Notes: generated by a model from the letters alone, not told the origin. A stretch of DNA of 56,400 nucleotides from Coriobacteriales bacterium (GCA_017434185.1 JAFRFV010000138.1:1-56400); one strand, 5' to 3'. Positions 1 through 56,400 are shown, counted from the stretch's first letter. Made by a program: numbers and translations.

Positions 1-212
1 AGCATCGGGATGCCGATGGCGACGAGCGCCGTACCAGCGACGATGTTGATAGCGCGCCCCAGAAAGCCGCGCACGCGCGTCTCGACGGAAGGCTCGGGAG
101 TGGGGGAAGCGGGCTTGGCGGACACATACTCGAAGACGGAGGAGTGCTGCGCAGGGGCGTCGCTCCAGTCGTCAGAGGTGGTGTGGATGTGGATGGTCTT
201 GTTGTCGGTCAT
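1..212 (-). CDS. Partial CDS (N-terminus only), probable small membrane protein
   Basis: ATG at 212 with AGGAG upstream; reads MTDNKTIHIHTTSDDW...FLGRAINIVAGTALVAIGIPM, running off the window edge into a hydrophobic segment. Confidence 0.6.
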   Translation of the reverse strand, partial: MTDNKTIHIHTTSDDWSDAPAQHSSVFEYVSAKPASPTPEPSVETRVRGFLGRAINIVAGTALVAIGIPM

Positions 213-470
213 GATGATCAGCTCCTATCTGCCAAGCATCATAGGGAATCGCGCGGGGGGCGACGGCGCGCCGGTGACATGCCGTCACCATGCGACAACG
301 TGCCGTTACGAACGGCGGGGATCATGGGGATAAGCGCTGCACTGCGCTCGCAACACACACAAAGTTCCGCTGGATGCCGCAGGAGCCCCGTCCAGACGAA
401 TCGTGTGTGTGCGAGGGGGATAAGCGCTGTGCACGCACGACCGCAAGCGGGAGCAGCGCGTCCCTCGCAC

Positions 471-508
471 AAAAAAGACGCTCCTTCGAGGCATCACGAA
501 GGAGCGTC
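471..508 (-). terminator. Intrinsic terminator downstream of purC
   Basis: 12-bp stem GACGCTCCTTCG/CGAAGGAGCGTC with A6 on + (U-tract on -). Confidence 0.8.
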
Positions 509-535
509 CCTGCTTGCGGCGGTGGTACGAGCGGC

Positions 536-1219
536 TTACGCGAAGAAGAGCTCGTTGAGCTCGAGCGGCTGGATGTAGACGCCGTCCTTGTAGACGCGCA
601 TGTTACCGGAAGCGATCTCGTCGATGAGCATGACGTCGCCGTTGGCGTCGTAGCCGAACTCGAACTTGATGTCGTACAGGTCCAGACCCTTGGCGGCCAT
701 GTCGTCAGCCACGAGCTTGGTGATCTTCTGGGTGAGCTTGACGATGGCGTCGTACTGCTCGCCGCTCATGATACCCAGCACGATCAGGCCGTCCTTGGTG
801 ACCAGCGGATCGCCCTTGGCGTCGTCCTTGAAGGTGGTCTCCACATAGTAGGGCAGGTCAGCGGCCTCCTCGATGTAGTCGCTGTAGCGGCGATAGAAGG
901 AACCGACGGCCTTGCGGCGGCAGATGACCTCCAGGCCCTTGCCAAAGGTCTTGGCGGGCTTGACCTCCATGGTGGTGTCATCCAGGTTGGCGGCCACGAA
1001 GTGATTGGGGATGCCGGCCTCGTTGATCTTGTCGAAGTAGTACTGGGTCATACGCAGGTTGATGTTGCCAACGCCCTCGATGGTCAGACCGATGGTGTTC
1101 ATGCCGGGGTCGAAGACGCCGTCGGCACCGGTGCAGTCATCCTTGAAAGCGAGCAGGTAATTGCCATTGTCGAGTGCGAAGACGTTCTTGGTCTTGCCCG
1201 TGTAAACCAGTTTCTTCAT
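536..1219 (-). CDS. purC: SAICAR synthetase
   Basis: [38 protein letters not shown] motifs; start moved to the ATG at 1219 after a GGAAGG RBS. Confidence 0.95.
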
Positions 1220-1272
1220 GTAGCGACCCTTCCCTTGTTCGAACGTGGAACCCGAAGTCTGTACGATAGCGC

Positions 1273-1304
1273 AAAAAGCGACCCCGCGGGGTTTCCGCGG
1301 GGTC
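1273..1304 (-). terminator. Intrinsic terminator downstream of purH
   Basis: GACCCCGCGG/CCGCGGGGTC stem with A5 on +. Confidence 0.7.
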
Positions 1305-1315
1305 AGCGACAACAT

Positions 1316-2896
<1,581 letters not shown>

Positions 2897-2926
2897 GAGC
2901 CACTCCTTTTCTTGAGGCTGTTGAAC

Positions 2927-3550
2927 CTACGATAGCACCTGTACCACGCTGCGCCCCGCGTCGTTCACGGTCACGCGTACGCGATCCTCGGCGATCCACT
3001 GCAGCACCTGGGGATACAGCTTGTGCTCCACCTTGTGCATGGCGGCTTCGAAGTCCTCGAAGGACATGCCCGGCTCGATACGCACGGGCTCCTGGGCGAT
3101 GATGGGCCCACGGTCGTATTCGGCGTTGGCGAAGTGCACGGTGATGCCGCTCACCTTGACGCCGTGGTTCCACGCGTCCTGCATGGCGTGCGCGCCCACG
3201 AAACTGGGCAGCAGCGCGGGATGGATGTTGATCACGCGAGTGGGGAAGGCGTCCAGGATGTTGGCGCCCACCTTGCGCATGTAACCGGCCATGACCACGT
3301 AGTCCACGTCGTGGTTGCGCATGGCCATGGCGATCACGGCGTCGGCCAGGTCCGGTTCCGCGTAGGCTTCGCGCGTCATGTTCATCGTGGGGATAAGCGC
3401 TTCGCGTGCCCGCACCAGCCCATAGGCCTCGGGCTTGCTGGCGATCACGATCTGCACGCTGGCGTCCAGGGTGCCCGCCGCGATGGCGTCGATGATGGCC
3501 TGTAGGTTGGTCCCACTGCCGCTGATGAGAACGCCCAGCTTGATGGTCAT
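2927..3550 (-). CDS. purN: Phosphoribosylglycinamide formyltransferase
   Basis: VLISGSGTNLQA, AGYMR, INIHPALLP, GITVH, DRGPII motifs. Confidence 0.97.
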   Translation of the reverse strand: MTIKLGVLISGSGTNLQAIIDAIAAGTLDASVQIVIASKPEAYGLVRAREALIPTMNMTREAYAEPDLADAVIAMAMRNHDVDYVVMAGYMRKVGANILDAFPTRVINIHPALLPSFVGAHAMQDAWNHGVKVSGITVHFANAEYDRGPIIAQEPVRIEPGMSFEDFEAAMHKVEHKLYPQVLQWIAEDRVRVTVNDAGRSVVQVLS

Positions 3551-4608
3551 GCGTACACCACTTTACCCTTCGCGGCTGGGCCTTCGTCACTCGCGACGAT
3601 ACGACCCACCGTGTACACCTTCTCTCCGGCGGATTCCAGCTTCGCGGCGATGGCGGCTGCGGCATCCGGCGGGCAGATCACGCACAGGCCGATGCCCATG
3701 TTGAAGGTCTTGAGTGCCTGCTCCTGCGAGAGCGCCGCAGCGCTTATCACCTTGTTGATGATGGGCAGCACGGGCCAGCTGCCCAGTTGCACCTGCGCAT
3801 CGAGGCCGGCGGGCAGAGCGCGGTCCAGATTCTCGGTGATGCCACCACCGGTGATGTGCGCGAGCGAGTGCACAGGAAGCCCGGCCGCGAGCACATCGAG
3901 CACGCTGCGCACGTAGATGCGGGTGGGTGCCAGCAGCGCCTCGCCCAAGCTGCGGCCGTCCAAGTCGTCGCAGGGCGCGAGCAGCTGCTCGTTCGTGAGC
4001 TTGTCCGTTAGTGCGCGGCGCACCAGGCTGAAGCCGTTGCTGTGGATGCCGGTGGAGGCGCAGCCCAGGATCACATCGCCCTCGCGCACATTGGCGGGGT
4101 CGAGCATCTTGGGGCGATCCACCACGCCCACGCAGAAACCGGAGAGGTCGTAGTCGTCCGGGTCCATGACTCCGGGGTGCTCCGCCATCTCTCCGCCGAT
4201 GAGCGAGCAACCCGCCTGACGGCAGCCTTCGGCGATACCGGCCACGATGCGCGCCACGTGCTCCGCACGCAGCTTACCTATGGCGACGTAGTCCAGGAAG
4301 AACAGCGGCTCGGCACCGCAGGCCAGGATGTCGTTGGCGCACATGGCCACCAGGTCGATGCCCACCGTGTCGTGCATGTCCAGACGCTGGGCGAGTGCGA
4401 GCTTGGTGCCCACGCCGTCGGTACCGGACACCAGCAGCGGATCCGCCATGTCCTTGGCGGCGGCGATGGAGAACAGGCCTCCGAAACCACCGATGTCACC
4501 CACGACTTCGGGTCGATAGGTCGACTTGACCGCGGCGCGGATCGCACCCACCGCTCGGGCGCCCTCGCTGGTATCGACTCCGGCGTCCTTGTAGGTGAGC
4601 TCTGCCAT
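3547..4608 (-). CDS. purM: AIR synthase
   Basis: TYKDAGVD, GTDGVGTK, GGEMAEHPG, HSNGFSL, AHITGGG, TFNMGIG; start MAELTY with AAGGAG RBS. Confidence 0.97.
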   Translation of the reverse strand: MAELTYKDAGVDTSEGARAVGAIRAAVKSTYRPEVVGDIGGFGGLFSIAAAKDMADPLLVSGTDGVGTKLALAQRLDMHDTVGIDLVAMCANDILACGAEPLFFLDYVAIGKLRAEHVARIVAGIAEGCRQAGCSLIGGEMAEHPGVMDPDDYDLSGFCVGVVDRPKMLDPANVREGDVILGCASTGIHSNGFSLVRRALTDKLTNEQLLAPCDDLDGRSLGEALLAPTRIYVRSVLDVLAAGLPVHSLAHITGGGITENLDRALPAGLDAQVQLGSWPVLPIINKVISAAALSQEQALKTFNMGIGLCVICPPDAAAAIAAKLESAGEKVYTVGRIVASDEGPAAKGKVVYA

Positions 4609-4651
4609 GTGTGTCTCCTTGTCTCGTCGCTTATCCCCGGGAAGGGGCCGT

Positions 4652-5620
4652 CTACTTGATGACGTTGCCCTGCGCGTCAACCTCGACCGCCTGCACCAAC
4701 ATGCGCGCAGCGGTGTACTGATAATCGCAGGTGATGAAGCTGTACAGATGCTTGGCGCCGCTCACATCCACCCCTATATCGCGGCAGGACTTCTGCTGCG
4801 CACGGGCGATGTAATCCTTCAGGCGGTTGTCGTTGTCGAAGTAGGTGCGTCGCATCTCGCCCGAGCTGCGCTCGGTGTAGGCGCTGAAGATGAGCAGGCG
4901 ATGCGTCACGTTGTCGGGCGTGACCAGATAGATGTAGGGATGCTGGTCCCAGAAATCGCCCTCGGGGTATTTGAGCAGGCAGCGGAACATGCTGCCGTCC
5001 TGCATGCTGTGGCCGTAGATGATGCTGTGCAGGTCGCTGAAGTCGCGCTTGGAGTCGCAATCCATGTAGATGGCGCCCGATCGGGACGACTTGCCGTTGG
5101 CGTCACGATACAGGTAGTAGTCGTTGTCGGATGCCTGCACGATGGGGTAACTCACCTTGGTGTCGGGGATGTAGATCCAGCCCACGATGTTGGGAGAGAC
5201 CTTCCTGAGAGCATCCCAGTCGATGGTGATGTGGGGGATCTCGTCGGTGCCCTCCGCGACATCCATGGTGATGGTCACGTCGGCCTGCTTCTCGATATTG
5301 CTGTAGGTCTGACGTGCGGATATGTAGCCCCAGCCGTAATACGCCAAGCCACCGATGCCCGCCACGGCGGCGACGATGCAGATGATCAGGACGATGCGGG
5401 TGATAAGCCCTTTGGGAAGCGGCTTCTTCTGCTTGGGCTCCTTGGGTTCCTTGGCGGCCTTGGGCTTCTTGACCAGGGCGGTTCCAGCGGAATGGGCGCC
5501 AGCGGTGAGTTGCTTGGGTGCCTTGGAGGAGTGCGCACCGCCACTGGCCGCACCGCCGGCTGACTTGCTGTGTGCGCCAGCGCTGTGCGCGCCGCTGCGC
5601 TTGGGTTTCTTGTCTGCCAT
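4652..5620 (-). CDS. srtB: Class B sortase
   Basis: N-terminal TM anchor; GWIYIPDTKVSYPIVQ, DNDYYL, IYGH, FITC...R catalytic signature. Confidence 0.88.
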   Translation of the reverse strand: MADKKPKRSGAHSAGAHSKSAGGAASGGAHSSKAPKQLTAGAHSAGTALVKKPKAAKEPKEPKQKKPLPKGLITRIVLIICIVAAVAGIGGLAYYGWGYISARQTYSNIEKQADVTITMDVAEGTDEIPHITIDWDALRKVSPNIVGWIYIPDTKVSYPIVQASDNDYYLYRDANGKSSRSGAIYMDCDSKRDFSDLHSIIYGHSMQDGSMFRCLLKYPEGDFWDQHPYIYLVTPDNVTHRLLIFSAYTERSSGEMRRTYFDNDNRLKDYIARAQQKSCRDIGVDVSGAKHLYSFITCDYQYTAARMLVQAVEVDAQGNVIK

Positions 5621-5720
5621 CGAGGTCTCCTTCCAATGGCCGACGGATGGCTTGAGCGAACGTTAACAGTATAAGGGCTTCGAACTGCTGCGACCACGGC
5701 GCGCGACTCAAGGCCGCAGA

Positions 5721-5755
5721 AAACACAAGCGCCCCGCAGAGGACTGCAGGGGCAC
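5721..5755 (-). terminator. Probable terminator after the 36-aa ORF
   Basis: GCCCC-GCAG/CTGC-AGGGGC hairpin followed on - by a U-rich run. Confidence 0.5.
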
Positions 5756-5783
5756 CTGGTTGATCATCAGTGGTGCGGACTCA

Positions 5784-5894
5784 CTACTTCTTCTTCATCT
5801 CGTCGATGAAGCCCTTGGCGACGAAGACGGCGACGATGACGAGGATGGCAGCGCCCACGATCAGGCCGACAGTCAAAGCATGCTCTCCGAACAT
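5784..5894 (-). CDS. 36-aa single-TM small protein (not in ORF track)
   Basis: MFGEHALTVGLIVGAAILVIVAVFVAKGFIDEMKKK*; AAAGGAG RBS, GC3-rich codons, downstream hairpin. Confidence 0.75.
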   Translation of the reverse strand: MFGEHALTVGLIVGAAILVIVAVFVAKGFIDEMKKK

Positions 5895-5993
5895 GAACAA
5901 CTCCTTTGCTCACGAACTACACCGGGTTTCGCACTCCCGGTGATGGTTACGATTACATTCCCTGCACCGACCATTCTATACGATGCGTGCACG

Positions 5994-6166
5994 TTCGTGG
6001 ATGGATATTCACCCAACGAATGGAAAACATCTGCGAAGCGGGGCTGGTCACGATTCACGCTCGTGGGGTTGTGGGATGGTCATTCTTGCGCCTCGTGGGG
6101 TTGTGCAACCCCATATCCTCGATTTCTGACCACGCTACAACCCCACGTGGTACGAAAATGACCACA
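5994..6166. repeat. Intergenic REP-like palindromic repeat cluster
   Basis: TCGTGGGGTTGTG at 6061 and 6093; inverted TGACCACGCTACAACCCCACG at 6127-6147; extra hairpin at 5994-6020. Confidence 0.6.
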
Positions 6167-6216
6167 CGGTAGGTATAGAACGGCCGCACTAACGGCGATG
6201 GGGCCGCGCTTATCCC

Positions 6217-7203
6217 CTACTTGCCGGGGTAGCCAAGCTTGAGCGCGTTCACGAAACGGTTCCCGCCCTCGACGTAGTGGAAGCCCGGCAGCTTGCCGCA
6301 GTTCATGAGCGCAAGACCCAGGTTGAGAGCGCGCTTGGGGCTCACCTTGACGGCGTCGGCCAGCTCCTGGGCGCTGATCTGATCGTGGGGGATGATGGCG
6401 TTGACGCAGTCCTTGAGCAGGATCATGCGGCGGATGATCAGGATGCAGCTCGCGATGCCCAGCGCAGCGACCACGATGAAGACGGCCAGCAGGATTCCGC
6501 GGGCCACCGGGTCAACGATGAGGCCCTTGCCCATGAGCACACCCACCACGATAGCACCGATCGTGCCGATGGCACCGAAGATGAGGCAGGTGGCGGCGAG
6601 CGCCCTGAGCTCGTCGTTGTCGGCGGAGCCGAACCACGCGTGCTTGCGCTTCACGATGTACTGGCGGTTGGGCGGATAGCCCTGGTAGGGAGGCCGCCCG
6701 TCGGTGAAGGCGATGCGGTAGTTGTCCAGGTCGAGCACGCAGTCCTTGAGCTTGCGCTTGTTGATCATGTGGCGCAGCTCGTTGATGCAGGTGGCATCGG
6801 AGACCTTGGTCTTGCTGGCGATGTCGGCGATGTTGGTGTAGAAGCCCTCGGCGATGATGAGCTGGTAGAGCGCCTCGCGCTCGAGCGCATTGCGGGTGCG
6901 ACGGGAACCGGCAAGCAGCGTGATGCCAAAGATGATGCCCACGACCAGCGGAATGAGCGCCATGAGGGGCGAGCGACCCGTCTCGGCCGCGCTGGGCACA
7001 TAGCGCAGCACCAGATAGATGACGACGGCGGCGAGCACGCCTACGGTTATGAAGGATAAGCCCAGCCACTTGAGCACACCGGCCTTGCCGGAATCGACCT
7101 GCGGCGCAGGGGCATGACTGCGAGCGGGCGGCATACCCGGAGGAGGCGCGAGCGGCGCCGGAGGCATGGGTACCAATGGTTGCTGCTGATCCTGCTGTGA
7201 CAT
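6217..7203 (-). CDS. Membrane protein with two (2xTM + winged-helix-like) units
   Basis: Pro-rich N-terminus, four hydrophobic helices, HTH-like segments IADIASKTKVS and AQELADAVKVS. Confidence 0.75.
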   Translation of the reverse strand: MSQQDQQQPLVPMPPAPLAPPPGMPPARSHAPAPQVDSGKAGVLKWLGLSFITVGVLAAVVIYLVLRYVPSAAETGRSPLMALIPLVVGIIFGITLLAGSRRTRNALEREALYQLIIAEGFYTNIADIASKTKVSDATCINELRHMINKRKLKDCVLDLDNYRIAFTDGRPPYQGYPPNRQYIVKRKHAWFGSADNDELRALAATCLIFGAIGTIGAIVVGVLMGKGLIVDPVARGILLAVFIVVAALGIASCILIIRRMILLKDCVNAIIPHDQISAQELADAVKVSPKRALNLGLALMNCGKLPGFHYVEGGNRFVNALKLGYPGK

Positions 7204-7217
7204 GGGGGCTCCTTCCG

Positions 7218-8537
7218 TCACGAGAGCTGTCCGAGCACCCCCACGATGCGGCCAACACTCACAGCATCCCTGCCGATGGGCGTGCCGTCCGCCAGCACGT
7301 GGCCGGGGGCGATCTCCATGAAGGGCATCATAACAAAGTCGCGCTCCAACTGCTTGGGGTGCGGCAAGGTCAATACCGGGTCGTTACTTGTGACGCCCTG
7401 GTAGTCCAGGATGTCCAGATCGAGAGGGCGCGGAGCATTGCGGAAGCTGCGGCGGCGGCCGGCCTGGTATTCGAAACCCTGCAGCTCCTGCAGCAGCACA
7501 CGGGGGTGCAGCCGGGTCCGGACGGCGATGACCGCGTTACCAAAGCTCGCTTGGTCAAGATAGTACGCCGGCTCGCTCTCGTAGACCTGCGAGACGGCGG
7601 TGACCTGCGTGAACGGGAGCTCACGGATGCAGTCGACCGCATCCTGCAGCGCCTGCACGCGGTCGGGGACGCTGTTGCAGCCGAGCGCGATGTACGCGGT
7701 CGCGGCGGGCTGCCGAAGCGAAGCGAGCGCCTGCGCATGTTGGGCGACGTCGTGCACGCGCAACACGCTGGCGCCCTTCGCAGCACCACGCATCGCCGCG
7801 GCGACGCTGCTCCAGATGCGTGTGGCAGGTTCGGGCTGGCCATAGTACGTGCCCAGGAATGTCTTGCGAGATACCGCCAGCATGACCGGATAGCCGGTGG
7901 CGGCGAGCCCATCGAGGTGCTCGAGCAATTCGAGGTTCTGCTGGTAGGTCTTACCGAAGCCGGGGCCGGGATCGATGCAGATGCGTTCGCGCGCCACGCC
8001 CGCAGCTTCCAGCAGCGCGGCCTGTTGCAGCAAGTAGTCACGCACGTCAGCCACAACGCCGGCTTCGCTGTAGCAGGGTGCCTGCTGCATGGTGGCGGGC
8101 TCGCCCAGCATATGCATGACCACCAGGCCCGCATCACAGCCGGCCGCGACCTCGCGCATCGCGGGGTCGCGGAAGCCGCTGACGTCGTTGATGATGTGCG
8201 CGCCCGCCTGCACGCACGCGCGCGCCACGCTCGCGTGACGTGTGTCGATGGAGATGAGTGGCGATGTGGAAGGACTCAGGGCGCGCACCACGGGCAACAC
8301 GCGGGCGAGTTCCTCCTGCTCGGTCACGGGTGCGGCACCCGGACGCGTGGACTCGCCGCCTACGTCGATGATGTCCGCACCCTGCTCGATCATGAGCCTG
8401 GCATGCGCGAGCGCCGCTTCAGGAGCGTCGTGCTCTCCCCCGTCGCTGAAACTGTCCGGGGTCACGTTGAGGATGCCCATGATGAGGGGCTTATCCGCTG
8501 GAATCTCCAGGGTATGCGGGCCGCACTGCCAGATCAT
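7218..8537 (-). CDS. folP: Dihydropteroate synthase fused to C-terminal HPPK (FolP-FolK)
   Basis: MGILNVTPDSFSDGG, DVGGESTRPG, DPGPGFGK, SRK, LRVHDV; then YIALGCN, YESEP, PRPLDLDIL, LPHP. Confidence 0.93.
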   Translation of the reverse strand: MIWQCGPHTLEIPADKPLIMGILNVTPDSFSDGGEHDAPEAALAHARLMIEQGADIIDVGGESTRPGAAPVTEQEELARVLPVVRALSPSTSPLISIDTRHASVARACVQAGAHIINDVSGFRDPAMREVAAGCDAGLVVMHMLGEPATMQQAPCYSEAGVVADVRDYLLQQAALLEAAGVARERICIDPGPGFGKTYQQNLELLEHLDGLAATGYPVMLAVSRKTFLGTYYGQPEPATRIWSSVAAAMRGAAKGASVLRVHDVAQHAQALASLRQPAATAYIALGCNSVPDRVQALQDAVDCIRELPFTQVTAVSQVYESEPAYYLDQASFGNAVIAVRTRLHPRVLLQELQGFEYQAGRRRSFRNAPRPLDLDILDYQGVTSNDPVLTLPHPKQLERDFVMMPFMEIAPGHVLADGTPIGRDAVSVGRIVGVLGQLS

Positions 8538-8564
8538 GGCGTCAGCGCTCCTTTTGCGCGCGGC

Positions 8565-9131
8565 CTAGTGGAAGAACAGCTTGACGGCCTCGTCGCGAGT
8601 GGCGTGGCTGCTCTCGAAGATGCCGCGCACAGCGGATGTGGTGGTCTTGGAGCCGGGCTTCTTGACGCCGCGCATGGTCATGCACATGTGCTCGGCCTCG
8701 ATGACGACCATGCAGCCCATGGGCTCGAGCATCTCCACCAGGGTGTCGGCGATCTGGCTGGTGAGGCGTTCCTGCACCTGCGGACGGCGGGCATAGAGGT
8801 CAACCAGACGGGCGAGCTTGCTGATGCCGCAGATCTTGCCGCTCTTGCCGGGGATGTAGGCGATGTGCGCCACACCGTAGAAGGGCGCCAGATGGTGCTC
8901 GCACAGGGAGTACATGGGAATGTCGCGCACGACCACCATCTCGCGGTGATTCTCGTCGAAGAGCGTCTCGAACAGGGGCTCGGGCTTCTGCTCCAGGCCG
9001 GCGCAGATCTCCTGGTACATGCGGGCGACGCGCTCCGGGGTCTTGAGCAGACCCTCGCGATCGGGGTCCTCGCCGATGCCCTCCAGGATCAGGCGAACGC
9101 CCTGCGCTATCTTGTCGTGGTCCATGGCCAT
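8565..9131 (-). CDS. folE: GTP cyclohydrolase I
   Basis: [39 protein letters not shown]. Confidence 0.97.
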
Positions 9132-9146
9132 GTTCGTGCCTCCCTT

Positions 9147-10067
9147 CTAGACGACACCCTGGGACAGATCGTAGGGCGTGGTCTGGTAGACATAATAGTT
9201 GAGCCAGTTGGTGTAGAGCAACTGCGCGTGCGCCCTCCAGGTGGAAAGGGGCTCACGCGTGGGGTCGTCATCGGGGAAGTAGTTGGCGGGAACGTCCGGG
9301 TCGATGCCCTTATCCACATCGCGGACGTATTCGCGCTTGAGGGTGTCGGGGTCGTACTCCGGATGCCCGAACACGAAGAAGTGGCGCGAGTCGTCGCTCT
9401 TGGCAAGGTAGACGCCGGCTTCCGGGGATGCGGCGATGATCTCGAGCAGCGGGTGGTTCTGGATGTCGGTGGCCAGGACCTCGGTGTAGCGGGAGTGCGG
9501 TGCCATGAAGAGGTCGTCGAAGCCGCGCACCCACGGCGAACTGGGCTTGACCACCCAGTGACGGAAGACGCCGGACACCTTGTGGTCGAGCTCGTGTTTG
9601 TTGATGCCGTAGTGGTAGTAGATGCCCGCCTGCGCGCCCCAGCAGATGTGCAGCACGGAGTGGACGTTGGTCTTGGACCACTCCATGACCTGCTTGAGTT
9701 CGTCCCAGTAGTCGACCTGCTCGAAGTCGAGCAGCTCCACGGGCGCACCGGTGATGATCATGCCGTCGAAGCGCTCGTTACGCACCTGGTCGAAGGTGCG
9801 GTAGAAGGTCTCCAGATGCTGCTCGCTCACGTTGCGGGACTCGTGCGTGGCCATGTGCAGCAGCTCGACCTCGATCTGCAACGGCGTGTTGGACAGCTTG
9901 CGCAGGATCTGGGTCTCGGTGGCGATCTTGGTGGGCATGAGGTTCAGGAGCAGCACGCGCAGCGGACGGATGTCCTGATGCATGGCGCGGAACTCCGTCA
10001 TGACGAAGATGTTCTCGCTTTCGAGTATCTGGGTTGCCGGCAGTGAATCCGGTATCCTGATGGGCAT
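9147..10067 (-). CDS. metA: Homoserine O-acyltransferase (MetA family, probably acetyl-CoA specific)
   Basis: [14 protein letters not shown] (Glu at the specificity position), HICWGAQ, GHPEYD. Confidence 0.95.
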
Positions 10068-10165
10068 CCGTGCACCTCCTAGCATCGACGCGCGCCGTTG
10101 ACGAGCGCTTATGGGTATGTGCTGCTATTATAATGATGGGAGACGGTTTGAGAGAGGAGTTTCTC

Positions 10166-11452
10166 ATGAGTGAGTCCATCGGCACAACCTGCGTGCAGGG
10201 CGGCTATCGTCCGAGCGACGGAGAGCCCCGCCAGCTGCCCATCTACCAATCCACCACCTGGAAGTACGACACGAGCGAGCACATGGGGCGCCTCTTCGAC
10301 CTGGAGGAGGCGGGCTACTTCTACACCCGTCTGCAGAATCCCACCAACGATGCCGTCGCGGCCAAGATCTGTGCGCTGGAAGGTGGTAGCGCGGCCATGC
10401 TCACAAGCAGCGGTCAGGCGGCCAACTTCTTCGCGCTGTTCAACATCATGAGTGCCGGCGACCACGTGGTGGCGAGCAGCGCCATCTACGGCGGCACCTT
10501 CAACCTGATCAAGCACACCATGGGCCGCATGGGCATCCAGAGCACATTCGTGTCGCCACACGCCACCCGCGAGGAGCTCGACGCCGCCTTCCAGGAGAAC
10601 ACCAAGTGCGTCTTTGGCGAGACGGTTGCAAACCCGGCGCTGGACGTGCTGGACATCGAGACCTTCGCCGCCGCCGCCCACGCGCACGGCGTACCGCTGA
10701 TCGTGGACAACACCTTCCCCACCCCCGTGAAGTGCCGGCCCTTCGAGTGGGGCGCCGACATCGTGACCCACTCCACCACCAAGTACATGGACGGCCACGG
10801 TGCCGCAGTGGGTGGCGCGATCGTGGATTCCGGGCACTTCGACTGGCTGGCACCCGGCGTGGCCGAACGCTTCCCGGGCCTGACCACGCCCGATGTGAGC
10901 TATCACGGTGTGGTGTATGCTGAGAAGTTCGGACTGGGTGGCGCGTTCATCACCAAGTGCACCGCGCAGCTGATGCGCGATTTCGGCTCGATCCAGTCGC
11001 CGCAGAACGCGTTCCTGCTCAACATGGGTCTCGAGTCGCTGCACCTGCGCATGGATCGCCACTGCGCCAACGGTCTCGAGATCGCCACATGGCTGGCCGC
11101 GCACCCCAAGGTGAGCTGGGTTCGGCACCCCTCGCTGCCGGGTGACGCCAACTACCAGCTGGCCTGCAAGTACCTGCCGCAGGGGAGCTGCGGCGTGGTG
11201 AGCTTTGGTGTGGCCGGCGGTCGCTCCGCCGCCGAGGAGTTCATGAAGCACCTGCGTGTGGCCGCGATCGAGACGCACGTGGCCGACGCGCGCAGCTGCA
11301 TCCTGCACCCCGCCAACGCCACGCATCGCCAGATGAACGACCAGGAGCTGGCCGACTGCGGCATCACGCCGGATCTGGTACGCCTGAGCTGCGGTATCGA
11401 GGATGCCAGCGACCTGATCGCGGATCTCGATCAGGCCCTGTCATTCGTGTAG
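10166..11452 (+). CDS. metY: O-acetylhomoserine aminocarboxypropyltransferase
   Basis: PIYQST, YTRLQNPT, SSGQAA, VDNTF, HSTTKYMDGHG (PLP Lys), VRLSCGIED; GAGGAG RBS, TATAAT at 10129. Confidence 0.93.
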   Translation: MSESIGTTCVQGGYRPSDGEPRQLPIYQSTTWKYDTSEHMGRLFDLEEAGYFYTRLQNPTNDAVAAKICALEGGSAAMLTSSGQAANFFALFNIMSAGDHVVASSAIYGGTFNLIKHTMGRMGIQSTFVSPHATREELDAAFQENTKCVFGETVANPALDVLDIETFAAAAHAHGVPLIVDNTFPTPVKCRPFEWGADIVTHSTTKYMDGHGAAVGGAIVDSGHFDWLAPGVAERFPGLTTPDVSYHGVVYAEKFGLGGAFITKCTAQLMRDFGSIQSPQNAFLLNMGLESLHLRMDRHCANGLEIATWLAAHPKVSWVRHPSLPGDANYQLACKYLPQGSCGVVSFGVAGGRSAAEEFMKHLRVAAIETHVADARSCILHPANATHRQMNDQELADCGITPDLVRLSCGIEDASDLIADLDQALSFV

Positions 11453-11490
11453 TCGCGAGGCGGGAGCCCGGGAGCGCGACGCTTATCCAC

Positions 11491-12633
11491 ATGCAGGTCA
11501 TCATCTCACACGAAAGCGCGATCGAGTTCTGGCTCACCTGGGGTGACATCTACCCCGGTGTGCCCTGCAGCGTCCCAAGGGGATATCGCCTGCAGCTGAG
11601 CGCCGCGGAGATTCCCGGCCTTGCTCTCACGATGCCGCTGCATGTGCTGATCGCGGGGCAGGAACAACGGCGTAGCGACCCGCTGCGTTGCCACATACTC
11701 GAGAAACTGCCGCCCAAGAGCCTGCGTCAAGTGGGCAACGGCATCTACGTCGTGTGCCCCGAGCTCGCATTCATGCAGCTCGCGGCGGCGAGCGCGCGTG
11801 ACGAGCGCGAGCTCATCGTGCGGGGCACGCAGTTGTGCAGCCAGTATTCGCTCGATTCAACGAAAGAGAATGGGCTGCGGCCACACGCTCCGCACAGCAG
11901 CACGAAGGCGATCGCGGATTTCGCGGCGGCGAACCCAGGACTGCGAGGCGCACATCGCGCGTTCCAGCTGGGCAAACGACTTCTGGATGGCAGTCGCTCG
12001 CCCATGGAGGGCAAGCTCGGACTCACGATGGGGCTCCCGCACCGCCTGGGCGGCTACAGCGAAGCCGACTTCGAGATGAATGGAATCGTGCAGCTGTCCA
12101 ACAAGGGCGAAGCGATGCTGCGACGCCCAAGCTGTGAGTGTGACCTGATCTGGCGGAAGCTGGGCATCGTGCTCGAATATGACAGCGACCAGCACCATTC
12201 GCGGCAACCGGACCTGAAGCGTGACACTCGCCGCCGTGAAGCGCTGCGCGTGTCCGGGCTCGACGTGACCGTGGTCACTGGCGACCTCTTCAACTCGTAC
12301 ACGTGGATGGACGAGCTCGCGCGGCGCATCATGAAGGCGCGCACGGGCCGCTTCCGTGCGTGGCCGGACGACTTCCGCTTGCGGCAGAGTGCACTGCGAC
12401 GCGCGCTGCTCGCGTTCGACAGCCAGCGACCCGCGGAGCTGCCCAGGAAGACGCGCGGCAAGAGGGTCGTGCCCGCGGGCGACTTGACGCAAAATATCGA
12501 GATTAGTGGTTCGATGCTGGAAGCGGCGAGGGGTTTGACGCAAAAAGTCGAGATTAGTGGTTCGCCTTCCGACCAATCGACCGTCGTCTACTACGCTCTC
12601 GAGTTCAAACCAGACGAGGATCCCTTGGGATAA
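11491..12633 (+). CDS. DUF559/Vsr-like PD-(D/E)XK nuclease-domain protein
   Basis: SRSPME...LGGY, CDLIW...LEYDSDQHH...DTRRREAL...G; paralog of 54578-55567; C-terminus reads through two repeat copies. Confidence 0.7.
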   Translation: MQVIISHESAIEFWLTWGDIYPGVPCSVPRGYRLQLSAAEIPGLALTMPLHVLIAGQEQRRSDPLRCHILEKLPPKSLRQVGNGIYVVCPELAFMQLAAASARDERELIVRGTQLCSQYSLDSTKENGLRPHAPHSSTKAIADFAAANPGLRGAHRAFQLGKRLLDGSRSPMEGKLGLTMGLPHRLGGYSEADFEMNGIVQLSNKGEAMLRRPSCECDLIWRKLGIVLEYDSDQHHSRQPDLKRDTRRREALRVSGLDVTVVTGDLFNSYTWMDELARRIMKARTGRFRAWPDDFRLRQSALRRALLAFDSQRPAELPRKTRGKRVVPAGDLTQNIEISGSMLEAARGLTQKVEISGSPSDQSTVVYYALEFKPDEDPLG

Positions 12634-12733
12634 GCCCGGATTGACGGGCTTATCAACCACTAATCGCCACTTTTTGCGTCAAAAGAAGGCTTCGCTGGCG
12701 GCGCTAACCACTAATCGCCACTTTTCGTGTCAA
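12484..12733. repeat. Repeat array family A: two direct plus two inverted 28-bp units, 51-bp period
   Basis: TTGACGCAAAAAGTCGAGATTAGTGGTT-like units at 12484 and 12535 (+), 12655 and 12706 (-). Confidence 0.9.
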
Positions 12734-12745
12734 GCAACGGCGTTT

Positions 12746-13321
12746 CTACGCCGTACGGGAGAACTCGATCGAGTCGAGGATGGCCGTGATCTCCGGCTGG
12801 TACTCGTTCCACCAGGTCTCGCCGCAGGCGTTGGTGATGTTGCAGCCTTCCATGTCGCCAGTCAGGTAGATGAAATCCCAGTACGGATGCTCATTGAAGA
12901 CGCCCATGGAAGCCGGGTGGCCGTTGAAGGTCACCTGGGTCTGGGTGAGCCCGGTGCCACAGACGCCGACGGGGCCGTTGCCCACCGAGATGATGATGAA
13001 GCCCTCCGCGTTCGCGCTGGGACTGATGAGAGCCTGCGCGGGGCCGCTGCCATCCTGGTAGAGCTCGACGTTCTCAACGCGACAGTGCCAATCCGGTGGA
13101 AGCAGGAAGCTGGCGGAGGTGCCGCCCTGGGTGATGGTCTGGCGCTGCCAGCCGTCGGTGAACGCGGGCTCCACCTGTGAGGTGGTGAGCTCGGGCGCGG
13201 CGTCAGGGGCAGGGGCAGCGCCAGGGGCAGGGGCAGGGGCGACGGGCTCCTTGCCGCAGGCGGAGATGAGCAGCGCCAATACGGCGGCTGCGATCGCGGC
13301 TATGATGACGGGGCGTTTCAT
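12746..13321 (-). CDS. Lipoprotein of unknown function
   Basis: Signal peptide with LISAC lipobox, Pro/Ala linker, globular C-terminal domain. Confidence 0.75.
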   Translation of the reverse strand: MKRPVIIAAIAAAVLALLISACGKEPVAPAPAPGAAPAPDAAPELTTSQVEPAFTDGWQRQTITQGGTSASFLLPPDWHCRVENVELYQDGSGPAQALISPSANAEGFIIISVGNGPVGVCGTGLTQTQVTFNGHPASMGVFNEHPYWDFIYLTGDMEGCNITNACGETWWNEYQPEITAILDSIEFSRTA

Positions 13322-13389
13322 CTGCGCTGATTCTTTCAGAGGGGCTCTTGGTGATAATACGACTCAGCCCCCGGAACCGTCGGAAGAAT

Positions 13390-13929
13390 CTAGAGTGTTC
13401 CCGCCGCGCGTGCCGCTTCGACCTCCGCGATGGCGTCCGCGGGCGAGAACTCGCAGTGGCCATCGCCGCGCTTGACCACCACGATGGGGTCGCCGGCTTG
13501 CACCCAGCCACCCTGCAACACCACGGCGAAGATGCCCTCACGGGGGAAGATGCAGTCGCCAGCCAGATGATAGATGGCGCAGCGCGTGTGACAGACCTTG
13601 CCGATCTGGCTCAGCTCGACCAGCACCTCATCACCGATGCGCATCTGACTGCCAAGCGGCAGATCGAGCAGGTCGATGCCCTGGGTGGTGAAGTTCTCGG
13701 CGAAATCGCCTTCCTTCACATCGAGGCCCATCGCCCGCGCCTTCTCGATGGACTCGAAGGCGAGGAAGGAGACCTGACGGTGCCAGTCGCCAGCATGGGC
13801 GTCGTCCTCGAAGCCCCACTGCTCCTTCACGTAGAGGCGCTTATCCCCTACTGGGGTCTTGCGCATCTTCTTACGCGGCGAGATGTTTATGGAGCGCACG
13901 ACCGGTGTGCTTGCTTCTGACTGAGGCAT
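13390..13929 (-). CDS. MOSC domain protein
   Basis: GFEDDAHAG..HRQVS, GDFAENFTT, QIGKVCH..C, PREGIFA; GGGGAGG RBS. Confidence 0.9.
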   Translation of the reverse strand: MPQSEASTPVVRSINISPRKKMRKTPVGDKRLYVKEQWGFEDDAHAGDWHRQVSFLAFESIEKARAMGLDVKEGDFAENFTTQGIDLLDLPLGSQMRIGDEVLVELSQIGKVCHTRCAIYHLAGDCIFPREGIFAVVLQGGWVQAGDPIVVVKRGDGHCEFSPADAIAEVEAARAAGTL

Positions 13930-13998
13930 GGTCCCTCCCCCTTCGGGATTGTTCTTGCTTGGGAACCATAGTAGCACTCATCAATTCATAGTCAACCA

Positions 13999-15351
13999 CT
14001 AGGGTATTATTTCACCACCAACGTCGTCCCGTCCATCATCCGCGCTGCGGTCGTTCTCATGCTCGAAACGTTCGGCCTCCTGCTTGCCTTCGCGCCAATG
14101 GCGGCTGATGATGCGCCCCGCGAGCTTGGGTTCGCGGCGGATCTCACGCGCGGCCAGAACGGGATGCGCGTCGGTGATACGATAGGTGACCGACGTGAGG
14201 AGCGGCATGAGCAGCACCGTCACCGCACCGGCGGCCACCAGCACACTCGCGGTGGTCGTCTCCATGGCCCCTATTCCTGTGGCGATGTTGGTCACCGCGA
14301 CGATGAGCGGCAAGGCCGTCGTGCAGTACAGCGCGACCGTGGCCCTGTGGTGGACGGGCATGTCACGCGTCGCCTTGTTCAGACGCAGCGATACGGCGAT
14401 GGGCACCGCACGCACCAGCAGCAACATGACGATGAAGACAACGAGAACACCGGGCGCGGCGACAACCGCCGTAATGTCGATCCTGGCGCCGCTCACCACG
14501 AAGAAGATGGGGATGAAGAAGCCGAAGGCGATGCCCTCGAGCTTGTGCTCCAGACCCTCCTGGCTCCCCCATTCCTTCTCGGGCATGAGGAAGCGCAGGA
14601 TGAAGCCGGACGCGAACGCGCCCAGCACGATGTCCAGGTCGAAGATGGCGCTCAGGGCCACGAGCCCCACCAGCAGCAGGACCACCGTGCGGACCAGGGT
14701 CTGCGAAGTCGAGTCCTTGCGTGCATCAAGGAAGGTGAAGAGTCTGCTGCCTGCGGCTATGGCCTTCTTGGGCAGGATGGCGACGACAACCGCGACCAGC
14801 AGGAAGATTGCCAGCACGAGCACGGTCACCCACTTGGCGCGCGTGGACAGCAGGATCGCGATGGCCAGCACCGGTCCCAACTCGCCCCAAGTGCCGTAGC
14901 CCAGCACCGCGTCACCCACCCGCGTGCCCAGCAGGCCGCGTTCCTTCAGGATGGGCATGAGCGTGCCTAACGCGGTGGTGCCGAGCGCGATCACCAGCGC
15001 GAGTCCGTTGATGCTCAGCAGTTCGACCGTGGGCAGCAGCGCCACGATCACACAGCCCAGAGCGAATGAGACGAGCCAGCTGCGCAACGCATGCCCACCC
15101 TGCTTGCCGGTGATGCTCTTGGGGTCGATCTCGTAACCCGCCAGCAGGAAGAGGAACGCCAGACCCAGCTCACTCAGGAACTCGATCTCGGACCCAAGGG
15201 TGATGAGCCCCGCGCACGAGGGTCCCAGCAGCATGCCCGCCACGATCAGGAAGACCGTCTCGGGGATGGGCTGCTTGGGAATGAGATGCGCGATGATGGG
15301 GCAGACGAAGGCGATGAGCGCCACGAACGCCAGCGAGATGAAGACCTCCAT
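13999..15351 (-). CDS. Cation:proton antiporter (CPA2-like)
   Basis: About 12 TM helices; ELGLAFLFLLAGYEID, LGAFASG, FFIPIFFV. Confidence 0.88.
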   Translation of the reverse strand: MEVFISLAFVALIAFVCPIIAHLIPKQPIPETVFLIVAGMLLGPSCAGLITLGSEIEFLSELGLAFLFLLAGYEIDPKSITGKQGGHALRSWLVSFALGCVIVALLPTVELLSINGLALVIALGTTALGTLMPILKERGLLGTRVGDAVLGYGTWGELGPVLAIAILLSTRAKWVTVLVLAIFLLVAVVVAILPKKAIAAGSRLFTFLDARKDSTSQTLVRTVVLLLVGLVALSAIFDLDIVLGAFASGFILRFLMPEKEWGSQEGLEHKLEGIAFGFFIPIFFVVSGARIDITAVVAAPGVLVVFIVMLLLVRAVPIAVSLRLNKATRDMPVHHRATVALYCTTALPLIVAVTNIATGIGAMETTTASVLVAAGAVTVLLMPLLTSVTYRITDAHPVLAAREIRREPKLAGRIISRHWREGKQEAERFEHENDRSADDGRDDVGGEIIP

Positions 15352-15363
15352 GGAGCTCTCCCG

Positions 15364-16140
15364 CTACCTGTCGCCTTCGATCCGCAGGCCGCCCAGGATC
15401 TGCCCCACCGGCGCGGCGATGCACAGCTCCGCATGGGAGTCGAGCGACGTGGGGCTCATGTTGCAGATCACCAGGTGGTGCCCACGGAAGTAGTGCACGA
15501 AGCCCGCCGCCGGATAGACCGCGAGCGAAGTGCCCGCCACGATGAGCACGTCGGCAGCCTCGATATCCGCGAGTGCGGCGCTTATCACCCGCTCGTCGAG
15601 TTGCTCTTCGTAGAGCACAACGTCGGGTTTGATGATCCGGCCGCAGCTCTCGCAGCGCGGTACGCTGTCGTCCGCCTCCGCGGCGCGGGCGAGCAGGCCC
15701 TCCAGGTCGTAGAAACGTCCGCAGCCCTCGCAGTAGTTGCGCAGCACGCTGCCATGCAGCTCACGCACCTGGGTGCTGCCCGCCGCCTGATGCAGGCCGT
15801 CGATGTTCTGCGTCACGACGCTGCGCAGCTTGCCCACGCGCTCGAGCGCCGCCAGCGCCAGATGCGCGGCATTGGGCGCGGCGTCGCGGTAGATCATGCG
15901 GTCCAGGTAGAAGCGGTAGAACTCACGCGGATCGCGCAGGAAGAAACTGTGCGAGATGATGCGCTCGGGCGGATACTTGTACTTGAGGTTGTACAGGCCG
16001 TCGGCGCTGCGGAAATCGGGGATGCCGCTCTCCGTCGAGACGCCCGCGCCGCCAAAGAACACGATGCTCCCCGGGCCGGCGTTGTCGATGATCTCCTGCA
16101 GGCGTGCCTGCTGTTCGAGCTGCTGCTGTGTGAGGGCCAT
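15364..16140 (-). CDS. cobB: NAD-dependent protein deacylase (sirtuin)
   Basis: GAGVSTESGIPDFR, TQNIDGLH, HGS, two CxxC, KPDVVLYEE, GTSLAVYPAA. Confidence 0.95.
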   Translation of the reverse strand: MALTQQQLEQQARLQEIIDNAGPGSIVFFGGAGVSTESGIPDFRSADGLYNLKYKYPPERIISHSFFLRDPREFYRFYLDRMIYRDAAPNAAHLALAALERVGKLRSVVTQNIDGLHQAAGSTQVRELHGSVLRNYCEGCGRFYDLEGLLARAAEADDSVPRCESCGRIIKPDVVLYEEQLDERVISAALADIEAADVLIVAGTSLAVYPAAGFVHYFRGHHLVICNMSPTSLDSHAELCIAAPVGQILGGLRIEGDR

Positions 16141-16170
16141 GTTCGTCGCCTCGCTTTCGTGCAAGAAGAA

Positions 16171-16202
16171 GGGGATAAGCGCGTCGCGATGCGCTTATCC
16201 CC
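16171..16202. terminator. Hairpin formed by an inverted pair of GGGGATAAGCGC motifs
   Basis: Perfect 12-bp stem with 8-nt loop, 27 bp downstream of the 16230 stop. Confidence 0.6.
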
Positions 16203-16229
16203 ATGATAACGGATATGTGAGCGTGGAGC

Positions 16230-16880
16230 CTAGAAGCGGGCGTAGCGATCCAGGTTCTTGTTGAGGATCCTGATGAAGCGCTGGGCGTCCTCGGAGAGTG
16301 CGGCGCCCTTCTTCACGACGTAGCCCAGGTGCAGCGTGACATCGGTCTGCAGCGGGATGGTGGTGAGCGCGCTGCCGTCGCTGATGCCCACCAGGATGCC
16401 ACTCGTGACGGTGTAACCGTTGAGTGCGACGATGAGCTCACTCAAGCTGGCGCGGTCGGTGCAGGCGATGGACTTGGCACGCGGAACACCGGCGAGGGCC
16501 TCCTCGGCGACGTAGAGCGGCGCGTCCTCCTCCTGCTCGAAGTACAGGTAGGGATAGTCGGCCATGTCGTCGAGCGACAGCGACTTGGCGTTCACCATGG
16601 GATGGCTCGCCGGCAGAGCGATGCGCGGGGCGCTCACCTTGAGCTCGACGAAGTCCAAGCCGGCGGCGTCGATCGCGGCGGCAAGGTCCGCGGCGGTCTG
16701 GCTGGTCTGGAAGATCACGCCCACCTCGCTGATGCCCTCGGCGACGTCGGCCAGCACCTGGCGGGTGCTGCGGTCGCGGAACGCATAGCTGAACTCATCG
16801 CCACCCAACTGCAGCACGAGCTGGGCGAAGGTCTGCACGTTGAAAAGGTAGTGCTGACCGGAGACTGCGAATCGAGCCAT
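16230..16880 (-). CDS. Stand-alone LysR substrate-binding domain (no HTH)
   Basis: MARFAVSGQHYLF aligns with GRLAISTQHYAF of the LysR at 18560; shares YPYLYFEQ/YPRYCFEQ, DRASL/DRGTL and NGYT/NGFT. Confidence 0.85.
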   Translation of the reverse strand: MARFAVSGQHYLFNVQTFAQLVLQLGGDEFSYAFRDRSTRQVLADVAEGISEVGVIFQTSQTAADLAAAIDAAGLDFVELKVSAPRIALPASHPMVNAKSLSLDDMADYPYLYFEQEEDAPLYVAEEALAGVPRAKSIACTDRASLSELIVALNGYTVTSGILVGISDGSALTTIPLQTDVTLHLGYVVKKGAALSEDAQRFIRILNKNLDRYARF

Positions 16881-16881
16881 G

Positions 16882-18285
16882 TTACTCCCCTTCCTTCTTG
16901 GCGGCCGCGGCTTCCTTGGAGTGCTCCACGACGGCGTGGGCGTCCTTGACGCTGGTGCGCTCGTCGATGAAGCGGGAGGCCTTGTGCTCGGCGGACACGT
17001 TGAGCTTGTCCGTGTCGAACACGATGACCTTGGCGGGACGCACGCCGGTGTGGGTCTTCAGGTTGTTCTCCACGCGCTTGGCGATCTCATCATAGCTCTC
17101 TTCGCTACCGAAGACACGCTCGACGGAGACCTCGTACTTGGTGGTGAACTTCTCGTCGTACACGCGGATGCGGTACTCGCCGGACAGACCGGAGTCCTGA
17201 CGCACGACGTACTCGATGTCGCTGGGGAACACGTTGACGGCGCTCACGATGAACATCTCGTCCTTGCGGCCGCTGATGTAGATGCGGGTCATGGTACGAC
17301 CGCACTGGCACTTCTCGCGGTTGACCCAACCGATGTCACCACTGCGGAAGCGGATCATGGGACGGCTGCGCTTGGTGAGCGTGGTGTAGACGATCTCGCC
17401 CTTCTCGCAGTCGGGCACACGCAAGCCGGTGGCGGGGTCGACGATCTCGACCAGGATCTGATCCTCGATGATGTGCAGGCCGTCCTTGTACTCGCACATG
17501 CCGGCGCAGGCACCGTAGATGTCGGACAGGCCGAAGAAGTCGTAGACGCTCGCGCCCCAGATGTCCTCGATGGCCTTGCGGGTGGTGGGGATGGAACCAC
17601 CGGGCTCGCCGCTGATGATGATGGTACGCAGGTTGGCGAAGTCCTTCTTGGGGTCGTAGCCCTTCTCGATGGCCTTCTGGCCCAGCAGCCACGCGTAGGA
17701 CGGCGAACTCCAGAATTGGGTTGGCTGGTAGTGCTTCATGGCCCAGAGCAGGCGGTCGCTGGGAACGGCACCCACCCAGATGCCCAGGGCGCCCAGTTCC
17801 TGCGCACCGATGACGCAGGGGCCACCCACGTACAGCGCGAAGTTCATGCCATGCAGATAGCGGTCGTTGGGACGCATGCCGGTCTGCCAGAACAGACGGG
17901 ACTCGGCCTTCATGAACTCGTCGAAGTCGTGCTGGGAGAACGGGCTCATGGTGGGAACGCCGGTGGAACCGGAGCTGGTGGCCATGAAGACGACGTCATC
18001 CTCGGGCACGCAGCACAGCTCGCCGAAGAAGCTGCCCACGCCCTGCGTGTCGCGCTCGGTCTGCTTGTTGATGAACGGGAACTTGACCAGGTCGTCGAGG
18101 GTCTCGATGTGGGGATCGATGCCCGCGGCATCCCATGTGCGCTTGTAGTACGCACTGTTCTCGTATGCCCACACGAGCTCGTCCTTCAGCCGCTCCAACT
18201 GCAGCTTCTCGAGTTCCTCACGGGGCATGCACTCGACTTCGGGGTCGTAGTACTTCTGGTCGTAGGGAACGTTCTTCTTCGCCAT
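16882..18285 (-). CDS. Phenylacetate-CoA ligase family acyl-CoA synthetase
   Basis: TSSGSTGVP, SGEP, DFFGLSD, RFRSGD, GRKDEM, NVFPSDIE. Confidence 0.9.
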   Translation of the reverse strand: MAKKNVPYDQKYYDPEVECMPREELEKLQLERLKDELVWAYENSAYYKRTWDAAGIDPHIETLDDLVKFPFINKQTERDTQGVGSFFGELCCVPEDDVVFMATSSGSTGVPTMSPFSQHDFDEFMKAESRLFWQTGMRPNDRYLHGMNFALYVGGPCVIGAQELGALGIWVGAVPSDRLLWAMKHYQPTQFWSSPSYAWLLGQKAIEKGYDPKKDFANLRTIIISGEPGGSIPTTRKAIEDIWGASVYDFFGLSDIYGACAGMCEYKDGLHIIEDQILVEIVDPATGLRVPDCEKGEIVYTTLTKRSRPMIRFRSGDIGWVNREKCQCGRTMTRIYISGRKDEMFIVSAVNVFPSDIEYVVRQDSGLSGEYRIRVYDEKFTTKYEVSVERVFGSEESYDEIAKRVENNLKTHTGVRPAKVIVFDTDKLNVSAEHKASRFIDERTSVKDAHAVVEHSKEAAAAKKEGE

Positions 18286-18402
18286 CTCATCGCCTTTCGT
18301 TGAATTGGTCGTGAATTCGGTCACGGAGTGTTAACTCTCGAAATCTAACCACGGGAACCGTTCGCGGACAACGTTTCGCGTCATTCGAAGTTCTGGGGAT
18401 TG

Positions 18403-18423
18403 GTTATCGAGTTTACCGATAAC
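18403..18423. promoter_or_regulatory. Probable LysR binding site (T-N11-A dyad)
   Basis: GTTATCG-N7-CGATAAC in the divergent promoter region between the ligase and lysR. Confidence 0.6.
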
Positions 18424-18469
18424 TGGGTTGCAGCTAGAATAGGGATGTTGGGATAAGCGCTGCGGTCAA

Positions 18470-18528
18470 TCGTTCATACACTTCGACTTTTGGCAGAGGT
18501 GCTGCCAAAAGTCGAAGTGTATGAACGA
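18470..18528. repeat. Perfect 27-bp inverted repeat
   Basis: TCGTTCATACACTTCGACTTTTGGCAG-aggtg-CTGCCAAAAGTCGAAGTGTATGAACGA. Confidence 0.9.
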
Positions 18529-18559
18529 ATCCGGGACAGAATCGGGAAGGAGACCGGGC

Positions 18560-19480
18560 ATGACCCTGCAACAACTGCGCTACCTGGTGGCAATCGCGGA
18601 TGCCGGCAGCATAAACGCCGCTGCAGCGAACCTGTACACGTCGCAGTCATCACTCTCGAGCGCCATCAAGGAACTCGAGCAGGAGCTGGGTATCATCGTG
18701 TTCACGCGCAGCAACCGCGGCGTCACACTCACCAACGACGGCACGGAGCTGCTGGGGTACGCGCGCCAGGTGATCGAGCAGGCGGATATGCTCGAGGCGC
18801 ACTATCTGCGGGGTGACAGCAAGCAGGGCCGCCTGGCCATCAGCACCCAGCACTACGCGTTCAGTGTGCAGGCCTTCATGGCGGTGGCGGAGACCTGCGA
18901 TGTGGACGAATACGACTTCATCCTGCGTGAGTGCGGCACCGCCGAGCTCATAGATGACGTGCGCACGTTCCGCAGCGAGATAGGCATCCTGTACCTGGAC
19001 GACTTCAACCGTCGCGTGCTGGAGCGCGCCTTCCTGGATGCAGGAGTCGGATTCACTCCCCTCTTCGATGCCAATGTGCATGTGTTCGTGGGCGAACACC
19101 ACCCGCTCGCCAGCCGCACGCTCCTCACACTCGAGGACCTCGAACCCTACCCGCGCTATTGCTTCGAGCAGGGCAGCATGAACTCCTTCTATTACTACGA
19201 GGAGCCGCTTGCCTATCTCCCACACAAGCGCAACATACGCATCTCGGACCGCGGCACCCTGAGCAACCTGCTGGCCAACCACAACGGCTTCACGCTCTCG
19301 ACCGGCATCCTGAGTTCCGAGATGCACAGCGGCATCGCGAGCATCCCGCTCGACATGGATGCGAGGATGCAAGTAGGATACATCATGCATAACGAACGCC
19401 GGCCCAGCGCACTCCTGCTCGAATACATCGAGCAGCTGCGCGCGGTGATCCACGCCACGCCGGGCGTGCGAGCTTATTGA
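18560..19480 (+). CDS. LysR-family transcriptional regulator
   Basis: MTLQQLRY...GSINAAA..LYTSQSSLSSAIKELEQELG..F.RSNRGVTLT HTH; AAGGAG RBS. Confidence 0.95.
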   Translation: MTLQQLRYLVAIADAGSINAAAANLYTSQSSLSSAIKELEQELGIIVFTRSNRGVTLTNDGTELLGYARQVIEQADMLEAHYLRGDSKQGRLAISTQHYAFSVQAFMAVAETCDVDEYDFILRECGTAELIDDVRTFRSEIGILYLDDFNRRVLERAFLDAGVGFTPLFDANVHVFVGEHHPLASRTLLTLEDLEPYPRYCFEQGSMNSFYYYEEPLAYLPHKRNIRISDRGTLSNLLANHNGFTLSTGILSSEMHSGIASIPLDMDARMQVGYIMHNERRPSALLLEYIEQLRAVIHATPGVRAY

Positions 19481-19496
19481 GGAACGGAGGCAGGTC

Positions 19497-20648
19497 ATGG
19501 ACATCGCGCAGTTCAGGGACGAGACGATCGAGCTCGTGGTGAGGGTCAGTCGCAGTTGGAAGAAGGGCGACCGGGACTTTCCCAAGCTTGCCAATGGCCT
19601 GTACGAGGCCAGTCTGTTCTTCGATCGTGCCGTCGACCCGCGCAGTGGTGCGACCCTGGAAGACGGCGGCCGCGGAAAGATCATCTGGCACACGCCCAAG
19701 AAGCACTTCGGTTTCCCCTACGGCCATGACTTCGAGGCAGGACACCTGTACCACCTGGCGCTGCGTCGCGAACGCGAATCCTCAAGTACGGTGACCACCA
19801 GCTACTATCTGGAGCGTGTGATCGCACGCGACGTGTTCGACCCGCGCCTCGACCCCGCGCTCGAATTCGCCGGCAAGTACCAGGACCAGGACCTGGAGCG
19901 TGTCCTACTCACCCAGAGCGGACCCCGCGGCTGGGCGACGGCGTTCGGCCACTACGTGGCGGGCATTCGCTACCTGGCCTTCGCCGCGGATGGCGATGCG
20001 AGCGCCACGGCACGCGTGGGGCACCTGCGCTGGCGTGAACCCATCAAGGGCGGGCGCCCCAGGATCAGCTTCGCCGAGCTGGGCACCTACCGGGCGATCG
20101 TGCGCGAGAGCAAGGACGACCCGCGTGCCCTGATGCTGGTGAAGCTGCTGGGCAAGGTGAATGACCCCCGCTTCGACACCGCCAAAGCGGATTACCTCGC
20201 GCCCGTCGTGCTGCACGACAGCCTCTGCGATTTCACCTTGGATAAGCGCTACGACTGGTACAGCGGTGTCATCGACTGGCTGGGTACCCAGGTCGAGGTG
20301 CTCCTGAACGTGGAGACCGGCGAAACCGACGCCAGCATGCAACTCGCGAAGCTGCACGGGATCTGCGCTGACATGGCCGCCTGCGACGCCCGCGTGAGGG
20401 CATACGCCGCCCAGGAGCTATTGGAAGGCGCACGCGATTGGGCTGCGGACGCAGCGCAGGACGACGAAGAGCCCCAGGAACTCAGCGCCGAACAGTTCCA
20501 GGAGCGCATCACGCCCTGCTCCATCAGCATCGGAGATGATGGCAGTGTGGACTTCAACTTCGACGACGGCAACCTGTTCTGGGGTCACGTGATCATCGTG
20601 AGCATGGACGCGAACGGCGAGTTCACCGGCGCGGATATCGCTGGCTAG
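19497..20648 (+). CDS. DUF2262-like protein
   Basis: C-terminal FNFDDGNLFWGHVIIV resembles DUF2262; GGAGG RBS. Confidence 0.65.
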   Translation: MDIAQFRDETIELVVRVSRSWKKGDRDFPKLANGLYEASLFFDRAVDPRSGATLEDGGRGKIIWHTPKKHFGFPYGHDFEAGHLYHLALRRERESSSTVTTSYYLERVIARDVFDPRLDPALEFAGKYQDQDLERVLLTQSGPRGWATAFGHYVAGIRYLAFAADGDASATARVGHLRWREPIKGGRPRISFAELGTYRAIVRESKDDPRALMLVKLLGKVNDPRFDTAKADYLAPVVLHDSLCDFTLDKRYDWYSGVIDWLGTQVEVLLNVETGETDASMQLAKLHGICADMAACDARVRAYAAQELLEGARDWAADAAQDDEEPQELSAEQFQERITPCSISIGDDGSVDFNFDDGNLFWGHVIIVSMDANGEFTGADIAG

Positions 20649-21427
20649 ATCGTCACGGTGGCGATGTACTCCGCGTCAGCGGCGATACCGGGGTCCGCAA
20701 TCGAGAGCACGCCGCCTGCCACGCTCATGAAGTGGCAGAGCGCGATGCCCATATCGATCTTCTGGGAGTCCCAGGGACGGTTGGCGCCTCCCATCGAACC
20801 TTTCTTGTAGAAGTGGAAGGCATCCCCCGCCTTCACGACGCGGCAGGGTTGCTTGTTTGCCGCGGAGGGATACCAGCGCACCGCCTCAAGCGCATCCTTC
20901 ACAGCGTCGTCGCAGTCCAGCAGCGGCGTGGCGAAGTCACCTTCGAAGAACAGCTGCTCGAACGGCAGACGCTCGTCACCACGCACGGAACCCCTGAGCC
21001 TGCGATCAACGAACGACTGCTTCGCAGCGGGATACCCCAGCGGGCTCACGACCATCATGAACTCATCCGGCCCCGTCTGTGCCGCTTCCTCGAAGCGTGA
21101 CCTGTTCATGGTGCCGGCGATCCAGGTGGTGCCGACACCCAACGACCATGCGTACAGCACCAGCTTCTCGAACGAGAATCCCAGCGCCTCCTCGCAGCGC
21201 GGCACCTTGGGCACCTTGACCGCGACGTAGAAATGCTCACCGTTGATCACCGGGCTCGAGAGCTTGTACTGCGCGGCGTCGAGCCACACGAAGCTCACCG
21301 GGATGCCGTAGGGGTTCTCGATCGTCTGTGCGTATGCGGCAAGCGCGTCCTTATCCTCCTGGCTGAGTTCCCTGCCATCGAAGGTGCGGAAGCTCTTCCT
21401 GGTGCGGATGACCTCCTTGATATCCAT
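20645..21427 (-). CDS. Nitroreductase family protein
   Basis: RKSFRTFD, LGVGTTWI, PSAANKQP, IDMGIALCH. Confidence 0.88.
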   Translation of the reverse strand: MDIKEVIRTRKSFRTFDGRELSQEDKDALAAYAQTIENPYGIPVSFVWLDAAQYKLSSPVINGEHFYVAVKVPKVPRCEEALGFSFEKLVLYAWSLGVGTTWIAGTMNRSRFEEAAQTGPDEFMMVVSPLGYPAAKQSFVDRRLRGSVRGDERLPFEQLFFEGDFATPLLDCDDAVKDALEAVRWYPSAANKQPCRVVKAGDAFHFYKKGSMGGANRPWDSQKIDMGIALCHFMSVAGGVLSIADPGIAADAEYIATVTI

Positions 21428-21446
21428 GGTGCAGTCCTCTCCCTCG

Positions 21447-24400
21447 TCAGTTCGCTTTCGTTATCACCGCATAGGCGCCATCGTCGATGGCGCGCAGCAG
21501 CGTGATCAAGTCGCTCTTGGCCAGCAGCACGCAGCCGCCCGAGTTCACACCCACATCGCAGTGGATGAAGAAGGCGCTGCCCGCCCCGGGAACGGTGTCC
21601 GGGTAGTTGTACTGGATGAAGATGCAGTGGTCGTAAGCGCTGCCAACGCTGCTGATGTGCTCGGCCGACTTCCAGTCGCGGCTCACCTGGCTCGCATCTA
21701 CCCAGCGGTTGTAATATGCGGAATCGGAATCATCCACCCAATAGATGTTGTTGTTCGCCACGCGGTATTCCATGCTCGTGCCCGGGTTCGCCACATTCCC
21801 GAAGGCGAAGCCCAGCAGATACGTGCCCGCGGGTGTGGCATTGCAGGCGCCTTCGTAGATATCGCTGCTCACGCCGTTGGGCCCCACACGGCAGTCGAAG
21901 CGCAGCGTCTCCTGCCAGCCGTCATCCGTGAGCTCATGGAACGTGAGTACGCCGCCAGCACCACCCGTACCCTGGATCGCGACGATCTGCTCGCAACTGG
22001 CGGCGATCGCATAGGAGGCCGCGAAGGACTCGCCTGCTCCGGGCAGGACGCTCACGGCATCGTCCATGAAGTACGTCTCGGTCACGCCCGTCAGTTGATC
22101 ATGGACATCAACCCACAGGTGATAAGCCCCGCTCCACGCAGCCGTGACGCTCGCTTGCGACTCGCTCGTGCGGGCACCCGTGTCCTTGACGGTGGAACCC
22201 CAGTGGTTCCAGCTGTCCCCGCGCTTCCACGCGAAGTTGTACTCGAGATCGTCCGCGCGCGGCCCCGTCACGTTGACGGCGAAGTCGATCGACCCACCAC
22301 GCTCGATGTCCCCGGTCGTGAGCAGCTCGATGCCCTCGAAGCTCCAACCCTGCTCCACCTGATACGACTCCGCGGCCACATACGTGCTCTTCTTCCCGCT
22401 CGCATCGATCACGTCCACCCAGATCTCGTACGCGCCCATCTCAGGCAGGATGAACTCGGCGGTGGAACCACTGCGCGCGCTTCCACCATCTTTGAGGTCG
22501 GAATCCCAAGTGCTCCAACCCGGCTTCAAGCGCCAGGCGAAGTTATAGCTGAGCCCCGCGGTGTTGGAACCCTCCGCGAAGACGACCTCCACGGTGACGG
22601 GCTCACCGGGTGCGCCGGCATCGGGACTCACGACGACGCTCTCAACCTGCCAATCCTGCGTCACCACCAGGTCGCGATAGTACTGTCTGGTCCTGCCGTT
22701 GGCTTGCTGCGCGTCGATCCACAGGCGGTAGTTGCCCGGCTTGCTGGGCGTGAAGGACCAGCTGGTCTCACTCGTAGTTGAGCCGGTGCGCTTGACGGTG
22801 GAATCCCAGTCGTCACCCCACTGGCCCTCCCAGCTCCAGGCGTAGTTGAACTCGGCGCCGCTCGCATCACCTGCGACCTGTGGTGTCATCGTCACACTCT
22901 GGCCCAGCATGATGCGCGTGGCGGAGATCTCGAGTCCCGTGACCTGATAGGGCAGGTCGACCGGCTCCGGCTGATACCAGACGATGCGCCCGCCCATGCT
23001 GGAGAAGCCCGCTTGGAAGCCGTCCAGGCTCCAGGAATGCGTGCTGCCCCAAAGCGGGTCGGTCACCCTGATGGCACCCGGCTCATAGCCACTCACCACC
23101 ACGGCATGTTCGTTGTAGGGCCAGGGCACGCTCTCGCCGGTCTTGTAGTCGGTCCAGGTTGGATAACCCCAGCGGATGTACCCATCGGTGCGCATGCTGA
23201 TCCAGGCGATCAGGGGCTCGCCTTGGTCGAGGCACCAATAGATGTCCTCCATCACAGCGCCCACCAGGCTGCTGGCACCATCCAGGTATCCGTTCGCGAG
23301 GTCCGCGATGGGCTTCTCGAACACACCGTAGCCACTCGTCTTCGTGGGATCGCCGATGAACGCACGCTCGGGATTGCCGCCCACACCACCGCTGGGACCC
23401 GGTTCCCTGGGCAGATCGCTCACGATCTCCCACATACTCACATCGACGCCGTAGTACTGGAGCAGCATGTACAGCGACGCGCTCTCGCATCCCGTGGGAT
23501 AACCGTTCGCAGTCTGATCGTAGGCTGCCACATCGATCTGCACGGCATCACTCTGCGCGTCGTACGTCACCTGCAGCTCGCGCTCGAAGAACTGCGTCGT
23601 CCCATCCGGGGCGACCGCATCGATCCACACGCGGTATTCGCCCGGAATGGGCGGCTTGAAGTCCCATGTGGGATCCTTGCTGCGCTCACCCGTGCGCAGG
23701 ACCGTCGAATCCCAAAGGTCCCAGCCGTCCGCGAAAGCCCAAGCGTAATTGAATTCGAATCGCGACGCATCGCCCTTGGCATGGGGTGATAAGGTCACGG
23801 TCTCCCCCCATGCGATACTCGTCGCGGAGAGATCGAGACCGGTGATCCCGTCCGATGCTTCGACGACGTATTCCTCGCTCGCGGTGAAGGTCCGACTCGT
23901 TCCCTCCGCATCGATCACATCCACCCAGATCGTATAGACGCCAGCGCCGGGAAGCGTGAGCGCGGCGCTGGATTCACTGCGTGGGCTGCCGCCATCCTTC
24001 AGGTCGGAGTCCCAAACGCTCCAATCGGGATTCTTGCGCCAGACGAAGTTGTAGGAAAGCCCCAAGGTGTTCGACCCATCCGCGAAGTGCAGCGTCACCT
24101 GCGTGTCGATACCTGGAGCGCCGGGGTCCGGACTGAGCTCGATGGATTCGAGTTCCCAAGCGGGCCCCACGGTGAGTTCGCACTGGAAGAGCTGTGTCGT
24201 GCCGTCAGGCGCCACCGCATCTATCCACAGGCGATAAGCGCCTGCTCTGCGCGGAGTGAATTCCCAGCTCGTCGCGGATGTGCGGGAACCGGTGTCGAGC
24301 ACCGTCGAGCCCCAGAAGTCCCAGCCTGAGCCGAGTGCCCAGGCGTAGTTGAACTCGAAACCGCTCACATCACCGCTGGTCTGCGGCGTCATGGTGACGG

Positions 24401-24692
24401 AAGCTCCAAGGCGGATGCTGCTCGAGGAAAGCTCCAGACCCGTGACCTGCCCCTCCCCTGTTTCGCCCTTGGCTGCAACGCTGACATTCGGTTCCGGTTG
24501 ACCCGGCTCCTCCGTTGGCTCAGCCGCTTCGAGCATATCGAGCGGTTCGACAGCTTCCGTCACCTCGAGCAACTCGATCGCCTCGACCGGCTCAACCGCA
24601 TCAACAACGCCATCGTCGGCGATGGCGAACGGCGCGCAGGCAAGGAATGCCGCCAACAGCAGGACGACCGGTATGAATCGATGGGAGCGCAT
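21447..24692 (-). CDS. Secreted multidomain protein: Trp-rich Ig-like repeats, C39-like peptidase, C-terminal L,D-transpeptidase-like domain
   Basis: Signal peptide; PTGCE...EHAVVVSGY...DP; TPAGTY...FFIHC....SGGCV. Confidence 0.8.
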   Translation of the reverse strand: MRSHRFIPVVLLLAAFLACAPFAIADDGVVDAVEPVEAIELLEVTEAVEPLDMLEAAEPTEEPGQPEPNVSVAAKGETGEGQVTGLELSSSSIRLGASVTMTPQTSGDVSGFEFNYAWALGSGWDFWGSTVLDTGSRTSATSWEFTPRRAGAYRLWIDAVAPDGTTQLFQCELTVGPAWELESIELSPDPGAPGIDTQVTLHFADGSNTLGLSYNFVWRKNPDWSVWDSDLKDGGSPRSESSAALTLPGAGVYTIWVDVIDAEGTSRTFTASEEYVVEASDGITGLDLSATSIAWGETVTLSPHAKGDASRFEFNYAWAFADGWDLWDSTVLRTGERSKDPTWDFKPPIPGEYRVWIDAVAPDGTTQFFERELQVTYDAQSDAVQIDVAAYDQTANGYPTGCESASLYMLLQYYGVDVSMWEIVSDLPREPGPSGGVGGNPERAFIGDPTKTSGYGVFEKPIADLANGYLDGASSLVGAVMEDIYWCLDQGEPLIAWISMRTDGYIRWGYPTWTDYKTGESVPWPYNEHAVVVSGYEPGAIRVTDPLWGSTHSWSLDGFQAGFSSMGGRIVWYQPEPVDLPYQVTGLEISATRIMLGQSVTMTPQVAGDASGAEFNYAWSWEGQWGDDWDSTVKRTGSTTSETSWSFTPSKPGNYRLWIDAQQANGRTRQYYRDLVVTQDWQVESVVVSPDAGAPGEPVTVEVVFAEGSNTAGLSYNFAWRLKPGWSTWDSDLKDGGSARSGSTAEFILPEMGAYEIWVDVIDASGKKSTYVAAESYQVEQGWSFEGIELLTTGDIERGGSIDFAVNVTGPRADDLEYNFAWKRGDSWNHWGSTVKDTGARTSESQASVTAAWSGAYHLWVDVHDQLTGVTETYFMDDAVSVLPGAGESFAASYAIAASCEQIVAIQGTGGAGGVLTFHELTDDGWQETLRFDCRVGPNGVSSDIYEGACNATPAGTYLLGFAFGNVANPGTSMEYRVANNNIYWVDDSDSAYYNRWVDASQVSRDWKSAEHISSVGSAYDHCIFIQYNYPDTVPGAGSAFFIHCDVGVNSGGCVLLAKSDLITLLRAIDDGAYAVITKAN

Positions 24693-24695
24693 CGC

Positions 24696-27600
24696 TTATC
24701 CCCTGGGAGACCATTCGGAACCGAAGCAGTACACCTTGGTCCCGTTGGGGATGTTGTCGTAGATCCACTTGGCGTTCTCAGGCGCCAGACGTACGCAACC
24801 GTGGGAGATGCGCTCACCCAGACGTCCATCGAGAACGTCCCAGGTGCCGCGGTAGTACTCGATGGTATGGAATAGGTAGTCACCCCAGAACTGCGTGTAG
24901 TAATAGCAGGTGTAGGGCGTGCCACCCTTGGAACCGCTGAAGGAATAGCCGCGGCCCGTGACGGTGTAGGTGCCATTGGGCGTGGGCGAGCCGACGGCGC
25001 CCGGACTGCAATCCCAGTAGCGGATGGGCATCCAGTCGTATTGACTGCCACGGTAGATGGTGACCTTGCAGCGCTCGGAGTCGGCGATGATCAGGTAGCT
25101 CGTGCTGCTCGTCATGTACTGGAAGCGGCCGTCATAGGGGTCCTCGCGCTGGAGCCACCTGCTCACGCTCCGCTGCTGGGTGCTGCCATCGGGAGCGGTC
25201 ACATCCACGATGAAGGTGTAGGTGCCGTAACCCTCCGTGGGAGCCCAGCTCGCGCTCGAAGCGTTGGTATCCTGTGCGATGATCCCGCCCTTGGACACGC
25301 TGTACTGCGCCCACGAATAGGTGAAGGTGAAACCCTCCAGGTTGTCGCAGTTCAGCTGCGGATGGATGATGACCGTCTTCTCGAGTGAGCCGGGAACGCC
25401 GCCGTCGATCACTTCGAGCTCGATGCCGGTGAAATCCCAGACCGCGATGTTCTCGCGCTCGTTGTCGACCTCACCGTAGGTATCACGCACGTAACCGTAA
25501 ACCGTGTAACCGCCACTCGCATCAGGTGTCCACGTGCAGCTGCTGGAATCCGAATAGTCCTGGATGGTCGTGAGCGCACCGTCGGAGCCAAGGTGGTATG
25601 CGAAGCGGTACTGCAGGCCGGTGGTATCACCCGTGGTCTCGATGGCCAGGTCGATGCTCTCACCGGGCTTGGCGGAGCTCTTCGACACGATCAGGCCGGG
25701 ATCCGCGAAGTCCCACGGACGCGTGATCTTGAGCGGTTCATCACAGTCGAAGGTCTGAGTAGTGCCGAGCACGGGGTCGTGCACGATCGCGCTCAGCTGG
25801 TACAGACCGCCCCACTGCGGAGTGAAGATGGCGGAATCGTCGCCCGTGAAGCTGCAGCCGCCATCGCTGGTCGAACCATGCGAATCGGGGTCGCCCACAC
25901 GCTGCCACGCCAGCTCGACCTCCAGCTGCGACACACGGGAGCCGCTGAATGCCGCCGCGAACTCGACGGGGTTGCCGCGCTCGATGGGGCCGGGAGTGAG
26001 AATCTCGATGCCATCGAAGTCCCAGCCCTGGGTTACCGTGAGCGAAGCGGAGAAGTACTGCACCTCACCGTCGCTCGAGACCGCGTCGATCCAAAGGTTG
26101 TAGTTGCCCGTCTTCTGCGGCACGAAATCCCAGGAGAGCTCGCTCGTGCGGGAGCCGGTGCGCTTTACGGTGGAATCCCAATCGTCACCCCACTGGCCCT
26201 CCCAGCTCCAGGCGTAGTTGATGGTGAGCGGCGTGGTGTCGCCCGTGACATGGGGCGACATGGTGACCGGTTCGCCCACGGCGACCGTATTGGAGGAAAG
26301 ATCGAGGCCTGTGACTTGGTACGGCAAGCCCACCGTGTAGCTGCCGCTGGGGCTGAAGGTGGTGGACACACCGTTGGCATCGATCACATCCACCCAGATG
26401 TCGTACGTGCCACGCTTGGGCAGATCGAGCGCGGCGGTGGACTCGCTACGAGGGCTGCCGCCGTCCTTCTTGTCGGAATCCCACAGGCTCCAGCCCGGCT
26501 CGAGACGCCAGACGAAGTTGTAGGAAAGGTTGGTGGTGTTGGAGCCTGGCGCGAAGACGACTTCCACCTGGACTGGCGTTCCCAGAGCGCCCGGTTCGGG
26601 ACTGATGCTGATGGACTCGACCTGCCAGTCCTGGGTGACCGTGAGGTCGCGATAGTACTGCTTGCTGCCGCCGTCGGCCGTCTGGGCATCGATCCACAGG
26701 CGATAAGCGCCCGGCTTGCTGGGCGTGAACTCCCAGCTCGCGTCACCCGTGGTCGCGCCGGTACGCTTGACGGTGGAGTCCCAGTTGTCGCCCCACTGGC
26801 CCTCCCAGCTCCAGACGTAGTTGAACTCAGCGGCGCTCGCATCGCCGCTCACCTGCGGCGTCATGATCACGCTCTGCCCCAATTCGATGGAGCTGGCGGA
26901 AAGCTCGAGACCCGTGACCTCATAGGGAAGACCTACTTCGTAGCTACTCTGGGAGCTGAAGGTGGTGGACACGCCGTTGGCATCGATCACGTCAACCCAG
27001 ATGTCGTAGCTGCCCGCCCTGGGCAACTCCAGAGAGGCGCTGGATTCATTGCGTGGTCCACCGCTGGACTTGATGTCGGAGTCCCATGTGCTCCAGCCGG
27101 GCTCGAGACGCCAGACGAAGTTGTAGGACAGGTTGGTGGTGTTGGAGCCGGCCGCGAAGACGACCTCCACCTGCACCGGTGTACCCACCATACCCGGTGT
27201 GGGGCCGACCTGGATGGATTCGACCTGCCACTCCTGGTTGACCTGAAGGCTCTGATCGAACTGTTTGGTCGTGCCATCGGGAGCGACCGCGTCGATCCAT
27301 AGCGAATACGTGCCCGGTTTGTGGGGAGTGAACTCCCAGCTCGCATCACTCGTGCGCGAGCCGCTGCGCTTGACAGTGGAGTCCCAGTTGTCGCCCCACT
27401 GGCCCTCCCAGCTCCAGGCGTAGTTGAATTCGAAGCCACTCGCATCACCGCTGATCAGCGGTGTCATGGTGACGGACTGCCCCAATTCGATGCTGTTCGA
27501 GGAAAGCTCCAAGCCGGTCGCCTGGCCGGGTTCACCCCTTGTCGGACCCGCCGCTTCGACTACTGGAGCCTGCGCGGGAGGGGTCGTGTCCTCGACGGTG

Positions 27601-27779
27601 GGTTCCTCCGCGACTTCGACGGTGGGTTCCTCCATCGGCTCGACGGCTTCGATGCTGGGTGCAGTGGCATCGCCCGTGGGCTCATCGTCCGCGAGAGCGA
27701 AGGTAGCGAAGGACAGAAGGAGCAGCGCGCTCAGAAGCGCGGCGATGAACCGTGCATATTGCAGTCGACGAAAGCGCAC
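24696..27779 (-). CDS. Secreted L,D-transpeptidase (YkuD) with tandem Trp-rich Ig-like repeats
   Basis: Signal peptide; alternating ~95-100 aa repeats; TPNGTY...LFHT...SHGCVRL...AKWIY. Confidence 0.85.
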   Translation of the reverse strand: MRFRRLQYARFIAALLSALLLLSFATFALADDEPTGDATAPSIEAVEPMEEPTVEVAEEPTVEDTTPPAQAPVVEAAGPTRGEPGQATGLELSSNSIELGQSVTMTPLISGDASGFEFNYAWSWEGQWGDNWDSTVKRSGSRTSDASWEFTPHKPGTYSLWIDAVAPDGTTKQFDQSLQVNQEWQVESIQVGPTPGMVGTPVQVEVVFAAGSNTTNLSYNFVWRLEPGWSTWDSDIKSSGGPRNESSASLELPRAGSYDIWVDVIDANGVSTTFSSQSSYEVGLPYEVTGLELSASSIELGQSVIMTPQVSGDASAAEFNYVWSWEGQWGDNWDSTVKRTGATTGDASWEFTPSKPGAYRLWIDAQTADGGSKQYYRDLTVTQDWQVESISISPEPGALGTPVQVEVVFAPGSNTTNLSYNFVWRLEPGWSLWDSDKKDGGSPRSESTAALDLPKRGTYDIWVDVIDANGVSTTFSPSGSYTVGLPYQVTGLDLSSNTVAVGEPVTMSPHVTGDTTPLTINYAWSWEGQWGDDWDSTVKRTGSRTSELSWDFVPQKTGNYNLWIDAVSSDGEVQYFSASLTVTQGWDFDGIEILTPGPIERGNPVEFAAAFSGSRVSQLEVELAWQRVGDPDSHGSTSDGGCSFTGDDSAIFTPQWGGLYQLSAIVHDPVLGTTQTFDCDEPLKITRPWDFADPGLIVSKSSAKPGESIDLAIETTGDTTGLQYRFAYHLGSDGALTTIQDYSDSSSCTWTPDASGGYTVYGYVRDTYGEVDNERENIAVWDFTGIELEVIDGGVPGSLEKTVIIHPQLNCDNLEGFTFTYSWAQYSVSKGGIIAQDTNASSASWAPTEGYGTYTFIVDVTAPDGSTQQRSVSRWLQREDPYDGRFQYMTSSTSYLIIADSERCKVTIYRGSQYDWMPIRYWDCSPGAVGSPTPNGTYTVTGRGYSFSGSKGGTPYTCYYYTQFWGDYLFHTIEYYRGTWDVLDGRLGERISHGCVRLAPENAKWIYDNIPNGTKVYCFGSEWSPRG

Positions 27780-27924
27780 TCAGGGGTCCCTTCTCCTAGC
27801 TGTGTGATGTGAAAAGGATACTTGCCCAGCCTCCCGTACACAAGATGCGAGCAGGGAAAACACCTTTCGTCGACTCACGTGGCCAAGGGCTTATCCCCTG
27901 CGCGGGGCAAGCGTACAATGTGGC

Positions 27925-28076
27925 CATCCTGTTTCAGGGCGAGGTGGAATCCCTCACTGGCGGTTAGTCGCGTGCTGACGTGACGAGCCCGCGACCCGCA
28001 CGTGGGATGCGTGCGGCTGATCCGGTGCGAACCCGGAGCCAACGGTCAGAGTCCGGATGGAAGAAACGAAAGGATG
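27925..28076 (+). ncRNA. FMN riboswitch (RFN element)
   Basis: AGGGCGAGGTGGAATCCCTCACTGGCGGT...AGCCCGCGA...GATCCGGTG...CCGGAGCCAACGGTCAGAGTCCGGATGGAAGA; CATCCTGTTTC can pair with GAAAC..AGGATG over the RBS; TACAAT upstream. Confidence 0.92.
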
Positions 28077-28082
28077 TCTGTC

Positions 28083-28676
28083 ATGGGCAATGAGTCCAAT
28101 GCCGCCGCGCAACGCGGCACCACGCCAAGCTTCCGCAACAGCAATCGTTGGGACACCAGACAACTGGTTGTGATGGGGCTCCTGTGCGCCATCGGCGTGC
28201 TGCTGAGCTTCGTCGAGTTCCCCATCTTCCCCGCCGCCCCCTGGCTCAAGTACGATGCCAGCTTCGTCGCCTACATGGTGGCGGGCTTCGCGTACGGCCC
28301 CGGCGCCGGTCTGGCCGTGGGTATCACCGCGATCGTGATCCACGGTCTGATGGACGGCAATCTGTGGGGAGCCGCCATGAACGTCCTGGTGCTCGTGGGC
28401 TTCCTGTGGCCCGCAGCAGTGATCTACATGCGCAAGCGCACGCTGGGCCGTGCCGTCGTGGGCCTGCTCGTGGGTTGCGTCTGCGCTCTTGCCATGGCCA
28501 TCGTGGGCAACATAGTCGTCACGCCCATCTATTCCGGCATGCCGCGTGAGGCGGTCATAGACCTGATCCTGCCGGTCCTGCTGCCCTTCAACGCCATGAA
28601 GGCGGGCCTCAACACCGTTCTCACACTCGCGGTCTACAAGAGCATCTCGTTGCTCATCAAACCACAGCGGCGATGA
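28083..28676 (+). CDS. ribU: ECF transporter S component, riboflavin (RibU-like)
   Basis: EFPIFPAAPWLKYD, several TM helices, LLPFNAMK; lies directly behind the FMN riboswitch. Confidence 0.85.
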   Translation: MGNESNAAAQRGTTPSFRNSNRWDTRQLVVMGLLCAIGVLLSFVEFPIFPAAPWLKYDASFVAYMVAGFAYGPGAGLAVGITAIVIHGLMDGNLWGAAMNVLVLVGFLWPAAVIYMRKRTLGRAVVGLLVGCVCALAMAIVGNIVVTPIYSGMPREAVIDLILPVLLPFNAMKAGLNTVLTLAVYKSISLLIKPQRR

Positions 28677-29506
28677 CGGCGATCGACTTCGAGGGCGTCC
28701 GCTTCTCGTACGACGACAGCAAGAATGCACTCGACGGCGTCACGCTGCATATAGCAGCAGGTGAGTTCGTCGCCGTGCTGGGTGGCAACGGCAGCGGAAA
28801 ATCCACGCTCGCCAAGCATGTGAACGCCCTGCTCGTTCCCAGGACCGGAACGGTGCTCACGCTGGGCATGGACACACAGGATCCGGATTCCCTGTATCTG
28901 ATCCGCCAGAACGCAGGCATGGTCTTCCAGAACCCCGACGACCAGCTGGTGGCCACGCTGGTCGAGAACGAGGTCGCCTTTGGCCCGGAGAACCTTGGCG
29001 TGCCCAGCAGCGAACTCGAGCTGCGGGTGCGCGACGCACTGCATGAAGTGGGTTTTCGCGACGCCAGCTTCGCCACCCACGAGACGAACGCGCTCTCCGG
29101 CGGACAGAAGCAGCGCCTTGCGATCGCCGGCGTGCTGGCCATGGAGCCACGCATCCTCATATTGGACGAGGCGACCGCCATGCTCGACCCACGTGGGCGG
29201 CGCGGTCTGCTGCGCATCGCCCGTGAACTCAACGCGAACGGCATGACCGTCATCATGATCACACACTCCATGGAGGAGGCCGCGCAGGCGAGCCGTGTCA
29301 TCGTGCTGCGCGAAGGGCGCATCGTGGCGGATGGCAGCCCCGCGCAGGTACTCTGCGACAAGGAGACGCTCTCGAGCCTGCATCTCAGGCTGCCCTTCGC
29401 CGTGCGGCTCTCGCTCGCATTGCAGCAACGCGGCATCCCCGTGAGCATCCATCTGGACGAATCGTCGCTGGAGGAGGAGCTATGCAGCTTGAACTCCGCG
29501 ATGTGA
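28673..29506 (+). CDS. ecfA1: ECF ATPase EcfA1
   Basis: GGNGSGKST, FQNPDDQ, LSGGQKQR, LDEATAMLDP. Confidence 0.92.
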   Translation: MTAIDFEGVRFSYDDSKNALDGVTLHIAAGEFVAVLGGNGSGKSTLAKHVNALLVPRTGTVLTLGMDTQDPDSLYLIRQNAGMVFQNPDDQLVATLVENEVAFGPENLGVPSSELELRVRDALHEVGFRDASFATHETNALSGGQKQRLAIAGVLAMEPRILILDEATAMLDPRGRRGLLRIARELNANGMTVIMITHSMEEAAQASRVIVLREGRIVADGSPAQVLCDKETLSSLHLRLPFAVRLSLALQQRGIPVSIHLDESSLEEELCSLNSAM

Positions 29507-31209
29507 CATACAGCTACGATGGCACCAACAACGCCATCGAGGACATCGACCTCACGCTTGACTACAGCCGGATCGTGGGCATCGCCGGCCACACCGGCAG
29601 CGGCAAGTCCACGCTCATCCAGCACCTCAACGGCGTGCTCCATCCCACTGCCGGCCAGGTGCTGCTGGACGGCGTCGACCTTGCGCACAAGCAACATCGC
29701 AATGCCGCGTTCGCACAGGTGGGCGTGTTGTTCCAATACCCCGAGCAACAGCTGTTCGGGCAGAGCGTACTCGAGGACGTCGCCTTTGGACCCCGCAACC
29801 TGGGGCTCGATGACACACAGGTGCAAGAACGCGTGCACTGGGCGCTCCGCAAGGTGGGCATGGACGATGCGGATGTATGGGATAAGAGCCCCTTCGAGCT
29901 CTCCGGTGGACAGCAGCGCCGCGTGGCGCTCGCGGGTGTGTTGGCGATGGAACCGCGTCTGCTGGTGCTCGATGAGCCGGTGGCGGGCCTCGACCCCGCA
30001 GGCCACGACTATCTGCTGGCGCTCATCCGCAAACTGCATGCCGATGGCATGGGCATCGTCATCGTGTCGCACGATATGAACGACCTGGCGCAGCTCTGCG
30101 ATCGCATCGTGGTGCTCAACAACGGTCGCATCGAGATGGATGGCGCACCCAACGAAGTGTTCGCGCAGGCGACGCGTTTGCGCGCTATCGGTCTGGGCGT
30201 TCCCGATGCCCAGCGTGTCGCGCTCGACCTGCGTGATGCTGGGATGCCGCTCGCGGACGATACACTCTTCTGCGACGTGGAATCCCTGGCCGACGCGATC
30301 GCCGCCGCCTTCGCGGCGGATGAACCCGTACCCCGGCGATCCGGGAGGGGACAGGGGGTGGAGCGATATCCTAGCGAAATCCCCCTGCCCCCTCCCAACA
30401 GCCTACGGGAACAGGAGCGCTTATCCCCTGCAACAGCGCGTCGGCGTAGCGTGGTGCACCGGATGGACCCCCGCGTGAAGCTCACGCTGCTTCTGGTCTA
30501 CATCGCCATCGCGTTGCTCGCGAAGTCATGGCTGGCACTGGGCGTGCTCGCCGCCTTCACCGTCGCCTTCTTCGCCGCCGCCCGCATCAGCGTGCGCGAA
30601 GCGCTTGGCGCGTGGCTGCCGCTGAGTTTCATCGTGCTCCTCACGCTGATCGCCAATCTGTTCTTCGTACAGGGCGGCACCGAGTACGTGAGCTGGGGAT
30701 TCATCCACATCAGCCACGACGGCGTGCATCAGGCGCTGTTCATGGGTGCACGCTTGAGTCTGCTGCTCTTCGCGGCGGTCCTGCTCACGCTCACAACCAC
30801 TCCGCTCGACCTGACCGATGGTATGGAGAGCATGCTCGCGCCGTTCAAGCGCATCGGTGTGCCGGCACACGAGCTCTCGATGATCGCGGGCATCGCCCTG
30901 CGCTTCCTGCCGCAGCTCAACACCGAATTCAAGCAAACGCGCGCGGCGCAGCTCTCCCGCGGTGCCAAACTTGGCACAGGCCACATGGGCGAGCGTTGGC
31001 GGGCGCTGAAAGCGCTGCTGGTGCCGCTGTTCGCTGGTGCCTTCCGCCATGCCGACACCCTGGCCGCCGCGATGGATGCGCGCTGCTACCACGGCACCGA
31101 CGGCCGCACCCGCCTGCACCCGCTGGAGCTGAGCGCGCGCGACGCTTGGGGTACGGCGGCGATGCTGCTGCTTGTCGTCGCCGTGATCGCGTGCCGCCTT
31201 GCGTGCTAG
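29482..31209 (+). CDS. Fused ECF ATPase EcfA2 and transmembrane T component
   Basis: GHTGSGKST, FQYPEQQ, LSGGQQRR; then MDPRVK, IALRFLP, SRG and AMDARCY EcfT motifs in one frame. Confidence 0.88.
   Translation: MQLELRDVTYSYDGTNNAIEDIDLTLDYSRIVGIAGHTGSGKSTLIQHLNGVLHPTAGQVLLDGVDLAHKQHRNAAFAQVGVLFQYPEQQLFGQSVLEDVAFGPRNLGLDDTQVQERVHWALRKVGMDDADVWDKSPFELSGGQQRRVALAGVLAMEPRLLVLDEPVAGLDPAGHDYLLALIRKLHADGMGIVIVSHDMNDLAQLCDRIVVLNNGRIEMDGAPNEVFAQATRLRAIGLGVPDAQRVALDLRDAGMPLADDTLFCDVESLADAIAAAFAADEPVPRRSGRGQGVERYPSEIPLPPPNSLREQERLSPATARRRSVVHRMDPRVKLTLLLVYIAIALLAKSWLALGVLAAFTVAFFAAARISVREALGAWLPLSFIVLLTLIANLFFVQGGTEYVSWGFIHISHDGVHQALFMGARLSLLLFAAVLLTLTTTPLDLTDGMESMLAPFKRIGVPAHELSMIAGIALRFLPQLNTEFKQTRAAQLSRGAKLGTGHMGERWRALKALLVPLFAGAFRHADTLAAAMDARCYHGTDGRTRLHPLELSARDAWGTAAMLLLVVAVIACRLAC
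30343..30396. repeat. 16-bp inverted repeat within the EcfA2-EcfT linker
   Basis: GGGAGGGGACAGGGGG...CCCCCTGCCCCCTCCC (1 mismatch). Confidence 0.7.
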
Positions 31210-31344
31210 CTCCCATGCGACAGCATGGCAACGAAGTTGCAAGGATTCGGAGATAAGCGCCGCGCACCCGCCCTCACTGGCTATAATGCAAGCAAGATGC
31301 GGCGCTGCTTGGGCGCCGCCACGTGAGATTCGGAGGTTGCCCCT

Positions 31345-32619
31345 ATGAAGAACTGCAGGATCACCGTTTTGAAGAAGGTCTTCTTCCAGGACCTGGCCGA
31401 CCTGTACGAGAATCCCATCCAGGATGCGTGCGATCTCGAGGTTGGCGACGTGTTCGTGACCGACGGCTATCGCAAGCCCGAGGGTCTGTGCGAGTGCGCT
31501 TGGCGAAGCCTCTTCCCCTATGTCATGACCTTCGCCCATGGCGGCAAGGACGTCTTCGACGGTTGGATGAAGGACCCCTACACCGCCATCGTCTCCTGCG
31601 ACGACGGTATCCGCCCGACCATCTTCCTGGTCGAGGCGCTGGAAGAGGAAGTCGAAGCCCCCATCGTGACCGACGAACCGCTGCCCGAGGTCGAGGCGGA
31701 GCCTGAGGTCGAGGTCGCCGAGGCCGTCGAGCCCGCCGCCGAGGATGTCGCCGAGGCTGTCGAGGACGTTGTCGAGGAAGCCGAGGCCGAGCTCAAGGAC
31801 GCCGCAGCCGCTGTTGCCGTTGCCGCCGCTCCCGCCGCCGCCATCATCGATTCCCTTGGTGATGAGCCCGGCTTGAAGGTGAATGTCCCCGAGGTCGAGA
31901 TCCCCGAGGTCGACATCGAGCTGCCCGAGGCCGAGATCCCCGCGATCGATATCGAGCTGCCCGAGGTCGAGGTCAACCTGCCTGAGGTCGAGCTCCCCGA
32001 AGTCGAGATCGAGGCTCCTGCGGTCGACGCGGAGATCGAAGCTGCCGTCGAGGAAGTCGAAGCCGCGGTCGCCGATGTCGACGCGAAGGTTGAAGCAGTC
32101 GCCGAAGAGGCGGTCGAGAGTGTCGAGAACGTCGTCGAGGAAGCCGCCGACGAGGTCGAGAACTTCGTCGAGGAAGCCGCCGACGAGGTCGAGAACGTCG
32201 TCGAGACCGTCGAGGAATGGCAGCCTGAGCCCATCGTGGTCCCCGAGCCCGTCGTCGAGCCCGAGCCCATCGTGGTCCCCGAGCCCGTTGAGCCTGCCGC
32301 CGAGGCCGCTCCCGCCGCTGCTGAGGAGCCCGACCTGCTCGCCGGCGTGACCGCCGCCCTCGCCGGACTCGCCGGCAAGGCGGAGGACGCTTTCGAGAAG
32401 GCCGAGGACAAGGTCGAGAACGTTTTCGAGAAGGCGGCCGATGCGGCCCAGAAGATCGTGGATGATGGCAAGGTCGTCTGCCCCAGCTGCGGCAACCGCG
32501 TTCCCAACAACAACTTCTGCCGTGAGTGCGGCAAGCCGCTGCCCAAGATCTGCCCTAACTGCGGCCATAATGCCAGGCCCCAGGATCGTTTCTGCCAGGA
32601 GTGCGGCACCCGCCTGTAG
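31345..32619 (+). CDS. TIGR04076-like domain, acidic low-complexity linker and double zinc ribbon
   Basis: KPEGLCECAW, SCDDGIRP; E/V/A/P-rich repeats; four CxxC at the C-terminus; GGAGG RBS, TATAAT at 31282. Confidence 0.8.
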   Translation: MKNCRITVLKKVFFQDLADLYENPIQDACDLEVGDVFVTDGYRKPEGLCECAWRSLFPYVMTFAHGGKDVFDGWMKDPYTAIVSCDDGIRPTIFLVEALEEEVEAPIVTDEPLPEVEAEPEVEVAEAVEPAAEDVAEAVEDVVEEAEAELKDAAAAVAVAAAPAAAIIDSLGDEPGLKVNVPEVEIPEVDIELPEAEIPAIDIELPEVEVNLPEVELPEVEIEAPAVDAEIEAAVEEVEAAVADVDAKVEAVAEEAVESVENVVEEAADEVENFVEEAADEVENVVETVEEWQPEPIVVPEPVVEPEPIVVPEPVEPAAEAAPAAAEEPDLLAGVTAALAGLAGKAEDAFEKAEDKVENVFEKAADAAQKIVDDGKVVCPSCGNRVPNNNFCRECGKPLPKICPNCGHNARPQDRFCQECGTRL

Positions 32620-32645
32620 ACCCATCTGCCAACCATAGCGCAGTC

Positions 32646-32674
32646 AAGCGCCCCGCCCTCGTGGCGGGGCGCTT
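32646..32674 (+). terminator. Intrinsic terminator
   Basis: AAGCGCCCCGCC/GGCGGGGCGCTT stem just after the stop codon. Confidence 0.7.
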
Positions 32675-32768
32675 CTGCAATGGATGCTTGCGTGACGCAG
32701 CGCTTATCCCCTGCCATAATGCGTGTTGCAAGCTTGCGACGAACGACATCGCATGAAAGGAAGCACCC

Positions 32769-33407
32769 ATGGCACTCAAGGATACGCTGCTGCGACTGCG
32801 CAAGGACGCCGGCCTCACCCAGGACCAGATGGCAGCCAAACTCTACGTCACCCGCCAGGCGATCTCCCGCTGGGAGTCCGGGGAGAACAGCCCCAGCCTG
32901 GATACCCTCAAGCTCATCAGCCAGGTCTTTGGCATCTCCGCCTATGCCCTGCTCGAACTGCCGGAACCCAGCGCCCAGGAACTCGACCTGGCGCCCCGCG
33001 TGCGCGCCATCGCCGCCAACGAGCGTGCGTATGGCAGCGAGGCACGCGCTCGCTTTGGCGATGACGTCGTTGACGCCGCCAACGAGCGCCTCATGAGCCT
33101 CTCGCAGGAGGAGTGGGAGGATGCCCAAGCACTCGAGAAGGCAATCCTCGTGAAACTCGCGGAGGTTTTCGCCAACGGTGCGGGTGACCCGCGCAGCCTG
33201 GCCGCGATGGAGCTGTGCTACATGCACGAGCAGTGGCTCAAGCTGCACTGGCCGGCCGGACTCTACAGCCCGCAGACCCACATGGACCTGGCGCAGGGCT
33301 ACCTTGCCGACGATCGCTTCGTCGCCTACTACGACAACGCCGTCGCCCCCGGCGCGACGCGCTTCCTGGTTTCCGCTATCGAGAATTACTGCTGCGAACG
33401 CGCGTAG
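32769..33407 (+). CDS. XRE-type HTH regulator with TipAS antibiotic-recognition domain
   Basis: LRKDAGLTQDQMAAKLYVTRQAISRWESG..P; EARARFG, HEQWL, LAQGYLADDRFVAYYD. Confidence 0.82.
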   Translation: MALKDTLLRLRKDAGLTQDQMAAKLYVTRQAISRWESGENSPSLDTLKLISQVFGISAYALLELPEPSAQELDLAPRVRAIAANERAYGSEARARFGDDVVDAANERLMSLSQEEWEDAQALEKAILVKLAEVFANGAGDPRSLAAMELCYMHEQWLKLHWPAGLYSPQTHMDLAQGYLADDRFVAYYDNAVAPGATRFLVSAIENYCCERA

Positions 33408-33425
33408 GATCACGCGGTAAGCCGC

Positions 33426-34202
33426 CTACGCCGCCACGTAATCCGGGGGATAGAGGGCCTCTTTCCTCTCATCGGTCTCTTCGAACACGGGATCCTCCGC
33501 ATAATCGGAGACCTTGATGAAGACGATGAAGTAGTTGTCCTCTTCCCTGCGGTAGTTGCCCTCATAGAAGACGATCAGGTTCTCGTTGCTTATGTGGACG
33601 GTGGCGACGGGAAGGAACGCGGACATCTGCCCTTGGGCGGCGCCGGAACCGAACAGCCCGTACGCATCGTCGTAGGCGATCAACCGGTCGATGAACTTCG
33701 ATGTGAACAGATTGCCGCTGATGGTGATGTAGGCATCGGGCGAGAGTTCGGCGGTCGCATAGAAACCCATCTCGGCGAGGTCGTACGTGCCGTTCTGGTC
33801 GATGAAGGTGATCGCCTCCCACACGCCCACATACGAGGCGGGAAGCGGCTGATGGCCGACGATCGGCTCGGGCAGGTTCTCATCGACAACGCTCTGGCCC
33901 TGGCTGGCGAGTTCGCTCAGCATGCTCGCTTCCCGCTCGATGCGCGCTTGCTTCGCTCCAAGGGTCTCGTTGTCGCGGATCTGGTGGGCCATGAACACGA
34001 AGAACAGCACGAACAGGAGCAGGAGGACAAGGGTGAGGCCATAGGGGATGGGCGGATCCACCCGCTTCCTGGGCTCGGGCAGGGTGCTCACGTAGACGGG
34101 AGGCTCGGGGGTTTCGGGGCTCTCGGGCTCCGGGGCGTCGGGCGCAGGGGCGTCGCCGACGTCGAGAACGTCGCGCTTATCCTCTGTATCGGTATCGGCC
34201 AT
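33426..34202 (-). CDS. Single-TM membrane protein of unknown function
   Basis: Acidic/Pro-rich N-terminus, one TM helix, beta-rich domain starting YVGVW; AAAGGGG RBS. Confidence 0.7.
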   Translation of the reverse strand: MADTDTEDKRDVLDVGDAPAPDAPEPESPETPEPPVYVSTLPEPRKRVDPPIPYGLTLVLLLLFVLFFVFMAHQIRDNETLGAKQARIEREASMLSELASQGQSVVDENLPEPIVGHQPLPASYVGVWEAITFIDQNGTYDLAEMGFYATAELSPDAYITISGNLFTSKFIDRLIAYDDAYGLFGSGAAQGQMSAFLPVATVHISNENLIVFYEGNYRREEDNYFIVFIKVSDYAEDPVFEETDERKEALYPPDYVAA

Positions 34203-34351
34203 GTCGCACCCCCTTTGGAACCATAACGGTACCACTTTAACGGTGTTGAAACTGCATGGATGACAAATAACGCACAAAAAAGCACGTCACGGCTGCTGCG
34301 GGGGGAGCAGACAGCACGTGACGCGTTCCCGTTGCTTGCTATGGAGTTGGA

Positions 34352-34501
34352 TCAGCGCTTCTGGGGGGTCGTGCCACAGCAACCGCAGCTGCATTGGTCG
34401 CAACCACAGCTGCAACTGCCCTTGCGCTTGATCACGGAGCGAAGAGCCAGTACGACACCCACAGCCACCAGTGCCAGGATGATGACAGTCGGCAGATTCA
34501 T
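34352..34501 (-). CDS. FeoB-associated Cys-rich membrane peptide
   Basis: MNLPTVIILALVAVGVVLALRSVIKRKGSCSCGCDQCSCGCC; AGGAGGGGAG RBS. Confidence 0.8.
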   Translation of the reverse strand: MNLPTVIILALVAVGVVLALRSVIKRKGSCSCGCDQCSCGCCGTTPQKR

Positions 34502-34542
34502 TCTCTCCCCTCCCTTCTCTCTCATGTAGCTTCGCACAAAAG

Positions 34543-34561
34543 TTAGTTTAGGCTAAACTTT
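34543..34561. promoter_or_regulatory. DtxR/IdeR-type metal box
   Basis: TTAGTTTAGGCTAAACTTT matches 15/19 of TTAGGTTAGGCTAACCTAA; upstream of the Cys-rich peptide. Confidence 0.7.
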
Positions 34562-34646
34562 TTCCTCTGTCAAGGGGATAAGCGCGGCGTGGGCGAGCGG
34601 CACGCAGTCGGGTGCCACAGGTAGGAGCGGCGTTCCAGCGAGCGTT

Positions 34647-34833
34647 TTGACGCAAAAAGTCGAGATTAGTGGTTGGCGCGAGATTCCAGTGTATTTTTTG
34701 ACGCAAAAAGTCGAGATTAGTGGTTGGGATTGAGCCCACGTCGGGCATGAATGACCACATATCTTGCGATTCTCATGCATGTGATAAGCGCTTATCCACT
34801 GGGTGAACCACTAATCTCGATTTTTTGCGTCAA
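34647..34833. repeat. Gene-less copy of repeat array family A
   Basis: TTGACGCAAAAAGTCGAGATTAGTGGTT at 34647 and 34698 (51-bp period); inverted copy at 34806-34833. Confidence 0.92.
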
Positions 34834-35004
34834 AACACCTCTCGCGGATTGGCGCCGGCGCCATCGACCCATTGGCGTTGCATCGTCCCGGGCAACACGC
34901 GCGAGCGGCGAGCGGCGAAGTCCCATGCATGGGTCGCAAGGATTCCCCTCGCCTGCTATACTTGAGCTTTCCCCACCGCGAGTGACGAAGGAAGGAGGGC
35001 ATCG

Positions 35005-38000
35005 ATGGTATCCACGGCGGAGCTGGCGCGGCACTGCGCACAGCAGTCGATCGCACGCGCCCAGCGCATCGCGAAACTGGACAGCAGTATCATGTCACGC
35101 CGCTGCGAGTACGGCGACGGTACCGACGACTCCCTCACCCTGCGCGCCTTCGTCATGAGCGAGAGCGAATGGAACGAACGCTATCGCGTGAGCGTGAAGC
35201 TGGATGGCAACCTGGAGCAGATCCGCGACTACAGCTGCACCTGCCCCGCCAGCTACAGCTTCGATGGCATGTGCAAGCATGCCGCCGCCGTGCTGCTGTC
35301 GTTCCAGAAGGCCCCGGAGAAGTTCAGCGGGTACCAGCCCAAGCGCGTCATGAACACGTCGGCGCCCCTGAGCGAGTTCATGCGCCAAGCGGATCGCAAC
35401 CCGGGGGTCGCAGCTGCCGCCAGCGCGGCGGGCGCGACGGACACGGGTGATGCTGCGGACGTGGCCCCCATCCCCGCGGGCAGCATCGACCTGCTGCCCA
35501 CCCTGACGCTCAACTACAACGAATGGCGGCTGAGCTTCAAGATCGTGGCTCCTACCTGTGAATACGTGCTCAAGAACGTGGGCGAGCTCGTGGAGGACCT
35601 GCGCTTTCGCCGCTATCACTCCTATGGCAAGAAGCTGGGATTCACCCACCTGCCCAGCATGTTCACTCCGCATGCCCAAGCACTGCTGGACTTCCTCACG
35701 CGCGCGGTGGAGGTGCGCCGCAAGGTCGAGCAGAGCAGCTTCATGCACTACGGACGACCTGTGAGCGTGGGCAAGGACCTGCCCTTGTCCGATGTGGAAC
35801 TCATTGACTTCCTGGACATGCATCGTGGTGACAGTGTCGACGTGAGGCTGAGCGGCTGGGGCTCGAGGGATGACAACTTCCGTGCTCCCATCCTGGGCGA
35901 GGACCCCGACCTGCGGCTCGACCTGACCACCTGCGACGGTGGCTTCCTGCTGCTGTCCAGCATGCGTCCGCGCGTGATCGCGAGCGGCCGGCGCATGTAC
36001 CTGCTGTGCGAGCAGCGCTTCCATGATTGCAGCCCCGCTCTGGCGGCCAATGCCGACTTCATCCGCAGCGTTCTGGGCATCAGCTCCGATGCGCTGTTCA
36101 TAAGCGAGCAGGACATGCCGCGCTTCTGTCAGCTGCTGCTACCGTCGCTCGAGAGCGGCTTCAAGATGAAGCTCGACCCCAGTGTGGGGCGCTACCGCCC
36201 CCAGCCCTGCGAGCTCGAGTTCTACCTCGATCGCGTGGAACAGCAGGTGAGCTGCATCGTGATGGCCCGCTACGGCGAAGTCGTGCACACGCTTCTGGGC
36301 GGCATGCGGGGCGACGCCGCGGATGATTCGGCGAGCGTGCCCGGTCCCGCCCGCAACATGGGCAAGGAGGATGCGGCGCTGCAGCTGGTGCGTGAGTTCT
36401 TCCGCATCGTTGCGCCGGATGGAGCGGGCGCTGTGAGCGCGGGCGCTGCGGAGATGCCCGGGATGAGAGCGCTTATCGACAGCAGGTTCGACGAAGCGAA
36501 TCTGGGCGCGCTGCTCTTTGGCGGACTCGCGCGTTTCAAGGCCCTGGGCACCGTGTTCACGACCCCGGCCTTCGATCGCCTGCTTTCGGATAAGCGCCCC
36601 CGCGTGTCGACCGGCCTTTCGCTGGCGGGCAATCTGGTGCGTCTGGATGTGATGAGCGACGACCTCGAGCCCAAGGAGCTGGCTGCTCTGTTGGGCAGCT
36701 ACCATCGCAAGAAGCGCTACCATCGCATGAAGGACGGCAGCTTCCTGGACCTTTCCACGTTGGATCTGGGGCAGGTCGACCGCCTGATGGACGATCTGAG
36801 CCTGAGTCTGGGTTCCTTCAAGGACGGGCACTTCGAGCTGCCCAACTTCCGTGCCTTCTATCTGGACCAGGAACTGGAGGATGCGCAGAAGGACGAGGCC
36901 TTCAGGGACTACATCGACAAGCTCGAGCATGCCCGCGAGAGCGAGCGCGCCGTGCCGGAATCGCTCGCAGGCGTGCTGCGCGGCTACCAGGTGGAGGGTT
37001 TCCGCTGGCTGAGCACGCTCTGCGAACTTGGCTTTGGTGGCATCCTGGCCGACGAGATGGGTCTGGGCAAGAGCGTGCAGCTCATCTCGCTTCTGCTGGA
37101 GCGCAAGGAAGCCGGCGAGCAGGCGCATCCCAGCCTGATCGTGTGTCCCGCGTCGCTCGTGTACAACTGGCAGGTGGAGTTCAACCGTTTCGCGCCCCAG
37201 ATGGACGTGCGCATAATCGCTGGCAACAAGGACGAACGGGCGCTCATCCGCGCGCATCAGGCGGGTCGCTGCGATGTCATGGTGACCTCATACGACCTGC
37301 TGCGCGCCGACATCGACGAATACGCGCGGCTCGAGTTCAGCTGCTGCGTGCTGGACGAGGCACAGTACATCAAGAACGCGACGACGCTCACCACCAAGGC
37401 ATGCAAGCGCGTAGTGGCACAGCACCGTTTCGCGCTCACCGGCACGCCCATCGAGAACCGCCTGGGCGAGCTGTGGAGCATCTTCGACTTCCTCATGCCG
37501 GGCTTCCTGGGCAGCTACAAGCGCTTCCGCGAGCGCTTCGAGATGGGCATCGTAGGCGGCGACGAGGATCTGTCGCAGCGACTCGCCGCGCTGGTGGGGC
37601 CCTTCATGATGCGCCGCCTCAAGGCCGACGTGCTGCGGGAGTTGCCCGACAAGCTCGAGACCTGCATCGTCACACAGATGCTGCCGGAACAGGAGCGCCT
37701 CTACGATGCCCACGAGCAGCGACTGCGCGAGTCGCTGCAAGCGCAGAGGAAGAAGGACTTCGACCACAACCGCATCCAGGTGTTGGCGGAGCTCACCATG
37801 CTGCGGCAGCTCTGCTGCGACCCCGCGCTCGTATACGACGACTACACGGGAGGCACCGCCAAGCTGGACAGCATCCTGGAGTTGGTGCTGCAGGCCATGG
37901 ACAGCGGTGCGAAAGCGCTCATCTTCAGCCAATTCGTGAGCTTTTTGAACGTGATCGCGCAGGGATTGAGCGATCACGGCATCGACTTCTTCACCATCAC

Positions 38001-38364
38001 CGGCGCCACACCCAAGAAGCAACGTCTGGAGCTGGTGAACACCTTCAACCAGGACGACACCCCCGTGTTCCTGATCTCGCTCAAGGCGGGCGGCACCGGG
38101 CTCAACCTGACGGGCGCGACCGTGGTGATCCACGCGGACCCGTGGTGGAACGCCGCCGCGCAGAACCAGGCCACAGACCGCGCGCACCGCATAGGTCAGG
38201 AGAACGTGGTGAGCGTCTACAAGGTGATCGCCAAGGACAGTATCGAGGAGCACATCATCAAGCTGCAGGAAGCCAAGAGCGAACTCGCGGATCGCATCCT
38301 GGAGGGCAGCGGCACTTCGCTCGCGTCGCTCGACCGCGAGGAACTGCTCGCTCTGCTGGGGTGA
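35005..38364 (+). CDS. SWIM zinc finger SNF2 helicase
   Basis: CTCP...CKH SWIM; LADEMGLGKS, LDEAQ, LTGTPIEN, SLKAGGTGLNL, QATDRAHRIGQ. Confidence 0.93.
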   Translation: MVSTAELARHCAQQSIARAQRIAKLDSSIMSRRCEYGDGTDDSLTLRAFVMSESEWNERYRVSVKLDGNLEQIRDYSCTCPASYSFDGMCKHAAAVLLSFQKAPEKFSGYQPKRVMNTSAPLSEFMRQADRNPGVAAAASAAGATDTGDAADVAPIPAGSIDLLPTLTLNYNEWRLSFKIVAPTCEYVLKNVGELVEDLRFRRYHSYGKKLGFTHLPSMFTPHAQALLDFLTRAVEVRRKVEQSSFMHYGRPVSVGKDLPLSDVELIDFLDMHRGDSVDVRLSGWGSRDDNFRAPILGEDPDLRLDLTTCDGGFLLLSSMRPRVIASGRRMYLLCEQRFHDCSPALAANADFIRSVLGISSDALFISEQDMPRFCQLLLPSLESGFKMKLDPSVGRYRPQPCELEFYLDRVEQQVSCIVMARYGEVVHTLLGGMRGDAADDSASVPGPARNMGKEDAALQLVREFFRIVAPDGAGAVSAGAAEMPGMRALIDSRFDEANLGALLFGGLARFKALGTVFTTPAFDRLLSDKRPRVSTGLSLAGNLVRLDVMSDDLEPKELAALLGSYHRKKRYHRMKDGSFLDLSTLDLGQVDRLMDDLSLSLGSFKDGHFELPNFRAFYLDQELEDAQKDEAFRDYIDKLEHARESERAVPESLAGVLRGYQVEGFRWLSTLCELGFGGILADEMGLGKSVQLISLLLERKEAGEQAHPSLIVCPASLVYNWQVEFNRFAPQMDVRIIAGNKDERALIRAHQAGRCDVMVTSYDLLRADIDEYARLEFSCCVLDEAQYIKNATTLTTKACKRVVAQHRFALTGTPIENRLGELWSIFDFLMPGFLGSYKRFRERFEMGIVGGDEDLSQRLAALVGPFMMRRLKADVLRELPDKLETCIVTQMLPEQERLYDAHEQRLRESLQAQRKKDFDHNRIQVLAELTMLRQLCCDPALVYDDYTGGTAKLDSILELVLQAMDSGAKALIFSQFVSFLNVIAQGLSDHGIDFFTITGATPKKQRLELVNTFNQDDTPVFLISLKAGGTGLNLTGATVVIHADPWWNAAAQNQATDRAHRIGQENVVSVYKVIAKDSIEEHIIKLQEAKSELADRILEGSGTSLASLDREELLALLG

Positions 38365-38401
38365 GTGCTGCGGGAAGCGCGCCGCAGGAGGCGCGTTGCG
38401 C

Positions 38402-39109
38402 CTAGCCTTTCAGGGGATAGTAGGGGCAGTGCTCCTTGAGGCACTCGTAGTTGCGGTGATGGTAGTGGCAGCGGATCCGCTGTGGCATGTCCATCTGGAC
38501 GCCCAGCATCTCCTGCGTGTATGCCGCCGCCTCGCGGATTGCAGTGAAGCCGGTGCGCTTGCAGCAGCGCGGACCACCGATGTCCGCCAGCTTGCCCAGG
38601 ATGCGGGAGGTGAGGCGCTGTGTCTGTCCCCAGGTATCCACGGTCATGGGGGATGCTCCCGTGATGATGCTCCAGTACATGCCCGCGCTCACCGCGGCCC
38701 CACAGGTGCCCCAGAATCCGCAGGTCCCACCCGGCACCTGCAGGGATCTCGCTTCCAGCTCCGCCAGCGCGGCATCCAGGTCGATCCCGCCACCGCTGTT
38801 ACGATACGCCGTGAGCAGCGCTGCACCCACCAGGGTGTGGTGCTCCGGCCCGTTGGGATAGATGACCGCTTGGTCCATGATCTCCATGGCGATCTCGATG
38901 GGGTCCTTCGAATCACTGCGCTTGCAAAGCTCCATGGCGGTACGTACACCACTGCTCCTGTGGCATGCATCGCAGATGTAGTGGCCGTTCTCGCAGGCGC
39001 ACCAGGCCAGGCTGGTCTTGCCGCAACTCTCGCAAACGAGCTCCCTGGCCTCCTCGAAGTACACGAGCGGTGCGCCACAGATCAGACAATTGACATCTCC
39101 GTACGACAT
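38402..39109 (-). CDS. Cys-rich DUF5714-like protein
   Basis: CLICG, CENGHYICDACH, GPEHH, CGFWGTCG, GPRCCKR. Confidence 0.75.
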   Translation of the reverse strand: MSYGDVNCLICGAPLVYFEEARELVCESCGKTSLAWCACENGHYICDACHRSSGVRTAMELCKRSDSKDPIEIAMEIMDQAVIYPNGPEHHTLVGAALLTAYRNSGGGIDLDAALAELEARSLQVPGGTCGFWGTCGAAVSAGMYWSIITGASPMTVDTWGQTQRLTSRILGKLADIGGPRCCKRTGFTAIREAAAYTQEMLGVQMDMPQRIRCHYHHRNYECLKEHCPYYPLKG

Positions 39110-39131
39110 GTTCCCTCCTTGGCTTGCGGAT

Positions 39132-40037
39132 TCACTCGGACCACCTGACCGTCTTCTTGACGAAGAGGGTCACCAGCCAATCCAATACGGTCACCACGAT
39201 GCCCACCAAGATGATACCCGCAACCACGTTGGTGTAGTTGGCATAGTTGGTGTAGTTGATGATGAAATAGCCCAAGCCGCTGGTGGCACCGTACATCTCC
39301 GACATGACCATGATGAGCATGGCGGAAGGCAGTTGCAGCTTGAGACCCTTCGCGATGGAAGGGTAGAGATACGGCAGGAGCACCTTGAATATCATGGTCC
39401 CCGTGCCCACACCCAGCATCTTGGCGGTGTCCACGATGCGCTTATCCATCGCCTCTATGCGAAGGATGGTGTTGAGCATGGTCGACCAGAAGATGCCCAG
39501 GAAGATGACCATCGCCGCCGCCATCCTGAAGCTGGGCAGCAGGAAGATGAGATAGGGCGTGAAGACGATGGCGGGCACGGGAGCAAGCACGCGCGCGATG
39601 GGATAGACGGTCTCGCGCACGCGTGGCAGCCAACCCACGATCAGACCCAGCAGGTTGCCCACGACGATGGCCGTGAGGAAGCCTTCCGCGAAGAGCGTCA
39701 GCGACGACTTGATGTTGCGCATCAGCTCCGGTGTCTTGTTGGAGAAGACGGCGAAGACGTTCTCGGGCAGGGGGATGAGCACCGGATGGGTGAGACCCAG
39801 GTCCGTGGAGACCAGCTCCCAGACGATCAGCAGCACCCACACGATGATGACGATATAGCAGCTCGAGGGCTTGCGCTTGCTCTTGGGTAGGTAGTGCCAC
39901 AGGAACAGCGCCTCGATAATCACGGTCGCGACGATGAAGGGCACGTTCGTGGGGGTGTCCATCCTGCCGGGAATCAGGATGATGGTGATAAGCGCCACGA
40001 AGAGCACGTTGGCCAGGATGAAGCTGGGGCGTTTCAT
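39132..40037 (-). CDS. NitT/TauT-type ABC permease
   Basis: Multi-TM; VDTAKMLG EAA-like loop, SEMYGATSGLGYFI. Confidence 0.88.
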   Translation of the reverse strand: MKRPSFILANVLFVALITIILIPGRMDTPTNVPFIVATVIIEALFLWHYLPKSKRKPSSCYIVIIVWVLLIVWELVSTDLGLTHPVLIPLPENVFAVFSNKTPELMRNIKSSLTLFAEGFLTAIVVGNLLGLIVGWLPRVRETVYPIARVLAPVPAIVFTPYLIFLLPSFRMAAAMVIFLGIFWSTMLNTILRIEAMDKRIVDTAKMLGVGTGTMIFKVLLPYLYPSIAKGLKLQLPSAMLIMVMSEMYGATSGLGYFIINYTNYANYTNVVAGIILVGIVVTVLDWLVTLFVKKTVRWSE

Positions 40038-40831
40038 TCCTCATCCCCCTTCCCGCGCGGCGCCTTCTCGAAGAGTTCGAGTACCTCGCGTTTGATGGCC
40101 TTGATCCCGGGTTGTTCCAAGCGATCCTCGCCCGTCTGGCCGGGCTGACGCGCGGGGAGGATGAAATCCTTAACCACGTGTTTGGGTTCCATGAACACGA
40201 TGCGGTCGGCAAGGATGAGCGCCTCGTCCACGTCATGCGTCACGAAGATGGCCGTCTTGCAGCACTTGGAGGCGTCGTCATCCCAAAGCTCCAGGAGCAT
40301 GTCCTGGAGCTTCTTGCGGATGGAGGGATCGAGTGCGCCGAAGGGCTCGTCCAAGAGCATGATGGGGGCATTCACGGCCAGTGCGCGGGCTATGGCCACG
40401 CGCTGCCGCATGCCGCCGGAGAGCTGGAACGGGTAGCGATCCGCTCCTTCGCTCATGCCAACGCGTTCCAGCAGGCCCAATGCTTGCTCGCAGGCCGTCT
40501 CCTTCGTCATGCCCGGGTGGGTCTGGCGCAGGGCGAAGACCACGTTCTTGAGGGCTTTCTGCCAGGGGAAGAGCGAGTAGTTCTGGAACACGATGGAGCG
40601 GTCGGGACCGGGGCCGGCCACCTCTGCGCCATCCACCAGCACGCGGCCGGCGCTGGGCTTGGCGAGGCCGGCGATCAGGCTGAGCATGGTCGACTTGCCG
40701 CAACCACTGCGACCCAGCAGGCAGACGAACTCACCGGAGTCCACTCGCAGGTTGATGTCCTCGAGTGCCTGGAAGGCCCCGTTGATGTCGATGTAGCTGT
40801 AATCGACGTGTTCGAAAACCACCGCGGGCAT
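40034..40831 (-). CDS. NitT/TauT-type ABC ATPase
   Basis: GRSGCGKST, FQNYSLFPW, LSGGMRQR, LDEPFGALD, VTHDVDEA. Confidence 0.93.
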   Translation of the reverse strand: MPAVVFEHVDYSYIDINGAFQALEDINLRVDSGEFVCLLGRSGCGKSTMLSLIAGLAKPSAGRVLVDGAEVAGPGPDRSIVFQNYSLFPWQKALKNVVFALRQTHPGMTKETACEQALGLLERVGMSEGADRYPFQLSGGMRQRVAIARALAVNAPIMLLDEPFGALDPSIRKKLQDMLLELWDDDASKCCKTAIFVTHDVDEALILADRIVFMEPKHVVKDFILPARQPGQTGEDRLEQPGIKAIKREVLELFEKAPRGKGDEE

Positions 40832-40843
40832 GTGCTTATCCCC

Positions 40844-42037
40844 TTAGATGCCCATGGTGTTGTGGGTGCGATAGACCTCCAGGAGCTGGTTGTAGATGTC
40901 CAGGTTCTCGCCGCAGGCGACAAGCTCGTCCAAGGCGGTCTTGTAGATGCTGGAGTCCAGATGCGCTTTGATGAGCTCCTTGTCGGGGTTCTCGATGTCG
41001 CCGTTGTCGACCATGTCGGCATAGAACGCCGCGACCGCGTCCGTGTAGGGATCCATCTCGAAGACCATGGCTGCGCGGTAATCGCCCTTGCCATAGGTGA
41101 TGCTCTCGACGTAGTCCCTGTCCTGACCGGAGTATTCGCAGATGAGGCTGATGGTGCCCTCGTGATCCTTCTGGATGTCTGCATAGGCGCGCAGGTTGGC
41201 GATCTCGAACTTGATGAGGGCGGAGCGCTTGTTCACGAACGCGTCGCGGTTCGTGCTCTGGCGGCAGCAGGGGAATTCATGGCCGATGAGCTCGTTGGGA
41301 TGGAAGGCAACCGCCATCTTGCCGGTCTTGAGGGCGTTCACACCATAGCCGCTGTTCACGAAGCACATGTCGATCTCGCCCTTCTCCACCGCGGCGACTT
41401 CCGCAGCGGCGCTCTCGAGCAGGACGAACTCGACGTCGTTGCCTTCGGAGAGGGGACCGATCTTGAGGCCCTGCTTGCGCAGCCAGCTCTTGGTCACCAT
41501 GTGGCCGGTCTCCATACGGAAGCAGCCGATGCGCTTGCCCTTGAAGTCGGAGGCCTTCTTGTAGCGGTCCTTGTTCTCGATGAGGGTGATGCACTCCGAA
41601 CCGTTGGCGACGGTGCCACCGAAAATGACCAGGTCATCGCCCTGGCCGATATAGGTGCAGGTGGGGATCGAGCCGAACGGCAGCACATCCGCCGTGCCCT
41701 TGGAGAGCGCGGGCATGGCCTCGGGGAATCCGCCGGAGACCACCTGGATGCCCATCTGGAGACCCTCCTGCTCGAAGTAACCCTTCTTCAGCGCGATGAT
41801 GTTGCACGCGATCTTGGAATCCTTGCCCAGGAGCACGATGTTGAGGGGCTCGACCCCGGGGTTGACCACGGGTTTGGTCTCGCCGACATCACTCGCGGGC
41901 GTGCTGTTGTCCGCAGGTGTGCTGTTGTTGCCTGTGGGCGCGCTGTTCCCGCCACAACCGATCAAGGGCGTGAGGGAGATCACCACGAAACCAGCACCGG
42001 CCAGCTCGAGGAACCTGCGACGACTCATCATCTCCAT
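40844..42037 (-). CDS. SsuA/THI5-like substrate-binding Tat lipoprotein
   Basis: SRRRFL Tat motif, LIGC lipobox, KGYFEQEGL, FPCCRQ. Confidence 0.88.
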   Translation of the reverse strand: MEMMSRRRFLELAGAGFVVISLTPLIGCGGNSAPTGNNSTPADNSTPASDVGETKPVVNPGVEPLNIVLLGKDSKIACNIIALKKGYFEQEGLQMGIQVVSGGFPEAMPALSKGTADVLPFGSIPTCTYIGQGDDLVIFGGTVANGSECITLIENKDRYKKASDFKGKRIGCFRMETGHMVTKSWLRKQGLKIGPLSEGNDVEFVLLESAAAEVAAVEKGEIDMCFVNSGYGVNALKTGKMAVAFHPNELIGHEFPCCRQSTNRDAFVNKRSALIKFEIANLRAYADIQKDHEGTISLICEYSGQDRDYVESITYGKGDYRAAMVFEMDPYTDAVAAFYADMVDNGDIENPDKELIKAHLDSSIYKTALDELVACGENLDIYNQLLEVYRTHNTMGI

Positions 42038-42189
42038 GGGATACCTCCATCTCGAATTGGGCATCGAACCATTGCCCGGCGTGCGGGATGGTCGATGCGA
42101 TTCATCCTCATGGTGAGAGTCTAGAGGGGCTCAGTTGAACTTGGAATCCTTATTCATCCCCTATAAAATACCTACGAAATACGCATTTC

Positions 42190-43542
42190 CTAGTCAGCCG
42201 CGGAGGGAGTGGCGATGGCTGCGGCGCCGTTCTTATCACCCTTGTCGGGCACCAGGAAGATGAACACCAGGTTCGAGATGAGCAGCGCGAACGGGTAGAA
42301 GAGCAGCGGCATGATCTGGAACGCGCTCACGGAGCCGCCCAGGGTGGCCACGGCGCTGATGGCGACCAGCATCTGTGCACCGTAGGGGATCACGCCCTGG
42401 AAGACGCAGCTGAAGGTGTCCAGGATGCTGGCGGTCTTGCGCTTGGAGATGCCGTAGCTCTGCGCCATGTCGGCGGCGATGGGGTTGGACATCACGATGG
42501 CCACGGTGTTGTTGGCGGTGGCGATATCCATGGCGCCAACCAGCAGACCCATGCCCAGCTGACCGGCCTTCCTGCCCTTGAACACGCTGCGAATCCAATA
42601 CAGCAGCGCGTCGAAACCGCCGTACTCGCGGATGAGTGCGCAGATGGCGCTCACCAACAGCGCCACCATGGTGGTCTCGAACATGCCCGCGGCACCGCTG
42701 CCCATGTTGGCGAGCAGGTCGGTGGCGGCGGTGGCTCCGGTCGCAAGCATGATGATGGCACCGCTCAGGATGCCAACCAGCAGGACGACGAACACGTTGA
42801 AGCCCACGATGCCGCCTACCAGCACCAGCAGGTACGGGATCAACTGGATGAGGTCGTACTCGTGCTTGACTTCGCCGGTGATGTTGGCGCTGAAGGACAT
42901 GACCAGGATGATCGCGAGCGCCACGAGCGCGGCGGGCAGCGCGATCTTGAAGTTCTCGCGGAACTTGTCCTTCATCTCGCATCCCTGGCCTTGGCAGGCT
43001 GCGATCGTCGTATCGCTGATGAAGCTCAGGTTGTCACCGAACATCGCGCCACCCATGACGCTCGCCACGCACAGCGGCAGGCTGAAGCCGCTCGCGTTGG
43101 CCACCGCGACGGCGATGGGCGTGATGAGCGTGATGGTGCCAACGCTGGTGCCCATAGCCAGACTCACGAAGCACGCGACCACGAACAGCACGGCCACGGC
43201 GTACTTGACGGGAATGAGCGCGAGCAGGAAATATGCGCAGCTGTCGGCGCTGTTGCGACCCACGGTGCCCACGAAGATGCCGGCCGCCATGAAGATGAGC
43301 ACCATCGTGACGATGGTCTTCTCGCCCATGCCCTTGCCCATGAGTTCGAGTTTGCGGTCGAAGTTGAGCTCGCGGTTCTGGAAGCACGCCACCATGAGCG
43401 CCACCAGGAAGATCACAACGATGGGGATGCTGTAGAAGCCCATGGGGATCTTGAGCACGTACTCGAACAGGATTCCCAAGCCCAGATACAGGACCAGGAA
43501 GACCAGGATGGGGATGAGCGCCTTGGGGTTGCCCTTCTTCAT
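42190..43542 (-). CDS. NhaC-family transporter (possibly methionine uptake)
   Basis: SLAMGTSVGT, GAMFGDNLSFISDTT, TANNTVAI, IPYGAQML. Confidence 0.88.
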   Translation of the reverse strand: MKKGNPKALIPILVFLVLYLGLGILFEYVLKIPMGFYSIPIVVIFLVALMVACFQNRELNFDRKLELMGKGMGEKTIVTMVLIFMAAGIFVGTVGRNSADSCAYFLLALIPVKYAVAVLFVVACFVSLAMGTSVGTITLITPIAVAVANASGFSLPLCVASVMGGAMFGDNLSFISDTTIAACQGQGCEMKDKFRENFKIALPAALVALAIILVMSFSANITGEVKHEYDLIQLIPYLLVLVGGIVGFNVFVVLLVGILSGAIIMLATGATAATDLLANMGSGAAGMFETTMVALLVSAICALIREYGGFDALLYWIRSVFKGRKAGQLGMGLLVGAMDIATANNTVAIVMSNPIAADMAQSYGISKRKTASILDTFSCVFQGVIPYGAQMLVAISAVATLGGSVSAFQIMPLLFYPFALLISNLVFIFLVPDKGDKNGAAAIATPSAAD

Positions 43543-43633
43543 GTGGATGACTCCTTCACGAATCGAACGATGTTCGCATATGTTACCATGTTTCAAACGT
43601 TCATCCGCTACCCACGTCTTGAATGGAGAAGCC

Positions 43634-45310
<1,677 letters not shown>

Positions 45311-45343
45311 ACGCAGGGTGCGAAGCGACGCGCTTATCCCCCG

Positions 45344-46528
45344 CTACTCCGCGTCGTAGCTGGCCTTGAGCGCGGCGAATGCGGGCATCGAGCCTTCGAT
45401 GCATTCGCGGCTCACGCAGTAGCTCACGCGCACCCAACCGGTGCAGCCAAAGCTGTCGCTGGGAACCAGCAGCAGCTCGAACTTCTTGGCGCGTTCGCTG
45501 AACGCCTTGGCATCGGGTTCGAGCGCCTTCACCCACAGGTAGAACGCACCCTGCGGCTCGACGAACTCGTAGCCCAGTTCGCGCAGGCCGCTGGTGAGCA
45601 GTTCGCGGTTGATGCGGTACGCTTCGACGTCGGCGGGCAGCTCGAGGCAGGCCTGCAACACGTACTGGAACAGCGCGGGCGCGCAGAAGTAGCCCAGCGC
45701 ACGACCGGCTCCGGCAACGGCGATCGCCGTCTCGCGCGCATTGTCCATCAGGTCGCTCACGTAGATGTAGCCGATGCGCTCGCCCGGCAGGCTCAGACAC
45801 TTGCTGAAGCTGTAGCACACGATGGTACGCGGATAGATGCAGGGGATATAGGGAACATCGGCACCGTAGGTGAGCAGACGATACGGCTCATCAGCGATGA
45901 TGTAGATGGCGCGACCCAGCTCGGCCTCCTTGCGCGTGAGCATGGCGGCCAACTCCTGCAGGTTCTCGCGGGTGTAGACGCTACCCACGGGGTTGTTGGG
46001 GCTGTTGATGATGATAGCGCTGGTGTGTTCGTTGATGGCGGCCTCGATGGCGGGCACGTCGAGCGCGAAGCTGGGCTGCAGGCAGGGCACCTCGACCAGC
46101 TGGCAGCCGATCTGCTCGGTCCAGATGCGGTACTCGGGGAAGAACGGCGAGGGTACGATCACCTGGTCGCCGGCGTTGCAGATGGCGGCAAGGCTGATGG
46201 CGATACCAGCGGCGGCACCGGCGGTCAGATAGAGCTGGCCGGGCGTGGCGGGCACACCGTACTCGCGCTTGATGAAGTCGGCGATGGTCTGACGCACCTG
46301 CGGCGCACCGGACGCGGGCGTGTAGCCGTGCAGCACGACGGGGTCCATGTCCATGAGCTTGAGGATGGTCTCGCGCACGGCCTCGGGCGCGGGGACACTG
46401 GGATTGCCGATGCTGAAGTCGAAGACCTTGTCCGCACCGATCATGGCCTTGCGCTCCATACCGTAGGCGAACAGCTCACGGATGGCGCTGGGAGCGGCAC
46501 CGAGGTCATACATACGCTGGTTGATCAT
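45344..46528 (-). CDS. Class I/II PLP-dependent aminotransferase
   Basis: FSIGNP, INSPNNPVG, DEPY, SFSKCLSLPGERIGY. Confidence 0.92.
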   Translation of the reverse strand: MINQRMYDLGAAPSAIRELFAYGMERKAMIGADKVFDFSIGNPSVPAPEAVRETILKLMDMDPVVLHGYTPASGAPQVRQTIADFIKREYGVPATPGQLYLTAGAAAGIAISLAAICNAGDQVIVPSPFFPEYRIWTEQIGCQLVEVPCLQPSFALDVPAIEAAINEHTSAIIINSPNNPVGSVYTRENLQELAAMLTRKEAELGRAIYIIADEPYRLLTYGADVPYIPCIYPRTIVCYSFSKCLSLPGERIGYIYVSDLMDNARETAIAVAGAGRALGYFCAPALFQYVLQACLELPADVEAYRINRELLTSGLRELGYEFVEPQGAFYLWVKALEPDAKAFSERAKKFELLLVPSDSFGCTGWVRVSYCVSRECIEGSMPAFAALKASYDAE

Positions 46529-46644
46529 GGGAAGCTCCTCCGTTCACGTTGTCTATTGCAATTCTGCGATTACGCGACGGTGCTCGCACAGGGCGAGCAC
46601 CGTGAAGTGGCGTATTTTGCGGATAAGCGCTTACTTGGAGCAGC

Positions 46645-47343
46645 TTACAGTTCCTTGTCCCGGTAGATCCTGCAGGAGACGACCGAACTCGCAGCATAGA
46701 TGAGAAGCGAGAGCAACACCACGGCTGCAAGGACCAGGAGAGCGTGTGAGGGCACCGCAATCCAGGAGAGCTCGAGTGCAGCCCAGTCGATCCTACCCGC
46801 GACGGAGGCGAAGATACCCACGCCAACGCAGATGACGATCACGGGTACGATACGGGTCGCCTTGGTGAAGCCGTACCGGAAGACGAAGGGCAGCATCATG
46901 GAATCCAGCAGCAGGACCACACAGATGCCCATTATGCTGGCAACGATCAGTGCTCCTATGGGAAGGCTCTGATCGAAGCGCGCGCCGATAGCGCCGGGAA
47001 GCATGCAGAAAACGGCTTGCAGCACAACGGCCAGGATGACACCCGCCACCAATGCCACCAGGCACAGGATCAGGATGGACAGATAGCGGCCACGGACGAT
47101 GTCGTCACGCCCCAAGGGGAATGCAGCCCTGAAGCGTGCCCAACCGTTGAGCTCGTCGAAGGCGCACAGGTTGAAGGAGAGCATCATCGCGGCGAGAACC
47201 GTCAGCATGGGGGCGACGGCAACGGCGCTGCCCATGCACACGGCAACGATCAAGCCGCAGATGCCGTACAGCAGCAGCATCTGCCTGAGGATGCCGCGGA
47301 TGGTGATCAGATCCAGTTCGGCCATGCTCATGACACCCTTCAT
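46645..47343 (-). CDS. ABC-2 transporter permease
   Basis: About 6 TM helices; start overlaps the ATPase stop; GGAGG RBS. Confidence 0.82.
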   Translation of the reverse strand: MKGVMSMAELDLITIRGILRQMLLLYGICGLIVAVCMGSAVAVAPMLTVLAAMMLSFNLCAFDELNGWARFRAAFPLGRDDIVRGRYLSILILCLVALVAGVILAVVLQAVFCMLPGAIGARFDQSLPIGALIVASIMGICVVLLLDSMMLPFVFRYGFTKATRIVPVIVICVGVGIFASVAGRIDWAALELSWIAVPSHALLVLAAVVLLSLLIYAASSVVSCRIYRDKEL

Positions 47344-48233
47344 CGCTGGCCTCCCCTCAGTACGAATTGCATGTATTCCTCGATGTTGATGCGTTCAACA
47401 TCCACCTGTGGCATCGCAGCCACGAATGTGAAACGATCGGGCAGGAGCACATCGGTGGAGTATTCACGATGCAACAGGAGCGGCTGCCCCTCCCCCGCCT
47501 GCACGAAGAAGGCGAGCACGTCGGACAGCTGGTCCGCACGGCAGTGGGCCACACCCATGCGATCGGTCACCTGGTCCTTATCCACATTGAAGACGATGCG
47601 CCCTTGGTCGATGCCTACCACGATGTCGGCGATCTTGTCCAGGTCGCTGGTGATGTGGCTCGACATGAGGATCGCACGATCATCCGACATGTTGGCTTTG
47701 AGCAGGTCGAGCACCTCGTCGCGTGCCAGTGGGTCGAGGCCAGCGGTCGCCTCATCGAGAATGAGCAGCTGGGGCTCGTGTGCGAGGGCGGCGCAGATCT
47801 GCAGCTTCATGCTCATACCGCGCGAAAGCTCCTTGGTCAGCTTGCCGCCAACGAGACCGGAGAATTCCAGCAACTCGCGGTAGCGCTCCTCATTCCAGTT
47901 GGGGTAGGCAGCGGCCATCATGCGTCCCACCGAGAACAGGCTCTGCTCGGTCATGAAGGGGCAGGTGTCGAACACCACGCCCACGCGTCCCTTCAAGCGG
48001 GCAGCCTGCTCGCTGCTCGCATGGTTGTCGAAGCGCTCGCCGAAAAGCTCCACCGTACCCGCGGCGAGTGGGGTCAGGCCCAGGATGGCACGGATGAGCG
48101 TGGTCTTGCCAGCGCCGTTCGCGCCCACGAGCCCCACCACGCAACCGGCGGGGATGTCCAAGTCGACATCACGCAGGGCGTATTCCTGTCCAAAGCGTTT
48201 GCTCAAGCCCTTTATGGAAACCAGATTCTCCAT
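47340..48233 (-). CDS. ABC transporter ATPase
   Basis: GANGAGKTT, LSRGM, LDEATAGLDP, SSHITSD. Confidence 0.92.
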   Translation of the reverse strand: MENLVSIKGLSKRFGQEYALRDVDLDIPAGCVVGLVGANGAGKTTLIRAILGLTPLAAGTVELFGERFDNHASSEQAARLKGRVGVVFDTCPFMTEQSLFSVGRMMAAAYPNWNEERYRELLEFSGLVGGKLTKELSRGMSMKLQICAALAHEPQLLILDEATAGLDPLARDEVLDLLKANMSDDRAILMSSHITSDLDKIADIVVGIDQGRIVFNVDKDQVTDRMGVAHCRADQLSDVLAFFVQAGEGQPLLLHREYSTDVLLPDRFTFVAAMPQVDVERINIEEYMQFVLRGGQR

Positions 48234-48242
48234 GGTCGTCTC

Positions 48243-48626
48243 CTAGTTGGCATCCTTCTCGCTGGCCAGCAGGTCCAGCATCTCGTGCAGCTCAGGCAGG
48301 GTGAGCCCCAGCGGCGCGGCTTCGGTGAGCGCGCGGTCGAGCAGCTCCTCCACCCGCCGCATGCGGTCCTCGCGGAGCAGGGTTCGGTTGCCCTGCGCCA
48401 CGAAGCTGCCCTTGCCCTGGAAGCTGTTGATGAAGCCCTGGGCTTCCAGATCCTGGTATGCCCGCTTGGTGGTGATGATGCTCACGCGCAGGTCGTTGGC
48501 CAGGGTGCGGATGGACGGCAGCGGGTCGCCCTCGCGTAGCTCGCCCGAAAGGATCGCGTCCTTGATCTGGGCGGCTATCTGGTCGTACAACGGTTTGGTG
48601 CTGGCATTCGAGATGATGATGTCCAC
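48243..48626 (-). CDS. GntR (YtrA subfamily) regulator
   Basis: PLYDQI, LPSIRTLANDL.VSIITTKRAY, GKGSFV; short C-terminus; precedes ABC genes. Confidence 0.92.
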   Translation of the reverse strand: MDIIISNASTKPLYDQIAAQIKDAILSGELREGDPLPSIRTLANDLRVSIITTKRAYQDLEAQGFINSFQGKGSFVAQGNRTLLREDRMRRVEELLDRALTEAAPLGLTLPELHEMLDLLASEKDAN

Positions 48627-48667
48627 GTTCTCGTACCTCGATCCTCATTCGCAGTCTGCGAGGCAAA

Positions 48668-48687
48668 GTATATACATAGTATATACA
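48668..48687. promoter_or_regulatory. Probable YtrA operator
   Basis: GTATATAC-ATA-GTATATACA immediately upstream of the gntR gene. Confidence 0.7.
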
Positions 48688-48707
48688 GTTTGCAAGGACT
48701 TTTTCGC

Positions 48708-48829
48708 GTGGAAAGGGGACGTGTTTCATTCCACGAACGTGTGATTGGGGACATGTTTCAAACTGAGGGAGTGCGCTAAGACCTGTCCCCAATCACACAA
48801 ATGTGGAAGGAAACACGTCCCCTTTCCAC
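48708..48829. repeat. Long compound palindrome (REP/REPIN-like)
   Basis: GTGGAAAGGGGACGTGTTTC...GTGTGATTGGGGACA and TGTCCCCAATCACAC...GAAACACGTCCCCTTTCCAC arms of about 49 bp. Confidence 0.85.
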
Positions 48830-48830
48830 A

Positions 48831-49244
48831 TCAGAGAGTGGCGAGGCGGGTGCGGATAGCGATAAGGGCTTCTTCTGGGGTGCTGGCGTCGCGCACGGTG
48901 AATTCGATGGGGCAGGGCCCGTCGCCTGCGCGATTCACGATGCCCGGCACGAGCTGATCGCAGCTGGCCTGGATGCCGTAGCGCTGCAGTGTGGCGCACG
49001 CGGGCTCGCTCATGACGTTGGCATGCACGGCGGCAACCCCCAGCAGCACGTACAGGTAGGCGGCGCCGTTGCCCACCACTTTGTCGGCGGCAACGAATCC
49101 GCGCAGGTCACGCCCCTCGTCCAGCCATGTGAGCAGCGGGCGGACACCACGCTGGTGACTCACGAGTTGCACACCGCCGTTGCGCAGAACACACGTGGCA
49201 TCGAGCGCGGCGAGTTGCTCGCGTGCGATATCGAGATCAGTCAT
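48831..49244 (-). CDS. DUF1893 family protein
   Basis: RGVRPL, ADKVVGNGAA, IVNRAGDGPCPIE. Confidence 0.82.
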   Translation of the reverse strand: MTDLDIAREQLAALDATCVLRNGGVQLVSHQRGVRPLLTWLDEGRDLRGFVAADKVVGNGAAYLYVLLGVAAVHANVMSEPACATLQRYGIQASCDQLVPGIVNRAGDGPCPIEFTVRDASTPEEALIAIRTRLATL

Positions 49245-49251
49245 GGGATCA

Positions 49252-50871
49252 TCACCAGACCTTGGGGGCATCGTCAGCGGGCGGGATGCCACCGTCGGCA
49301 GCATCATCGGGCTCCACGCCGGGCAGCCACATACGGCGTGCATATCCGTCGCGGCCGGTGGCGGTGGCGCCCCAGGGACTCTTGCCAAAGTTGCTCCAGT
49401 CATTGGGCGGCACGACGTAGGCGGCCAGGCTCTCCTGCTCGCCGTATGGCTTCAAACGGTGGTAGGCGGTGAACCAGATGCACCGCTTCTGACCGGGGTA
49501 GACCTCGCACCAGCCGTCCTTGCTGCCTCCGCACGGGCCATTGCGCTGACACTTGGGGCAATGCACCATGGGGCAGGTGTAGGCGGTGGCGTACAGGCCG
49601 CAGTCGCCGCAATCCATGCAATCGTAGAGACGCACCTTGTTGCGATGCTCGAAGCCATGGGGATGCAGACGGCCACCCTGCTCCTCCAGCTTGCGCTGAT
49701 GCTTCATGAAAGCGCTGTTGAGGCCCTTGCCGGGTACGAAGAACAGCTTGTGGAAGCGGCGGCTCATGCGGTAGTTCCCCTGGATATCACGGTCATCCGC
49801 GAACGACTCCGTGCGGGGCGCCTGCGTGGGCGCATTGAGACCGGTCTCCGTGTCCTGCTCGTAGTAGTGGAAGCAGCCTTCCTGCGGGTAGCTCATCGCG
49901 GGCAGATGCATGACCCAGTCGCGTTGGTAGTCGGCCGCCATGTCCAGGATGAGTTCCAGATTGGTGGCATCCAGATCCGGGCCGCCAAGATGCACACCGG
50001 CGCAGCCCAGACCGCGCGCGATCGCGACCATCTTGGCTGCACGCTGGAGACGGGCGAGAAGGCCCTTATCCGGCGACTGGTCGCGCTCCTCGCGGAGCGT
50101 GGCCAGGAAGGCATCGCTCACGTCGCAGCCGGGTATGGCGCCGCGGTTCATGGCAGCGCCCGCACCTGCTGAAAGGATGTAGACGTTGGCGATCAGCGGC
50201 ACATCGATGCCGGCATCGCCCATGAGCCAGAGCATCTCCTGCAACTTGCGGGCGTCATAGCCCACCTGGCTCACGATGAAGCGGGCGCCGGCGAAGACCT
50301 TCTTCTTGAGCTTGTAGAACTGGGTGAGGGTTTCGGCCTCGGTCCACTTGAAGGGCGAGACCACGGCACCGGCGAAGAAGTCCGACGCCTGGGTGCGAAC
50401 GACCTGGCCCTTTGGATTGGGATAACCCATGCCCTTGTTCATCGAGCCCACCATCTGCAGCAACGTGATGGGGTCGAGATCGTAGACCGGGCGCGGACGA
50501 CCGTTCCAACCAGTGGAGGGATAGTCGCCGGTCATGCACAGCAGGTTCTGGATACCCGTGCGCTGAGCGGCGTAGAGCTGTCCCTCCAGCTGGTTGCGGT
50601 TGCGGTCCTTGCAGGTCAGGTGAAGCAGGGGCGTGATGCCCTTATCCACCAGATCCTGACACAGGGTGTCGGCGAGCAGGGCGAGATTGCCACCCGGCGC
50701 GTCGGTGATGGAGATGGCGTGCACCTTACGGGTCGCCCACAGGCGCTGGGCGTTCTCCAGCAGGCGCTGCTGGGACGTCTCATTGGCGCCGCGTCCGGGC
50801 ACCAGTTCGCAGCTGATGCAGAACTCGCCGGACTCGATCGCCTCACGGAAGGGGTTGTGGGTACCCGCCAT
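49252..50871 (-). CDS. metF: Methylenetetrahydrofolate reductase with fused Cys-rich MetV-like C-terminal domain
   Basis: ITDAPGG, HLTCKDRNR, MTGD, GARFIVSQ; CMDCGDC...CP..CPKCQRNGPCGG....CEV.....CIW. Confidence 0.85.
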   Translation of the reverse strand: MAGTHNPFREAIESGEFCISCELVPGRGANETSQQRLLENAQRLWATRKVHAISITDAPGGNLALLADTLCQDLVDKGITPLLHLTCKDRNRNQLEGQLYAAQRTGIQNLLCMTGDYPSTGWNGRPRPVYDLDPITLLQMVGSMNKGMGYPNPKGQVVRTQASDFFAGAVVSPFKWTEAETLTQFYKLKKKVFAGARFIVSQVGYDARKLQEMLWLMGDAGIDVPLIANVYILSAGAGAAMNRGAIPGCDVSDAFLATLREERDQSPDKGLLARLQRAAKMVAIARGLGCAGVHLGGPDLDATNLELILDMAADYQRDWVMHLPAMSYPQEGCFHYYEQDTETGLNAPTQAPRTESFADDRDIQGNYRMSRRFHKLFFVPGKGLNSAFMKHQRKLEEQGGRLHPHGFEHRNKVRLYDCMDCGDCGLYATAYTCPMVHCPKCQRNGPCGGSKDGWCEVYPGQKRCIWFTAYHRLKPYGEQESLAAYVVPPNDWSNFGKSPWGATATGRDGYARRMWLPGVEPDDAADGGIPPADDAPKVW

Positions 50872-50895
50872 GGCTCCCTCCTTGCAGGTCGCGAA

Positions 50896-51204
50896 CTAGA
50901 GAGCGAAGGCCTCCAGCTGGTGGATGTCCTTGTAGCCGGCTTCCTGCTTCACGGCGACGCCGTTCTTGAAGATCATGAGGGTGGGGATGGCCTCGATGGC
51001 GAAGCGCTGCGCGAGAGCGGGCTCCTCGTCGGTGTTGACCTTGCAGACCTTGATCTCCGGGTGCGCGATGGCGAACTCGACGAGCACGGGAGCCTGCTTA
51101 CGGCAGGGCGGGCACCAGGTGGCCCAGAAGTCCACGAGGACGGTATCTTCGGCCTTGAGGACCTCGTCCTCGAAATTCTTGGTGGTGACGGTGGTTTCCA
51201 GCAT
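50896..51204 (-). CDS. trxA: Thioredoxin
   Basis: VLVDFWATWCPPC, IPTLMIFKNG; GGAGG RBS. Confidence 0.93.
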   Translation of the reverse strand: MLETTVTTKNFEDEVLKAEDTVLVDFWATWCPPCRKQAPVLVEFAIAHPEIKVCKVNTDEEPALAQRFAIEAIPTLMIFKNGVAVKQEAGYKDIHQLEAFAL

Positions 51205-51226
51205 GGTTTCCTCCAATCGATCGTAC

Positions 51227-51424
51227 TTACAGGGACTTGTAGTAGAGCATGCAGTGGCAGAAGCCCTCGAACTCCGGATCCTTGATCTGGTCGCGGAATT
51301 CCTTGCACATGCACTTGGTCTCGGGGGTGCGGGCAACACGGCAGGGACAATAACCGCCGGTGCGGGCGAGGCCGTCCTTGATCTCGCGGACGACTTCCTC
51401 ATCGGGATTGAGTGTGACTTTCAT
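51227..51424 (-). CDS. Ferredoxin:thioredoxin reductase catalytic-subunit-like protein (65 aa)
   Basis: YCPC, CMC and CHC motifs; AAAGGAG RBS; adjacent to thioredoxin. Confidence 0.85.
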   Translation of the reverse strand: MKVTLNPDEEVVREIKDGLARTGGYCPCRVARTPETKCMCKEFRDQIKDPEFEGFCHCMLYYKSL

Positions 51425-51547
51425 GGATACTCCTTTCCTGCATCACTGCAGATAGCATATCAGATGTGTCAACGCTATACTTCTTTCATGATGGCAACGG
51501 ACGTACGAAGGCGTCGTTGACCGAGCACACGAGAGAAGGAGCGCGGA

Positions 51548-52294
51548 ATGAGCCTATGGGGAGACCTTGAGAAACTGAAGTCCTGCACCTGGGTGGATCT
51601 GACCCACCCGCTGAACAACGAGAGTCCCTATTGGGGCGGCATGCCGGAGGGTGTCGTTGATCTGTGCCACACGGTCTTCGACTACGACTCCCCCATCCTC
51701 AAGTGCCGCATCCACACATACAAGTTCCCGGGTCAGTTCGGCACCCACGTGGACTTCCCGCTGCACTTCGAGCCGGGTCTGGCCGCCAGCGAAGCCTACG
51801 ACGACCCCTGCGTGCTGCCGCTCGTGGTGATCGACATCACGCCGCAGATGAAGGCCAACATCGAGCACGCCATCACCGTGGATGACATCCTGGCCTTCGA
51901 GGCCGCCAATGGCAAGATCCCCGCGGGTTCGTTCGTGGCACTGCGCACCGACTGGCACAAGCGTTGGCCGGACAACAACGCCCTCAACAACTTCGACGCC
52001 GACGGTGGCGAGCACTGCCCGGGCTGGTCGCTCGAAGCCCTCAAGTTCCTCTATGAGGAGCGCGGCATCGCCATGAACGGCCATGAGACCTTCGACACCG
52101 ATGCCTCCAGCGTCGCCGCCGCACTCGAGGACCTGGGCTGCGAGCGTTACGTGCTCGCCAACGGCCACCTGCAGCTGGAGGCCATGGCCAATCTGGACAA
52201 GCTTCCCGCGACGGGCGCCATCATCTTCGTCGCCTGGCCGCACATCGAAGGCGCGACCGGTCTGCCGGTGCGCGCATGGGCGGTCTTCGACTAG
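51548..52294 (+). CDS. Cyclase/kynurenine formamidase family metal hydrolase
   Basis: VDLTHPL, GTHVDFPLHF, LRTDW, PGWS, GLPVRA. Confidence 0.88.
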   Translation: MSLWGDLEKLKSCTWVDLTHPLNNESPYWGGMPEGVVDLCHTVFDYDSPILKCRIHTYKFPGQFGTHVDFPLHFEPGLAASEAYDDPCVLPLVVIDITPQMKANIEHAITVDDILAFEAANGKIPAGSFVALRTDWHKRWPDNNALNNFDADGGEHCPGWSLEALKFLYEERGIAMNGHETFDTDASSVAAALEDLGCERYVLANGHLQLEAMANLDKLPATGAIIFVAWPHIEGATGLPVRAWAVFD

Positions 52295-52836
52295 AGAGTC
52301 ATCTCGAGCTTGCCGCCAGCACCATCAGCACTGCTGAAGGGCACGAAATCGATCCGCTCCAGAAGCTGATCGCTGCAGAAACCGGCACCCGCCATGTCCC
52401 GCAAGGCTTGGCGGGTGCTGTCATAGAATCCGTTCACGTTGATGAAGACGATGGGGTACTCCGTGGGCGAGAGCTTGGCCAGGGAGATCACATCGCTCAT
52501 CTCATCCCAGGTGCCAGGACCGCCCGGAAGCGCCACGAATGCGTCTCCCAGCCGGTACATGCACTGCTTGCGCGCGGCGAGATCGGGCGTTTCGATGCAT
52601 TCGTCCAGGTCCTGGTATTTGCGGGCTTGGATAAGCGCGTTGTTGGTGAGGACACCGGTCAGCTTGGCACCGGCAGCACGCGCCGCATCGGCCACCGCGC
52701 CCATGAGTCCCGTGCGGCAACCACCCCAGACCAGATCATGGCCGTTCCGGCCTATCCACGTACCCAGCCGCTGGGCCGCCAGGATGAAGTCGGGATCGTT
52801 CCCGGTACTGGAACCACAGAAGACCACGATGTTCAT
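52291..52836 (-). CDS. LOG-family (TIGR00730) nucleotide phosphoribohydrolase
   Basis: VFCGSS, WGG..GLMGAVA, RK, LPGGPGTWDE, NGFYD. Confidence 0.88.
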   Translation of the reverse strand: MNIVVFCGSSTGNDPDFILAAQRLGTWIGRNGHDLVWGGCRTGLMGAVADAARAAGAKLTGVLTNNALIQARKYQDLDECIETPDLAARKQCMYRLGDAFVALPGGPGTWDEMSDVISLAKLSPTEYPIVFINVNGFYDSTRQALRDMAGAGFCSDQLLERIDFVPFSSADGAGGKLEMTL

Positions 52837-52964
52837 GCTCGTCCTCCCCTTGCGCGTGATAAGGGCCGCGCCACGCGCTTTTGCGCGCCTGACAACATGC
52901 GATTATAATCTGTTCCGCCAATCCCGCACATCAAGATGGCCGGCAGCGACGCCAAAGGAGACCC

Positions 52965-53600
52965 ATGACCAAGAGCAGACACATACTATCCGGAGCGTGC
53001 AACCTGGCCGTCGTGATCCTGGTCATCATGAGCATCGCCTGGTTCTACATGCCCGGGCGCGAGGCCGACCCCTTCCTGGACGGCATCGGCCTGTTCTGCT
53101 TCTTCACCACCGACTCCAACGTGCTTGCCGCCCTCGCTTGCCTGGCGTTGCTGCCCACCAATTTCAAGGGTCAGAAACCGGGGATGGGCGACACTCCCCT
53201 GCCCCATGCCGCGTTCGTGTTCAAGTTCGTGGGGACGGCTGCCGTGACGGTCACCTTCATGACCGTGATGCTGTTCCTGGGGCCCGTCTACGGCTATACC
53301 GCCATGTTCAAGGGCGCCAACCTGTACCTGCACCTGGTCTGCCCGCTGCTGTGCATCGTCGGGTTCTGCTGTGCCGAAGCCGGTACCCTCAGCTTCAAGG
53401 AGATGCTCTTGGGCATGTTGCCGGTGCTGGTCTACGGCATCGTGTACTTCACGATGGTGGTGGCACTGGGTGCGTGGAAGGACTTCTACACCTTCAACAC
53501 GGGCGGGTTGTGGTACGTGAGCCTGGTCGCCATGGGAGCGGCCACGTTCGTCTTCTGCCTGGCATTGCGCTTCCTGCACCGCAAGGGCGCCGGCGAATGA
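52965..53600 (+). CDS. Integral membrane protein (Pr6Pr-like)
   Basis: FFTTDSN, LHLVCP, about 6 TM helices; AAAGGAG RBS, TATAAT at 52904. Confidence 0.78.
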   Translation: MTKSRHILSGACNLAVVILVIMSIAWFYMPGREADPFLDGIGLFCFFTTDSNVLAALACLALLPTNFKGQKPGMGDTPLPHAAFVFKFVGTAAVTVTFMTVMLFLGPVYGYTAMFKGANLYLHLVCPLLCIVGFCCAEAGTLSFKEMLLGMLPVLVYGIVYFTMVVALGAWKDFYTFNTGGLWYVSLVAMGAATFVFCLALRFLHRKGAGE

Positions 53601-53626
53601 CCGTATGATCGTGCTGATAACGCCCG

Positions 53627-54052
53627 CTAGACCAAGCGACCCTTGGTATGGTCGATGGCGTGCTGGATGCACTCCGCGACCCACTCGGTGAAGCGCTTCT
53701 CCTTGCGCACGAGCTTGCCGTCCTCAAGCTCCTCGAAGCTCACCTTGATCACGTTGAAGCGTGTGACCGTGCTCTCCTTGCTGATGCTCAGGCAGTTCTC
53801 CGTGGCCTTGAAGGGCTGGGTGGCCTGCTTGATGCGCGGGTTGAACATGACGTGGCGCTGCTCGTCCTCGTCCTCGTAGGCGATGATGGCTTTGTCGGAG
53901 CCGATCTGATTGGCAGCCAGGCAGACGCAACCGTCCTCTATGGAAGCCATGGTGTCGAGCAGGTCCTGCCCGATCTGCTCATCCTCCGCGGTGGCGGGAA
54001 CAGCCGGCTTGGCGAGGGCTTCGAGGTCGGTAACGATTTCCTTGATCATCAT
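53627..54052 (-). CDS. Peptide deformylase-like protein with HEXXH changed to HAIDH
   Basis: CVCLAANQIG, ENCLS, QHAIDH; AAGGAG RBS. Confidence 0.82.
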   Translation of the reverse strand: MMIKEIVTDLEALAKPAVPATAEDEQIGQDLLDTMASIEDGCVCLAANQIGSDKAIIAYEDEDEQRHVMFNPRIKQATQPFKATENCLSISKESTVTRFNVIKVSFEELEDGKLVRKEKRFTEWVAECIQHAIDHTKGRLV

Positions 54053-54223
54053 GACTCCTTGTTGCGGACGGAAAGGCGCGGGGGCATACGGGTGCACGAG
54101 CGTTGGGGCGCGTGCATTGGGATGCGAGCGTGCGTTGGGGCGAGGGCGCCGGAAAGCGCACTTGCACATGATACGCCTTCGCGCTTCTTCGCGCAGCCTT
54201 CCTTCTTGCTCAGCGCCTTTCTT

Positions 54224-54519
54224 TGGAAGATTCTCGACCACAGGAGAATGGATTGTCGCGACTTTGCCAAAAAGTGGACCATAAGAGAACGGATTGTAGC
54301 GGCTCTGCCAAAAAGTTGACCATAAGAGAATGAAATCTTGCCCGCAAGCGCTCCGGATCCCTGTATTTTTACTATTCTGGTAAAGTGTTTACAGCAACAC
54401 GGGCATTTGGCCCACCTTCGGGCGCGAAAACGTCCGAGAATTCGATCGATTCATTCTCTTATGGTCCACTTTTTGGCAGCACTGCGTCATCCTGTTCTCT
54501 TATGATGGGTTTTCTGCCA
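54224..54519. repeat. Repeat array family B: three direct plus two inverted 25-bp units, 41-bp period
   Basis: TGCCAAAAAGTGGACCATAAGAGAA at 54265 and 54306 (degenerate at 54224); inverted at 54454 (perfect) and 54495 (degenerate). Confidence 0.88.
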
Positions 54520-54577
54520 CGAAACAGCAGAATTGTTATCATCACACAACACGAAGACCGCACGAGCAAGGAGGCTC

Positions 54578-55567
54578 ATGGACATCATCCTGGCAGGAGA
54601 AACAGCCTTGCAGTATTGGCGGCAGAATCGCAGCGATCGCCCGCTCCCCAATGCGAGCATGATCAAAGGCGGCCATGGGCCCTCCCTTGCCAAAGTGGAG
54701 GCGGAGCTGCTGGCTGACGCCTATCAGCTGTCACTTCCGCTTTGCATCTATGCCCACGAAGAGAGTCAAACACGCAGGGATGCATTCTCCACCACGGTCC
54801 GCTGTTCTGCTGGCAATGCGCCGGCAATCATCAGGCTTCATGAGGGCCTTGCGGTGAGCACGCCCGAATTCGCCCTGCTCCAAGTCGCGCACCGCAGTTC
54901 ACCTGTGAGGCTCCTGTACGATTGCTACGAGCTGTGCGGTGACTTCAAGCGCAACGAGTTCTCCGGCAGCGGGTTCATCACCGTTGCCCCGCTCATGACC
55001 CCCGAGAGCCTTGAAGCCTTTTTGCGCAGCATTCCCACCATCCCGTCAGTGAATGACCGACCCCAGTGTGTCCGCGGAGCGAACAATCTCAGCCGATTGC
55101 TCCCCTTCCTCGCTGCGAATGCCCACTCCCCCATGGAGATCGAAACCGCCATGCGCTTCGTGCTCCCCTACAAGCTGGGCGGATACAAGTTGCCTCTGAT
55201 GCAGCTCAATCCTGAACTCAAGTTGACTTCGGCTCAGCAGAGGATCCTCGGTCGACCAACCCTCAAGCCGGATCTCTACTGGCCGCAGCAACGCGTGATA
55301 GCGGAATATGAATCCGCTCTCCACATGAATCCCGAGCAGCATGCATATGACGCTCTTCGCAACAACGCCTTCACCGAACTCGGCCTCCAGAAGATCCTCA
55401 TCACTTCGGACCATCTGAGCAGCGTGCGCAAGATGGATGAACTCGCAGAGCAACTCGCCAGACTCCTGGGCAAACGCATGCGCCCCAGCATCAGTGACCA
55501 TCTTGTTCGCAAAGACCGGCTGGCCCGAGAGCTCTACCAGATTCGTCAAGAGCGCAGCTCACTCTAA
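54578..55567 (+). CDS. DUF559/Vsr-like PD-(D/E)XK nuclease-domain protein (paralog of 11491-12633)
   Basis: STPEFALLQ, ELCG, AHSPME...LGGY, PDLYWP...AEYES..H...DALRNNAF...G; AAGGAGG RBS. Confidence 0.72.
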   Translation: MDIILAGETALQYWRQNRSDRPLPNASMIKGGHGPSLAKVEAELLADAYQLSLPLCIYAHEESQTRRDAFSTTVRCSAGNAPAIIRLHEGLAVSTPEFALLQVAHRSSPVRLLYDCYELCGDFKRNEFSGSGFITVAPLMTPESLEAFLRSIPTIPSVNDRPQCVRGANNLSRLLPFLAANAHSPMEIETAMRFVLPYKLGGYKLPLMQLNPELKLTSAQQRILGRPTLKPDLYWPQQRVIAEYESALHMNPEQHAYDALRNNAFTELGLQKILITSDHLSSVRKMDELAEQLARLLGKRMRPSISDHLVRKDRLARELYQIRQERSSL

Positions 55568-55577
55568 AAGGAGCCCC

Positions 55578-56400
55578 ATGGCAGTGAGCCCCAACATAGA
55601 TCGCGAGCTTGAAGCGTTGGCAGCGGCCGGCGCGGTCATCCTGCGGTCCCAGGAGCAGCGCGGGCGCTGGCGTGAGCAGCATGGCAGCCACTTCGCGCGC
55701 GTGCATCTGGACTACGGCTGCGGGATGGGCGACTACTGCGTTGGCGCTGCCGCCCAGAACCCCTCGACCCTGTACATCGGCTTGGACGTGGAGCTCTTCT
55801 GCGTCGCCAAAGCCGCACGCAAGGCGCTCGATGCCGGCGTTCCCAACACCCTGTTCGCTGCCGTCCCCCGGGATTCCGGTGCCGCGGAACTCTCGCGGTT
55901 CTTCGCCCCCGCGGAGCTCGACTCCATCTCGATCAACGTCCCTACGCCCCACGCGCGTGCTGCTCAGGCGTCGCAGCGCATGACACACGCGAGCGCGCTC
56001 ATGGCATACCGCGAACTGCTGACACCGGGCGGCAACCTGGACTTCAAGACCGACAGCCAGCCGCTTTGGGACTACAGCCTCATCCAGTTCGAGCTCGCTG
56101 GTTATGCGATCACCTGGCGCAGCGATTCAGAGGATAAGCGCCGCGCTCCCAGCCCCATCACCGGCTATGAGAGACGGCTCGCCGCTCAGGGCGCCCGTAT
56201 CCTCGAGCTTGAAGCTCGACCCCTGGCGCCCGCCTCGGACCCCGCGAGCATCCAGCAGACGGCTCCCCAGAGCCTCTACGACTACCTGCCCCAGGACCTC
56301 GAATCGCTCACATACATCCCCGCAGATATGCGCCGCAGCGTCCGGAACATGATCGAGGCACGCGCCCGCGTGGCGCAGTCCCGCGCCGCCCGCGCCGCCC
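55578..56400 (+). CDS. trmB: tRNA (guanine-N7)-methyltransferase, truncated by window end
   Basis: AAGGAG RBS; HLDYGCGMGDY, YIGLD, INVPTPH, LDFKTD motifs. Confidence 0.8.
   Translation, partial: MAVSPNIDRELEALAAAGAVILRSQEQRGRWREQHGSHFARVHLDYGCGMGDYCVGAAAQNPSTLYIGLDVELFCVAKAARKALDAGVPNTLFAAVPRDSGAAELSRFFAPAELDSISINVPTPHARAAQASQRMTHASALMAYRELLTPGGNLDFKTDSQPLWDYSLIQFELAGYAITWRSDSEDKRRAPSPITGYERRLAAQGARILELEARPLAPASDPASIQQTAPQSLYDYLPQDLESLTYIPADMRRSVRNMIEARARVAQSRAARAA

Follow-up and report, generated by a model that had tools for sequence, protein, structure and literature searches.

A hyperabundant asymmetric DNA word in a Coriobacteriales genome and its possible role as a DNA uptake sequence

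To our knowledge, the scatter of hundreds of copies of one short asymmetric DNA word within and between genes is so far known only for the uptake sequences of the relatives of Neisseria and Haemophilus, and we know of no sequence-specific DNA uptake in any monoderm bacterium. The DUS of the Neisseriaceae are read by the minor pilin ComP. DUS and USS are common to whole families of bacteria, and their classical density is roughly 1 per kb. In a recent preprint, DUS and USS are described as genic as well as intergenic, with inverted repeats in terminators, a bias in reading frame and an avoidance of stop-containing frames (10.1101/2025.10.24.684340).

The word that we describe here, represented by the 12-mer GGGGATAAGCGC, resembles the DUS of the Neisseriaceae in several respects: it is short, asymmetric and lineage-specific, possesses a core with graded flanks, and has copies that number in the hundreds, lie on either strand and show no polarity relative to replication. 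As with the DUS, its genic copies occupy preferred frames that avoid the stop frame, while others are intergenic, with convergent inverted pairs that apparently lie downstream of genes. With the USS of the Pasteurellaceae it shares a 9-mer core, weaker flanking positions and a large genic share. However, its sequence is unrelated to that of DUS or USS, it is 2-3 times less dense than these are in the classical cases, and it is found in one genome only and not as a family-wide series of dialects. Moreover, its host is apparently a monoderm bacterium with a Tad-type pilus instead of a type IVa pilus that spans an outer membrane.

The analysis started from a stretch of 56,400 nucleotides (referred to below as the window), in which the original prediction had listed eleven perfect copies of GGGGATAAGCGC as part of a highly iterated motif. 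All 11 of 11 were recovered at the positions and on the strands assigned to them (five on the plus and six on the minus strand), as were nine additional copies of the 10-mer GGATAAGCGC; nine further 9-mers bring the total for GATAAGCGC to 29 (Table 1). The variants GATAAGCCC (n = 7) and GATAAGGGC (n = 5) are likewise present in the window, coding and intergenic DNA alike contain the word, and only the GC content had to be corrected, from 65% to a measured 63.0%. None of 100 dinucleotide shuffles of the window yielded even one copy of GGGGATAAGCGC, and the 29 copies of GATAAGCGC have to be compared with a shuffle mean of 0.26 and a maximum of 2.

Table 1. Copies of the word and their paired arrangements in the 56,400-nt window.
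Feature	Position	Strand	Context
12-mer GGGGATAAGCGC	326..337	+	intergenic, ~110 nt upstream of minus-strand gene start
12-mer GGGGATAAGCGC	416..427	+	direct copy, 90 nt past the 326 copy; uncertain 5' end of ORF 407-2662
12-mer GGGGATAAGCGC	3389..3400	+	antisense, within minus-strand gene
12-mer GGGGATAAGCGC	6206..6217	-	abuts stop of gene 6217-7134 (-)
12-mer GGGGATAAGCGC	13837..13848	-	sense strand, near 5' end of gene 13390-13899 (-)
convergent inverted pair of perfect 12-mers	16171-16182 / 16191-16202	+ / -	spacer 8 nt; between two minus-strand genes
12-mer GGGGATAAGCGC	30417..30428	-	intergenic, downstream of stop of gene 30526-32625 (-)
12-mer GGGGATAAGCGC	32700..32711	-	divergent intergenic region
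12-mer GGGGATAAGCGC	34574..34585	+	intergenic; adjoins promoter region of small Cys-rich minus-strand ORF
12-mer GGGGATAAGCGC	45330..45341	-	convergent intergenic region, stops at 45310 and 45344
10-mer GGATAAGCGC	18451..18460	+	divergent intergenic region
10-mer GGATAAGCGC	20240..20249	+	within gene 19497-20648 (+)
10-mer GGATAAGCGC	34173..34182	-	near 5' end of gene 33426-34202 (-)
overlapping palindromic pair (9-mer / 10-mer)	34783-34791 / 34788-34797	+ / -	within composite inverted-repeat element
10-mer GGATAAGCGC	36588..36597	+	within SNF2 helicase gene
10-mer GGATAAGCGC	39438..39447	-	within gene 39132-40037 (-)
10-mer GGATAAGCGC	46621..46630	+	intergenic, two minus-strand genes on either side
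10-mer GGATAAGCGC	52629..52638	+	antisense, within gene 52291-52836 (-)
10-mer GGATAAGCGC	56132..56141	+	within gene 55578-56399 (+)
9-mer GATAAGCGC	2264..2272	-	coding DNA
9-mer GATAAGCGC	3740..3748	-	coding DNA
9-mer GATAAGCGC	15578..15586	-	coding DNA
9-mer GATAAGCGC	24233..24241	+	coding DNA
9-mer GATAAGCGC	26702..26710	+	coding DNA
9-mer GATAAGCGC	31252..31260	+	coding DNA
9-mer GATAAGCGC	36469..36477	-	SNF2 helicase gene
9-mer GATAAGCGC	39987..39995	+	coding DNA
convergent inverted pair, variant GGGATAAGCCC / GGGCTTATC	12626..12654	.	centre of second composite inverted-repeat element

We then scanned the whole assembly, a metagenome-type, 93%-complete genome of 1,991,729 bases in 268 contigs. 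The enrichment proved to be genome-wide and not regional, with 173 12-mers, 469 10-mers, 704 9-mers and 1002 copies of GATAAGC; on average, a 9-mer occurs every 2.8 kb and a 12-mer every 11.5 kb. The most frequent 10-mer of the whole assembly is GGATAAGCGC itself, at ~79 times the number given by an order-3 Markov model. For the 141 contigs with a length of at least 5 kb, a single coding and a single intergenic rate suffice to describe the counts per contig (index of dispersion 1.10, p = 0.20). Both strands are used equally, as had been claimed for the window (80 plus and 93 minus for the 12-mer, 232 plus and 237 minus for the 10-mer), and the sign of the local GC skew, the measure of replichore polarity available for fragmented contigs from which the origin is missing, is not linked to orientation (127/133 versus 105/104). 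Neighbouring copies have the same orientation in 111 cases and different orientations in 161, so that no runs of like orientation are formed along the contigs. The flanks of the copies are unique: between copies, a mean of 5.9-6.1 of 22 flank bases are identical, and only 14 of 107,880 copy pairs share 17 or more of them. Mobile elements are few in this assembly (four integrase-family matches, two of them judged to be of Xer size).

The full logo, (C/T)A-GGG-GATAAGC-GC-nn-C, is asymmetric and spans about 16 bp. Its GATAAGC core is nearly invariant while the flanks are graded; the spectrum of one-mismatch variants is graded as well, with positions 4-10 as the hard core. The same logo was obtained from intergenic (487 GATAAG sites) and from genic copies (1248 sites).

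Between genes the word reaches a density of 1.04 per kb, about 7 times the 0.144 per kb found in coding DNA; no comparable figure for USS was found in those portions of the literature that were accessible. The intergenic density is highest in convergent regions (1.59 per kb), intermediate in tandem regions (1.02 per kb) and lowest in divergent ones (0.63 per kb). Most intergenic copies are positioned near the 3' ends of genes, close to the stops, and the TAA of the word serves as the stop codon of 39 genes. Close pairs are mostly convergent (10 versus 2 divergent), as would be predicted for inverted pairs downstream of genes, with perfect inverted pairs accounting for only about 10% of the intergenic copies. 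Folding of the intergenic copies revealed no extra structure relative to other intergenic DNA (mean MFE -23.5 versus -23.0 kcal/mol, p = 0.13), and an explanation by hairpin formation failed. A site for the regulon of a transcription factor was rejected as well, given the minimum in divergent spacers, the maximum in convergent ones and the presence of only 7 clusters of three copies within 250 bp.

Of the 704 9-mers, 431 (61%) lie in genes. Biases in codon usage, dipeptides or base composition were considered as a chance origin of the word. The preferred frames do use common codons (AAG for 92% of Lys, CGC for 56% of Arg and ATC for 90% of Ile). However, the genic word exceeds a synonymous-codon null 8-30 times, with 432 9-mers observed against 54.2 +/- 7.4 in shuffled genes, 258 10-mers against 20.6 and 81 12-mers against 2.6; it requires the minority codons GAT, CTT and GGG, and it is non-coding DNA that is most densely populated. 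Such bias is therefore insufficient to account for the word, and we assign this explanation a negligible chance of being correct. Of the 167 D-K-R tripeptides, 148 are spelled GATAAGCGC, where 36 would be expected; for A-L-I, the spelling GCGCTTATC accounts for 151 of 512 (15.5 expected), and the tripeptides are themselves over-represented (167 versus 78 expected for D-K-R, 512 versus 355 for A-L-I). This is paralleled by the over-representation in the proteome of tripeptides encoded by USS (PMC2817400). Ahead of AAG, GAT is used instead of GAC in 94% of the cases in which CGC follows, and in 0-8% if the next codon ends in G. The stop-containing frame of the word holds no copies.

A comparison with orthologues from a relative (G002), restricted to motif sites in alignments of 55% identity or more (n = 9), showed that 9 of 9 sites are matched, with no gap, by similar or identical residues. 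Point substitution in preferred frames, rather than insertion, gave rise to the genic copies. The lowest density, 0.085 per kb, is that of the genes with the strongest codon bias, and hence the word behaves like a tolerated cost and not like a locally needed site; no depletion is seen in genes of atypical codon usage, the lowest decile having 0.295 per kb.

The main rival to an uptake sequence, already named as an alternative in the original prediction, is a binding site for some abundant protein of the cytoplasm that recognises DNA sequence-specifically, for instance a factor for nucleoid organisation, segregation, self-marking or protection from nucleases, with selection for that function keeping hundreds of sites in place all over the chromosome. 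We regard this as possible but doubtful. An asymmetric logo of about 16 bp with a hard core and graded flanks is what one would expect of the footprint of a single protein, the copies are evenly spread and unpolarised, and the genic and intergenic logos are alike; the presence of a different hyperabundant word in other genomes that have the same competence genes (see below) would fit a fast-evolving reader of any kind. The lack of clustering, the avoidance of promoter-bearing divergent regions and the rarity of copies in the most codon-biased genes speak against it. The sites of parS, matS, SlmA and Noc are palindromic and number in the tens, and among nucleoid and segregation proteins we know of none whose exact, asymmetric sites of 10-12 bp number in the hundreds, are enriched 80 times and reach into codons. 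Being an over-represented, G-rich and asymmetric oligomer, the word might also belong with polar chromosome signals such as Chi, KOPS or SRS, but the balance of strands, the missing link to GC skew and the mixed orientation of neighbouring copies leave this reading with hardly any probability; the known Chi and KOPS words, at 5-8 nt, are also shorter than the word found here.

The word might also be a by-product of sequence-biased repair, gene conversion or mutation that no reader makes use of, modelled on the very-short-patch-repair ideas put forward for methylation-linked words and for cyanobacterial HIP1. Spread by point substitution in unique contexts would agree with such an origin, and the word contains GCGC, a common target of C5 methylation. 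Yet it is not palindromic, and known repair biases act on contexts of 4-5 bp and not on 10 or more informative positions, so that we judge this origin improbable. The 93%-complete assembly, when searched for domains of C5 methyltransferases (PF00145), Vsr (PF03852) and N6_Mtase (PF02384), yielded none of them, which left the methylation-linked process offered in the original prediction unsupported. HIP1 itself is a palindrome of 8 nt with a link to methyltransferases; the present word resembles it as a hyperabundant short word in the genes and spacers of one lineage whose function is debated, and differs from it in its asymmetry, its 10 or more informative positions and the failure to find PF00145 and PF02384 domains. 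That a RAYT (Y1) transposase had spread the copies as miniature mobile elements or as elements of the REP/REPIN type was considered since the genome encodes a Y1_Tnp protein (C49:9884-10213, 60.5 bits) and, as in these short dispersed repeats, part of the copies form inverted pairs near gene ends. However, the Y1 gene is flanked by a palindromic repeat family of its own (core GTGGAAAGGGGACGTGTTTCC.TCCAC), for which a loose pattern scan gave 28 matches, 23 of them intergenic and often in REPIN-like pairs, while most of the 5 matches placed in coding DNA lack the core. The word, by contrast, is non-palindromic, mostly genic (61% of 9-mers), free of indels relative to orthologues and set in unrelated flanks, and is thus very unlikely to be a product of this transposase.

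The host has a small genome of the gut type. Omp85/BamA was not found in the 93%-complete assembly, and its PNPase lies closest to a protein-atlas cluster made up mainly of Actinomycetota proteins; both observations fit a monoderm actinobacterium without proving it. The competence and pilus genes that one would look for are present: comEA-comEC (contig C186), dprA (C63) and a Tad locus (C51) encoding CpaB/RcpC, a ParA-like ATPase, TadA, two T2SSF proteins and a TadE-like protein. Such genes are, however, universal in the order (ComEC in 39 of 41 genomes, a Tad-type ATPase in 41 of 41) and are found regardless of whether a genome has a hyperabundant word; for this reason they carry no weight for the uptake reading. 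Transformation dependent on a Flp/Tad pilus is described for the actinobacterium Micrococcus luteus (PMC4322843).

Among 400 genomes of the same order, none contained more than 5 copies of GGGGATAAGCGC, and none of 40 relatives more than 13 copies of GGATAAGCGC; samples of about 100 kb from 14 relatives held no dispersed one-step dialect. The dialects expected in related genomes hence did not materialise, neither as the same word nor as a clear series. Two relatives of the same order, G007 and G025, carry a different hyperabundant word, TGCCGAGAA, in 739 and 768 copies, respectively, for which no published description was found in our literature search. Like GGGGATAAGCGC, it is dispersed, unskewed and asymmetric, and in the genes of G007 it exceeds the synonymous-shuffle null 10.7 times and is made with minority NNT codons. 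The two words differ in sequence, and TGCCGAGAA shows an intergenic excess of only 2 times compared with about 7 times, has 60% of its genic copies in one sense frame (GCC GAG AAG), and is common to several families at lower levels, whereas the GGGGATAAGCGC word is confined to one genome. An alignment between them, GA(G/T)AAG-nn-C, is weak, as the C at its end reflects codon position as well.

The reading that we favour, at a probability of roughly 0.4, is that the word is a DUS/USS-like uptake sequence that would work together with the Tad pilus, ComEA, ComEC and DprA. The sequence-level predictions of this idea, which is the one put forward in the original prediction, stood with regard to abundance, symmetry, frames and, as it appears, inverted pairs; they did not with regard to a shared word or dialect and to density, which is lower than in the classical cases. 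We infer that the reader of the word acts at the step of uptake, and likewise which protein this reader would be and that the organism is transformable. In this scheme, GGGGATAAGCGC would be the DNA-level 'self' word of the lineage, carried over the whole chromosome by a sequence-biased process in steps of single point substitutions, and cleared by purifying selection from places where it is harmful. The most likely such process would be the molecular drive of a DNA uptake sequence: a putative surface DNA receptor of the transformation machinery would bind word-bearing fragments better than others, a Tad/Flp-type pilus and ComEA would feed ComEC and DprA, and conspecific alleles bearing the word would therefore be taken up and recombined more often. 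The word would then build up on both strands wherever it is tolerated, mainly between stop codons and terminators and, within genes, in the D-K-R and A-L-I reading frames.

Viewed more broadly, members of this order of monoderm Actinomycetota might use lineage-specific uptake sequences (GGGGATAAGCGC here, TGCCGAGAA in G007 and G025 and more weakly in other families) that are read by Tad-pilus/ComEA transformation and whose receptor specificity has switched at least once, a tentative proposal that we think less likely to hold than to fail. The word may be the first uptake-type self-recognition tag of a single-membrane bacterium; if true, DUS/USS-like self-recognition would for the first time be known from outside the Proteobacteria, and for the first time work in the absence of an outer membrane.

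In the window, 11 perfect copies of the 12-mer GGGGATAAGCGC were counted, five on the plus strand and six on the minus strand, and none appeared in 100 dinucleotide-preserving shuffles. The 10-mer GGATAAGCGC is present 20 times, located where the original prediction had placed it, the 9-mer GATAAGCGC 29 times against a shuffle mean of 0.26, and the variants GATAAGCCC (seven copies) and GATAAGGGC (five copies) were recovered as well. The complete assembly of this Coriobacteriales bacterium (1,991,729 bases in 268 contigs; 62.1% GC, 93% complete, 3.65% contamination) carries 173 copies of the 12-mer (80 plus, 93 minus), 469 of the 10-mer (232/237), 704 of the 9-mer (348/356) and 1002 of GATAAGC. 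No other 10-mer is as common in this genome as GGATAAGCGC, which exceeds its order-3 Markov expectation 79-fold; the corresponding excess of GGGGATAAGC is 98-fold. Counts per contig are explained by one coding rate (0.144 per kb) and one intergenic rate (1.04 per kb), with an index of dispersion of 1.10 (p = 0.20; 141 contigs of at least 5 kb), so that the enrichment is not restricted to the region in which it had been noticed. The abundance of the word is real, strong and genome-wide.

Alignment of all copies yields the logo (C/T)A-GGG-GATAAGC-GC-nn-C, and the same logo is obtained at 487 intergenic and at 1248 genic GATAAG sites. In the one-mismatch spectrum, positions 4–9 form a hard core with 0–10 variant copies each, position 10 tolerates slightly more (G, 16 copies), and positions 1–3 and 11 are graded (e.g., 75 copies have T at position 1, and 34 have C at position 11). 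Outside the logo, a mean of only 5.9–6.1 of 22 flanking bases are identical between copies, and 17 or more agree in 14 of 107,880 pairs; the copies are hence not parts of a longer repeat.

According to a simple custom gene caller (1718 genes, 90% coding), on which every figure for location depends, the 173 12-mers comprise 75 in intergenic DNA, 81 within genes (40 sense, 41 antisense) and 17 that overlap a stop codon; 431 of the 704 9-mers lie within genes. Intergenic density is highest between convergent genes (1.59 per kb), followed by tandem (1.02) and divergent (0.63) arrangements. The intergenic copies are found close to stop codons: the TAA within the word is itself the stop codon of 39 genes, and in 11 genes the word begins at the G of a TAG stop. 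Close inverted pairs are convergent in ten cases and divergent in two, and clustering is rare (seven groups of three within 250 bp).

The genic copies are not a product of codon bias, an explanation by which the prediction could have fallen. When synonymous codons were shuffled within genes, 54.2 ± 7.4 9-mers were obtained compared with 432 observed, 20.6 10-mers compared with 258, and 2.6 12-mers compared with 81. The favored reading frames encode D-K-R and A-L-I. D-K-R is specified by GATAAGCGC in 148 of 167 cases, where codon usage predicts 36, and A-L-I by GCGCTTATC in 151 of 512 cases, where 15.5 are expected. GAT is chosen over GAC before AAG in 94% of cases when CGC comes next and in 0–8% when a codon with final G does. 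Since both tripeptides also exceed their amino-acid expectation (D-K-R, 167 vs. 78; A-L-I, 512 vs. 355), the word has left its mark on the proteome. Copies are fewest in the most codon-biased tenth of the genes (0.085 per kb vs. 0.19–0.35 elsewhere). A 9-mer is present in 369 genes, 32 of which were matched in a 100-kb sample of a genome of the same family (G002), and the alignments cover 20 motif sites. All nine sites in alignments of at least 55% identity are ungapped, with similar or identical residues (e.g., ARDKRF here vs. ARDNRF in G002; WISAG in both), and gapped sites are confined to alignments of 25–37% identity; this pattern argues that the genic copies arose through point substitution rather than insertion.

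Several known types of element were weighed against these properties. A hairpin or terminator element was rejected: inverted pairs are a minority, with a perfect downstream partner at 20 of 461 copies, and the mean folding energy of 209 intergenic copies does not differ from that of 577 control windows (−23.5 vs. −23.0 kcal/mol; p = 0.13). Polar words of the Chi, KOPS or SRS type are excluded as far as the fragmented contigs allow: as the original prediction held, there is no strand bias, and the sign of the GC skew shows no association with orientation (plus/minus copies 127/133 where G exceeds C and 105/104 where C exceeds G). Runs of like orientation are absent as well, adjacent copies on one contig having the same orientation in 111 cases and the opposite one in 161. 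A search of the assembly with the DnaA family PF08299 gave no match and PF00308 only a sub-threshold one, so that the replication origin region is probably missing from it. The 9-mer DnaA box TTATCCACA resembles the reverse complement of the word and occurs 53 times compared with 4.2 expected; 46 of these copies are genic and read GTG GAT AAG (V-D-K), so that they follow from the GATAAG core as by-products.

An origin of the word from REP elements and their RAYT transposases was likewise rejected, as the Y1 transposase gene of this genome is flanked by a palindromic repeat of its own that is unlike the word. This REP/REPIN-like family, with the core GTGGAAAGGGGACGTGTTTCC.TCCAC, gave 28 hits in a pattern scan, 23 of them intergenic, and its members often form inverted pairs about 90 nt apart. 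A methylation-linked drive, which had been offered as an alternative, was not borne out, because searches of the 93%-complete assembly for the C5 methyltransferase (PF00145), N6 methyltransferase (PF02384) and Vsr (PF03852) domains gave no match. Nor is depletion in foreign DNA apparent: what the word-poorest contigs contain is not mobile DNA but genes of housekeeping type (RNase Y, FtsK, PNPase, RNase J, ClpB) or a giant ORF, and integrase matches are too few for a test. The giant ORF presumably encodes a giant surface protein; an RHS-repeat protein gene was also noted (Table).

Other features of the window were recorded alongside. Two composite elements are each built from a common unit, with two copies in direct orientation and one or two inverted, and in both an inverted GATAAGC pair adjoins the inner inverted arm. 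Nowhere else in the assembly does an exact 24-mer from this unit recur, and one may ask whether the elements are an operator array or the ends of a segment of roughly 22 kb. A perfect palindrome, AGTTTAGGCTAAACT, a candidate iron box of the DtxR/IdeR type, precedes a small Cys-rich ORF.

Table. Locations of features in the window, on other contigs (C) of the assembly and in loci (L) of two relatives.
Feature	Location	Details
Convergent inverted 12-mer pair	window 16171-16202	
REP/REPIN-like pair	window 48708-48829	49-nt arms, 88% complementary
REP/REPIN-like repeats on both sides of Y1 (RAYT-like) gene	C49:9585-10690	
Two composite elements of common architecture	window 12480-12750 and 34620-34840	repeat unit TTGACGCAAAAA.TCGAGATTAGTGGTT, 29-31 nt
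Small Cys-rich membrane-like ORF	window 34345-34561, minus strand	~52 codons, starts near 34503
ORFs without a Pfam family at E <= 0.001	window 407-2662, 7176-10046, 30526-32625, 40112-42124	670-956 codons
Giant ORF on word-poor contig	C39:17607-42278	single frame, 8,224 codons (24.7 kb)
RHS-repeat protein gene	C228:31073-37072	2,000 codons; amid RNase Y, FtsK, RNase J, PNPase
Arrays in G001	L229, L232, L239, L247	unit GGTACCGGGAACCA, both orientations, mostly at contig ends
Arrays in G356	L324 (8.4-9.1 kb), L325 (16.7-17.3 kb)	unit CTCACGGAAAAGCGCA, clustered, both orientations

The 10-mer, with 469 copies here, reaches at most 13 in any of 40 relatives, two from the same family and 38 from the same order; the 12-mer, with 173 copies here, reaches at most five in any of 400 further genomes that represent 13 families and 115 genera of the order. 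When 185,579 species genomes (GTDB, one each; the window's own genome possibly excluded) were scanned for convergent 10-mer pairs, 108 scattered stretches (L028–L135) were returned, and none of these, stored at up to 8 kb each, holds more than four 9-mers. The word is also lacking from metagenome loci matched through the window's SNF2 helicase (80 loci, 1.22 Mb, identity up to 49%), in which 33 9-mers were counted. Matches listed in a literature search with forms of the 10-mer were primers or unrelated.

Where dialects of the word were looked for in relatives, a different dispersed word was found in some of them, but it shows no convincing kinship to the present one. K-mer counts in 80–100 kb samples of 14 genomes uncovered another hyperabundant asymmetric word in some of them. 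The sequence (C)TGCCGAGAA(A/G) has 739 copies in G007 (family f6) and 768 in G025 (f4); TGCCGAGAA has 155 in G002 (f1), 157 in G022 (f12) and 70–130 in many others, 6–44 in families f3 (five genomes) and f8 (three genomes), mostly close to the backwards control, and 34 in the genome studied here. Over 500 kb of G007 the copies are dispersed and show no skew, and the 126 genic ones exceed the synonymous-shuffle null of 11.8 by a factor of 10.7. The genic copies are made with minority NNT codons, 75 of the 126 stand in a single sense frame, and intergenic density is twice as high. The match obtained when the two dispersed words are lined up as GA(G/T)AAG-nn-C is weak and unconvincing, since codon position also accounts for the C at its end. 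Matches listed for TGCCGAGAA in the literature were unrelated and none mentioned it. Two further candidates, the top word GGTACCGGGAACCA of G001 and GGAAAAGCGC of G356, one base off the word, are not counted as dialects because they sit in local arrays of 15–40 nt period (about 15–42 nt for the short-unit arrays of both genomes) and are not dispersed; the array unit of G356, CTCACGGAAAAGCGCA, differs from the 10-mer by one base.

As to machinery, comEA (SLBB plus HHH_3) adjoins comEC, dprA is present, and a Tad locus encodes CpaB/RcpC, a ParA-like ATPase, TadA, two T2SSF proteins and a TadE-like pseudopilin; Omp85 was not found in the assembly (93% complete). Competence genes and a pilus locus, which were to be looked for, are present, but this says little, since each of 41 genomes from the order has a Tad-type ATPase and 39 of them have ComEC, and this universality leaves no comparative link between the word and competence genes. 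Matches listed in a literature search on competence in Coriobacteriia included no report of transformation in that class. Flp/Tad-dependent transformation is described for Micrococcus luteus (PMC4322843).

In our interpretation the word is the trace of what would be a sequence-specific DNA reader, its bias probably written into the genome by substitution. The likeliest identity, to which we give a probability of about 0.4, would be an uptake sequence of a putative transformation system composed of Tad, ComEA and ComEC. Next, and not much less probable, is that the word may be the site of an abundant chromosomal protein.

Sequence-specific uptake is a textbook case of a molecular bias that rewrites a genome and even its proteome. 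Within the literature searched, it is described for two proteobacterial families only; one preprint confines uptake sequences to Neisseriaceae (DUS) and Pasteurellaceae (USS), and reports that they lie both within and between genes, frequently form inverted repeats in terminators, and are biased to certain frames, with stop-containing frames avoided (10.1101/2025.10.24.684340). The present word resembles them in its genic and intergenic location, inverted pairs, frame bias and avoidance of the stop-containing frame. It differs in that its sequence is unrelated, its density lower and its intergenic bias stronger, and in that it is confined to one known genome, that of what appears to be a monoderm with a Tad pilus.

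Either way, the word is a sharp and testable handle, with the 12-mer as bait for pull-downs and uptake assays, and a convenient marker when this uncultured lineage is to be binned or tracked. The second dispersed word in relatives suggests that further systems of this kind would come to light if genome collections were screened systematically by k-mer counts. Were the word instead bound by a chromosomal protein, there would be no precedent for so many exact sites of one protein. If it is an uptake sequence, it would add a third instance, independent of the other two: the word is unrelated to theirs, the pilus is of another type, and the bearer is a gut-type actinobacterium that appears to have a single membrane; self-recognition of this kind would then be a general evolutionary outcome of transformation, and a new kind of DNA receptor would be indicated.
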